A stretch of DNA of 64,000 nt from positions 6,016,001 to 6,080,000 of the forward strand of contig CM075990.1 of the NCBI GenBank assembly GCA_038087875.1, given 5' to 3'. The notes beneath the pieces were generated by a model, which made no database searches, had not been told where the DNA came from, and worked only from the letters and a program-made list of their open reading frames with translations. Made by a program: the position numbers and the translations under genes. The DNA comes from Malacoraja senta (lineage: Eukaryota). Shown piece after piece: positions 1-64,000 of this stretch (the stretch's first letter is position 1; every line of letters begins with the position of its first letter).

Positions 1-286
1 TGGTCCTACTGCTTTCCCATACAAGAGAAAGGTTAATTGAGAAAACATATTGTGAACTATTTGCCTCCAGGTGGGTTTGGTCTAATGATCTTCACACTGT
101 TCCCTTTGTGCAAAAGCATTTAACAAGCTGGGGGAAATATTCCAAATTCCCTTTCACACCTGTTTTGTAGGTGTTTACCTTCACAACATTATTTGATGCG
201 CTTCAGATTTGAGTCAGAAGAAGGGTCTCAACCTGAAATGTCACCCATTCCTTCTCTCCAGAGATGCTGTCTGTCCTGCTGAGTTA

Positions 287-740
287 AGTGCCTGTCCCAC
301 TGTACGAGGTAATTCAAGAGTGGATACTCCATGTATCAGTGCGAGTAACCTCATTGGTCCCTTGTTTGCGTACACAGGAGTAAGCTCCACTGCCCGCTGT
401 CCTGTTATCCATCGCCCGCTGACCCACTCCGCTCTATGATCTTTGCTCTTGAGCTGGTCCCCTCAGTGTTCAGACGGAGAGCACTGCCAGAGGTGAGCAG
501 GCCGGCAGAAGGCGCTGAGGTCCTGCGGCCGCTCGCAGCCACCCGAGCTGCTTCCCTCCCCGGCCACAATGCGGTGGCTCCGCGCCCGGAGCGCCACGGC
601 AACGGTAAGTGAGCGAGTTGCTGGCATGAACCCCGACTCCCTCCTTCTCAAAGCTCCTGCCCTCCCCACATCTTTACCGCTGGCTAGTCTCACCACAAGC
701 TGTGAAAGGAACTCTTCCCCTAATTGGTCCCTTGAACTAA
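287..740. mobile_element. Harbinger-type left terminus with a GC-rich interior; right end not found
   Basis: tta|agtgcctgtcccactgtacgaggtaattcaagag matches the subfamily A terminus. Confidence 0.5.
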
Positions 741-1626
741 TATTAGTATAAACTTATTAATTCACTCATTCATTCATTCATTATAGTCATTCAATAAGAT
801 CACAACTGATTCAACTTGTGCTCCCGTTTTTCCCACCATCTCCCCACCTGCCATCACCCGCCACCCCCCACCCATTCAGTAATTCAGAATGAAGGAGATT
901 TGGAAGCCTTGGGCAAATAGAATTGTTACTTTCTTTATTTTTATTCTTTATGTTCACGGAGAGGAGAACAATCTGCGCATACGCGGTTTAAGATTTTTTT
1001 AAAGCCGTCTGACTGTGTACCCTGAGTAAATACTCATGGCACATGCCTGCATGTGTTGTATAATCTGCTTTACCATATACAATGTCCCAGGTAATAGGTC
1101 GTGTGTGAGATGTTCACTGTTTGCAAGAGGGACTGCCATTTTGCAAAAGGTGTCTTTCATGGAGCTCTTTTAGTCTTGTCCTCAGGTTTAGACAATACAG
1201 TTTAGACAATATTGTTCAAACAGGTGTGGACAATACCTGTTTCATAGGCTCAACCAAGAGGTTAGACTGTGGATGATGAGTAAGGCTCTTCCCTTGCTGC
1301 TCTCTGGCCTCAGTCTCATGACTCCCACACTCCAAGCCTCCTTGCTGCTTTTCCTCCTGCGCCAGTTTTTTGTCTTCAATTAACAAGGTTGTACAGCATG
1401 CAAAATGTGGTAATGAAGTCACCGCATCTACCTAGTGGGAACTGCAAGTAATTACATTTCGTCTCCGGTAACCTTTGGAATGTGACACTGTTGTTCTGGT
1501 ACTTTAATGGCTCTCGTTATATTTGTGTTCAGTAACTATTGAGTACACTGCATTGACTAGCCATGGTCAAGGATCATCACACCACGATACGTCCCTCAGG
1601 GCAGAACCTGCCATTAAAGTATAGGG

Positions 1627-1813
1627 TGTTAAAGAAGGAACTGCAGATGCTGGAAAATCGAAGGTACACAAAAATGCTGGAGAAACTCAGCGGTTGCAGC
1701 AGCATCTATGGAGCGAAGAAAACAGGCAACGTTTCGGGCCGAAACGTTGCCTGTTTCCTTCGCTCCATAGATGCTGCTGCACCCGCTGAGTTTCTCCAGC
1801 ATTTTTGTGTACC
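1627..1813. mobile_element. Fold-back pair of Penelope-derived terminal repeats with a 16-bp flanking direct repeat
   Basis: Near-perfect hairpin 1663-1813; ccattaaagtataggg at 1611-1626 and 1812-1827. Confidence 0.8.
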
Positions 1814-1829
1814 ATTAAAGTATAGGGCT

Positions 1830-1977
1830 TTGTCAACTCTGTCAGACTCATCAAGTGATGTGGTCCCGAGAAATATGGCCTTCACTCACTTTTCTTGTGA
1901 TCCACATCAACCTGTACACTACAGGAAGTAGGAATCATTCCTGTTGATGAAAAGTTCCATGTGCTACAAGGAAGGAC
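1830..1977 (-). pseudogene. Possible heavily decayed QRFPR TM5/ICL3 exon
   Basis: One frame reads HQQE*FLLPVVYRLMWITRKVSEG, versus QRFPR HQKIYTTFILVILFLLPL...ELWIKKRVGDG; needs large deletions to align. Confidence 0.3.
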
Positions 1978-2101
1978 CTGTGGGAATATGACTCATTGCC
2001 ATTTTTTATCCTCACTGAAAACTTTTTTTTGTTGCAATTTTAGTGCATGGATGATCTTTCTCATGATGTAGTGAGCAGCTGTTGTGCCCATTTACAATGA
2101 T

Positions 2102-2227
2102 CCTCTCGAGATGAAGACCAGCCTTAATGTGACTTGTCAGATGAATGTCTCTCGAGATGAAGACCAGCCTTAATGTGACGTCAGATGAATCTCTCTCGAG
2201 ATGAAGACCAGCCTTAATGTTACTTGT
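2102..2227. repeat. Three tandem copies of a 41-46 bp unit (tctctcgagatgaagaccagccttaatgt...)
   Basis: Seen directly. Confidence 0.9.
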
Positions 2228-2749
2228 TCAGGCACAAGAACACGGTCAAAGGTTTTCCTGAAGAATGCCACATATCTTAGTGATGACAGCCTTGGAAATA
2301 ATGAGCTTTCAAATTCACTATTTATCAGAGTGGTCCAGTTAAAATATGGTATCTCTGGAGACTCTATAGGAATAGACTTCATTCAGAGGCAAACTGATAG
2401 TCCGCAACACCTATACATCCAGTAATGGAGTGCTGTCGGTTGTATCACTGCAGAATGAATGTCACAGCTGGAGAAATGATATCGTAGTATACCATGCAAA
2501 CGTTGAAATTTGTTTGAACAACGTGAAATCATTTCTGAAGCTGCCCAATTGGGAGTGCTGACGTCAGCACCATGTCCCTTTATGTATTGAGAAAATCAAT
2601 AACTAGGGTTATGTGCTTTTAGTTCACGGTCTTCTCCAAAGATGGTGGTGGTGTACAGTTCTCCGACTCCAAGCATTGATCCCTTCTTTATCCTTGAGCG
2701 TGCTACCTTCTCCTCGGTTACTCTCTGTTTTTTTAATCTTGCAGTGCTT

Positions 2750-2940
2750 GCAGTGCCAGAGACCCAGGTTCGATCCCGACTACGGGTGCTGTTGTACGGA
2801 CTTTCTCCGAGATCTTTGGATTCGTCCCACAATCCAAAGATGTACAGGTCTGTAGGTTAATTGGCTTGGTATAACAGTTGGTCGTTGGTCGGTCTGGACT
2901 CAATGGGCCTGGTTCCATGTTGTATATCTAAACTAAACTA
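2750..2940 (+). mobile_element. V-SINE (HE1-like), partial, with CR1-type tail
   Basis: B box, V-domain, (aaact)n tail. Confidence 0.75.
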
Positions 2941-4139
2941 TTAAAAGGCCTTCGGATTTTCTTTAATCCAACTCTACAATTACATTTCGTGATCCCCTCT
3001 GCCCTTTCTAACCTCCTGCTCGAGTTCTTTGATGCTCGCTTTATATTCCTGAAACACCCTGACTGATTTAATCTTTCGAAACCTTACATACATTTCCGTT
3101 TTCCTTTTGACCAAATGTTTAAATTTGCTGAAAATTCTTGTCGAGGGTAAATCTACATCCATTTATCAATGATTTATCTTTCCTGCCACTACATGAGTTA
3201 GTGGCTTTTAATGAGTTATGGGTGACAGAGCAAACAAAAAAGAAATGTGTTTTAGGTGTGGGAAACCTAAACACTAACAGAAGCTATAAATACTTTACAA
3301 GTCAGTGGTGTTTGTGCACTGTCTAATGGAATAGAGATCATTATTAAGGTCCTCTGAAACAGCTTAGAAGGTTTTACAATATTCAGACATGAAATAAAAG
3401 CATGTTATTAATGTTGCACATCTTGAATTAGCCAGGATAATGAACAAAAACTTTCCACCAGTTTTCATTGAAAAGACTGAAAAAAGAAACATTTCAGCAG
3501 TAGGAAAAAGTGAAATGGGATGTTAAACAACCAAGAAAGAAAGAAAGAAAGGATTTATTGGGAAAACTGTTACATTGATGAACAAAAGTCTAGTTTGTAC
3601 ATTGAATAAAAAATTAAATAGAAGTAAAATAGAGAACTGCAATTCCGCACTTCAAATGAAATCCTGATTATACAGTTCTAAACCTAATGTTGATGGAAGA
3701 AAAATACAAATAGTTTCATAGAACATTAGATAATAAAACATGGGCAAATGGGTATTACAAGAGAAACTATTTTCGATAAATATCTGGAAGGAAAATTGCT
3801 TACCCAACCAGATTGACATTTTTGAAGAAAAGAGGAACAATAAAATAAAATTGCAGAAGCCCTTTGCTAAGGTGCTACGTAAGAAGAGGTTCATGGAAAA
3901 GCGTAGAGTGTGCGGTATAGAGTAAAACCACATAACTGAATGAAAGATGAGTACAACAGAATCAGGAAATTTCTCACAATAACAGGAAGAGGGTAGTCAT
4001 TCCCAACAAGGTCATCATTTGCAGAAATTATGTGGAGGGTGGGGGGAAAGCAACGTGCTAAATAAGCAAAAAGTTACAAACTACAAAGAGATGAATCTAA
4101 TGTTAGCAACGCAAATGGATATGGGTATGAAATATGCAA

Positions 4140-4660
4140 TTAAAATAAGGAGGTTCATTACCAAGGAGACACAACACCCTGGCCAAGCTCTCATTTCACT
4201 CTGATCATCGGGAAGAAGGTGCTGGAGGCTGTAAACCGTGATCTCCAGTTTCAAGAATAGCTTCTTACCAATAACCATTAGGCTCTTGAACATGTTGTGG
4301 GAAGGAACTGCAGATGCTGGTTTACACCGAAGATAGAAACAAAATGCTGGAGCAACTCAGCGGGACAGGCAGCATCTCTGGATAGAAGAAATGAGTGACT
4401 TTTTGGGTTGAGACCCTTCTTCAGACTGAATCAGGGGAGAGGGAGATACAGAGATAAGGAAGAGGCCCGTGAACATAACAAACACTAACTAAACCCTCTC
4501 TTGGTTGCACTAAACACTTTGGGCTTGTTGCAATCATATTGGAGTTTTAATTAATATATTTGTTGTTTATTATGTCATCTATAAACTGTGTTTGCAGGCC
4601 TGTTATGCTGTAAGTAAATTTTATTGTTCATTTTTGGTACATATGATAATTAAAAAACCG
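4140..4660 (+). mobile_element. Rex1-type LINE 3' end, interrupted by a Penelope-derived repeat (about 4296-4465)
   Basis: HPGQALISL.SSGRR..FKNSFLP.TIRLLN-like sequence. Confidence 0.65.
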
Positions 4661-4694
4661 TTGTCTTGTCTTGGATATAATTCATACCAACGAC

Positions 4695-4700
<6 letters not shown>

Positions 4701-4742
<42 letters not shown>

Positions 4743-5202
4743 GACAGAGAGAGAGAGACAGAGAGAGATAGACAGAGAGAGAGACAGAGAGAGAGAGAGA
4801 CAGAGAGAGACAGAGAGAGGCAGAGAGAGAGACAGAGAGAGAGAGAGACAGAGAGAGAGAGAGAGGGAGACAGAGAGAGAGAGACAGAGAGACAGAGATA
4901 CAGACACAGAGAGACAGAGAGACAGAGAGAGAGACAGAGAGGCAGAGAGACAGAGAGGCAGAGAGACAGAGAGACAGAGAGACAGAGACAGACAGAGACA
5001 CAGAGAGAGAGAGAGACAGAGAGAGACAGAGAGAGAGAGACAGAGAGAGAGACAGAGAGAGAGACAGGCAGAGAGAGACAGAGAGAGAGACAGAGAGAGA
5101 GAGAGACAGAGAGAGAGAGAGAGACAGAGAGAGAGAGAGACAGAGAGCGAGAGAGAGAGACAGAGAGAGAGAGAGACAGAGAGAGAGACAGAGAGAGAGA
5201 GA
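4701..5202. repeat. (GA)n/(GAGACA)n compound microsatellite, about 500 bp
   Basis: Seen directly. Confidence 0.97.
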
Positions 5203-5444
5203 AACTAGGTACACCAAGATCAGTACAAATTTATAATATTGTTCATTGAACTAAAAAAGGATATTGCAACTACTGCAAATATGCAGTAAAGATTGAAACC
5301 AGAATTGAGAGCAAAATTACAGAGATTGCAGTTATTTTATTGGAACAAGGTTACGTGATAGATATTTTTAAAGTGATAGTGAGTTTCAACAGTGAAATAT
5401 GAGCTCAAGGCCAGAATAAAAAGGAGCTTTTAATAGTATAAGCA

Positions 5445-5445
<1 letters not shown>

Positions 5446-5491
<46 letters not shown>
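5446..5491. repeat. (TAAG)n microsatellite
   Basis: Seen directly. Confidence 0.95.
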
Positions 5492-5492
<1 letters not shown>

Positions 5493-6437
5493 CAGTCCAA
5501 CTTGGAATGGGTTGTTTCTATGCTTTGGATCTGATGTCATTCACTTATATTTGAACGATCATAATAAGTGCTTCAAAATAATTTGTAATTTTAGATTGTT
5601 AGCCACAAAATATAATTCATTTATATTCAGGTCACATTAGGGGTGTTTATGAAATGATTACTTGGGCTATGTCCTGCTGTTTCAACATGCAGTTTCTCTA
5701 GATTATTTTCTCGCTCCAGTCTTTTGTTCAATATTCCGAGAGCTATTTAAAGAAAAATCGACCAATAAGAGACATTTTCCACACAAATGAAAAGTAAAAT
5801 CATATCAATTATTTCTATCTCCAGATATTTACTCAATGTAATACAATGCATGTTTTAAATCTGATGAAAAATTATCATTGATGATGACTGTAAACTCAAG
5901 CAAAATAATATCAGAAATGATCATGTCACCCACAATATTTGACACTTTTGGCTAATGCTACTCATTTTTTACTAAATGTTAAAATGTACCATTTGGTTGG
6001 TGTTTTCCATGCTGATCCACAGAAAAGTGTTCTATTATGAGCACGGTGAATATAGTTAGGGTGCGAAGCACAACATATAGCACCAATTAGAAGTAACTCA
6101 CCGGTTACAACTACTATTCCAACATTTTCCTGTATTCTCTTAAAACCTTGTGCCACTTTGTGCACATTGGTGTTCAGTCCAGTTTGTTGGTTTGTTTTCC
6201 TTGTGACTGAATCTAGCTGTAGTTGCTAGGATACACTAATCTGAAAACACCATGTGCGATCAAGTTATAGGACGCAAAGATTAAACACACAGTCAGATGC
6301 CGTTGCCTGTATAATTATTATTTTCTCCTATTTTTGAAACATACAGCACACTATTTAAAATGCCTGAATTAATTCAAGTAAGGTGCAAATCTTCTAAAAG
6401 TGAAGAAAATTGCATTTGCAGTGTGTATAACAAATAA

Positions 6438-6625
6438 GGGCGGCACGGTGGCGCAGCGGTAGAGTTGCTGCCTTACAGCGTTTGCTGCGCCGGAGACCCG
6501 GGTTCGATCCCGACTACGCATGCTGTCTGTACGGAGTTTGCACGTTCTCCCTGTGACCGTGTAGGCTTTCACTGAAATCTTCGGTTTCCTCCCACATTCC
6601 AAAGACGTACAGGTTTGTAGGTTTT
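6438..6625 (+). mobile_element. tRNA-derived V-SINE (HE1-like)
   Basis: A box ggtggcgcagcggtag, B box ggttcgatcc, V-domain ggtttcctcccacattccaaagac. Confidence 0.85.
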
Positions 6626-9517
6626 TAATATAATAGTTACAATCTAGGATCTGAATGCAGTAGCTGCTTCAAAGACACATGCATCTTGAAATTTCCACCC
6701 CAAGTGTTGTCAATTTCATGAGGCCTAGAGTTATGAAGGAGCAATACATAATTCTTTCAACTTGTATCAGATTGCTTGTTTTGGGTTTTATTAGCATATG
6801 GAATGTGGCTAAGATTTTTATGGGGATACCATTTCAGATGGTTGGTCGGTTATCTATTTCATTAGGCATTTAATATTCCCTGGTGGAATTCTGAATGAAC
6901 AGGAACATGAGTTTAAGAGGGGGTGCATATGAACACTGATACATTGCTCCTCTTGTTTCTCGATCAAAGGTGTGGCAGACTTCTGAATAGCCTCTGTAGT
7001 CACTAAATTAATTCTACACCATCTAGTGGCGGATTATTTCAACCAACCCAGAAATAATTAAATAGTACAAGAAAAGGGCGATTTACACGACAGTACAGCA
7101 CAGTTATTTAGCTCCTTCAGAGGAGAACTAGCAAACAAAATTTGTGGTGGTAACGACATTGGAAAAATTTATAGTTGGGGAAAATGATGGTCAGCTAAAC
7201 GCCAACACTGATCTATGAGAATAGGAATGGTGGGTGAATGGGTAAATGAAAATTAGTAGATAGACACAAAATACTGGAATAACTCAGCAGGACAGACGGA
7301 ATCTCTGGACAGAAGGAATGGGTGATGTTTCCGGTCAAGACTCTTCTTCAGATTAGGATGGGAGCAGCAGAGTATTAGGGGTTCAACTCTATGCAGGGCA
7401 GTAAATGGTAAATATGGCAAGACTGTTGGTATAGGCATGTTTAGAGGAAATGAAGGCATAGACAATGGTTTCATCATCAGGTTGTACCCTCGACAGATAT
7501 ACTAAGAGTAAGAGTGTGGTATGGGAAAGAATAGGTCCCCATAAAGATCAACGTGGCCATCTTTACCTAGAAGCACAAGGAATGGGGGAGAAATTAAATG
7601 AATACTTCTTAGCTGTTTTTACTGAGGAGAAGATTGTGGAAATTGAATCAGCTTCTGCTGTGCAGCTCTGAAGCTCTCTGACTCGATCAGCAGAATTATG
7701 AATGGTGCAGATAGTTCATCTAAGGTCAAATAGGAATTCAAGGTTATGAACAGTCAAGGTTCAATTAAGGATAGTTACAGGAAATAGGATGGATGAATTA
7801 CCTAAGGAATGAGTTGGTGGTGGAGACTAAAGAGAATGGCTTCAGTCCTCACAATAATTAGTTGGAGAACATTTCTGCTCGTGCATAACAGCATGCCAGA
7901 CAAAGAATCAACAATTTAGAGACAGCCTGGAGTGGTGAAGTTGCTGGTGGTGAGGAAAGCTGCAGTGTGTTTTTGACTGACACCACCAAGCAGCTTAGCG
8001 TAGTTGAAAAATAGGACGTGATCAATAAAGAGCGGTAAAGATTCAGGAAACAGACATAAAAAGCTGGAGTCATTTAGCAAGTCAGGCAGCATCTCTGGAG
8101 AAAAGGAATATGTGACCTTCTGGGTCGATACCCTTCTTCAGACAAACCTTTCTTCAGAAAGATTCAAGAGCTCTCAGTGGATAAAAAAGAATAAGGTGCG
8201 GCTAGACAATGGAGGATGGTAGGTTTGTTTCAAAGGCTTCAGACAGCAGAATAACGCTGTGGCCAAAAATCGAATGGAGAAATTTATACATGGAATTATC
8301 TGCAGCAACATCGGGTAATGTAAGAGTCAGTGAGTGAAGATGGTTGATCAACAATTTAGTGGAACAGGTCAAGAAATGATGGAATCGAGAAAAAGATTTA
8401 AGTTCAAGATGGGTTATTGATTAGGGATGATCAGCCATGGTCACAATGAATGGCGGTGCTGGCTTGAAGGGCCTCCTCCTGCAACTATTTTCTATGTTTC
8501 TATGTTTCAGGGATAGGGCCGTGGAGAAACTCAGGAAGTTTAAAGGTATGTGGCAGTGGAAGCTGGACAAGTGATTTAATCAGAATATTAAGTCTACCTG
8601 TTTCTCACGGTTCAATTCTTCACAACTAATCAATTGGAAATGAACTCTCTAAGTCTTACATTACCCAATGTCCCCTAATCTTGCAAACTGGTGAGTCATT
8701 CTTATTTATGCCTTTTTTTCTAAAGACCTGTACTTCTTGAGTAATCCATAAACCACTTGCCACCTGCAGAGAGAGATAGCAACTAATGCACTTGCAAGCA
8801 AACCAGGGATTGTTGCGAGGAGAGTAATTTCTTGGTTACCTGTATCTTTGGGCAACCAAACCAAAACATGAAAGCACAGACATCTATTTCAAACAAATCC
8901 ACTTGGACATCGACAAATGATGATGGTAACAATGATTGTTTTTGGCAAATCCACATCCACGAGTTTTTTTTTAAATCAAGAGATTTTATTCAAAATGCAC
9001 ATTAAGCTATACTATGTGTAATTTTGCAGTATTCATAAAAATTAAAATTCTCTAAAATTGTGTCCACAATTTTACTCCCCAATTGACCTTATTATGGTGG
9101 ATAAAAACATCCAGGAATACTTGCAGCTCATGGTTCCTTTGCACTGTCTACTTGTGATGTGATTTCAAAACATTTAATTACCAAATAAACGCCCACTTTA
9201 ACACTTGAAACATTTCGATAAATTTCTTATGGATATTCTCTTATTTAAGAGAATACAAATTTTCATCTCAAGATTTATTAATGGAATTCCCATATCTGAA
9301 AACTATGGCCAATTGAGTTAATTTGAGTCTCAAATTGTAAAACTATTATTTTTTTTAGATAATTTGGGAAACCTCTTGTAATGACTGTTTTTAATTCTAG
9401 CATTGACTTTTGAGTTCTGTGCTTACATAATTACTGTTAAAAAAAAAGTGACCTGCAAGTATAAAACATGTTTTTTCTATCCTCTGGCAGACAGGCTTTG
9501 TGAATAGTACAGCCTCT

Positions 9518-9735
9518 CTATGGAATTCTCTGCCTCAGAGGGCGGTGGAGGCCAGTTCTCTGGATACTTCAAAGAGAGAGCTAGATAGGGCTCTAAAAGA
9601 TAGCGGAGTCAGGGGATATGGGGAGAAGGCAGGAATGGGGTACTGATTGGGGATGATCAGCCATGATCACATTGAATGGTAGTGCTGGCTCGAAGGGCCA
9701 AATGGCCTACTCCTGTACCTATTGTCTATTGTCTC
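9518..9735 (+). mobile_element. CR1-type LINE 3' end
   Basis: tggaattctctgcctcagagggcggtggagg...cctattgtctattgtc tail. Confidence 0.85.
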
Positions 9736-10112
9736 TCTGGGTTTGAAATAGTCAGACATGTTCACAGCAAAAAGTCAGTATACTCTATTCTGGAGATCTC
9801 TCCAGCTGCGAAAATGGTCTTAAAGTCAGTGGGATAATCATAGTGCAATCTCTATTCAAAATACACTATTGTGGCACAAATATCGCATGCCATTCAGCAA
9901 TCTATGCATAAGTGATGCCAGATTAAATTTTCCCTGTGGTCTGCTACATCAAGTACATACCTAAAGGTTTCAGTGACAGACCTGCTAGAATTTTACAAGA
10001 TCAACAGGCATTTCAACCATTGTATTTCACCAAAGCCTATGAATGAGAAACAAATCCTGCTTTTAAAATTGCTGCTTATTTTGAATGCTGGCAATTGATT
10101 TTACTACAGTTA

Positions 10113-10428
10113 AGGGCCTGCCCCACTGTACGAGGTAATTCAAGAGCTCTCCCGAGTAAAAAAAAAATCAAACTCGTGGTAAGCACGTAGAATGTACGTA
10201 GCAGGTACGTCGGAGCTCGGGACGTCTCTTAGCGGCTCGTAACGCTAACGGCAGGTACTCGGCAAACGCGGTAAGTTCGTGAAGCCTTGTGAAGATTTTT
10301 CAACATGTTGAAAAATGTCCACAAGAGCCCCGAGTACCTACGAGCGACTATTACTGTAATTCTCCGAGTTCGAATCAGGGGAAACTCGGGAGAACTCTTG
10401 AATTAGCTCGTACAGTGGGACAGGCCCT
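10113..10428. mobile_element. PIF/Harbinger-type MITE, subfamily A
   Basis: TIR AGGGCCTG(T/C)CCCACTGTACGAG, TTA target-site duplication on both sides. Confidence 0.85.
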
Positions 10429-10565
10429 TTACAATTTTCTATTGCTAATGAGACGTGTGCATACAACAGAATTTTCTCAAGCAGCACTTGGGGTCTTGTT
10501 CATTCATCAATCCTGTCCTCCGCGATCTCTGTTGATTCTTGATCCAGCTAAACCTCAAATATAAA

Positions 10566-10700
10566 TTGTGTAGGAAGGAACTGCAGATGCTGGTTTAAAC
10601 CGAGGATAGGCACAAAAAGCTGGAGTAACTCAGTGGGTCAGGCAGCATCTCTGGGGAAAATGAATAGGTGACGTTTCGGGTCGAGACCCATCTTCAGATT
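10566..10700 (-). ncRNA. Penelope-derived repeat with a minimal hammerhead-ribozyme-like core (10670-10697)
   Basis: Minus strand reads CUGAAGA-U-GGGU(CUCG)ACCC-GAAAC-GUC. Confidence 0.55.
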
Positions 10701-10849
10701 ACTAAATATACATTTTTCACCTTTGTGCTCTAATTTCTCCAAAGTGGTTCTCACCCCAACTCTATGGCCGTAGAAGAATAGATTTCGAAATGGTGAGAGG
10801 CTGAAAAATGTTAGTGTTCGGAGGGACGGGTGACCTCGTACACAAGTCA

Positions 10850-11242
10850 TTGAAGCTTATTTGCAAGTTCAGCAAGCAATTAGGAAGGCTGGCACGTTGG
10901 CTTGTACTGAAAGAGTTATTGGTTACAAATATGGATAAATATTTTTCCAATTATATAGTTCTGGTGAGACTGCAACTGAAATATTGTGTATTCTCTCTAC
11001 TTAATATATATATATATATACTCAGTTCCATATGAGATGCTTGAAGATAGACACAAAATGCTGGAGTAACTCAGCAGGTGCGGCAGCATCTATGGAGAGC
11101 AGGAATGGGTGACGTTTCCGGTCGAGACCTTTCTTGAATATAGGATTGTGGCCATAGTACATAAAACTTTGCTTTGGTCACAGCTGGAGCAATGTGTGCA
11201 GTTCTGGTCTCTTCTCTACAATAAGGATATGATGGTACTGGG
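10850..11242 (+). mobile_element. Old CR1-type LINE fragments, interrupted by the Rex1 insertion (continue at about 13650-13850)
   Basis: VRLQLKYCV and CVQFWS motifs on the left; YEERLN..FSLELRRLGG-like sequence right of the Rex1 tail. Confidence 0.65.
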
Positions 11243-13648
11243 GAGAGAACATCTTGGACTTGGTTTACACCAACACCCCAGAGGCTTACAAGGCAGCCCC
11301 ACGCCCTCACCTGGTCCACTCGGACCACATTTCCATGTTTTTAACACCAGCCTACAGACCTCGGCAGAAACAAGCTAGAGCGGAGAGAAAACACACCAGG
11401 GTCTGGCCAGAGGGAGCAGCCTCAGCACTGCAGGATTGCTTCCTGTACACTGACTGGGATGTGTTCAGGACAGCGGCATCCTATGATGACCTCATCAACA
11501 TCGAGGAGTACGCAGAGACTGTAACCAGCTACATTGCCAAGTGCACCGAGGATGTCACCATCATGAAAACCTTCACTGCACGTGGAAACAAAAAGCCATG
11601 GATGACAGCAGAGGTGCGCTCGCTGCTGAGGGCTCGTGATGCAGCCTACAGAGCCGGTAACACATCCGCTCTTCGATCTAGCAGGACTGCACTGGAAAAA
11701 GGAATCAGGGCAGCGAAACGCGCCTACGCGGGAAAAATCCAGGGACACCTCTGTGACACAGGAGACACCAGGAGGATGTGGAAGGGAATCCAAACACTGA
11801 CGGGGTACAAGGCAAGGCAGCAGGTAACTGCCGCGGATTCTTCTCTCCCAGATGAACTGAACAACTTCTTCGCTCGTTTTGATGCAGCAAACACCACACC
11901 CAAGGGGAGAGGCAGTCCCTGCATACAAACCGACCAGTCAGTCCTGACCATAGACCCGATGGACACATGGAGAATCCTGTCTAAGGTCAACCCGTGGAAA
12001 GCAGTCGGACCCGATAACATCCCAGGACGTGTGCTTAAGGAATGTGCTGAGGAGTTAGCATATGTGCTAACGGACATTTATAACATCTCCCTCAGTCAAG
12101 CCATTGTCCACACATGCCTCAAAACGAGTACAATAATCCCCATAGCGAAGAAACCAGTTGTTGCCTGCCTAAATGACTACCGCCCTGTCGCCCTGACCCC
12201 AATAATAATGAAGTGTTTTGAACGCCTGGTGAAACCCCACATTAATGCCAGCCTCCCCTCATCGTTAGACCCACTCCAGTTTGCCTATCGCCCCAACTGT
12301 TCTACAGAGGATGCCATCTCTACCACGCTGCACACAGTGCTCACGCATCTGGAAAAAAGAAACACATACGCCAGAATCCAGTACATTGACTTCAGCTCTG
12401 CGTTCAACACCATCATCCCACAGAGACTTGTGGAGAAACTAACCCTGCTGGGCCTCAACACCACCCTGTGTCACTGGATCTTGGACTTTCTGACAGAGAC
12501 CGCAATCAGTCCGTGTGGGCAAGAACACTTCAGGCTTGATCACGCTGAGCACCGGCTCCCCTCAAGGCTGTGTGCTCAGCCCGCTGTTGTTCACATTGTT
12601 CACACATGACTGTGCTGCCAGATTCAGGGACAATAAGATCATAAAATTCGCGGATGACACAACAGTGGTGGGACTCATCAGCGGAGATGATGAATCAATG
12701 TACAGGGAGGAAGTAAAACAACTAGTGGACTGGTGCGGCAAAAATAATCTAGAATTAAACGTCGACAAAACAAAGGAGATGGTTGTCGACTTCAGGAGGG
12801 CGCAGCCAAAGCATGCACCCCTTATCATCAGTGGCGCCACAGTGGAGAGAGTGGAGAGCATAAAGTTCCTCGGGGTGCAAATTACAGACAGCCTCACCTG
12901 GTCCAGAAACACCACTGGGACCTTCAAAAGGGCCCATCAGCAACTGCACTTCCTGAGGAAACTAAAACAGGCCTCACTCCCCACCAACATCCTCAGGACT
13001 TTCTACAGGGGTACGGTGGAGTCTGTACTCACGTACTGTTTAAATACGTGGTACTCCACCTGCAACTGCTCGGACAGGAAGGCTCTGCAGAGGGTGGTGA
13101 GGGGAGCAGAGAAGATCATTGGCGTCTCCCTACCCTCGGTACAAGAACTGTTCCTGAGCCGCTGTCGGAAAAAAGCTCAGAGAATTGCTAAGGACAAACT
13201 GCACCCCCTCCACATACACCTGGATCTCCTGCCATCAGGCAAGAGATATCGCAGCATCAAAGCCCGGACTACAAGACTGCTAAACAGCTTCCTGCCATAT
13301 GCTGTGAGGCTGCTAAACAGCCACTCTGTACGCACAGTCACCTGATTCTGCGGCTTGGCATGGACACTATAATAACTGGCACTGGCCACTTCAATAACTA
13401 GCACTGGCCACTCAAATCAGCCACCCCGGACATGTTTATGATTGGTCTTACTGTATCTTAACGTTGTTTTTATCTATTTTAACTTTATACTGTTCCATCA
13501 GGGACTGGATTGTTTAGTGTTATTATGTGTGAAATGTTTTAAACTTCATGTGCGATGCTCCGGTATTCCCTGGGAAACGTCTTTTCGTTTTGCACTGTAC
13601 AACTGTTGCTTGCAAGATGACAATAAAGGTTGAATTGAATTGAATTGA
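11243..13648 (+). mobile_element. 5'-truncated Rex1/Babar-type non-LTR retrotransposon (endonuclease tail plus RT), one frameshift near 12500
   Basis: ORFs 11254-12609 and 12515-13345 carry LDLVYTN..DH, NDYRPVALT, DFSSAFNTI, GSPQGCVLSP and KFADD; AATAAA and (TTGAA)n tail at 13622-13648. Confidence 0.92.
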
Positions 13649-14211
13649 TGCATACATTGACCAGGGTGTTTGTTATGAGGAGAGGCTAAATACGCTGGAT
13701 TAATTTTCCTTGGAGCTGAGGAGACTGGGGGCACCCTGACGGATGTGTTGTAAATAGGATAAATATTAGGAAATCTTACATTTGCAGAAGTAACTAGACC
13801 AGAGGCCATAGATTTAGTGTAAGGGATAAGAGGTTTACAATCTGGAACGACCATAGGCTGCAGTGCTTTCAACTGTTCAGATTTTAATATCTGGTACATC
13901 CTACTTAAGCCTCCCTGCTCAGAACCAATCTCCCCCCATCCCCCCACCCCGCATATGCTACTTCTACCTCTGGTTTTGCTCTTCATAATCTGCCTCTTTG
14001 ACTTGGTTTTTTATCTTAATTCGTTATTTCCTTCAGTAACTCAGTATCATTTTTTCATTAGAACTTCTGTAATATTTCTATTATGTACAGTGTATGCAAA
14101 GACTGGGCCATTGCCAGAAGGACTATTAAGCCCGCAAGAAATTGAATGAATGCATCAAAGACATTATTATTTGATGTGAATTACCAGTGTGAAGAAAGTG
14201 GGAGAATTTAC

Positions 14212-14273
14212 CTCAAACTGTTGAGCATACAACATAGGAGATCCAATGATTACAGCCACTGCCCATATGAACC
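14212..14273 (-). pseudogene. QRFPR: Isolated QRFP receptor (GPR103) TM4 exon, (G)FIWAVAVIIGSPMLYAQQFE; probable gene relic
   Basis: tttttcaatggcag|GG...GAG|gtaaat, 62 nt, phase 1 to 0. Aligns with human QRFPR GVVWLVAVIVGSPMWHVQQLE. Downstream of the annexin on the same strand, as in human. No intact partner exons recognised. Confidence 0.75.
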
Positions 14274-15319
14274 CTGCCATTGAAAAACATATCAATATGA
14301 CGTTCTAGGTAGATTTCAATCGACCTGTAAGAACAGTGAAACATTACAACACAGTTGATAGAGCAGATAGGGAAATTGTTCTTATGATGCATGGTTAAAT
14401 GTGATAACGCAATGCAAGCCTGATACATTGGTCGCAGATAACAACAGTTTAAGAATCCACAATCCTGTAGAAACTGGATGAGTTATATCAGCTATAATAT
14501 CAGCGGAATTGACCAAAAAAAAGGAATTTTCAACAGATTGTTTTAAAAACGCAACCCGTTTTATTTCAGAAATTCTGCTATCTTTTGACACTAGTTCCAG
14601 ATTCCATCTAGGAAAATCAGGCCATGGTCACAAAATTGGCAGATACTCAAGGCCGACCTGACAAAATTCCATCAATTCCACTGCTTTCAAAATGATTTCT
14701 AACATGTTTATTGTCAAGGCTATACAGGCGCAAACAGAACTTTTCTTAGAAATATGTTTTATATAAGATAGATTTAATGTAGTAAGAAATGTCTAATAGA
14801 TGTACTGAGAAAACTATTATATTCTTCAGCTATTTTGGATCGAACAATGAACAACTGAGAGCGAGGACATCTTTGTTCAAAATGTTCAATTCTGAGATAA
14901 ACCCAAGATGAAATTGGGTTTCTTATTACTAAAATTACACTAGTTAATACAACAATCTCTTAATACGTTGATGAATACTTCTCAATAAAATGACACAATT
15001 TTGTGCCGTTGCCTTGTCTGATTGTGCTGGTTCATGGACACGTTTTTATTTGTGATATTGCAAATTAACTTTGGCATAAACATGAAAAAAAATCATATCT
15101 GGAATTTCTCACATGCACATAAGACCCCGTTGTTCTCTTTGTGCAAACAAATGCATAAATGAAACTTAGGAACAGCCCCAGATAAGCTTGGTGATTCTTT
15201 TTTTCTTATCTCCAGTGAGAGAAGGTGCTCAGAATTTCTTTTGGGAATAAAACATGGCAAGAGAACCTCAGGCACATGTGAACAATGGAAACATTCGTGA
15301 CCAAACTCTATTTTAAGTG

Positions 15320-15740
15320 AAGATAAACACAAAGTGCTGGTCAGGCAGCATCCCTGAAGAAAAAGGATGGATGACGTTTCAGGTCGGGACTCTTCTTCAC
15401 TCTGAAAGTAGGCGGTGGTGAGTATATGAAGAGCTGGAGATGAGAAAACAGGAACCACAAATGACCTCAGGTAGGGCGGTGCCTGGTAGGTCCATTGTTA
15501 GCTAGGGAAGGTATATCTTCGGTTTAAACCAGCATCTGCAGTTCCTTCTTACTACATATTTCATGCATTTGTTCTATCTTTCTCTCTATATCACCGTCTA
15601 TATCTCTCATTTCCTTTTCCCCTGCCTCTCAGTCTGAAGAACGGTCTCGACCCGACATGTCACCCATTTCTTCTCTCCAGAGATGCTGCCTGACCGGCTG
15701 AGTTACTCCAGCATTTCGTGTCTCTCTTCGGTGTAAATGA
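15320..15740. repeat. Inverted pair of Penelope-derived terminal repeats
   Basis: Two copies of the gctggag..aactcagc..ctgaagaa repeat in opposite orientation. Confidence 0.7.
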
Positions 15741-17723
15741 AGATAGCTTTAACTTTTGGATGTTTATTGTGGCTACCTGTGAGCTGCTCTGAGGCAAAAG
15801 GCACCTTGCTTGGAGGGGAAATGTATCCTCAGCAATGAATTGACCGAGTTAAAACTGCTTTTGTGATATGAGAATGTTTAATTTTGAGTAGATGTATTTG
15901 AGAGAGAACTGCAAAGGAAGAGCGGAATGGCAGATCAGGCTCGATGGCTCGCTCTGCTCCTATGGCTGCTGTTCATAAATCCCCAACCATTTACTTTCCC
16001 AGTTGATGTGAGAATAGTGTCAGAGTCCAATTTCCATGCTAATCCCAGGCTTCTCATGATGTCAGTGCTCCACTATCTTCTGTCTTGAAGAGAAGAGGCA
16101 AGTTTGACACCTGCCCAGTGTTTCTCCTTACTGTTCAGAGCCAGATCTTGGTTCCCCACTTCCTCAGCCACACTTTTCCCTTGGGTTTGGGTTAATCATC
16201 CTACTGCATTTTATCCACTGTCGTAGATGCACTTCCAGCTGAAGACGAATAAACATACAAGGAGCAATGGATCACAGCGTGTGGGAGAGCTGCATCAAAC
16301 AAAATTGAGGGATGTCAAGATTAATGAAAGGGTTTGATCACAACTTTAAATGGGTGAAAACTATAAACAGATAAATAACAACAACACATACTCGCTTTGT
16401 TAACTCAGGGTGAAAATTCTTTATTTGTCTTCATAGCAACAAGGGACAATGGACAAGGGAAGGGAGTGTATTATAGATTCACAGAAAACATTTGGACAAT
16501 GTGCAATACAAGCAAATCGCAATGCTAACCATCTGGAAGAAAAATAGCAACCTTTTAAAAAACATCTCAGTGCCTCATTCAAGTAGTATGTTACTTCTAG
16601 CTTCACCATGATATTTGGTTAAACCACTACTAGGAATCAAATCGTTACATTAGGACTTTCTGCAATGCAACAATGACAAGGGCTCAGTGGATTTGAAAAT
16701 GTACAAGCCTCTTGTAAAATAAATACCATGTTTTAAATAATAGGCTCATTTTATATTTTGCCATTGAAAGCATTCAAGGAATGAGACAAATGAGTAATTT
16801 TAAAACTCACAGGCATTAAACAACAAAAGCGGAATGTTTAAATTAAAATCTTGGTCATTACTTCAATGAAAAATTAAATCCAATGTGGGTGACAAACCAA
16901 TTGGAGTCCAATGAAGTAATTGTGATCTTCATATTGGCTTCCAGCCCTGAAAAGCTGGGACAGCTCAATTGAATGAGGTTCCTTGATGTTTTTGGTAATG
17001 ATAAATGCCCCCATTAGACTCCTTTGGCAAGGCAAGAAATCTTCTGGAATTGTTTTACCATCTGTTGGATTTTCTAGAAAATCGATAGGCTCAATTGCAA
17101 TTTAACATCCATAAGTTGCTGAAGGATTAACAAGCCCAGGTCAAGGTTATCATTTCTGTATTGACAATGTCTTCTTCATTTTGCATTGAATACACTAACA
17201 TTGAGGATTCAAGCCATTTAGTTTTAAATGCATAGTAGTGTTGCTAATTGGATATTCTGTAAATAAGTTATATAGGACAAGGGCAGTGTACAAGGGAAGG
17301 GAATACACCAAGCTGAGGCTGCCTCATTACCAAATCAAATGGAAAGTAGAGACATAATTCCATTTAATATGAGCATTTGTAAAATCAAATTCTAATTGAG
17401 TTAAAAATGCAAGTTATGAATTGCTGTGCCATCTGATAGAGCATGGTCTCAAAGAATCTTTCACAAAATTAATAGTGATTGTGGAAAACAGACTACACAG
17501 AATCAAATCTTGTGGAATTTAAGTAAGTGCTTTAAGATTTTACAAATGCGTGCAAGCCCATCCTCAGTATTGCATTAAAGAGCCTGGTGTTGTCTACTAG
17601 AAATATCCAATGTTGTAGGTATACTGAGCATGATTATTGTTTAAGCAAGATATAAAGGCATGACAACTAAAACATTTGATAGTTGAAACATTTGTGGTCC
17701 ATTCTCGAGCTGCAAGGAAATCT

Positions 17724-17783
17724 TTAGTTATCTCCAGCACAGATCTTCAGTAGAGTATCTTTAAAATCTCCACCAGTGTCTCC
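17724..17783 (-). CDS. ANXA5-like: Annexin last coding exon [19 protein letters not shown]
   Basis: ttttcttccacag acceptor, annexin C-terminal motif, TAA stop at 17724-17726. Confidence 0.95.
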   Translation of the reverse strand, partial: GDTGGDFKDTLLKICAGDN

Positions 17784-20700
17784 CTGTGGAAGAAAAAAAA
17801 CAACAACCATTTAACGAAATCTGCTATTCTGTTGCTTGGTTTCATTTGTAAAGCTGGATTACAATTAAAACACAAAGTGCTTGGATAATACTAGGATAAT
17901 AACACCAGGATAAGCGCTCAACTGAGAAAACCAAGCCCAAAGCACTATCTAAACTGATGAAACAAACTTATACCAAGGACAATAACTAACTCCATATACA
18001 ATAATTAGCTACCTACATGTTAACAAGCACATTAAAAAAAAACAGATCGTGTTGATGCAAGTACATCATTGGGGTTATCAAGTGGCACTGGTGTTTAGTT
18101 GAGTTAGGCCCATGGCACCTCGGGAAGTCTCAACAGTTAGACTACTTCATATCTGTGCTTTTGTTAGTCTGCATATATTCATTAAAGACACTCAGGAGAT
18201 GCATTGTTGAATTATCAATTGTTTTTCCTGCAACTTTTCCAGAAGGTATTGCTTTAAAATGTGCACAAATGTATTGGTAAATAGATTTTACATACAAAAT
18301 CTAAGCTAATTTGAATTGCAAAAGAATTCAAGCTCTGTGCTGGTACTGATGGCATAGTGTAGGCAGGGTCCTGGCAGGTATGAAGAACCTGCTCAAATAT
18401 CTCACATTCCCTTTCCCAGTAATTTAAATTAATGAAGCCAAGGTTTATATTCCGACTTGGCCTGGAACCTTAAAATAACTGAGGTGGCCTGGAACCTTAA
18501 AATAACTGCTCAGGCTCTTGTTATTTCTACCTTCATTGTGTAAAACCCTTATCTGTCTGCCTGGCCTTTCCCCTTCACCTCCCAAACGTAATATGCACAC
18601 TTAAGAAATTGATGTAGGAAATTCTGAAAATTATTGTAGAAAGATGAGTAGTTTGTAATAAATTTAACTAAAGATCTTACATACTGAGGGAACTTATGTT
18701 AGGATAGGTAATAATAGATTTATCATGGTGTTTAGATTCTACAGCATAGTAAAGTTAAAATAACCATTGGGGGTGTAAATTAAGCTGAGGGGAATAAAAC
18801 TGATCAGGGAGTAGTGACTTTTATTGTGCCCATTTGTCAAATAATCGGGAGAGTGATTTTGTAAATAACAGGGGACCCAAGGTTAAAGATAACTGGTGAA
18901 ATACAAACATGAATGGCTACACAGACATTGGCCAATGATGAATTATTTCAAAAATGTAGAATCCACATGTAACCACATGAGAATATAAAAATGTAGTGGG
19001 TGTTGTGAATCTCTGAAACACTTTGGGATTTCTCCGTGTGTACTGTTAAGGCCTTGAATAAACCCACTCATTTGACAAAATCACCACTGCTCTATAAGAT
19101 ATTCTTTGTCTGTTCCTTTCTGAGCCGTGATTAAGAAGGGGAACTGGGCCCCACGTGAACTCCAGATTCAGGGAACAGGTTAACCACACAAGCAGAGCAG
19201 ATATCCATCGGGGAATGTTGCTGACAAGCCCGCTCCAGACTGCAGGAGTACGTGTTGAGGGGTGCACTGAGGCTCTGAGAGGGAGGACTACAGTCTAGGG
19301 TCCTTTCGCTGCTGGACATTGAGGGGCAGAGTCTGGTGGAGACGCATCTCAAACTAGGGAAGGGATATCACACCAGGGGGCCACATAAGTGGCAAGGGTG
19401 TAGGACAAAATTTGTAAACACTACCTTACAAACCAACGAAATGTATAGCCTCTGAGAATGTTGGAAGAATTTTGACACTTTCTCCTTTGTATATTTTTTA
19501 CTCTGAATAAAAAAGGGTTTCTAAGGAAATTAGCTAAATTTATACGTAATGTATTCCCTTCATACACAAGGTCACACTGATGTATTTAAACAAAAACAGA
19601 TGCTCTTCAAGGAGGTTTTAAGGCAGTGTACCGAAACAATTATACCAAATCAAATCAACACATTAAAAGGAATTACATTAGATTTCAAATGTAAAACTGT
19701 CAAAGGGCACAACTATCAAAAGTTGGTCAGACAGGAAATGTTTCTTTAAATAAATTCTCTTGACCGGCTTCAAGGAAATATCAATGACATACCACAATTG
19801 TAGAGTGAAGAGTCTCATCATATTTGGACTTGTAAATAGCTTTGATATCTGCCAAATCAATTTCAGAGCGAGACACCATAATTCTCATCAAAGTTTCGTC
19901 ATCGGTGCCACCACCCTGTTAAAAGACAAAACACCCATCTTCTGATGTTAATTTTGATCATTCAATATTCTTAAAAATTCCCTTCATCAAATCACTTCTC
20001 GCCTTCACTTGGCAATAGTTAAGTACGGAGGCAATGAGATTAGAACAAATCAACTCAGGCCACAGTGCTCCCCTTTCAGGCAAAGCCTAATCAGATCATG
20101 GTATAGATAGTGAAGGAAGAGCAAATTCTGCACAATGGTGCAGAAATCATGTCATCAAGTAGCACCTACTCAATGAAGCCTCCACATCTTTAGTCAGGGC
20201 ACCTAGCAGACCTGGAGGATATTACTCTTACAACAGTACAAATGTGATCCCACTTCAGCATTTGACTAGGTGCAAGCTAAACTAGGTAATCGCAATTGAA
20301 GCCTCCACACCTTAGCACTGGTGGCAGTGGGTTTGGGATTTCTTGCACCATTCCAGCAATGACCTAAACCAACACCAAAGATGAATTTAACTTTTCTGAA
20401 GAGAGCTCAAATGATAAAAACCAATAAACAATGGGGGGGGGGGGGGGGGGGGGGTGGAAGTCAAAAGGAAAGAAAATGCAAACAGATTTTAGTAAATGGT
20501 GATAATGTTAACATTTATCGTGCTCTCAAGGTAGTTAAAAACATCAAATTCCAGAGTTTAGGCAAAGGGAAATTGGAATATTCAGAGGGTTGTGGGTGCT
20601 CGGACAGGGAGGGGAGTGTTTTTGATGTAAAAGCCAATATAGTACAGAGTAAGGAATACTGAGGTAAGATACGTTGTGATATTTTGCAAAGTGGCTCAGC

Positions 20701-23516
20701 CACCAGGAGCGTTGAAGTTTGGTAGTATTGCATCCTTTAATCAGGTGCAGACTCCAACTCTCAAGAGAACCGAGTAGTATTTAAGCAGCCAGGAGCAAGC
20801 ACAAGAGAAAACATGAGAAAGAGTATGAAAGAATTGAGAGGATACCAACTTGAAGGCAAGCTGCTGGGAAGGATGCAACTTGAAAGGAATTGATATACCA
20901 AATATACCGTACCTTCATGGAATTGTACAGTTTCTCAGCAAAATAGGCTGGTATGTTCTTCGCGCATTTGACTGAGGAAAAAAAAGGATTTATTAAATAA
21001 AATCTCCATTAAAAAAATGACATTTGTACAGAATAACAGCAATTTCAAAACATTGAGATTATTATGAACAATACAGGTATTGCAGAATCTGGAATGGGAT
21101 AAAAGTAGAAAAAAAAACAAGATTTATATTATATGCATATGGGGTAAAAGAGCATTTAATTAATGCATTGCAAAGTTTCCACAATTAAGTGACAGCTCCA
21201 ATGTAGGCAATGGTTCCCAATCAAACCAGGCCAAATCAAGCAATCCCTTATCTGTGCTTAGCATGTGTGGCTGCAAAAATGGTCAAATACCTTCACATTC
21301 AACCTCACGGAACCAGCCATTTTAGAATGTAATGAGAAGTGCGACCAAATGTCCCAGCGTCATCAGCCACACACTCGCCAACCTTCTTTAAATTCTGGTT
21401 AGTTTATACACTATTTTGCCTTTTTTAATGCATTAAACAGATTTAAGAGTTTCGATATCATTTTAAAATTAGGCGACCAATGCTTATTAATCAGAGACCT
21501 TAAACACGGTAGCACCGATTTGCACTTTAAAAGGAATTTAAAAGGCAGCACCTTTAACACGGTAAGTTGTCAGGGCTATGCCAGGCCTGGTTGTCACTGG
21601 GGCTCTGATCAGCCTGTGGAAGGGCTAGGGATTGCAGGTCTGCAGTATAGTCCATCCCACATCTACCTCAACCTGAAAGAACTGGTGTAGAATTAAGCAT
21701 CAATGGCCACAGTGATCAGAAGTTGCAAAAGCCTTTGAGTAACAAATACTGGGTTTTGGAATGGGGGAGGGCAAATCCCCTGCTCTGAAGTCAAGTTAAG
21801 TCAAGTCAACTTTATTTGTCACATACACATACAAGATGTGCAGTGAAATGAAAGTGGCAATGCTTGCGGATTGTGCAAAAACTACAGAACAGAACAGAAT
21901 CAGTATTTAGGTATTGCAGAATCTGGAATGGGATAAAAGTAGAAAAAACCCCCAAAGGATTGAAATTATATGCATAAGTTCACAATCACATGTCCAGTCT
22001 CATACAATCAATTAGCTACTGTTGCAGCGGATGGGGGAAATAGCATTTAATTAATGCATTGCAATGTTTCCACTGAAGTGACAGCTCCAATGTAGGCAAT
22101 GGTTCCCAATGAAACCAGGGTCAAATCAAGCAATCCCATATGGCAGTGCCAAATACAATCTACAATTGATTCAATATTTCTTTCCAAACAAATACTGCTG
22201 CCGATACATCCTGGAAAAACCCACACCTCAGGCTGTGGAACGTAGTTAAAGAAGTGCCAAGCCACAATTGCTTAGTAATTTCAGATTTTAGAAAGCCTGC
22301 AACCAAGTATTTCCTCAGCATCCACAATAGGCTGTGAAACAGTTGCTGTGTGGTGTACCAATGTCGCAGACCTAGGTAAACTACGACATTTCTCATTGTG
22401 CACTGCAAAAGGTTGTCATGGTGAAAGGGATCAATCCCTCTTAAAGATTCAAGAGCAAATAATGATATCTTGTTCAGGTCACGATCCCAATGCTGGCTTG
22501 GGTTTTACTCAGGCAGGGTCCTCATTAAGTCTTGGAAGCAGATACCACGTGCAAAGTATAGTTTACTTTAGCATAGAGATACAGCATGGAAACAGGCCCT
22601 TCAGCCCTATCAGTCTGCGCCGACCAGCAATCCCCGCAAACCAACACTATCCCACACCCACCTGGGACAATTTACAACTTTGCCAAGCCAATTAGCCTAC
22701 AAACCTGTACATCCTTGGAATGTGGGAGGAAACCAGAGCACCCGGAGAAAACCCACGCAGGTCATGAGGAGAAAGTACAAACTCCGTACAGGCAGCACCT
22801 GTAGTCAGGATTGTGCCCATATCTCTGGCGTTGCAAGGCAGCAACTCTACCACTGTGCCACCGTGCTGCCACGAAAGCACACTTTTGCAGGAACTACGTA
22901 GCATACAACTGCTTGACAAATTAAATTTCCAAATGACAATTCATGTTAGAAATCAAGCAATATTTTAGCTTCGACCTAAACCATGATCATGTCACCAATA
23001 TTTAACAAATTATAAGTTACTTTTGCCAAGAAATCTGCTTGCTACTTAACAGCAATTATTCAATTCCGTGCATCCCTAGAACTGAGCGCTGACAAACAGC
23101 ACTGGTAAAATGAAAGCCCTGCCGCAGATCACTAGATTCTCACCGCAGCTCTCTCAGTCAGCAGTGTGAAAGTCGTGGTTGGTGTAGAGAACAATTGTAT
23201 CACGGATGATGGCAGGTTTTAGACCATAATAACTCCAGTTAACTGGTAGACAGCTTCCTATTCTCACTCGAGACATCTTTCTGCCAAAATCAGTAGGAGT
23301 CTTACCAATGGCCAACATAATACTCTGAAGATTCCCCGAGCATTCACTTGCAATGCTGTCTTCGAGATCAATGTCGTTTATCTTCTGGTACTCATCAAAT
23401 ACTGTGTGGAAGGAATAAAATAAAATGACAGAACAATGGTAGTTAAGGGGAGAATTCTGGTGGATAATATATATATCTATATCTATATCTATATTATCTA
23501 TATCTATATATATCTA

Positions 23517-23576
<60 letters not shown>

Positions 23577-26500
23577 TATATAGTACATACATAAATATAT
23601 ATACATACACATATATATATGAATGCATTTGGAAAGGAAGACGTCGTTTAGGGATAGTCAACATGGATTCGTACACGGGAGATCATGCCTCACAAATTTG
23701 ATTTGAGTTTGTTTGAAGTAAACTAGAAGGTTGACAAGGGCAAGGCCACAGACGTTGTCTATATGGACTTTTGATAAATGTTCTGCATGGGAGGTTGCTC
23801 TAGAAGGTTAGATTGCATGGGATCAGGGAGAGCTAGCTGCCTGGGTATAGAATTGGCTTCACAGAGGGAAGCAGAGGGTGGTGGAAGGTTGTTATTCAGA
23901 CTGGAGGCCTGCTACTCGTGGTGTACCTCAGGGATCAGTGCCAGCATATTGCCGTTTCAGGTTTATACCAATGGTTTAGATGAGAATGTACAAGGCATGG
24001 TTAGCAAGTTTGCAGATGACACTAAAGTGGGTGGTATCGTAGACAGTGAAGAGAGTAATAAAAAATTACAGCAGGATCTTGATCGGCAGAGTGAGTGGGC
24101 TGAAGAATGGCTAATGGAGTTCAATGCAGATATGTACAATGTGTTGTATTTTGGGAAGTCAAACCAGGGCTGGACCTTCAGTGAATGGTAGGGCCCGGGG
24201 GAATGTTGTAGAGCAGAGGGATCTAGGAGTACAGGTGCACAGTTCCCCAAAATTGGTGTTATAGGTAGATAGGATGGTAAGGGTGGCTTTTGGTACATCA
24301 GCCTTCATCAGTTAGCGTACTGAGTATAGAAGTCAGGACGTTACGTTACAGTTGTAGAAGACGTTGGTGAAGCCACATTGTGAGTATTGTGATTAGTTTT
24401 GGTGACCCTGCTGTAGGAAGATGTCATTAAACTGGCACGCGTGCAGAGAAGATTTGCGAGGATGTTGCCAGGACTTAAGGGCCTGAGCTACAGAGAGAGA
24501 TGGAGAAGCTAGCACTTTATTCCATTGTGAGCAGGAGGCAAAGGGGTGATCTTACAGAGGTGTATAAGTTCATGAGGGGAATTGATAGGGTGAATGCACA
24601 GTCTTTTACAAAGGGATGGGCAATCAAGCACCACAGGTTAAGATGAAAGATGTAATAGGAACTCGAGGGGCAACTTTTAACTCAGACAGTGGTGGGTAAA
24701 TGGAATGAGCTGCCAGGGAGGTAGTTGAGACAGGTATGATAACATGTAAAAGACTCTTGGACAGATACATGGTTAGGAAAGGTTTAGAGGGAAGTGGACC
24801 AAGTTCAGGCAAATGGGACTAACTTAGATGGAACATCTTGATCAGCATGGACCCGTTTCCATGCTCTTTTGCAGCACTCTTTTTAAATGTAGGTTAGATT
24901 TCCATCAAAACTCAAGACTTGCTTTCTAAGTTAATTTGCAACATTATTTAATTGCAAGTATTAAATTTCACCCAAGTCAATGATACAATAACTTTAAAAT
25001 GAATATTAATTGTTACTCAACTTGCAACTCGATTTGTTGATAGGGTGGAGAAGAACAAGTAACACGCCTGCTCACCGAAATATCCAATTTACGACAGGAA
25101 ATTGGTTAAATCCTTGTAAGAAATAGTAGTTATTGTTACCTGCCAACAAATGGGGGATGCTCCTGGAACAGATAATGGAAATGAATCTTTCTTCATCTGT
25201 ACCCCAGGCATTTTCACCAGCCTCATAAAGAGTCTTAAAAAACAAAAACAAATATCAAGTAATGAATCACCTATACAATTCAGTTAATTCTCTCAGACAA
25301 GTGAGAAAGCTTTGCAAGCTTTGGGACGGCACATCGTGGAGCATTAGAGCTGCTGACTTAGTGCCAGAGACCTGGGTTTGATCCTGACTACGGGTGCTGT
25401 CTCTACAGAGTTTGTGCGTTCTCCCTGTGACACTCGTGGGTTTTCTCCGGGTGCTCCGGTTTCCTCCCACACTCAAAAAATGTGCAGGTTTGTAGGTTAA
25501 TTGGCTTCGGTAAAACTGTAAATTGTCCGTAGTGTGAAGGATAGCACTAGTGTATGGGGTGATCACTGGTCGGCACAGACTCGGTGGGCCGAAGGGTCTG
25601 TTTCCGTGCTGTATTTTAAACTAAGCAGTTAAATTGTCACCGACACTGAAATACAACATACTCCCATGGTAAAGCATACTTCTCAGCTTCAGTTCGATGC
25701 AATTGATATGACTAAAAAAATCTGTACCCACAAGTGATACACCATGTGTCCTTAAAGTACAATTCATATCTCCAGGCAATTGTATACCACCACAATCTTG
25801 AGGAAATTGAATCAAAGTGATTGTGAGAGCCTAAATAATTCAGAGATACAGCCTTACTACAACAGACTGTTAAGGGCCTGTCCCACTTGGGCGTCATTTG
25901 CACGTCACGCAGATGGCGCGTGAAGATTTTGTACATCCCAAAATCCTGGGGCGCCGCGCGCCACTGCCTACATCACCACGCACCATGCGCGCATCACATG
26001 CGCGTCGTGCTTCGTGGCATGTAAATGATGTTGCGTAAATGGCGCGCAAATGACGCCCAAGTGGGACAGGCCCTTTACTGTATAACAAAGAACAGCAAAT
26101 CCATTATGCCACCATGCTTCACTTGAATTTTAAAACAATAATCATAGAAGGAATTAATGTCAAATCTCTTAAGGCAGATGTGGTCAGAGGGTTAAAATAA
26201 CTATCACATAAAAATAGAAAATATGTACTTTCAGCATGGTGGCGTAGCGCTAAAGCTACTGCCATACAGCAGGATTGATCCCCGTCTACGGGTGCTTGCT
26301 GTACCGAGTTTGTACATTCTCCACGTGACCTGCGTGGGTTTTCTCCGAGATCTTGGGTTTCCTCCCACACTCCAAAGACGTATGTACAGACTTGGGTTAA
26401 TTGGCTTGGTACAAATGTAAATTGTCCCTAGTGTGTGCAGGAAGGTGTGCGGGGATCGCTGGTCGATGTGGACTCGGTGGGCCAATGGGCCTGTTTCCAC

Positions 26501-29500
26501 GTTGTATCTCTAAACTATTGTCTTAACAGACATTTGTAGGTCACTGCACACAATTGTCTGAAGTTCCAAGAATGATTAAAAAAATACAAGTGAGGAGATT
26601 TGAAGTTAAAATCATAAGGACAATCAACAAAATTAATGTTCACAAGATTTCAAATTTGTAATTGTTCTGAAAAGCAATTAGCAGCAATCAAGTTCAAAAT
26701 AAACTACTGTTAAAAAAAACTACATGCCATGGCAACACGCTCCCAACTTCATTACACAGTAATAACATCAGGATTTAAATAAGGAGTTAATTTGCCACGT
26801 TTCCAGAGACCTAATAAATTGGAAACTACAAGCCAAAGACAAAGATGATTGTAATGAAATGAGAAATTATGATCTGCTCCAAAGCATCGATGGCATTTCC
26901 TTCCACAGATGCTGCCTGATCTGTGGAGTTCCACCAGCAGTTTGTTTTAGCACTATGAAATAACGTCAACAAAAATAGACAGCAGCAGTTCCAAAAGGCT
27001 GTTTAAAAGCAATTAAGGATGAACAATAAATGCTGGCCTTTGCGAGATGCCCAGAGACCAGGAGAAAATTAAACGCCAAAGTCTAGCAGGATCAGGCAAG
27101 TAATTTAATTCAATTATTGTAGAGGTTATTTATCAATTTTTCAAGATAGTCAAGTGGCCTGTATGTCACCAAGAAATCCTGCTCAACAAAAAGACTAATT
27201 GGCATTTTAACATGTCAATGTCTAACTGGCCATCATTGAACAAATCCTGACAACCCATGAGGCTCCTTTCAATACATCACATACACAAACCAAAACCACA
27301 GTGCCTATTGTGTCTCCCAGCATCACACTGTCTATATATACCTGCCCAGGTGACAAATTGTCCACACCTACTGGAGATAGTTGGCTAGACAGGAGATAGA
27401 CTGTCTGGGTAACTGTCACTCCTCACCTTTGCATCTTCTTCTGCTTGAGATGAATCAGCGCCTGCTTCACTTCTGTTACCCTAAAAAACAGGAATGCATT
27501 TAATCTTCTGGTTTTGCTTATTTTAAATAGTGTCTGCGGCAGAAATGACAACTAGAAACTTGAAAAGACAAAAAATGAATTTAACCCAATGCTCATTGAT
27601 TAGAAAATAGAAACATAGAAAATAGGTACAGGAGGCCATTTGGCCCTTCGAGCCAGCACCGCGATACACTGTGATTAGAGTGATTCTCTGATCACAGGAC
27701 AAATAGAAACGATAGGCACGTAATTTGTTCTTTTTAGATGCACATTGATAGTCACAATAGTAGCAGAGTTGTCATTCCATAGGCAGTACTGATACTTCAT
27801 GGTGAAGACGATGAATTACGTGCAACCTTCAATGAATAAGGAATTGCGTAGGTTCACTTTGCAAAATCTATGTTTTGATAATCTTTCACAGCAGATGATT
27901 GAAAGGAGATCTACTAACAAAAATAAATCACATTCTTGCAATAAACAGAATGCAGTAGCTACAGCTGTAGGGAGTATAGTCTATGCACTTAAACATACCA
28001 GCAGGGCACGGTGGTGCAACGGTAGAGTTGATGCCTTACAGAGCCAGAGTCCCGGGTTCGATCCTGACTATGGGTGCTGTCTACACGGAGTTTGTACGTT
28101 TTCCATGTGGGTTTTCTCTGGAATCTCCAGTTTCCTCCCACACTCCAAAGACGTACAGGTTTGTAGGTTAATTGGCTTGGGATGAATGTAAATTGACTCT
28201 AGTGTGTGTGCAGCATAACGTTAGTCTGCGGGGCTCGCTGGTCAGGGGGGACCCGGTGGGCCAAAGGGCCCGTTTCCATGCTGTATCTCTAAACTCAACT
28301 CCAACTGGACTCCAAATGCAATGGCAGGAGCAGTGGGAAAAAGAAAGTATCAGCTCAATGACAAAATGTTACAGAGTTTTCACTTTTGCACAAAAGGACC
28401 AAACCTTGCACAGACAATCCTGTGGGCAAAAAACAAAACAAATGAACACTTAATGTGAATGTCTTAAACTAACCCAAACCCCAAGTGCCAGATTTCAAAC
28501 CCAAACAATTCTGCAAGGTGATGAGCAATTTTTAATTTAGGTGTTGCAGTGTGTAATTAGACGTCATGCTCTTTCATTCACTGGCCACTGTCTCACCTCT
28601 CCAGACCTATTCCCCATCAGTACAGAGCAAGGAATAGACCTGGGTCTCTACTTGGGCCATGTGAGAAAACCCAGTCAGAGTTGCAGGTCCAGGAAGGCTG
28701 AGGACCAGGAGACATGCACAACAACTGTAGTTCACTGCGCCAGCATAGAAGCAAAGATCCTATAGCGGAACAAGATGGACCACTCCTGCTAAATGCAATG
28801 GGCTGACGTGTAGTACGCAACGGAACGTGGGCCTTTTTTTCATCCATTTCCGTAACCGGACCCGACCCGACTCGCAGTGTAATCAACGTTGCGGGGGAAC
28901 AGTTTATGTTAATAAATTTAAATTCTGAAAATGAGAAGATTTTTCCCAAATAACTTATATTTTTACGAGGATGTTTCCGTAACCGGCTTCCATCTCCGCA
29001 CTAGTATCCTATGGGATCTTTGGTGTGGAGACGGAAGCCGGTTACGGAAATGGGGCCTATAATTACCCATGAATCTGCCCATGACCGTACTACGTCTTTT
29101 TCGTCGAGTGGACTATCTTGCTTGCTATAGGATCTTTGCATTGAAGTGTGGAGCCCCTACCTCAGACTTGACAAGATTAACATTACATGGAGATATTGGA
29201 ATATTAGCATGAACTGGGTTCGGCCTCAAAGGCAAAGCAAGGGTCATTAAAAACCAGCATACTTCCTCAGGCTCAGATGATTAAAGGAAAATTAAATCTT
29301 CAGTCAGAATGGTTTTGATGCAAGTAACGAATACACAACTCTAATTGAAGTAATAATTTGTAAACACTTGGAGGTTTTAAAGATTTAGATGCCCCAAGGC
29401 ACCTGTTGGAAACATTGTCACATGGAGATGTTAAGAACAAAAAAAGTCCAAAAGCCTGCTCAAAAAAGGTACATTTTAAAGAACATAATTAAACAAAAAC

Positions 29501-32500
29501 ATTATGCAGGAGCTGGAAATCCTTGTTCTCCGACTCAGACTGGATCCTGCAGTGGCTACCTAACCTGATGAGCATTTTCAGAATGTTTTTGTAGATTGAG
29601 GAGCCACTTTAAACAATATCTGAGTTGGATGGCAAAACCCATGTCTGATGCACAAGAAACTGGAGACCTCAAATGGTGTAAATCAGAAAACTCAGGAGAG
29701 AGAAGGCCATGGATATTATAATAGCAGCTGTGAACCAGTGTTCTGCTGAGGAGTTTCAAGGAAGAACGTTCCCAGTGGAATTAATGCTCCTCCATCAACT
29801 TGGGAAAGGCTAGTTAGAAAAACAGTCCTAAAGATAAGTAATTCTTCATTTCCCTCCACAGATGCTGCCTGACTTGCCGACTTCCCCCAGCACTTTGTTT
29901 TTTGCTCACTATCGCATAAGGGGTAAAATTCATATTTCTTCCATTTATTCACCTAATATTTCCTGTTCCACTTGCCAAGTGCAGTATCAGATTTCACAAC
30001 TAATCTCTTCACTTTATAATTTTGGCTTATCAAAATGGCGAGTCTAGGGGATTAAGCAATGAGAAAAAGGCCACAACATCAAATTCTTAAAATCCACAGA
30101 TTAATTAACAGCAGCAGTCAAACTTATAGTGCAAGTTATAATGTTTCAATCACTTCACCTCATCGTTTCTACCTTTAAAAGGCATTCAGGCCTCTTCTTC
30201 CAACTGTCATTGTTCTCTACAACTCAGTCCTCCATTTATGCTATCCAAGATTTTACCCATCATTAGACCAGCCTTTTTCCATTCAGGTCTTCCAAATTCC
30301 AAATCTGCTTGAACAACTTAATTTGTGACTAAGCATTTGGTCCATGGTCTTAAAATCTCATGCGACTTCAATTGCCTTTCAGCAATTCTCATGGTGGCGC
30401 AGCAGTGGGGTTGCTGTCTTACAGGGCACAGAGACCTGGGTTCGATCCTGACTACGGATGCTGTCTGTAAGGAGTTTGTACGTTTTCCCCGTGACCGCAT
30501 GAGTTTTCTCCGGGAGCTCCGGTTTCCTCCCATGTTCCAAGTGGCTTCTGCAAATTGTCCCTTGTGTGCAGGAAGGAACTGGTTAGTGTCTGGGTGATTG
30601 TGGTTAGTGTCTGGGTGATTGTGGTTAGTGTGGACTTGGTGGGCTGAAGGGCCTGTTTCCATGCTGCATCTCTAAACTAAAATCCATGAGATGCCTTGGG
30701 ATATTTTTACCACCTGAAAGATGTATAGCAGCTATAAACTGTGGATTGCTATGGTGACAACAAATTGCCCAAAACATTAAAAGAAAAAAATAATGGACAT
30801 TAGTGTATCATGTCAAAACCAAATTTACAACTGGGATGTATTTTCTTGAAACACACAATGTTTCATTAGATCAGGTCCTTGCACAAACAATAGAATGATG
30901 AACATATTCAGACATTCAACATGGAATAAAACAAAAAAAATATATACCTGAACTAGGGAAACCAGAACTCGTTCAAAATAACCTGATGTGTCGGAGGTGA
31001 GGTCCTCTTCCAAATCAGATTCAAAGTCTGGAAAATAAAACAATATTGGTTATGAAAATTCTCAGAAATACCCCCACAATTAAAATGTGGATTATAGAAA
31101 TGACGGAGACCTTACACTTGGAAAGAATTAGACTTGTCCTGTTGGACAAACAGGAACTATTCGTCGGAACATGGTCTCTTTATTGACTATTTAAAGGGTC
31201 AGAATGGTTCAGCACAAGAACCTGACTAACACCCGTGCCAAGGAATAGATGAAAGGTTATACTCTGAAATGTACGAATATATCTCGAACGAAGTTTTTTA
31301 TCGTAGTAAATTATTCCATTCTTCTTTATTATCTTTTTTTTTTTTTGTTTTGTTTTTTGTTTCTTCTCTTTTTTCTCTTTCTTTCTTTATTTCATCTATA
31401 TCTTTTTAGTTCTATTTAGTTTTAAAAAAAATTTTTTTTTTAAAGTATTGGAGACATTGTAATAATAATGGACGATATTAGTAATTTAAAAACGTAAGAC
31501 TGGTATCGATTTTAATATGATATGTATCTACCTCCAATAAAAAATAATTTCACAAAAATTCTCAGAAATGACCAAACTGGCAAGTAACCGACACGTGTAT
31601 TCTAGACAGACAGTTGGCTTAATGAGAGCAATTTAAATATTTTTCCAGAAAATTAGAGGCTGTAATGTACCGGAAGCTAAAGTTGTCACCGGATAGAAAT
31701 CCAAGAGAGAATGTAGGACATACAACCATAAGACATAGGAGCAGAATCAGGCCATTCGGCCCAACGCATCAGCTTCACCATTCTATCATGGCCAATCTAG
31801 TTTTCCTTTTTAACCCCATTCTCCTGTCTACTCTCTGTAATCTTTGATCCTCTTACTAATCAAGAACCTATCAATCAATTAAACAAAATCTTGTGGGGAG
31901 AAAAGCTTGAAGGAATATGAACTATGGCACAGACGGATAAAAATGGTCTGTGTTAGTCATAGAGCCATAATGCATGGAAACAGGACCTTTGGCCCAACTC
32001 ATCCACGTCATCCCATACAAGATGTGTAGGAAAGAACTGCAGCTGCTGGTTTAAATCGAAGGTAGACACAAAATGCTGGAGTAACTTCAGTCTGAAGAAG
32101 GGTCTCGATCCGAAACATCACCCATTCCTTCTCTCCAGAGATGCTGCCTGTCCCACTGAGTTACTCCAGCATTTTGTGTCTGCCCCATACAAGATAGTCC
32201 CATTTAGCCAAAGTCCAAAGGAGATGTGCGCAGCGAGGTTTCTAACCAAGATGTTCCAGTGGGAAGATAGATACTGAAAATTGTGGAATAAATATTCAAA
32301 TAACTTAATGATAAAGTTAAAATAGGAAGAAAATAGAAATTAATGGATAAGTTTAACATCAAGCCAGAAACCCTTTCTGCCTATTATAGGCTGTGGTATA
32401 AGAAAGGGGAAAAACTGGTGTGCAGTTAAAACCTAGAGAATAGAAAGCATGAACCAATAACTACTGCCCTCAAGGAAATTTGCAATTCTTATTCCAATCT

Positions 32501-35500
32501 GATTTTCAGCTACAAAACTGCTACAATAATGATCTCAAGGGACAAGTCACTCAGTCAGCTGCTGAGAAACATAGTCAGCACACAAGGCAAACATAGTCTT
32601 CAGAATCTAAGGAGAAAAATAATGACTTCCCTAACTTCACATGTTACATAATGGTTTATGAGATGTTTCAAAAATCATGGTTTCATGGTTCAAAAATCAA
32701 ACCCAGACCCAAACTCAATTTAGCCTGTTCAGTCATCCAGGATTCAAAATAGGAGTTATAGGAACAGGAAACCTCTCCTTACAATAACATGGCCTTTGGC
32801 TAGTACAGGTAGTTCTGCTAGAATACGCGTTACCACAACACAAATAACAAATTAGGGAACACAATTTGCATATGCGGGCCAAATTAGTTATAACACAATA
32901 TTGTTCGGGAACTAGGTACCACTTATGTTGGAAACTGAGAAGTAGACATAGAAAGCTGTCTTAGATTTACGCAGAACAGAGGGGATATAATTTCCACATA
33001 GTAATCAGACACCACTGTCTCTTAAGCGCGCAACTGCTACTTTAACCATGGGTGGCTTTTGAAATTAACAAACAATCGCTTCTATTAATAAATAGTCTGA
33101 AGAAGGGCCTCGACCCGAAACGTCGCCCATTCCTTCTCTCCAGAGATGCTGCCTCACCCGCTGAGTTACTCCAGCATTTTGTGTCTACCTTCACCTGAAT
33201 GGATACTTGTGCAACAATACTATGTAGCATTCAGCTTCTATTTAAAAAAGACCTTCATTTTTGTAAGGAAGATAGACGCAAAAAGCTGGAGTAACTCCGC
33301 GGGTCCAACTTTACATCATTTTTGTAAGCCCTGCCGGAAAAATACCTTTGTTATAGAGTCTGAAGCTGTAGCTCCAAATTCCCTTTTTCCCCCATGTCTT
33401 TATGGTATGAAATTTTATAACACATGGTTTCTTAGGAATGCTTTTAGTAGAACTATCCACATCTCAAAGATTTTTTGATGAAAATCAAACAGCTCATGCC
33501 CTCTTCAGCTTTCTGCTCCCTTGCCTCCCACAATCAGCCTGAAGGGAACTGAAACAACACCTGTCTATGCTCTTCAGAGATGCTGCCTGACCTGCTGAGT
33601 TATGCCAACATTTTGTCATTTGTGATAAACCAACATCTGCAGTTCCTTGTTTCCACAACTCATGATAGAAAAGCTTTGGATCTTTCTTGCAATATTAGTG
33701 ATAAAAAGAAAAATGCAGCTCAATTCACCAGATTTTAGTCAATTCTCCTGTGCGCCCATCTTTTCTTAAACCATTGTGCCAAAAGTTGGGTATTTACAAT
33801 TGATTAGACTTTTTTTTTTAAAACTTCCAATGGCCATAGTGTTAGCATACCTTCTTTATAAACTTCCACAATCCTGTGGATTTCGTCATTATTGCGAGAT
33901 GCTAAGATTTCAACCAGGACGCCCTCAGATGTCCCAGCACCCTGAGGAAAACAAACAATTAAGGAATCATACTCTAGATTGAAGACAAAATATGGCCATC
34001 GTTCAGTCATCCCATGAACGTGCACAGGAAATGCACATTAGCAAATGTCCCAAAAGCCTTTCTCCAAATTCTTGGTATGAATGCACAAATTGGGATAGGA
34101 TTTCAGACCAGTTGTCAAGGCATAAACCTCACTAGAATAATGCTTTACCTCAGTTACCCTTGGTCACCACCTGTCCAGACAGAGAAAGTCTGAAAGACCA
34201 AAAAAGTAGATCACATTACTCCAGTTCTGAGGTCTTTACACTGGCTTCATGTCTGTCAAAGAATTGATTTCAAAATACTACTGTTGGTTTACAAAGCACT
34301 GAATGGTTTAGGGCCAAAATACATTTCTGATCTTCCGCTTAGCTACGAACCACCCAGACCTCTCAGATCATCTGGGACAGGTCTGCTCTGTGTCCCCAGA
34401 GTCAGAACTAAACATGGAGAGGCAGCATTTATATTTTATGCACCACATATCTGGAACAAACTCCCAGAAAACTGCAGGTCTGCTGCAACTCTCAGCTCTT
34501 TTAAATCTAGACTGAAGACTTTTCTGTTTGCCGCTGCCGTTCAGTAAACAATACAATTTATTAATTACCTATACTGCACTGTAACTTCTATTCCTGGTTT
34601 TATTCTATTTTAAATATTTTATTTGATTGCTTTAATTTTGTAATTATTTTATCTGAATAATCTAATAATCATTTTATAATTAAATGTCATTTTATATGTG
34701 TTTCTTTCAAATGCTTTAAATGTTTTATGTAAAGCACTTTGAATTACCTTGTGGTTGAAAGGTGCTATACAAATAAACTTGCCTTGCCTTGCCTTGCCTT
34801 GAAATCCCAAATCTTGAATCATCTGATTTTCAAATCCTGTTCATTCCAATAGTCTATTGCCACAGAAGGCTGTGGAGGCCAAGTCAATGGATATTTTTAA
34901 GGCAGAGATAGATTCTTGATTCGTACAGTGTCAGGGGTTATGGGGAGAAGGCAGAGAATGGGGTTAGGAGGGAGAGATAGATCAGCCATGATTGAATGGT
35001 GCAGTAGACTTGATGGGCTGAATGGCCTAATTCTGCTCCTATCACTTTTGACCTCCACTTTTCTGTGAGGTATAAATGAGAGTGGGTCAATGCATACACC
35101 AGCTGGGCAGCAGAAGCAGCTTAAAGATGACCCGATGCAGGTGTACAAAATTTAGGGGTACAGACACATTTTGGACAGCAAGATTTTTTTTTAAACAACA
35201 GACTTCCAAAACCAGAGGGTTACAGAGAGGGGGAAAGAATCAGAATACAGTTGACTCTGGAACTGCCTGAGGTAGTAGATACAGGACCAATACCAACATT
35301 TTAGTAGCTAGATGAGCACTTGCATTGCCAAGGCAACAAAGAGAACAGGTGAAGGGCTGATAAACGGGATTAGTGCAAATGGGACATGGTAGGATGGGGG
35401 ACTTGTGTTGCTTGATTCTATGACAAATATCAGTTCTTCCCCATATTTTGTCACCCAACCTTCAAAATTAAACCCTTATCAAGCAGATGCTATATTTCAC

Positions 35501-38500
35501 AGGTGCCTGAATAATCCGATATCAGGCCAGGCTCTCCCTCAGATTGCCCTGATGTCATACAGTCTGGGTACCATAATGTAACAGTTATAATGAAGTGCTG
35601 GATAACTAGTGTTTCTTTGGATGGAGTGAAGTAGCAAAGTTTACCGATACTTATTGAAGTGCAGCAAGTTATGATCATTATGGAATCTTTTAATAACTCA
35701 AATACTATTAACTGGAGCTTCTACCTTATTGATTTTGGCCAACGGGCAAAGACATTCCCCGATCTACCTGCCTCTTATATACTCCGACAGTTTATTCATG
35801 TTCAGATGATGGGAAAAGACTGTAAGCAACTCCCTCAGTATTCAATTAGATCAAAGTCATAAATCTGCCTGTGGCTAAATGCAAAACTATTGGAATGTGT
35901 TAAAAGAAGAAAAAGTTTTAAAAGGAACTGCCACTGTACCATAAGTATAGACACCATGAGAGAAAGGGTACAGACAATCTAATTATATGGTTGAGGCAGC
36001 CAGTCGATGAAAAGAAATGCATTTGTCTGGTGGATGGCAGATTTACTCGGGAATGCATTATGTTCCCTCGCATTAAACCACTGATGTGCACATCTACCGT
36101 TATTTGACCTTGTGTACAGACAAATTATAGGAATTCCAGGTGGAGATCGATGTACGGGGTCACAGAACTAAAGTTCCATGTGCTGAGAAAGAGACACGTA
36201 CAATTAACTTGTAGCCATTAATCAAACTGCAGGTCTTCTAGCCATTACTCACCGTAGCGATACACAAAGCTACACACCATCTCCTTGGTAAGGAAGCAGA
36301 TGTGAAACGAGCAGTTACATCAGTGAACAACAGTAAAGGGCCTGTCCCACTTTAACAACCTAATTCACGACCTCTGCCGAGTTTGCCCTTGACTCATACT
36401 CGCAGCATGGTCGTCACGAGGTCGTAGGAGGTCGTAGGTAGGTTGTGATGCTAGTCATAGGTACTCGTGGCATCAAGTAGGTCGGGGCGTTTTTCTAGCC
36501 TGATGAAAAATGTCCACGAGTAAAAAAGGTCGTGAATTAGGTCGTGAAAGTGGGACAGGCCCTTAATCAAGACATTCCAAGGCATAGACTGGAAGATTTA
36601 AAAAACTTCCATATTTTTGACCACAGCCCCTTTCATGGAGACCTTCACGGCAAAAATAATGAGACATCTTCAGGGGAGCAGGTTGCGCTTAGACAGAAAG
36701 CAGTGAGACACCGTTCTCAAGGTTCTGCATTCAATTCCAGAAATTATTGATCAAGATCTGAAATAGTTTCTTTGCTTCTACACCCATTACCAGTATTGTG
36801 CTTGCTGACAAAATAGTGTTGGTATGCATAATCATTCCTTGCCATTGGTGTCTTTGGCAGATCAGCATCCTATAAACTGCTTAAGCTGTTTAAGTGACTG
36901 ACGTCCTAACTTAATGAATAGATATTTTTAAATTAAACTTTAGCAAATTGCAATTTTACAAATTCTAAAAAAATTTACAATAGAGTTTTAAAACTGTTTA
37001 GAAGTGCCAGCACATACCACTACAAATAAATAAGCAATTACTCAGGATTCCATTCACAACATTTGTCTGCGAAATTTCACTTAATTTCAAAGCCTCGTGT
37101 GCGTGCATCAAAACTTGCACACTCAGCCAGCCATTTAACGTATTTTGGTGTTCAAAAGGGTGAAGAGCAGATCCCAAGATCTAAAACTTAGCCAGGGAGT
37201 GGAGGGACAGAACGACACCGCCAATCACTCAGTTATGCATTGAGTACAATTGGAAAGTGAAATTGGAAGAAGATGTGAATCTATGAAGATGTTTGGGCCC
37301 AAAGCAATTCTTGTAATGATGCCCTGGGACTGGGACGGTTGGAATCCAGCAACTACAAGCTCTGCAAGGCACGACTAACTTTAGGGAGCAATTTCCCCCG
37401 GATGCCCACAAACCTCAGTTTCACCAGGGGGTTCTCATTGTCACACTTGGTCAAACGCCAATTTGATGTTGAGGGCAGTCACTCTAACCTCACCAACTCA
37501 GCTTTTATTGTTGGACCAACTCCAATTAGGTATGGTGCAGTTATCCACACAACTCACATTTTCCAGGGGTTTGTGACTGTCAAGTGTTACCTGCTCAGCA
37601 ATGTGGGCTACACTTTCCACCACTCTGTTATCGACCAAATGCAGACTAATTGGGAGTTTAGCTGTAAAAATGGGGTATAGAGCAAAACAAAGTGAATAGT
37701 TAGATCTCAAACCGGATGTTGAGCAGCCAGGTTGTTGTCAGCAAAACAATGTGCTGAAGTAACTCAGCAGGTCAGGCTGCATCTCTGGAGGGAATGAACA
37801 GGCAACGTTTCGGGTTGGGTGCCCGAGATTGATGGATGGATTCTAGTTTGTGTGAATAAGACGTACTTGGCCAACTGATCACACATGTAAAGTTGCAGTT
37901 ACCTTTATGGCATCATGCAATTCCTTGGCATCATAGCGATGGGGAGGAAGCAGGAGAGCTACAATTAGTGACTCAAACGTTCCAGACAGCTCGGACTTCA
38001 GATCATCGACCAGGTCCTGTAGGAGCAAAGATGACAGATGAGTACTGTGGCAAAACAAAATAGCAGCATAATGTCTAGAACAGAGCCAGCATTTCAGATT
38101 ATTCAGCCCAATTATATTCTATTTTACCTTAATCGGGATGCAGATATGCAGTACTCTTACTCCCTTACTGCCCTGCAAAAGCATCAATATAATTTGCCTC
38201 TATCCCTACCCCAGAGCCAAGCATGATGACCACCTAACCAATCTAAAGAGATTTAATGTCACAGAAATGTTTTGCATGGACATCTGCTTGACTCAGAATT
38301 GGAGGAAGAGATTATTCCAGAAGCAATACTTCCACTTGAGCACTAGGGTGGCGCTGCGAGCGGCAGCCTCGCCAGCAGCCCTTCTGTCCTTTCGCCTTTT
38401 TTTGTTATTTTTAGTGCGTCTAAATGTATGATTTAATGCTTCTCGGTATGTTTTACGTGGAGGGTGGTGGGGGGGGGAAACTGTTTTCAGTCACTTACCG

Positions 38501-41500
38501 CGACGGATTTGCGATTTTTCTCCTTGTCGCATCTTCGCCCCCCTTGTGCCCTAACAACTGGTTTGGTGCGGCCTTTCCAGACCGGAGATCGGCCCAGAGC
38601 TTCAGCAGCAGGTGCGGCGCGGACTTACCATCACGGAGCCTGGGATCCTTTGCCGAGGATCGCCAGTGTTGGAGCTCCGACCGCGGCGGCCTGCTGGCTG
38701 CAGCGGTCTTCGGAGCATCTAGTCGTGTGCGCGGCACGGACTTACCATCGCGAAGCCTGGGATCCCTTACCGGGGATCGCCAGAAGAAGTGCTCCGACCA
38801 CTAGCTTTTACATCGTGAAGCCGTGGTCTCCGGTAAGAAGCGGCCCATTCGGGAACGTCAAGTGCGTTCTGATCCACTGTGATGGATTCCACGGATTCCA
38901 CTGCGATGGATGTTTATGTTAAACTCTTCGTGTGTTGTGTTCATTTTACTTGTATTGCTGCATGGTAACTCAAATATCACCGTACTTTAATTGGTGCATG
39001 TGGCAATAAATGTGAACTTGAACTTGAACTAGAGAGGAACTTGAGGCATGGGAGTTCTGGTATTGCCAGCTTTTTTTTCTACCTCCAACGCACCATCTTA
39101 CCACTGTATTATCCAGTGCAATAGCCCCACAGGATTCTACCCATCCCACACCCCAGCAAACCACGATTGGACTCCCAACCATAAGTCAAAGGTTATGGTG
39201 GCACATCCTCAAAAAGATGTGCAACTCTAATTTGGTCGCACCCTGGGCCTCAGCTGCAGTGATGATAGGGAATGAGGATAACATTTTAAAAAAAGATAGG
39301 TCTAACCAGTAAACACTGAATTTCATACTTCAAGTCTGTATTTGGGATGCTTTGATACATTGGAATTTACACCCCTGCTTTAGAATAAAACAATTGAACA
39401 AAGATCCAAGTTCTAATTCATTCTACAATCCTGCACATTTTGCTTCACCTAATGTTTCAGGATTTAGTCAACTTAACTGCAAATAATGCACCTTGCAAGC
39501 CTTTACAAAGTTTTGTGAAGAACTCGAATACATTTATCTGTATTTATTACAAATCCATGGGGCAAAAGTCCATTCTTTAAAACAGCACCTGTTCACTCAT
39601 TTCAGTACCAGCTTCACTTGAACTTTATTCCATTGCTTCAGGTGACATGGTGGTTGCAGTTATCATTTGCTAAAATATCTCAATTGCCTTCTCTACAGAA
39701 ACAAGCTGGTCCTTCACCCCAGCACAACATAACCCTCCAACTTCATGTATTAAGTCTTCAATAATCTATGAATTTATCACCTCAACCAACCACCAGGGGC
39801 GCTGGGGAGATGACCAGCCCTGCCGGCAGTCTGTTCGTTTTTTCAACTTTTTGTTATTTGTTAAGCGTCTGTTTAAAGTTTGTTTTTATGTTATTTGGTT
39901 TGTTTAATGTGGGGGGAGGGGGGGGGGGGGAAATCGGGGGAAACTTTTTTTCAAGTCCTTACCTTCCCGGAGATGTGATCATTTTTCAGATCACATTCTC
40001 CGGGCTCTGCAGCCTAACATCGCTGGAGCTGGGAGCCGCCTCGGACTGTCGTGAGCCCCAGCGCAGGGCTCGGACTTAACATCGGAGCGGATCCCTTGCC
40101 TGGTATCGCTCCCACCACGACCACCGTGGACTTACCATCAAGGGCTCGCAGTCTCGGGAGAGGCCGAGTCGAATGGGCCGCTTCTTACCGGAGACCACGG
40201 CTTCACGATGTAAAAGCTAGTGGTCGGAGCACTTCTTCTGGCGATCCCCGGTAAGGGATCCCAGGCTTCGCGATGGTAAATGTGTTTTTGAGTCTGTTGC
40301 TTTTAATTGTATGACTGACCTGGCCAGTGAAATTCCTCGTATGTTGCAAAACATACTTGGCGAATAAAATCTGATTCTGATTCTCTCCACACTGAGGATT
40401 ACAAGACAGTTTCAGTATGTGCATGTGGTTCTGGAAACAGTGGTTAATTATTATTTACCTTTCCAATTACAGTTTTGTAGCCAATGATAATATCCTGCCG
40501 TTGGGCATTACTTCTCTGCGTCAGTAGATCCAATATGATATCTTCATCCGTTCCTGCCAACAAACATAATGGTTTTAGAATACACTTGCAAATAATTTCT
40601 GCTGAACAGTCACTGGAGGCAAGAATCTCTTGCCCAACCTACGAATATGTAGTGCGAGCCATAAATATCATAAATTGCTGCTTATGACAAAGAATGCAGC
40701 CTTAATTGGAGGCTTTTGCAGGCTTTGGTAACAGGGGAAGAGGAGCTTTAACTAGCACCTAACCCACTTACACCTAGGCTTGATGTGGTCAACAGATGCT
40801 GGCTTGCTTCTTTTTCCAATACTGACACTTGGTAGACAGAGTTCAAGGTATGCAAATCAACAGGTTTCCTTGGAGTCACCCGACTCTAATAACAAGACTA
40901 TCCCTGAAGGAATTGTTAGAAGATGTAAAAGAGTTTCCTTTTTCGACGCTTGCATTCAATATTCATTGGGCAATTTACATCGATTCCACTTGGATGTCAT
41001 TTTTGGACACAATAGCTGCTTTATAAGGCATCAATTAAACAAGAAGGATATTGGCTTAGGTCTATCCCTGGACAGATTATCAGAGGGTCTGTTTGGTCTT
41101 AGTCATTTAAACAGGACAGATGGCTCATTGAGGCCTCTATTGTATAGTTTAATCATTTATAAAAAAACAGGTCTAGGTTTTTCTCAAAACAAAAATATTG
41201 AGATCTCCAGGAAGGCCTTATATATTTTGATCTACAATGTTGAACAAATTAGGTATTCAAGAGGGAAGCTTTAGTACCTAGAGAGTAGCAAGCTCAATAC
41301 ATTTCCATAAATATGGAAAATAGTAGGAGAAATGAATCGAACTTAACAACAGTGCATGATAAAGTGAGAGAGGATAAACATGGTATCTTTGGGACAAACA
41401 AAGACTCGTGACAGTTCACTGTGCACAAATAGAAAACAAACTATTGTTGCTTACCAAAGCCTTTCATGGCCTTGTGAAGGATCTCAGCATCTTTATTGGC

Positions 41501-44500
41501 ATCAAAACCTGGAAAATCATGGATGGTGCCTCTGGTCCTTCCCTAAGAACAGACCATCCATTAACATGTTTCTCCTTAAAGAATAAATTATGATTACAAG
41601 AAGACACCACTACATACAGATTAAAGCAAAATTTCCAATCCCATCTCAGCGTTTGGTTCACTGAGTAACTGAAGTGTAAAGGGCTTGTCCCACTTTCACG
41701 ACCTAATTCACGACCTTTTTTACTCGTGGACATTTTTCATCAGGCTAGAAAAACGCCCCGACCTACTTGGTGCCACGAGTATCTACGACTAGCATCATGG
41801 CCTGCTACGACCTACCTACGACCTCCTACGACCTCGTGACGACCATGCTGCGAGTAGGAGTCAAGGGCAAACTCGGCAGAGGTCGTGAATTAGGTTGTGA
41901 AAGTGGGACAGGCACTTAACATTGCACAAGTTACCAGAATTAAACCTTAAGAGTTATGGCGTTTTCTGCTTTGCAAAGAGTGATGCAAGTGCAACATTGA
42001 TGGTTATAAAATCAGCTTCTCCATCAGTAACCCACACGCAGATATTGAGAAAGGCAGAATACAAGGAAGGCTCTTGTCTAAACAGCCAAACAAATTAAAA
42101 AACAAACAGCCTATTACACACAGTGAACATACATAACCAGCTGACATTTGGGCAAGGCTACAGAGGAAGAGGATTTTCTTTTGTCAATTTTACCTCGGCT
42201 CAGAACAAAGCTTTAGGATGATAAGCTAATGCAAAAGGCATAAAAACAAAACACAATGGAAATACTATCAGGCTGCATCCGAGGAAAGAAAAACAGGGTC
42301 AGTGTCCAAAAGATAGTTTCCAGAACTCATTTTGATTTTCATCAAACTCAAAGGCAAACACAGCAAAACTTGTTTTTGAGTGAGTCAGATGAATAATTCT
42401 GCATATCCTGAGCACGATGCATATTCAAAACCACTCTACACCCAGAACACACCCTTTGGTATGGTAATAAAGCAAATAGGTCTAAATTAATTTCAACGTG
42501 GCATTAATAATCTGCCACAGTAATTCCCTTTGACTGTCCGCCCAGCAGCTCACATTCACCACGGACATAAACCTTGTACTACCACCTATAGCCCTGAGAC
42601 ACAGCAGTCCGAGGACTACTTCATCATAGGTAGGAATGTCAACCAGGCCAACCTCAAGTGTGTGCTGCCAAAATACTATCAATCTGCCTCCTGTCTCAGA
42701 GGGCCAAACAGGCTCCATCTCTGCCAGACAACCAAAGAGTCCTACCAACCCCAACTTGCATTTTGCAAAACTAGACTAACAGGCCTGCACCTAACCTTAA
42801 CCCTCTGCACTCTCTCCCCATTTATAAGCAAAAACGTAAGTGCAGAGGTCATACAGGACTGCTTTAATTCAAGGACTAACTAGAGCATATCACTGCCGTC
42901 ATAGACTTTCAGTATGTGGATAGAAGACTGCCTGTCAAAGTCAAGCTGTGTTCCCCTACTGGAAACCATAGAAAACCACAAGATCTACTCCTAGTGAAGT
43001 CCAAATCTGGGACATTCAAATCAAGTGACCCTGATCCATATACAAAATCTAGTTAACACCTTGGCAAAGTGATCAGGGACTCCGAGAGACAGTCCCTGAC
43101 CATAGAGTCCCATATTAAACCACTCAGACACCGAAGTATGACAAAGCTTTCATGCTACGACAGGGTACAAAGGGAGGTCAGGCAGAATCAGTGGCACAGC
43201 AGTAGAGTTGCTGCCTTACAGCGCCAGAGACCCGGGTTCGATCCTGACTATGGGTGCTTGTCTGTACAGAGTTTATACGTTCTCCACATGACCTTTCCTT
43301 GGTTTTTTCAAGCATCTCCGGTTTCCTCCCACACTACAAAGACATACAGGTTTGTAGGTTAATTGGCTTGTTATAATTGTAAATTGTCACTGGTGTATGT
43401 AGGATAGCGTTAGCACGTGGGGATCGCTGGTCGGTGCAGACTCGGTGGGCCGAAGGGCCTGTTGCATCTCCAAACTAAAACTATGCATTTTGTGCTCATT
43501 TTGAACAGAAGATCAATGGAATGATAACACACCCTCAGGTGCACCTGTGCCCAAGGTCACTGTCCCAGAGTGAAACCACAGAGAGGACTGGCCCGGATGG
43601 AGTCCCTGGCCATGTCTCAGATCCTGCACAGACCAGCGCTCAGGTGTATTTGCAAATATCTTTAGCCCCTCTTTTCCAATCATCCCAGCGCCAAAGTGAA
43701 ACAAGGGGTCTCAACCAAACGTCGCCTATCCATGTTCTCCAGAGATGCGTCAAACCTGCAGCACTTTGTGCCCTATTGAGCTCGTCTTAGATTTCATTAA
43801 GAGTGTTGCCGAGGTGGAGATGGTAAAGAACTTTAAGTTCCTAGGTATAAATAGCACCCCAAATTTGTCCCAGTCCAACCACATCTACGCAAGTAAGCGC
43901 ACCAAAGCCTCTGCTGTCTCGGAAGGCCAAGGATATTCAGCGTGTTGCACTGACTACTGTCCATTTATACAGATGCACTTCAGCTTGGTTGGGCAACTGC
44001 TCTGCCCAAGACCACATCCAGTCCATCTTCATGGTGTGTTGCATCAGGAAGACTTGAAGTCTAGTCAAGAATGTCTGCCATCCTGGCTATTCCTTTTCTT
44101 TATCTTCTGGGAGAAGATATGGGGAGTTTGACATCCCAGGCATAGAAACATAGAAAATAGGTGCAGGAGGAGGCTATTCGGCCCTTCGAGCCAGCACCGC
44201 CATTCATTGTGATCATGGCTGATCGTCCCCTATCAATAACCCGTGCCTGCCTTCTCCCCATACCCTTGACTCCACTAGCCCCTAGAGCTCTATCTAACTC
44301 TCTCCTAATTCCATCCAGCGACTTGGCCTCCACTGCCCTCTGTGGCAGGGAATTCCATAAATTCACAACTCTCTGGGTGAAATAGTTTTTTCTCACCTCA
44401 GTCTTAAATGACTTCCCCTTTATTCTAAGACATCTAGACACAAGAACAGCTTCTCCACCATTGCACCACTGTCAGCGTCCTGAACCAAATCACAGCTTTC

Positions 44501-47500
44501 AAACCCACTTTCAGGTGGTCCTGCCATCTACTGGTACCTGTACCTTAATCTTGCACCATTCTACTGTTTTGCACTCATCGTTTATTGTTTATTATTGAAT
44601 GTATTATTAATGCATCGTTATTATTGTATGTATCCCGTTTACTCTGTGAGCTTTATGCAAATTATAAATTTAATTGCAAACTAACCCAAATTTTGGCAGA
44701 TTAATTTCCTTCCTGGAATAAATAAAGTTCTATCGTATCGTATTTGAATCAAACATGCCGTTTATTTCTGTTTAAGAAGGAACTGCAGATGCTGGAAAAT
44801 TGAAGGTAGACAAAAGTGCTGGAGAAACTCAGTGGGTGAGGCAGCATCTATGGAGCGAAGGAAATAGGCAATGTTTCGGGCTGAAACCGTTCTTCAGACT
44901 GATGTGGGGGGGGGGGGGGCAGGAAGAAGAAAGGAGGAGGAGGAGCCAGAGGGCTGAGGGAGAGCTGAGAAGGGGGTACCTGAAATTGGAGAAGTCAATG
45001 TTCATGCCGCTGGGGTATAAACTGCTTATTTCTGCTTTGCAAAGTGCTAAGTTAATGTAGAGTACTTGCAGTGTTAAACACAAGCTGATCGATTCAAAAA
45101 TGGCCCGAGTGCTTTATCTCACTTGTGGAAAATACAGGTGTCAGAGGTTATGGGGAGAAGGCAGGAGAATGGGGTCAGGAGGAAGGGATAGATCAGCCAT
45201 GGCGGAGTAGACTTGATGGGACGAATGGCCTAATTCTGCTCCAATTACATGATTTATGATCAACATTAATTTGTTGCTGCGGGTGTAGTTTTCTATTGGG
45301 ACTGTTCCTGCGACGCGTCCCAGTAGACAACTTCTGCGGTAGCACCCAGACCTGCGAAGGTTCAGTCTCTTGAAGGGTCAGGGTTAAATTGTCCGAGTCC
45401 CATTCTGGGTGTGGAGAGCTCTCTGGGCAGAGGGCAACACGGGGATATCGGTGGAGTTGGGCACCAGCCGCTCGCGGCCGTAGAGTAGGCATCCCTTCAC
45501 GGGGGCCACTCGGACCTACTCTCCCTGCCCCGGTGTTGGCCGGGGCCACGTTGCAGGAGCAGGAGGAGCCGCGCGGTGTGGAGGCGGCGACGTGAGCGCA
45601 GTCAACGGGGCGCGCCCAGCCATTTGAGAGAGACACACACGGACTGCAGATGTGTCGAGCACCAAGTGCTGGGGTGACTCAGCGGGCCAGGCAGCATCTC
45701 TGGAGGACACGGATAGGTGACATTTCCGATCGGGCGTCCAAAAAAAAACATGGATCACGACCCGAAACGTCGCTCGTCTATGGTCTTGCCTGAACCGCTG
45801 AGTTACTCCAGCACTTTGCGCAAAATGCTGGAGTAAATCAGCGGGACAGGCAGCACGACACCAAAATGCCGAGTTCCTCCAACATTGTGTGTCTATATTC
45901 GGTTGAAACCAGTATCTGTGGTTCCTTCCTACACTTTGTGTTCGATGTTCATTACAGATGTTAATTTCAGCCAGGGTGGGGGAGCTGGGAGGAGAGATGG
46001 TGGTGATATAAACAGACAAGGCAGCTTGCACCAAAGCCACAGAGAGGCGGCCATCAGGAACGGCCAGTCAGGATCGAACAGTGCAGCAAGTCCCTCCTCA
46101 AGCTCGCAGTGGGATCAGATATCAATGCCATATAATTCATTCTTATCCTCGACTTCCGCCACACCCTTGCGGAAGGCGGGCAGGCAGCCAGCCCATTGCT
46201 TTGTGTATGTGATTCACTACAACGTTCGTAATGCAGCAGTTCCTGTCCGAATCACAAGACTACAGCTGCCCGAGGACATTTCATCGCCAGAGGTTCACAT
46301 GTGCATGACTTACAAATTCCATAAGACGAGCCACTATGAAGACGCAGTTCCTCAGAGTTCATGAAAGGGAAGAGGTCCCTTTGACGAAATATTTTTTCCT
46401 GTTTATATTATTCATAACTTAATGGAAGACGTAAAGTATATATGATATATAATTTGTATATTTGAAAAATAAAAAGAAATGTATTACCCCCCAAAAATAG
46501 CTGAAAGATCCCCACCCATTTACTGAAGTCAAACAGGGCACTGATTAAACGTAAACAAAAATGCTGGAGAAACTCAGCGGGTGAGACAGCATCTACGGAG
46601 CGAAGGAAATAGGCAACGTTTCGGGCTGTGAAGAAGGGTTTCGGCCCGAAACGTTGCCTATTTCCTTTGCTCCATAGATGCTGCCTCACCCGCTGAGTTT
46701 CTCCAGCATTTTTGTCTACCTTCGATTTTACAGCATCTGCAGTTCCTTCTTAAACACCGATTAAAAGTTGTACTTTTACCACTTCAATCTATTTACGCAC
46801 CAAACACGCCAGTTTCGCTGAACACTTGCACTCGGTCCGGCTAGGCCTACTGGATGTCCTGGTCGCAAACGAATCCCACACTGACCTTTCTGTCCTGGGC
46901 CTCCACCATTATCAGAGTGATGCCACATGCAAACTGGAGGTACAGCACCTCATATTCTGCTTGGGTAGCTTACAACCCACCTACACCACCTCCCTGGACC
47001 CCACCTGGACTCCTACTTATTTCTCCCATCCACCCCACCCATCCACTGCTACTTTAAATCTGTCTCACACCTACTGTTCTTATCACTGGCCTTTGTTCCA
47101 ACCTCGCCTGTGTCCACCCATTACCTGCCATGCGTTGTGCTGCCTACCCCCTTTTCCAGCTTTCTTCTCCCCTTCCATCCCCCCCCACAATCAATCTGAA
47201 GAAGGGTTCGACAGAGATGATGCCTGACCCGCTGAGTGACCTCAGCATTTGATGTCCGTTTATGTATTAACTGGCACCTGCAGTTCTTTGTTTCTGCTAT
47301 TTAAAATCTCGTCTGTGCATTTCATGGGACTTTCCTATGCAAGTCAAGTTGTGCTTTGAAGTGAGAACATTTTATGCTCTGAAGTGAGAATTTGTGTTCC
47401 TTGGTGATTGGAGACTGCAGCCCTAATGGGGCTCAGGGTGGCCGTTGGCTGGGGCAAAGCACCTGGAAAACGAGCTTTTGGCTTGGTTGCTAGTCATAAG

Positions 47501-50500
47501 TAACCTATTCCCAGGTATGAGTAGTTCATGAGCTGCACAAAGCCAGTTGAGAATTTGCAAAAGGCACTTGAAAAATAAAGGCAACCTTTTTGTTTTACCT
47601 TAAGGTTACTGGACCAACAAGTATTCCAATGTTGTAATGACCAGGATATTATTTTGGCTGTTCTCTGGCCATCACCTCCATTCCTGATCATAAGAGATTG
47701 AAACTGTTCAAACGTGATATCTTCTCAACCAAGATGAATTTGGACTCTATGATCTTCATCAGCACAGCAGGTCATTAATTAAAGAGCACAAAAAAAAACT
47801 GTTGGAAGAACTCAGTGGGTCAAGCAGCATGTGAAGGTGAAGGGATGATCAGCATTTCGGTGGAGCTCCTCCATCAGGATCAAGCATTGAGTGAGGATAA
47901 CCAGTCTATAGAAGCAAGAAATAGGGACGAGGCAAAGGATGGTAGGCAATCGGTGGAACCAGAGGTGGCGGGGGAAGATAAGGGATCCCAGGAAGATGAA
48001 GCCACAGTTCGAACAGCAATTTCTTTGCTCCTGGTTACAGTACCCAGAGTGTTGCTATACTATGGTCCTACATTAGTTCACTCAAGGTTTTGTTCAATTA
48101 CAACATGTCTTCAATAAACCTGATCATCCAATACCCAAAGTCACACCACCTTATTCATTCACTCAGCCTTGCACTTAAGAGCACATTTACTCTTGGAAAT
48201 CAAGTGAGGGGGGGAGTGTCACAATTTCACAGGACGAGAAATAATGGGACCCAATCCTCACTCCACACTTAATTAAGCATTGGTTGCACGGTTCAAGACA
48301 AATGTCATGCATCCAAACTCTAGTCTCTTCTCACTAAACAAGGAAACTACTGGGTCTTCCTGGGAGCCATCTAAACTCTGGAGACAGATCCACAGCTTTT
48401 TAGTTTAGTTTTATAGATACAGGATGGAAACAAGCTGTTTGGCCCACCGAGTCTGCGCTGATCGATGATCCCCGATATACTAGGGACAATACATCTTGGG
48501 GAACGGTTGCTAACCAGCAGCCGTCCGTTAAATTCACTTTTTTTCTTAGTTTTTAGTTCTCTTGGTCTATGTCTGTTGGGGAACTTTGACATGTGGGGGG
48601 GTAAGGGGGAAACTATTTTCTAGGTCCCTACCTGGTCGGTGAGGCAACGTTTTCTCCGGGCTGCCCCGTTGACCCGTCCTCGTGGCCTACCAGCGGGCCT
48701 GGAGCGGCGTTTCCTGGCAGGGACCGCCCAGCACCTTCAGCTTCGGTGGCGGCACAGCGCTGGAGCGCTATTGCGGAGAGGAGCGGCGATGCCTTGCCTG
48801 GGTCGCGCGCTGGATCGACGCGCTGGAGCTCCGGTGAGCTGTGACCGCCGAGCTCAACACCTCCAGGCTGCGGGTCTGTGGAGTGGCCAGCCGCGCTGAC
48901 TCTAACATTGGGAGCCTCGGAGCTCCAAATCGGCGCGGCCTTTTCGGCTTCAGGTGCCACGGACTCCGGTAGGAAATCGGCCGTTGCAGCCGTCCCAGCC
49001 ACTGCGAGGACTCTCCCGACGCCGGGGCAACTGCACCCGGCGAGAATGGCCAGGAACATCGGGCCTCCGTAGAGGCAACTGTGGAGGCCTCAATAGGCCT
49101 GACTTTGGGGAGAACTGGGATTGGGGACTGGACATTGTGCCTTCCCCCACAGTGGTAACCATTGTGGGGGGATGATTTTGTGTGTAGTGTGTAGTGTCTA
49201 TGTTAGTCTATGTCCAAGATGGCGGTCGGAAGGGAGAGTGTACGCTGGCGCGGTTTGGCTGCCGCTGCTCTCTCTTCACATTGTGTTTCTGAATTTTTTT
49301 GTTGTCTTTTTTGGATCGATAATTTCTGTCTTTAATTTGTGTATTGGTGATGTCTTTATAACTTATTTTACTCTGATTATATGTTTCTTTGTTAAATTTT
49401 GTAAGGTGTCCTTGAGACTTTTGTATAGGCGCCCATAAATAAAATCTATTATTATTATTATTATTAATATACAATTTTAACATGTCTCTAACTTGACAAA
49501 TGTTAGGATCTGATCTTGGTATGTCATCATTCACAAGTCTACCCTTTCTGCTCCCATGCTCTTGTAGTTTGAGATTTGTTTTATACATTCAATTTACTTT
49601 TGAAAGTTACTCATCTGCCTACAGTTCTGGTGTGCACAGTCTGGATCATAGAAACATATAAAATAGGTGCAGGAGTAGGCCATTCAGCCCTTCGAGCCTG
49701 CACCGCCATTCAATATGATCATGGCTGATCATCCAACTCAGTATCCTGTACCTGCCTTCTCTCCATACCGCCTGATCCCTTTAGCCACAAGGGCTACATC
49801 TAACTCCCTCTTAAATATAGCCAATGAACTGGCCTCAACTACCTTCTGTGGCAGAAAATTCCACAGATTCACCACTCTCTGTGTAAAAAATGATTTTCTC
49901 ATCTAAAAGACTTCCCCCTTATCCTTAAACTGTGACCCCTTGTTCTGGACTTCCCCAACATCTGGAATAATCTTCCTGTGTCTAGCCTGTCCAACCCCTT
50001 AAGAATTTTGTAAGTTTCTATAAGATCCCCCCTCAATCTTCTAAATTCTAGCGAGTACAAGTCGAGTCTATCCAGTCTTTCTTCATATGAAAGTCCTGCC
50101 ATCCCAGGAATCAGTCTGGTGAACCTTCTCTGCACTCCCTCTATGGCAAGAATGTCTTTCCTCAGATTAGGAGACCAAAACTGTACGCAATACTCCAGGT
50201 GTGGTCTCACCAAGACCCTGTACAACTGCAGTAGAACCTCCCTGCTCTTATACTCAAATCCTTTTGCTATGAATCTTATACAAATTCTTTTGCTATGAAA
50301 CTATGATCAGATCGTTGCTGTTTTCAATGAGCCCATATTACTCTTATAAGTACATTAAAATAAGCTTATTTGTAGATTATTGTAAGAATTGTCTGATCAC
50401 CATTTTGCTACAGCAGAAACCATTTCTCCATATTTACTCAATCACATATCTCTTCCCAAGCAAGGAATATCAGGGGTTGTACAGTTAAATGGCAGATTCC

Positions 50501-51856
50501 AGATAATTCAAAGGCAACAAATCCAGAGGTTCAGCTTTGTGTTTTAAATGTTTTGGAAAATAAAAGATTGTTTTTGATATCCGATTTAAATCTCATTGTC
50601 CACAAACATTTCCACCCTAAGTTCGAACAAAGATAATACAGCAACCAAGAACAGACTTCCTCCTCCACACTTTATAGAACAAAACCAAGTTTTTTATCAG
50701 CTTGTATTTGTGGAAACATTAAATGTTACTTTTTAAGACATTTGCTAAAATGTAACAATCCCATGTGTGGCTTGACCCACTGAGCATTTCCCCATTTCTC
50801 CTTCAGACCTGTGGCATTTATTTAATTAGCTCCGAGTTGCTATGCAAACATCTGAAACAAGAGAAAATCCATGGTGTGGGCAGAGCATGGAGACAATGAA
50901 TGCATTCTTGATCTTATCCCAGTTCATCTGACTGCACATTACTGCCAGCATGCTGATTTAAAAAACAGAAACAGTTAGGCATGTGATTTACCCCTGCCCC
51001 AAAACCCCCCAACAACTTAGTACCACAACTCAAATAATTTTCAATGAACCATCACTTTTTCCATTGTTGGCTTCTTCAACAATGGGGGGGAAATATCCAT
51101 AGCAATTTGATAGTGGGATGATTTTTGTGGGTGTCCCAATGGCAAGTTTCTCATGACCTTCTTCCCATCACTAAAGATTTCTTTATGCAAAGCTCTGTTC
51201 ATATCCCCCCCCCCCCCTCCTCATCAACAAACAGACCACTCCGTTTTTCACTGCTAGAAAAAAGAGTAGGGAGACAAAAATAATTTGGCAGCAAGTGGGT
51301 GGGGGTGAAAGAAATTAAGAAAAGTGATTATTGGTCAAGGGTCAGCTCAGGCAGTGCATGCCACTTTAGTTACTACATGATGTAATTTAGGAGAAACAAA
51401 CAGAAATACGCAGCCTTCTTTTATTCAACCAACCAATTAAGAACGTACACAGCACAATCACACTATGCCATAATACACTATGCCAGAATAATTACTATCC
51501 TTGAAAGGAATTTAGTCATATACTTTTTTGTAACACTGCCATCAAGAAAGTTTTCTGTAAATTGCATCATTTTCTAAAGAAGTTGGTTTGCAACTTTATT
51601 TCACTGGCATGAGAGTAATGACAAGCAGCACCTACCACGCAAATGAAAATAAATTGTTGCCTTAATATAGCTGCATTTGTTGGCAATCTTTCATTGTAAA
51701 CCTTTTCTGGGATCTAGGTGGAGTATTTGAACGTAGTAAAATACCAATGTGTAGAACCACTACGCCTACCAACAGCTGGTGAATCATTTCACACTAGCAC
51801 CACACAATTTCAGACAACTCAATTCTGATTCCACTTACCCCGCCTTTGGCTGCCAT
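17724..51856 (-). CDS. ANXA5-like: Four-repeat annexin (ANXA5-like), 323 aa; join of 12 coding exons: 51839-51856, 41455-41542, 40459-40553, 37903-38016, 33851-33941, 30948-31027, 27427-27480, 25140-25233, 23306-23401, 20913-20971, 19793-19915, 17724-17783
   Basis: All introns are GT-AG and exon phases are consistent (972 nt in total). Core exon sizes 95/114/91/80/54/94/96/59/123 match the vertebrate annexin pattern. Protein: [55 protein letters not shown]...[25 protein letters not shown] exon lies downstream, as for human ANXA5. Exact orthology is unproven. Confidence 0.93.
19793..19915 (-). CDS. ANXA5-like: Annexin exon [41 protein letters not shown]
   Basis: 123-nt exon, [11 protein letters not shown] motif. 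Confidence 0.97.
20913..20971 (-). CDS. ANXA5-like: Annexin exon (V)[19 protein letters not shown]
   Basis: 59-nt exon, PAYFAE motif. Confidence 0.96.
22560..22870 (-). mobile_element. V-SINE (HE1-like)
   Basis: Reverse-complement of A box, V-domain and gggcctgtttccatgctgtatctct tail. Confidence 0.85.
23306..23401 (-). CDS. ANXA5-like: Annexin exon (V)[31 protein letters not shown](V)
   Basis: 96-nt exon, AG/GT bounded. Confidence 0.95.
23466..23620. repeat. Compound (TA)n/(TG)n/(CA)n microsatellite
   Basis: Seen directly. Confidence 0.9.
23625..24870 (+). mobile_element. CR1-type LINE, degenerate RT through 3' end
   Basis: [12 protein letters not shown] motif, CR1 C-terminal motifs, 3' end ccgtttccatgct. 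Confidence 0.88.
25140..25233 (-). CDS. ANXA5-like: Annexin exon [31 protein letters not shown](V)
   Basis: 94-nt exon, WGTDE motif of repeat 3. Confidence 0.96.
25325..25620 (+). mobile_element. V-SINE (HE1-like)
   Basis: tRNA head, V-domain, CR1-type tail. Confidence 0.85.
25873..26074. mobile_element. PIF/Harbinger-type MITE, subfamily B
   Basis: TIR AGGGCCTGTCCCACTTGGGCGTCATTTGC, TTA TSD. Confidence 0.85.
26236..26517 (+). mobile_element. V-SINE (HE1-like)
   Basis: tRNA head, V-domain, CR1-type tail. Confidence 0.85.
27427..27480 (-). CDS. ANXA5-like: Annexin exon [18 protein letters not shown]
   Basis: 54-nt exon, tttttag|GGT...AAG|gtgag; repeat 2-3 linker. Confidence 0.9.
28005..28295 (+). 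mobile_element. V-SINE (HE1-like)
   Basis: tRNA head, V-domain, CR1-type tail. Confidence 0.85.
28752..29138. mobile_element. hAT-type non-autonomous DNA transposon
   Basis: TIR CAAAGATCCTATAGC / GCTATAGGATCTTTG; 8-bp TSD catagaag / cattgaag (one mismatch). Confidence 0.75.
30390..30680 (+). mobile_element. V-SINE (HE1-like) with an internal 21-bp tandem duplication
   Basis: tRNA head, V-domain, (tggttagtgtctgggtgattg)x2. Confidence 0.8.
30948..31027 (-). CDS. ANXA5-like: Annexin exon (D)[26 protein letters not shown]
   Basis: 80-nt exon, AG/GT bounded, DTSG motif. Confidence 0.96.
31070..31554 (+). mobile_element. 5'-truncated L1-type LINE with a 15-bp target-site duplication
   Basis: [13 protein letters not shown]-terminal motif, T-rich 3' UTR, AATAAA/A-rich tail; aaaattctcagaaat at 31055-31069 and 31555-31569. 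Confidence 0.8.
32024..32183. mobile_element. Inverted Penelope-derived repeat pair with a 12-bp direct repeat
   Basis: cccatacaagat at 32012-32023 and 32184-32195; core ctgaagaagggtctcgatccgaaacatc. Confidence 0.75.
33095..33190 (+). repeat. Penelope-derived terminal repeat with hammerhead-like core
   Basis: ctgaagaagggcctcgacccgaaacgtc at 33097-33124. Confidence 0.7.
33851..33941 (-). CDS. ANXA5-like: Annexin exon [30 protein letters not shown](D)
   Basis: 91-nt exon, AG/GT bounded, GAGT motif. Confidence 0.96.
34190..34801 (+). mobile_element. L2-type LINE 3' end
   Basis: [50 protein letters not shown] and (CTTGC)n tail. Confidence 0.88.
34850..35045 (+). mobile_element. CR1-type LINE 3' end
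   Basis: gccacagaaggctgtggaggcc...ggcctaattctgctcctat. Confidence 0.8.
36337..36563. mobile_element. PIF/Harbinger-type MITE, subfamily C
   Basis: TIR AGGGCCTGTCCCACTTT, TAA TSD. Confidence 0.85.
37903..38016 (-). CDS. ANXA5-like: Annexin exon [38 protein letters not shown]
   Basis: 114-nt exon, AG/GT bounded. Confidence 0.96.
38342..39028 (+). mobile_element. GC-rich non-autonomous retroelement with a LINE-like tail
   Basis: GC head, T-rich tract, G run, internal ggacttaccatc repeats, AATAAA and (GAACTT)n. Confidence 0.6.
39790..40383 (+). mobile_element. GC-rich non-autonomous retroelement, same architecture, different tail
   Basis: Same head, T tract and G run; AATAAA and (TCTGAT)n. 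Confidence 0.6.
40459..40553 (-). CDS. ANXA5-like: Annexin exon (G)[31 protein letters not shown]
   Basis: 95-nt exon, AG/GT bounded, GTDE motif. Confidence 0.96.
40950..41330 (+). mobile_element. Degenerate L1-like ORF2 3' fragment
   Basis: W..FLDTI..L and LYNVEQIRY (compare LHLEKIRY). Confidence 0.4.
41455..41542 (-). CDS. ANXA5-like: Annexin exon [29 protein letters not shown](G)
   Basis: ttag|GGA...TTTG|gtaag; start of annexin repeat 1. Confidence 0.95.
41680..41916. mobile_element. PIF/Harbinger-type MITE, subfamily C (inverted relative to the 36337 copy)
   Basis: Same TIR and internal sequence, TAA TSD. Confidence 0.85.
43190..43480 (+). mobile_element. V-SINE (HE1-like)
   Basis: tRNA head, V-domain, tail. 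Confidence 0.85.
44140..44430 (-). mobile_element. CR1-type LINE 3' end, inserted in a decayed Rex1-like fragment (about 43540-44740)
   Basis: [19 protein letters not shown] motif and CR1 3' UTR. Confidence 0.85.
44770..45020 (-). mobile_element. Penelope-like element 3' end plus terminal repeat
   Basis: [12 protein letters not shown] end of ORF, then the ctgaagaacggtttcagcccgaaac repeat. Confidence 0.75.
45300..45630. promoter_or_regulatory. CpG-rich island inside the long annexin intron; possible promoter
   Basis: Dense CpG, YY1-like GCCATTT, possible + strand donor GAC|GTGAGC; no match to other repeats in the window. Confidence 0.35.
46550..46755. mobile_element. Fold-back Penelope-derived repeat pair
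   Basis: Inverted arms around gtgaagaagggtttcggcccgaaac; flanks cactgattaaa / caccgattaaa. Confidence 0.75.
46805..47295 (+). mobile_element. Penelope-like element fragment: GIY-YIG endonuclease C-terminus followed by the terminal repeat
   Basis: FAEHLHSVR...[33 protein letters not shown], followed by ctgaagaaggg...gcctgacccgctgagt...gcagtt. Confidence 0.8.
48500..49466 (+). mobile_element. GC-rich non-autonomous retroelement, related architecture
   Basis: cagcagcc head, T tract, G run, CpG-rich body, AATAAA and (ATT)n tail. Confidence 0.55.
49645..50275 (-). mobile_element. CR1-type LINE 3' end
   Basis: [43 protein letters not shown]; tail next to (ctatgttt) repeats. Confidence 0.92.
51839..51856 (-). 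CDS. ANXA5-like: Annexin first coding exon (MAAKGG); exon 51839-51872 includes 16 nt of 5' UTR
   Basis: Polypyrimidine tract plus AG acceptor, strong Kozak AACCATGG, GGG|GTAAGT donor. Phase 0 fits the next exon. Confidence 0.75.
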
Positions 51857-52389
51857 GGTTCAGTAAGAAAATCTGTTTTAAAACAGAAAAAAAAGGATAA
51901 TTTATTGTAGCTTCTCCACACCTCCTGAAATATTTCAACAACACATTAATAACACGACAAGAGCAAATAAGAATTACATGATACCTCTGACAATCCTGCT
52001 ACAAAGAAAAATGTTCCCAGTATGTGGCTGTCTGAAACTCGAGAAAGAAGGCCTGCCTTTTCTCTGAGGAAAGACTCTGGCGGCAGCTTAGGGATTGGTC
52101 GAGAGATTGGAAGCATATTTAAATAATTTAGTCATGGAAAAGAGTTAGCCTATAAGAAGCAACTTGTCAGAAAACCTCTGTGGGTGCAGCAAAAACCAGC
52201 ACTGAACTCTGTTGTAATTGTCAGATAATTCAGGGCACTGAAGGTGAACGGTTTCCCCAGCAATGCCCATCACTGATACGCAGGTTAAAATCCCCAAACT
52301 GTGCCAAATCAGAAAAGTTTACAGCAGAGAGAGGAAGAGGAAATGTTTATCCTTGTTTTGATTAACCTCACCGATCTTACAATATGTTT

Positions 52390-52900
52390 GTCAAGAGTCA
52401 AGAGTGTTTTATTGTCATATGTCCCAGATAGATCAATGACATTCTTACTTGTAGCAGCACAACAGGATATGTAAACATAGTACATTGTTAACAATATAAT
52501 AAATGAGAAAAAAAGTTCAGTGGGTATATATATACATACGCACATACATAAAACACACACGCGCATGTATATACACACACATAAAAACAATAATAGTGAT
52601 AGACAAACAATAATAGTGCAAAAAGCCAAACCTAATGCCTCCAAGTCCATGCAGTTCAGAGCTTATTTGGAGGTTGTAGTGTTTAATAGTCTGATGGCTG
52701 TAAGAAAGAAGCTGTTCCTGAACCCGGACATTACAGTTTTCAGGCTCCTGTTCCTTCTTCCTGATGGCAGGGGTGAAATGAGTGTGTGGTCAGTGTGGGG
52801 TGGGTCTCTGATGATGCTGGCTGTCTTTTTGAGGCACCGACTCCTGTAAATCACTTTGATGGTGGAGAGGCCAGAACCCGCGATGGACTGGGCAGTGTTC
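52390..52900 (-). mobile_element. Rex1-type LINE 3' end
   Basis: RCLKKTASIIRDPPH..ISPLPSGRR.RSL..FRNSFF..AIRLLN; (CTCTTGA)n tail. Confidence 0.85.
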
Positions 52901-53024
52901 ACTTGAAATACATGGGGTCTAGGAAAGAGCATTCACGTTGCGGCCCTGTTTCCACCAATCTTTCCACCACATGGCTGAGGAGGCCGACATTGGGTATTTT
53001 AAAGCAGAGATTGATAGGTTCTTA

Positions 53025-53230
53025 GATGGACAGAAAATGCTAAAGTAACTCAGCGGATCAGGCAGGATCCATGGATAAAAATAATACGTGACCTTTTGGG
53101 TAGGAACCCTTCTTCAGACCCAAAACGTCACCTATTATTTTCCTCCAGAGATGCTGCCTGATCCGCTGAGTTACTTCAGCACTTTGTGTCTATATCTGGC
53201 ATAAAACAGCATCTGTAGTTTCTTCCTACA
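53025..53230. repeat. Inverted Penelope-derived repeat pair
   Basis: Head-to-head copies of the same repeat. Confidence 0.7.
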
Positions 53231-55259
53231 CATTTATAGCTTCTTCAAAAATAGATCAGCCATGATCGAATGGCGGAGGAGACTCGATGGGCAAAAATGC
53301 CCTAATTCTGCCCTTAAGTCTTATGGTCTTATACAGTAGCTGTTATAGTTTTTTAGTTATTTCTGCGATCTGGAATATAAAACTGGGAATATAATGGCAC
53401 CAGCAGATTTTTGCAATAATCTATCTTGTTTGTTTGTGTCCTAAAGTAAGGAAATTATGATATTCAGTCTGACCTATGGGGAATATTAGACCTGCAAGAG
53501 TGTGGTTAATTCTTAACTGTGTTCCAAAATGGCAGAGCAAGCACTTGTTATTTCCCGTGAAAATGTTGAGTAAAATTGGTTGGAATAAACCCAGCATCAA
53601 TCATAACAATGAGACTGAATATGTCAAAGATAAACCCTACCCCGATTTTCATGGGAGTTCTCTGGGGAAAGCCATCTAACGGACTAACCAAGCAGCAACT
53701 AGCATGTATCTACATCTCCTCGACTTAAAGTTACGATCACTCTGAAGAAGGATCTTAACTCAAAACACCACCTCTCCATGTTCTCCAGAGATGCTGCCTG
53801 GCCTGCTGAGTTACTCTATCATTTAGTATTATTTTACTAGAACTGAGAAGGAGGGAAAAGATGCATGGTAAGGTGAGGTGAGTGGTGGTTAATATTGGTT
53901 GCGGGTGAGATTAACAGAGGGCAGAAGGCCATTGCAGTGTGAAAATTGGAACAAGGTGAATGGAGGTGATGTGTCGAAATTGAAGCTGAGAGTTCACTTG
54001 CAGTAGGACAAGGGGGAAGCAAGGCCATGACAACCACATTCAGAAAACATTGACCGTACATGGGTGGGTGAGAGAAAATAGAGGTGAAATAAGCTGAAGA
54101 TAGACACAAAATGCTGGAGTAACTCAGCGGGACAGGCAGCATCTCTGGAGAGAAGGAATGGGTGATGTTTCGGGTCAAGACCCTTCTTCAGACTCAATAA
54201 TAAGCTGAATGCTTAAAGGAAGAGAAAGAGCCTAAACAGGAAGGGATAGACCAAGCATGAGCATCACTATAACCACAATGTTTTGAGTGGGGTGACAGCA
54301 TAGGTTTGCCATTCTACAAGAAGATGCCTGATGAAAGAAAAAGAGGAAAGGTAGAATAATATCTCCTTGTCTTTTGCCGAAGATAGACACAAAAAGCTGG
54401 AGTAACTCAGGGGGTCAGACAACAACTCTGGAGAAAAGGAATGGTTGAGACCCTTCTTCAGACAACGTCTGACTATACATCTCTATCTTGTGATCCCGTG
54501 GAAAGTGCACGTGTAGAATATATCTGATGTCCGAAGGTTCATAGTCTTGCTTCATGGCCTTCCAGGTTAAATCACCTGTTAGTGCTCATTATCAAAGGAA
54601 GGTTGCTTACTTCTTTGAGGTATTAGAAAATATCCACAATCCGGCATAAACCCTTGTAGGGGCCTGAAGAATTGACAATCTTTCCTATGCACAGGTGAAA
54701 CATCCCGGATTTAATAAAACTGTGTGAACTGCAAATAAATGATGCAATATCTTGTTCAAAGCCGGTTCTTCGAGTTGGAAAAGTCAGCAGCAACTATACT
54801 GTACTAAGCAGAGGCTTAGTATAGTAGGTGGGTCTAAAAAAAAGACTGCTCCATAATAGCCACAAAGTTTCAAAACACACTTGATAAACATCCCGAGGCT
54901 CACTGAAATGTAGTTTGGTTACTTTACCATGCAGGATTGTTTGTTAGTAACTGTCAGTTGCCAAACATTAGTTTAGAAATTAATACAATTATTGGCAAAT
55001 TACTTTAGTCCGAAATTGTACACAAATATTACAAGCAAGCCTTTTGCTACCTAACTTTACATAACACTTTTGATTATACCAACACAATCCAGTTTTCAGT
55101 AACTCTGAAACTGCTTCACTCATATTCATAAAATAGACACAAAAAGCTGGAGTAACTCAGCAGGTCAGACAGTATCTCTGGAGAAAAGGAATAGGTGATG
55201 TTTCAGGTTGAGACCCTTTTTCAGGTAGATCCTTCCTACCCACTCATGTTCATTGTCCT

Positions 55260-55570
55260 TGGGGCCTCACAGTGGTGCAGCTGCCTTACAGTGCCAGAGG
55301 CATGGTTCAATCCTGACCTCAGGTGCTGTCTGTGTGAAATTTGCTTGTTCTCCCTGTGACCGCATGGGTTTCCTCTGGGTGCTCTAGTTTCCTCCCATGT
55401 CCCAAAGACATGCAGGTTACTAGGGTTAATTACCTTGTAAAATTGTCCCTGGTGTGTAGGGATTGGATAATGCATAAATCTGTGAAAGTGGGATAACATA
55501 ACTAGTGTTAATGGATGGATCATTGACTCAGTGGGCCTATAGACTTGTTTCCATGCTGTATCTCTGAAAC
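55260..55570 (+). mobile_element. V-SINE (HE1-like), diverged
   Basis: tRNA head, V-domain, tail. Confidence 0.75.
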
Positions 55571-55654
55571 TGTTCATCCACTCTAATGAAATTGCATTCT
55601 AGAATGAAGCCTATGACTTGAACGTGGTGCATTTAATGTATTATGGAGTGACCT

Positions 55655-55950
55655 TGCTGTCCCACTGTACAAGTTCATTCAAGAGTTCTCCCGAGTTTGC
55701 CCTGATTCGAACTCGGAGATTTACGGTAATGGCCGCTCGTAGGTATTCGGGGCTCTCGTGGACATTTTTCAACATGTTGAAAAATCTTCACGAGTCTTCC
55801 CGAGCTTACTGCGTTTCCTGAATACCTGCCGTTAGCGTTACGAGCCGCTAAGAGACATCCCCGAGCTCCGACGTACCCGCTATGTACATCCTACGTGCTT
55901 CCACGAGTTTGATTTTTTTTAAACTTGGGAGTGCTCTTGAATGAACTCGT
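55655..55950. mobile_element. PIF/Harbinger-type MITE, subfamily A, damaged ends
   Basis: Reverse-complement match to 10113-10428. Confidence 0.75.
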
Positions 55951-57509
55951 CCCTTGTGAAGGTACACAAAAATGCTGGAGAAATTCAGCGGGTGCAGCAG
56001 CATCTATGGAGCGAAGGAAATAGGCAACGTTTCGGGCCGAAACCCTTCTTCAGACCTGACTTGAGCCAAGGAGAGGGGAAGGAGTCCAGTGGACTGAAGA
56101 GAAATTACAGTCCAGGTCTTACTTTTCGCAGAAGACTAACGTAATGTTTGATTCTCTGCCAAACTACATAAAGTATCTGTTTCTTCATCATGGAATAAGA
56201 GAGGGCGAGGATTTATCAGGGTTTCTCCCATTCTGCTTCACTTCAACGGAAGATTGGAAGAATCTCCTTTTAAATGAGTACACGTGTTTTCCGTCAAAGT
56301 GAGCGAATTCCTGAGGAACTTCATCATTTGTAACCAAATGTACATAAAAGAAAACTATTCGTAGTCTAAATTTAGTTTTTAAATATTCTGTAAAATGTAG
56401 CGTTTATGACAATAAAAACGATTTGAATTTACAATGTCCTTTTAAAGTAATTTTTCCAAAAGCTTAATCAAACAAGCAGTAATGCTGAGCTCTACAGGGG
56501 AATACAGGAGGGAATGACGAACAACTTCCCCAGTGATGTGTTTGAATATAGTAACTGTTGATGTAGTCGTGAAAATCAGGTGATCAGAAATGGAGGAGTG
56601 GAAATTTCTCCAGGCCTCGGAAGTTGTGAAACAATGAACAATGAACGCGAGTCTGAAGAAGGGTCTCGTCCCGAAACGCCACCTATTCCTTTTCTCCAGA
56701 GATGCTGTTTGACTCGTTGAGTTACTCCAGCTTTTTGTGCCGATTTTACATTTTAACATAAGGTTTACTTCCTACATTTTAAATGTTTACATTCTCATTT
56801 TCATTTGAAAGGTTCCCAAGGACCCTTGCGGTATCTAAACTGCCTCCAACCTTATAACCCAAGTCAAGTCAAGAGAGTTTATTCTCATGTGTCCCAGATA
56901 GGACAATGAAATTCTTGCATTGCTGCAGCTCAACAGGATATTGTAGTCATAAATACAGATCAGATCAGTGTGTCCATATACCATAGTATATATATATATA
57001 CACACATCAATAAACAGATAAAGTGCAACCCATTATGTTTCTCATGAAATGTATGCAGTTACCACCTCAGTCATTCTTCCTTGGGTGTTTCTTATATTTG
57101 TCCATGACCGCAACATTGTTTTGACCCTTGCAGAATAATACATATTTCCAAAAAATTTCTTGTGTTCAGTGGGGTTTTTTAAATAGCTAATTTAATATTT
57201 GTCAATCAGCATGGGAAATTGCGAGAGAACATACAAAGTTTGATTTTTGTGGCATGGCTACTAAAATCAATGGTTTCCACGAGTAAAAAATTATTTTTAC
57301 AAATCTGTAGCCGAATTAACACCCTAAATCTTTTTCAAAATTGCTCCTGATGAACAGGTGGAAAATAATACTGAGGGGAAATCCTAAAAGACCGCAGATG
57401 CTGAAATCTTGAGTAGAAAACAAACTGCTGGAGAAACTCAGTGGGTCAAGCAGCAACTGCAGAGGAACTGGACAGATGAAGTTTCAGGTAGGGTCCCTTC
57501 CCATTAAAG

Positions 57510-57805
57510 ATACTGCATTGAAACAAGCCCTTCAGCTCACCAAGTCCACGCTGACCATTGATCAAGCAGTCACACCAGTGATATGTTATCCCACTTTTTC
57601 ATCCACTGGCTGCACACTCAGGGCAATTTACTGCAGCCAATTAATCTACAATCCTGCACGCATTTGGGATGTAGGAGGAAAGTGGAGCGCCCGGAGGAAA
57701 CCCACACGGTTGCAGGGAGAACATGCAAACTCCGCACACACAGCACCCGAGGTCAGAATCAAACCTAGGTCTCCGGCACTGTGAGGCAGCAGCTCTGCCA
57801 GCTGC
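57510..57805 (-). mobile_element. V-SINE (HE1-like), diverged
   Basis: Reverse-complement V-domain and tRNA head. Confidence 0.75.
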
Positions 57806-58074
57806 ATCAGAGCTGGCTCAGAGAGCAGTGGAGGCAGGTTCTCTGGATGCTTTCAAGAGAGAGCTAGTTAATGTCAATGATTCAACTTAAACTTCAATCA
57901 TAGCCGGACACAAGGTGAATCATCCCACTGATTTCTATGGGGATTGGAGGGTTATATTTAGCAAAACAATGGGAAGGTTATGTATTTACATAGTACTGAG
58001 AAAGGTAGACCTTGCCTAATCCATCATGGGTACTGACCTCCCACATTGGAAAATGACCACCAATGCATCCACAA

Positions 58075-58390
58075 TTTCTAGGGGCACCTCCTTGAGTACT
58101 CTGGGATGCAGACCATCAGGCCCTGGGGATTTATCTGCCTTCAGTCCCAACAGTTTACCTAACACCATTTCCTGACTAATGTTGATTCCCTTCAGTTCCT
58201 CCCTCCCACTAGATCCTCAGTCCCCTAGTATTTCTGAGAGATTGTCTGTGTCTTCCTTAGTGAAGACAGAACCAAAGTACTCATTTAACTGTTCTGGCAT
58301 AACTTTGTTTCCCATTATAAATTCACCTGTCTCTGATTGTAAGGGACCTACATTTGTCTTCACTAATCTTTTCCTTTTTACATATCTAAA
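58075..58390 (-). mobile_element. CR1-type LINE internal fragment
   Basis: FRYVKRKRLVKTNVGPL..EQLNEYFGSVFTKED. Confidence 0.85.
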
Positions 58391-58589
58391 GATATGTTGC
58401 TCCAGCATGTTGTGTCTATCTTATGTCATAAACAGATTGGGTTGATAAGTAGCCCTCCAGAAAGCATGCCATCCTGACCTGGAAATATATCACCCTTCAT
58501 TTATTGTTGCTGGATTAACATCTTGGAGCTCCGAAGGCAGTGGCATTTTAAAGTACCGTCTCCCCACCTTCTTACACCTTCCGCAGGAG

Positions 58590-59360
58590 CCACTCCCCTC
58601 TCTTTCTCTCTCTCTCTCTTACTCTCTCGCTCACTCTCTGTGAATCCCCGGGCCACTCATCCCTTCTCATTCGCCCATCCCTGACCTCTGCCACTTCTTA
58701 CACCTCATCCTTCACCACATTCCAGGAACCTACACAACCCTTCCAGGAGAGGCACAGATTCACATGTATCTGAAGTTCTCCTACATTCTATCTTGCTCCC
58801 TTTATAACCCCCCCCGTCCTCGTCTTCAGCACCTCTGTCATCCATTTTTCTTCCCCTCCCCTTCCTGGTTCCATCCGCCTATGACCCCCACATTTCACCC
58901 ATCGGACCTTCCCTGCCCCATGTAGTTCTGGTTCCATCTGCCCACCTCTCCCCTATTAGTTTCCATTATCCCCTTTCCTACTTAATAGATTCCAGCACTG
59001 GCAGCCTTTCTATTCCTGTTAAATCACTTTCCCGCAGCCCTCAACCTTCACCCTCCACCCCCTTCATCTACCCTTTCCTTTGCTTTTTTTGTCTACCTCC
59101 ATCTATTATCCACTTGTCTCTATCTCCCTCTCCCCTACTTGGCTCCATCCACCCATCCCACTTCTCGTTATGCTGGCCATCTCCCCTCTCCACCCTCAGT
59201 CCTCAGGCAACTTTGAGCACAAACACCGGGAGTTCCTTTCCCAATATCACATCCCTCTGCCCCTCCCCACCACGCACACAGATGTTGCTCGACCCATTGA
59301 ATTCCCCCAACAGATTGATTAGTTGCTCCAGATTCCAGCATCTGCAATCTCCTGTGTCTG
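58590..59360 (+). mobile_element. Degenerate Penelope-like fragment
   Basis: SYTSSFTTFQEPTQPFQERHRFTC-like segment, C-rich spacer, repeat end ccagcatctgca. Confidence 0.5.
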
Positions 59361-59664
59361 CACTGTAAAGCTTCTTCATTCACTGTGAAGTACATTTACA
59401 CTGTAAGGCCACTGCTATCATCTCAGTGAGAGCTAGGAATTTGGAAACTAAAGATGACTAATAATGCCTTATTTTACCTCACCCTCCCTCTTTGTGGGAA
59501 GAAAGGAAAGAAGGCATATTGACATTTTGTCCTGGTTACTCAGTTGGGATCAAGAATTCCTTGTGAAGGAACACACCGCTATCCACTTCAAGGACCACAG
59601 CGAATCAAGAAAGCAGCTCACTCCCACCTTCTTAAGGTCAGCCTCGGATGGGCAATTGAAAAAA

Positions 59665-59970
59665 AGAACACAAAGTGTTGGAGTAACCCAGCGGGTCAGG
59701 CAGCATCAGTGGAGAACAGGGATCTTTAAACCCATGTTCAAGAAGGAACTGCAGATGCTGGAAAATCGAAGGTAGACAAAAGTGCTGGAGAAACTCAGCG
59801 GGTGAGGCAGCATCTATGGAGCGAAGGAAATAGGCAACGTTTCGGGCCAAAACCCTTCTTCACATGTTTTTAAACCCATTTTCTCTAGAGATACTGCCTG
59901 ACCAGCTGAGTTACTCCTTCACTTCATGTCCTTTTTTTTCACAACCAGCATCAGCAGTTCCTTGTTTCTA
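59665..59970. repeat. Nested Penelope-derived repeats; younger copy flanked by a tttaaacccat direct repeat
   Basis: tttaaacccat at about 59725 and about 59868. Confidence 0.7.
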
Positions 59971-60374
59971 CATGGGCTATTAAATACAGTACTGGCTCAG
60001 TCATTGTATGAACAATTGAATCTTCCCTCCTGTAATGTTTAAAGACGCGATTCTTACACCTTACTCTTTCCATTCACATATACAGTAATGCGTATCAAAG
60101 CTTCACACAGACTTTTCACTAAACAGGAAAACTGCCTGGCTGAGTCATTTTCCGAATTCTCTGAATTGCCCGAGGAAACATTTGAATCGCAAAATGCTGC
60201 AACAATGGCATTCCTTCTGACACAGATCTGCAGAGACAGGGTTTTTGCAACCAATCCATTCTGTTGTGAAAGATATGTTGCAACATTGGATGACTGTTTT
60301 AGAGCCTGACTCAGTTGCGACCCCTCCCTACTGACAGCACAGGGAAATCACTGGAAACGATGAAGGGGGAAATT

Positions 60375-60820
60375 AAAATATACATAGAGCATAATACAGT
60401 ACAGCACAAGAACGGGCCCTTCACCTCACAATGTTTCTGCTGAACACAATGGCAAATCTCATCTGCCTGCACATATCCCTCTATTCCCTGCACTTCCATG
60501 TGCCTATTCAAAAACCTCTTAAGTACCACTATCATATCTGCCTCCACCATCACCACTCCTGGCAGTGCTTTCTAGCCCCCCCACCTCTATGTAAAAAACT
60601 TCCCCCCTCTCACTTTATAGCTACGCCCTCTAATGTTGGACATTTCTGCCCTCGGAAAAAAGTTCTGACTGTCTACCTTATCTATACCTCGCCTGATTGT
60701 ATACACTTCTATCGAGTATCCCCTTACCTCCAATGTTCCAGATAAAACAATCCAAGTCTAATCAACTTCTCCCTGCAGCCAAAACCCTCTAATTCAGGCA
60801 GAATTCGGATAAATCTAATC
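60375..60820 (-). mobile_element. Degenerate CR1-type LINE 3' region
   Basis: VVEAD..FKR.L.RHM-like C-terminus and CR1-type tail. Confidence 0.65.
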
Positions 60821-61866
60821 TGAACGCTCAACAAAACATGTGGATGTACTGTTTTTAGTTCACTGGATCAAATATGTTTTTGTAAAAGAAACAATATAGC
60901 ATCAGCCTGTTGTCACAGCAGCATCTTTTAATTCCTATTGACCTGAGAAGCCAAATTCTGGAGCTTTCACATACATTGAAAATAAAAGTAAATATTCTGA
61001 GTTCAGGCACACTATGGGAGAAGGGGCCCTGTGGCTTAGAGTAGTGAAGGATACAGGCCCCTATGGATGCAGGACACAAGGCCTTGTGGATCAAGGGGAT
61101 GGGGGCTCATGAATCTAACGACATGATATGTGTTAAGCGATGACAAAGCCGAGTGAGATGTTCCAATTTCCACAGCATGAATCCACCTTCACTGGCTGGG
61201 AAACTGGGGACCGAGATCCACCAGCCCACCTGGAGAGCACCACGATCTCACAAACAGGCATCGGGTCAGGCAGCAGATCATTTTCTGGAGCTTTTCAAGG
61301 AGAGATTTGTGAGTCTCAAGCTCCAGACAGTGCAGCTGCTGGAGAAAGTAGGGCTGGGATAGGGGTGGGGAAAGACTAATCGGTGATCAGGGAGCTGTCC
61401 TCAGTCTAGACATCCAGCAGCAGTGGCAGGCCCACATCTTCATTTCTAATTGGCCAGTCATGTGGTTTGCATATCCAACACCAGACTGCAGAAACAGGCA
61501 TTGTACTGGAGGCAAGGGTACAGTTAAAATGGGATTGATCACCCACAGATGCTGCCTGGCTTGCTAAGTGTTTCTGCTTTTATTTCATATCTGCAACATC
61601 TGCACTGTTTTGTTTTGATTTTTAAACACCAATGCATGGATGCGCTGACTGGCTGAAGGTTAACATCTCCTGTACCTAGAAATGGGAAGGGGAAAGAAGT
61701 CATGTTAAGATCACACACAGTTTTCAGTTCAACGTCTGGAACCCTTCATTGAAATATATACTGAAGTTGAGGAGAAAAACACACAGACCAGGAGAGTTGT
61801 CGGAAAAAAAAACACATGGAAGAAAGATATGGAACACCATGAAATTAGGTGGAAGCAGTCAAGTAT

Positions 61867-61872
61867 TTTATT
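61867..61872 (-). terminator. Candidate polyadenylation signal (AATAAA) of the upstream annexin
   Basis: tttatt on the + strand, downstream of the stop at 62357. Confidence 0.4.
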
Positions 61873-62356
61873 TTTGAAAGACAGGCCATGACCTTTGACC
61901 CACTATTTACCAGAAGCTATTAAATAGTAAATGCAAACACAATATGCAACATGCTGAGCACTAATGACCATCAGGTCAAGAAATGCAGACATTTAATTTT
62001 ACATTTATCCCTTTGTTTAATGTTGACAGATTGCTGCTTCTTTTATCTTGTACAAGAATGCTTTTTGTTTAGGCTGAATTTTTAATACAAAGATTACAAA
62101 GCAGAGAGGTTGGAAAATAACAAATATGTACTGCGTATTTGGACGTTTTGGTAAAATTGACTCAAACATGAAATGTATTGGCAAACTGGTTATAAATATC
62201 GGAATCCAACTCTGCATTTAATCTGTTGAAGGACCTGCAAATTACAAACTGTTATCCTCACCTTTGTCACACAGAACATAAATAAATTGCGAATGAAACT
62301 GTGGATAATGCACCATATTCTAAGTCATGGCCTAATTGTAAAGCAGCCGATCTACT

Positions 62357-62422
62357 TCATTCATCTTCTTCCTTTCCACAGACTCGCAGCAAGATCTTCC
62401 GGAAATCACCTCCCACGTCATC
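62357..62422 (-). CDS. Last coding exon of a second, upstream annexin (DDVGGDFRKILLRVCGKEEDE*); the rest of the gene is presumably beyond the window end
   Basis: tttcccaatag acceptor, phase 0, annexin terminal motif xDxxGDFxxxLLxxCG, TGA stop; AATAAA about 490 nt downstream. Confidence 0.85.
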   Translation of the reverse strand, partial: DDVGGDFRKILLRVCGKEEDE

Positions 62423-62934
62423 CTATTGGGAAATGAAGCCACAATATTATCACTGAGCCACTGTGCTGAACCCATTTAGGTAATTAAACTGTAAAAACAC
62501 TAATCAGTATTATTGGGAACCACTTCTAAGCCGTGGTTTTCTACTTTTTTTCTTCCTTGTTTTTTGGTTCTGCTTTCCTTGGGAAATAAAATCACCTGGA
62601 TAATAAAAGCAGAACCCAAAAATCTAGCAAGTAGATACATTGCTAAACCTGTTTCCTACTACACAGAGCATGGCGACAGTGGTAATTTGCTTGGGAAAAT
62701 AATACATTATGACATGCTTTTAATTTGTGCGGTACTATTCTGAAATGATTAAATCAGCCAAAACAAGGAAAAGTGTCAATATACTGGGGAACAGGGACAG
62801 AAAAGCTCACAATAGGTCAAGTGAGCAGTCAAGTGAGCTTTGGAATGAGAATGGGACCATAATGGAATGATATTTGAAAGTACCCCATAATGGGCGATAA
62901 TCAAAGTAAGATTGAACACCAAGGAAATATGCAA

Positions 62935-63115
62935 CATGCTGGAGTGACTCAGCAGGTCAGTCAGCATCCCTTGAGAACATGGGTAGGTGATGTTTCCGAT
63001 TCCACCCCAAAACATCACCAATCCCTGTTCTCCAAGGATGCTGTCTGATCCACTGAGTTACGTCAGCATTTTGTGTCTTTCATTATCAAACCAGCATCTG
63101 CAGTTCCTTGTTTCT
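62935..63115. repeat. Inverted Penelope-derived repeat pair
   Basis: Same repeat family, head-to-head. Confidence 0.65.
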
Positions 63116-64000
63116 ATATTCTCAGATTGAACACCAGCTTTACAAAGTTGAAATAAGCCAGTTCAGGTGTCTCTTCTTCATTGCCTTTTCTATAAAGTCT
63201 GAAAATCGGCCAACATTTTTCATTATATTGTACCACTGTTGTGCAAATGAGCTGTCATGAAACCTTGTTCATCTCCAGGTCCAGGTCCAGCTCTGCCATT
63301 ATCTGAGCCGGGTATGTTTCTGGTCCAGATTAACCCAACGTAAATTTCCTTTCAGCTGGAACTGAAAACTTTGTACAACATAAAATAATTTGTGATTAAG
63401 TTTCAGCATATGTGCTTTACAGGAAATATTTTGCGAGTGAATTGTATGGATCCTACTCATGCTTGCAAATTTCCTGTAATTGGGATTTTGTATTGCTTTC
63501 TCGCCAAGACTCCACATTATAATTTTCTGAAGTTTGTAACTATTTTTACAGCACAATAGACATTGAAAACGGGGGGCTGTTTTCATCTAACTCCCCTTCT
63601 GTTCTGATGAGGGGTCTTTGACCTGAAACATTTACTTTGTTTCTCTTACCATAACTAATGCCCTCTTGCTGAGTGTCCCCAGCAGTTTGTGTTTTCATCC
63701 CTTCTACATAACAGCTTCATTAAAGATTGCCAAGTTATTATGACTTCTAGCCATTCTTTATTTATTCTCCACAACGATTTAGTCCAGTACCTGGCTAAAT
63801 GGATGCACAGTCAAAGAGGAAAGCATTTCTTGGGATGCAAATTTCCAGTATTGAAAAAGTTATTGTTAATGGAAAAGTAAATTACACTAAACATGTCTTT
63901 ACTTATTTTCCATGGTCGGGTGGTCAGTGTGTGTGGAGGGTGGGTGGAGGGGAGCGGAGGACGGGGGGGTGTTAGTATGCCATGTTTCCTCACCCATTGC

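Follow-up and report, generated by a model that had tools for sequence, protein, structure and literature searches.

A head-to-tail pair of annexin genes before a QRFPR-like exon in Malacoraja senta, the downstream gene grouping with ANXA8

The annexin pair and the neighbouring QRFPR-like exon

The window, the whole stretch of 64,000 nucleotides analysed from Malacoraja senta (assembly GCA_038087875.1, contig CM075990.1, positions 6,016,001 to 6,080,000), carries a four-repeat annexin gene, the last coding exon of a second annexin, and a lone exon of the QRFPR family, all on the minus strand (Table 1). The first of these, gene B, has 12 coding exons running from the ATG at 51856 to the stop at 17724, and its coding length of 972 nt gives 323 aa plus TAA. 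Its introns span 1-10 kb, and all are of the GT-AG type with consistent phases. The second annexin, gene A, lies on the same strand with 10.5 kb between its stop and the gene B ATG. When 205 stored annexins were compared with the window by tblastn, 11 of the 12 gene B exons were matched, the exception being the 6-codon first exon, and beyond gene B the sole convincing annexin exon was 62419-62366 (E 0.009). The acceptor and leader of the ATG exon imply a 5' UTR exon of gene B upstream of 51872. The coordinates given in the initial annotation (an annexin at 51856-17724 and an annexin last exon at 62357-62422, on one strand) were exact, and its description of a head-to-tail pair followed by a QRFPR-like exon is borne out by the exon models and PDB matches.

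Table 1. Coordinates of the annexin exons and the QRFPR-like exon in the window.
Feature	Position	Strand	Details	Basis
Gene A last coding exon	62357..62422	-	stop-bearing, end of repeat 4; 66 nt, AG acceptor, 21 codons + TGA	
Putative 3' UTR of gene A	62021..62356	-	ATTAAA at 62222, 62086, 62021	run X1 contigs 62129-62424, 62040-62158 (RNA status guessed)
Gene B first coding exon	51839..51872	-	34 nt; AG acceptor, 16-nt leader, ATG 51856, 6 codons	
Gene B coding exon 2	41455..41542	-	88 nt	exon model + tblastn
Gene B coding exon 3	40459..40553	-	95 nt	exon model + tblastn
Gene B coding exon 4	37903..38016	-	114 nt	exon model + tblastn
Gene B coding exon 5	33851..33941	-	91 nt; strong ANXA8-type signal	exon model + per-exon likelihood
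Gene B coding exon 6	30948..31027	-	80 nt; strong ANXA8-type signal	exon model + per-exon likelihood
Gene B coding exon 7	27427..27480	-	54 nt coding for the 18-aa connector of repeats 2 and 3, with a one-residue deletion as in ANXA6 C-halves	
Gene B coding exon 8	25140..25233	-	94 nt	exon model + tblastn
Gene B coding exon 9	23306..23401	-	96 nt	exon model + tblastn
Gene B coding exon 10	20913..20971	-	59 nt	exon model + tblastn
Gene B coding exon 11	19793..19915	-	123 nt	exon model + tblastn
Gene B last coding exon	17724..17783	-	60 nt incl. TAA	exon model + tblastn
Lone QRFPR-family exon	14212..14273	-	62 nt; AG/GT intact, open frame	best PDB match QRFP receptor (E 0.0013)

The 323-aa model of gene B aligns with annexins end to end and contains four repeats of ~70 aa, and its orthologs carry PF00191. 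Type II calcium loops of the G-x-G-T type occur in all four repeats (residues 36, 108, 191, and 266), with the acidic caps E, D, E, and D. By the group A criteria of repeats and calcium-site motifs, gene B is an intact four-repeat annexin; its Atlas label is 'annexin' and nothing finer. Judged from these motifs and from established annexin biochemistry, its product is likely an ordinary annexin, in which all four sites are intact and membrane binding depends on calcium. Like ANXA8, ANXA5, and ANXA4, it would be cytosolic, with a mass of 36 kDa, and would attach to anionic membranes through its four repeats when calcium is present.

For the gene A exon, comparison with the PDB gave 63 sequences at E values up to 10, and all 60 of those listed were annexins or annexin fusions, the best with an E of 8.5e-6. 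No annexin penultimate exon of gene A was found in 62423-64000, the 1.6 kb up to the window end, and the remainder of the gene would lie beyond it. Since the last intron of gene B is 2.0 kb, such a gap is ordinary. The 21 residues score highest against bird ANXA4 (66), teleost ANXA3a (65), and coelacanth ANXA8 (64), and the gene B clade gives the lowest mean score among ten groups (47.8). This low score, together with an end unlike those of the cartilaginous-fish ANXA5, ANXA6, and ANXA11 sequences compared, marks gene A as a further annexin, which likely encodes another calcium-dependent membrane-binding protein. A subfamily call failed, as 21 residues are too few; the likeliest guess from them is ANXA8 proper. 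Among the rows compared, the Lys after the terminal Cys-Gly is common only to gene A and coelacanth ANXA8. A two-row alignment search that included the exon gave three matches among 16 candidates, none of them gene A. The stretch that follows the stop is likely the 3' UTR of gene A. One contig of run X1, which stems from another organism, covers the gene A exon at ~94%, with 17 mismatched letters and 3 gaps over a length of 297, and the two gaps listed both fall in the UTR.

The gene A exon ends with the TGA at 62357, and because GT is absent from the final 21 nt it offers no donor for an ANXA6-like read-through keeping repeat 4 whole. The 34-nt ATG exon of gene B is out of frame for a phase-0 join. 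ANXA6, with eight repeats, is a probable fusion of duplicated ANXA5 and ANXA10, according to PMC4830063. Like ANXA6, the pair described here has one annexin unit following another in the same orientation, and the second unit shows the one-residue deletion of the ANXA6 C-half. Unlike in ANXA6, the first unit closes with a stop and offers no donor, the second starts from an ATG exon of its own, and no single frame links the two by way of a linker exon. Gene A and gene B are thus likely transcribed separately, each yielding its own four-repeat protein. The best 14 orthologs listed for gene B, found with P0006 (94% identical) standing in for the spliced gene B product as query, are 319-324 aa long. 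The run X1 contig at 62129-62424 ends 2 nt into the gene A acceptor at a depth of 824, and three intron contigs have a depth of 12; as run X1 is RNA by guess and contig depth does not rank expression, this contig end gives a weak hint of separate genes. Four guessed-RNA runs on 44001-64000, swamped by repeats, contained no joint between the two genes among the 15 joints listed of 2752. In a search with exon 11 for longer proteins, a weak probe, none of the 91 candidates was an eight-repeat protein with a match above 58%.

Downstream of gene B, only one QRFPR-family exon was found, of no assignable subtype. Motif scans, comparison of two candidates with the PDB, and a Pfam search of 110 minus-strand frames in 1-17700 gave no other QRFPR exons, including 5' ones.

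Phylogenetic position of gene B

Trees were built from 47 rows under LG+G4 and from 33 rows under the LG+C20 mixture model, with one mis-cut row, one mis-trimmed row, and six redundant rows left out before the latter. Gene B belongs to a clade of rays, sharks, and chimaera (support 100/99), which is placed by these sequences before the chimaera-shark split because it includes the chimaera member, Callorhinchus P0115. This clade joins the Latimeria ANXA8-like protein P0150 and Petromyzon P0186 with support of 96/90 (47 rows, LG+G4) and 95/93 (33 rows, LG+C20). It also remains with ANXA8 when the lampreys are removed (SH-aLRT 99.3), and with ANXA8 and the lamprey gene when the invertebrate outgroup is removed (99.6). 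The monophyly of gene B and ANXA8 is recovered with ANXA8 represented by one sequence, P0150, whose best four-repeat PDB match is human ANXA8 at 374.9 bits versus 349.2 for the next; the sampling includes no ANXA10, and the shark ANXA6 C-halves are two partial models. The true ANXA5 of Callorhinchus, P0200, falls with bony-vertebrate ANXA5 (100/97) and separate from gene B, ANXA5 and the N-terminal half of ANXA6 (ANXA6-N) are sisters (100/96; 100/97), and a grouping of gene B with ANXA5 is rejected (p-AU 0.019). By these trees, gene B is not ANXA5 and groups with ANXA8.

A chondrichthyan-specific duplication of ANXA5, which the initial annotation had offered as its alternative, is contradicted by this rejection, by the reach of the gene B clade to the chimaera, and by the last exons of gene A and gene B, which are identical at 28 of 57 nt and have flanks without homology past short repeats. 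Because the last exons have diverged to this extent, the pair is judged from sequence to be old and not a recent duplicate of ANXA5. The refuting condition set in the initial annotation, a clustering of the two genes as a recent duplicate of ANXA5, is thus not borne out, and the trees place gene B away from the ANXA6 C-half (ANXA6-C).

Within its group, gene B may be either the cartilaginous-fish ortholog of ANXA8 or an old tandem paralog of ANXA8. The AU test does not reject a grouping with ANXA8 from which the lamprey gene is excluded (p-AU 0.32-0.40). In free trees, gene B is sister to ANXA8 plus the lamprey gene and outside both, and the C-terminal half alone places it as sister to ANXA5, ANXA6-N, ANXA8, and lamprey (99), again outside with respect to ANXA8. 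The join of ANXA8 with the lamprey gene was flagged by the tree tool as long branches meeting. Gene B shares a clade with ANXA8 (coelacanth P0150; human PDB 1w3w) in every full tree, and the two have in common 12 coding exons of annexin-type sizes, 56% identity (P0150), and residues in exons 5-6. In contrast to gene B, ANXA8 of coelacanth and human has a Trp-Trp N-terminal peptide, and its repeat 2/3 connector is 19 aa in coelacanth and one residue longer, 20 aa, in human, as opposed to 18 in gene B; gene B also differs in having a second annexin just upstream. It resembles the ANXA5-QRFPR1 locus in that a four-repeat annexin is followed by QRFPR-family sequence, here one QRFPR-like exon of no assignable subtype, and it has 54-57% identity to ANXA5.

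Chromosomal setting

In PMC4208404, four QRFPR subtypes are described, with QRFPR3 located beside NPY4R on gar LG5, the Hsa10 member of the paralogon, and with QRFPR2 and QRFPR4 on the Hsa8-type gar LG1. ANXA11 is located at human 10q22-q23 (PMC4830063), and annexins are treated as members of this paralogon in PMC2453138. In Stegostoma (zebra shark), the gene B ortholog P0093 and the ANXA11-clade protein P0176 are given with a longest contig of the same length, 27,959,306 bp. In the trees, a short branch joins P0176 to bony-vertebrate ANXA11 as its sister (100/100 in the 47-row tree; 98/95 in the 33-row tree). The zebra shark gene B ortholog and ANXA11 therefore appear to share a chromosome, on the strength of one shared figure from another species. 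Since ANXA11 is at 10q22-q23 and QRFPR3 is on the Hsa10-type LG5, this apparent linkage, which comes from a species other than that of the window, makes it likely that the locus is the Hsa10-type ANXA8/QRFPR3 paralog of ANXA5/QRFPR1. The initial annotation had labelled it the ANXA5 locus, a label that conflicts with both the grouping of gene B with ANXA8 and the apparent linkage of its zebra shark ortholog to ANXA11.

The locus is probably best explained by gene B being an ANXA8-lineage annexin, likely at the ANXA8/QRFPR3 copy, that lies downstream of a long-diverged and separately transcribed gene A. The ANXA8/QRFPR3 locus would share its origin, by copying of one locus, with ANXA5/QRFPR1 and ANXA6, and the ANXA8-lineage gene would have sat before QRFPR, as ANXA5 does on the sister chromosome. 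The second annexin of the pair may be a long-standing neighbour or may stem from an old tandem duplication. If gene B is the old tandem paralog of ANXA8, gene A would be ANXA8 proper. This likely reading would put right the naming of an annexin clade found in sharks, rays, and chimaeras and add an ANXA8-QRFPR copy to the ANXA5/ANXA6 paralogon. It would also provide a trace of a QRFP receptor for cartilaginous fishes, among which PMC4208404 reported no certain one in elephant shark.

Relation to ANXA6 and other explanations

Exon 7 is where gene B resembles the C-terminal half of ANXA6. A connector pattern recovered 119 segments from 207 stored proteins, missing many proteins, most ANXA3 among them; 38 of these segments are 18 aa long, 67 are 19 aa, and 14 are 17 aa. 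The one-residue deletion that gives 18 aa is common, among the 119, only to the gene B clade (15/15) and ANXA6-C (23/23), as opposed to 0/67 of the 19-aa segments, and the ANXA6 deletion is also visible in PDB ANXA6 alignments. The 18-aa connector is a diagnostic found in this analysis and no published criterion. The 19-aa connectors belong to ANXA5, ANXA6-N, ANXA8, ANXA11, ANXA3, lampreys, and an invertebrate, with ANXA4 also at 19 aa, and the 17-aa connectors are all from ray-finned ANXA5-type proteins. By comparison of these lengths, the exon 7 loop is prone to indels, having changed at least twice elsewhere, and the deletion shared by gene B and the ANXA6 C-half is likely convergent, having arisen twice.

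The initial annotation had suggested that the pair may preserve the unfused counterpart of ANXA6. Under this explanation, X and Y of a pre-tetraploidization order X-Y-QRFPR-TNIP would have fused to ANXA6 on one chromosome while remaining separate at this locus, with gene A as X (ANXA8), gene B as Y, the ohnolog of ANXA6-C, and the likeness of gene B to ANXA8 due to gene conversion by its neighbour or to the long ANXA6-C branch. We regard this as rather unlikely, since whole-protein tests mostly reject it, though the slot before QRFPR and the shared deletion speak for gene B as the C-half counterpart. The order of gene A, gene B, and the QRFPR-like exon puts gene B in the slot expected for Y, taking the human gene orders as the initial annotation gives them. 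The resemblance of gene A to coelacanth ANXA8, in score and in the shared Lys, also fits X. Exon 7 favours gene B with ANXA6-C by +6.9 lnL (LG) and +3.8 lnL (C20), and the clustering of this signal exceeds that of permuted data (p 0.009 and 0.037) for a segment chosen post hoc. However, part of the exon 7 residues common to gene B and ANXA6-C also occur in ANXA4 and the invertebrate outgroup and are thus ancestral, and the indel-prone loop weakens the deletion as a marker. An exon 7-8 tree gave no resolution.

Across the other exons, the signal runs the opposite way. Only exon 7 clearly favours ANXA6-C, whereas exons 4-6 and 9-12 favour ANXA8, so that conversion would need to have replaced almost all exons apart from one, although introns of 1-10 kb lie between them. 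With all taxa, a grouping of gene B with ANXA6-C is rejected under the mixture model (p-AU 0.014), on a fixed backbone (0.008 and 0.004), and in two further placements (0.0008-0.006), and escapes rejection in the fast search alone (0.058). The ANXA6-C stem is long (0.48), and rejection fails when ANXA8 and the lamprey gene are left out (p-AU 0.17). Also against the pairing, the calcium motif of repeat 3 is retained in gene B and lost from ANXA6-C. ANXA10, named in PMC4830063 as the relative of the C-half, was absent from the 207 stored proteins (searched by name), from the PDB matches listed, and from the alignment of PMC2453138. Rays have ANXA6 elsewhere (Mobula, 190-Mb versus 72-Mb contig). 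It is accordingly doubtful that cartilaginous fishes keep an unfused ANXA6-type tandem on the ANXA8 chromosome, with gene A as the N-half ohnolog and gene B as a calcium-competent C-half ohnolog partly homogenised with its neighbour. If they do, the state before fusion of the only vertebrate annexin with eight repeats would survive in the pair, and two living separate genes would allow a direct test of how ANXA6 arose, in its fusion order, timing, source of the linker exon, and C-half losses.

It is quite improbable that gene B is instead a fourth ohnolog of ANXA5, ANXA6-N, and ANXA8, located by QRFPR2 or QRFPR4 on an Hsa8/2p-type chromosome and lost in bony vertebrates. Its place outside ANXA8 plus lamprey in free trees would suit such an origin, as would an N-terminus like that of the lamprey gene and unlike that of ANXA8, the position of several shark and ray orthologs on small contigs of 23-28 Mb, and the gar LG1 location of QRFPR2 and QRFPR4. 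P0176 would then have to be a slow ANXA11 ohnolog, against its short branch beside bony-vertebrate ANXA11, and the AU test leaves room for gene B with ANXA8 to the exclusion of lamprey. Very improbable is the possibility that the exon at 62.4 kb is an isolated relic or that the pair is a recent ANXA5 duplication. The lack of an upstream annexin exon before the window end and of a gene A protein in the two-row search would be expected of a relic. Against this, the frame, acceptor, and cap residue of the exon are intact, polyadenylation-like signals follow it, a contig of another organism covers it, and the gap is ordinary by the last intron of gene B; a recent duplication is opposed by the AU result with ANXA5 and by the diverged last exons.

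The ANXA8-lineage reading of gene B extends to orthologs in other cartilaginous fishes (P0005-P0009, P0092-P0100, and P0115), which are 69-94% identical to it: 94% in P0006, 89% in Rhinoraja, 78-85% in other rays and sharks, and 69% in Callorhinchus P0115. Annotations of the gene exist in several genomes, but its database name varies by species between 'annexin A5-like' (mostly), 'annexin max1', and 'annexin A8-like protein 1'. A literature search thin in subscription journals, and with them in the primary papers on annexin evolution, gave no paper on the gene B clade or the tandem, and the parts of PMC8037771 and PMC6032224 available add nothing on evolution. A metagenome scan returned one marine locus, at 55%.

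A QRFPR-like exon downstream of the annexin tandem

Beyond gene B, the 12-exon annexin of the head-to-tail pair, lies a QRFPR-like exon with an open frame. The 3.4 kb between this exon and the stop codon of gene B yielded no QRFPR 5′ exons, and neither did the rest of the window; 3′ exons were likewise not found within window positions 1-14200. The QRFPR-like exon may be a relic of a receptor gene. One study could identify no QRFP receptor with certainty in the elephant shark (PMC4208404).

Other features of the window

In the non-LTR retrotransposon, the PF00078 reverse transcriptase is broken across two frames. The 149-nt stretch, a possible exon, is without a match in PDB or Pfam. Among the CpG-rich stretches, that at 48.4-49.2 kb has a GC content of 55-62% and low repeat depth, and could serve as an alternative promoter within the first intron of gene B.

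Features located in the window
Feature	Position	Strand	Remarks
Simple repeat, long	4620-5250		purine/pyrimidine dinucleotide-type
Candidate exon, 149 nt	6092-6240	-	good AG acceptor, GTGAGT donor, one open frame
Non-LTR retrotransposon	11233-13345	+	reverse transcriptase PF00078 + PF09004
QRFPR-like exon	14212-14273	-	open frame, splice sites intact
CpG-rich stretch	45201-46800		
CpG-rich stretch	48401-49600		
CpG-rich stretch	55601-56800		

Annexins of other species

The Petromyzon annexin P0186 was grouped with ANXA8 and gene B, and has its first five residues in common with the latter. The Stegostoma protein P0176, named 'annexin A4-like' in the database, falls in the ANXA11 clade of the tree and carries a long N-terminus of Pro, Gly, and Tyr. 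Two long models, P0102 from trout (541 aa) and P0109 from Denticeps (566 aa), have an ANXA5-type C-terminus and may be gene-prediction fusions of teleost tandem ANXA5-type genes.
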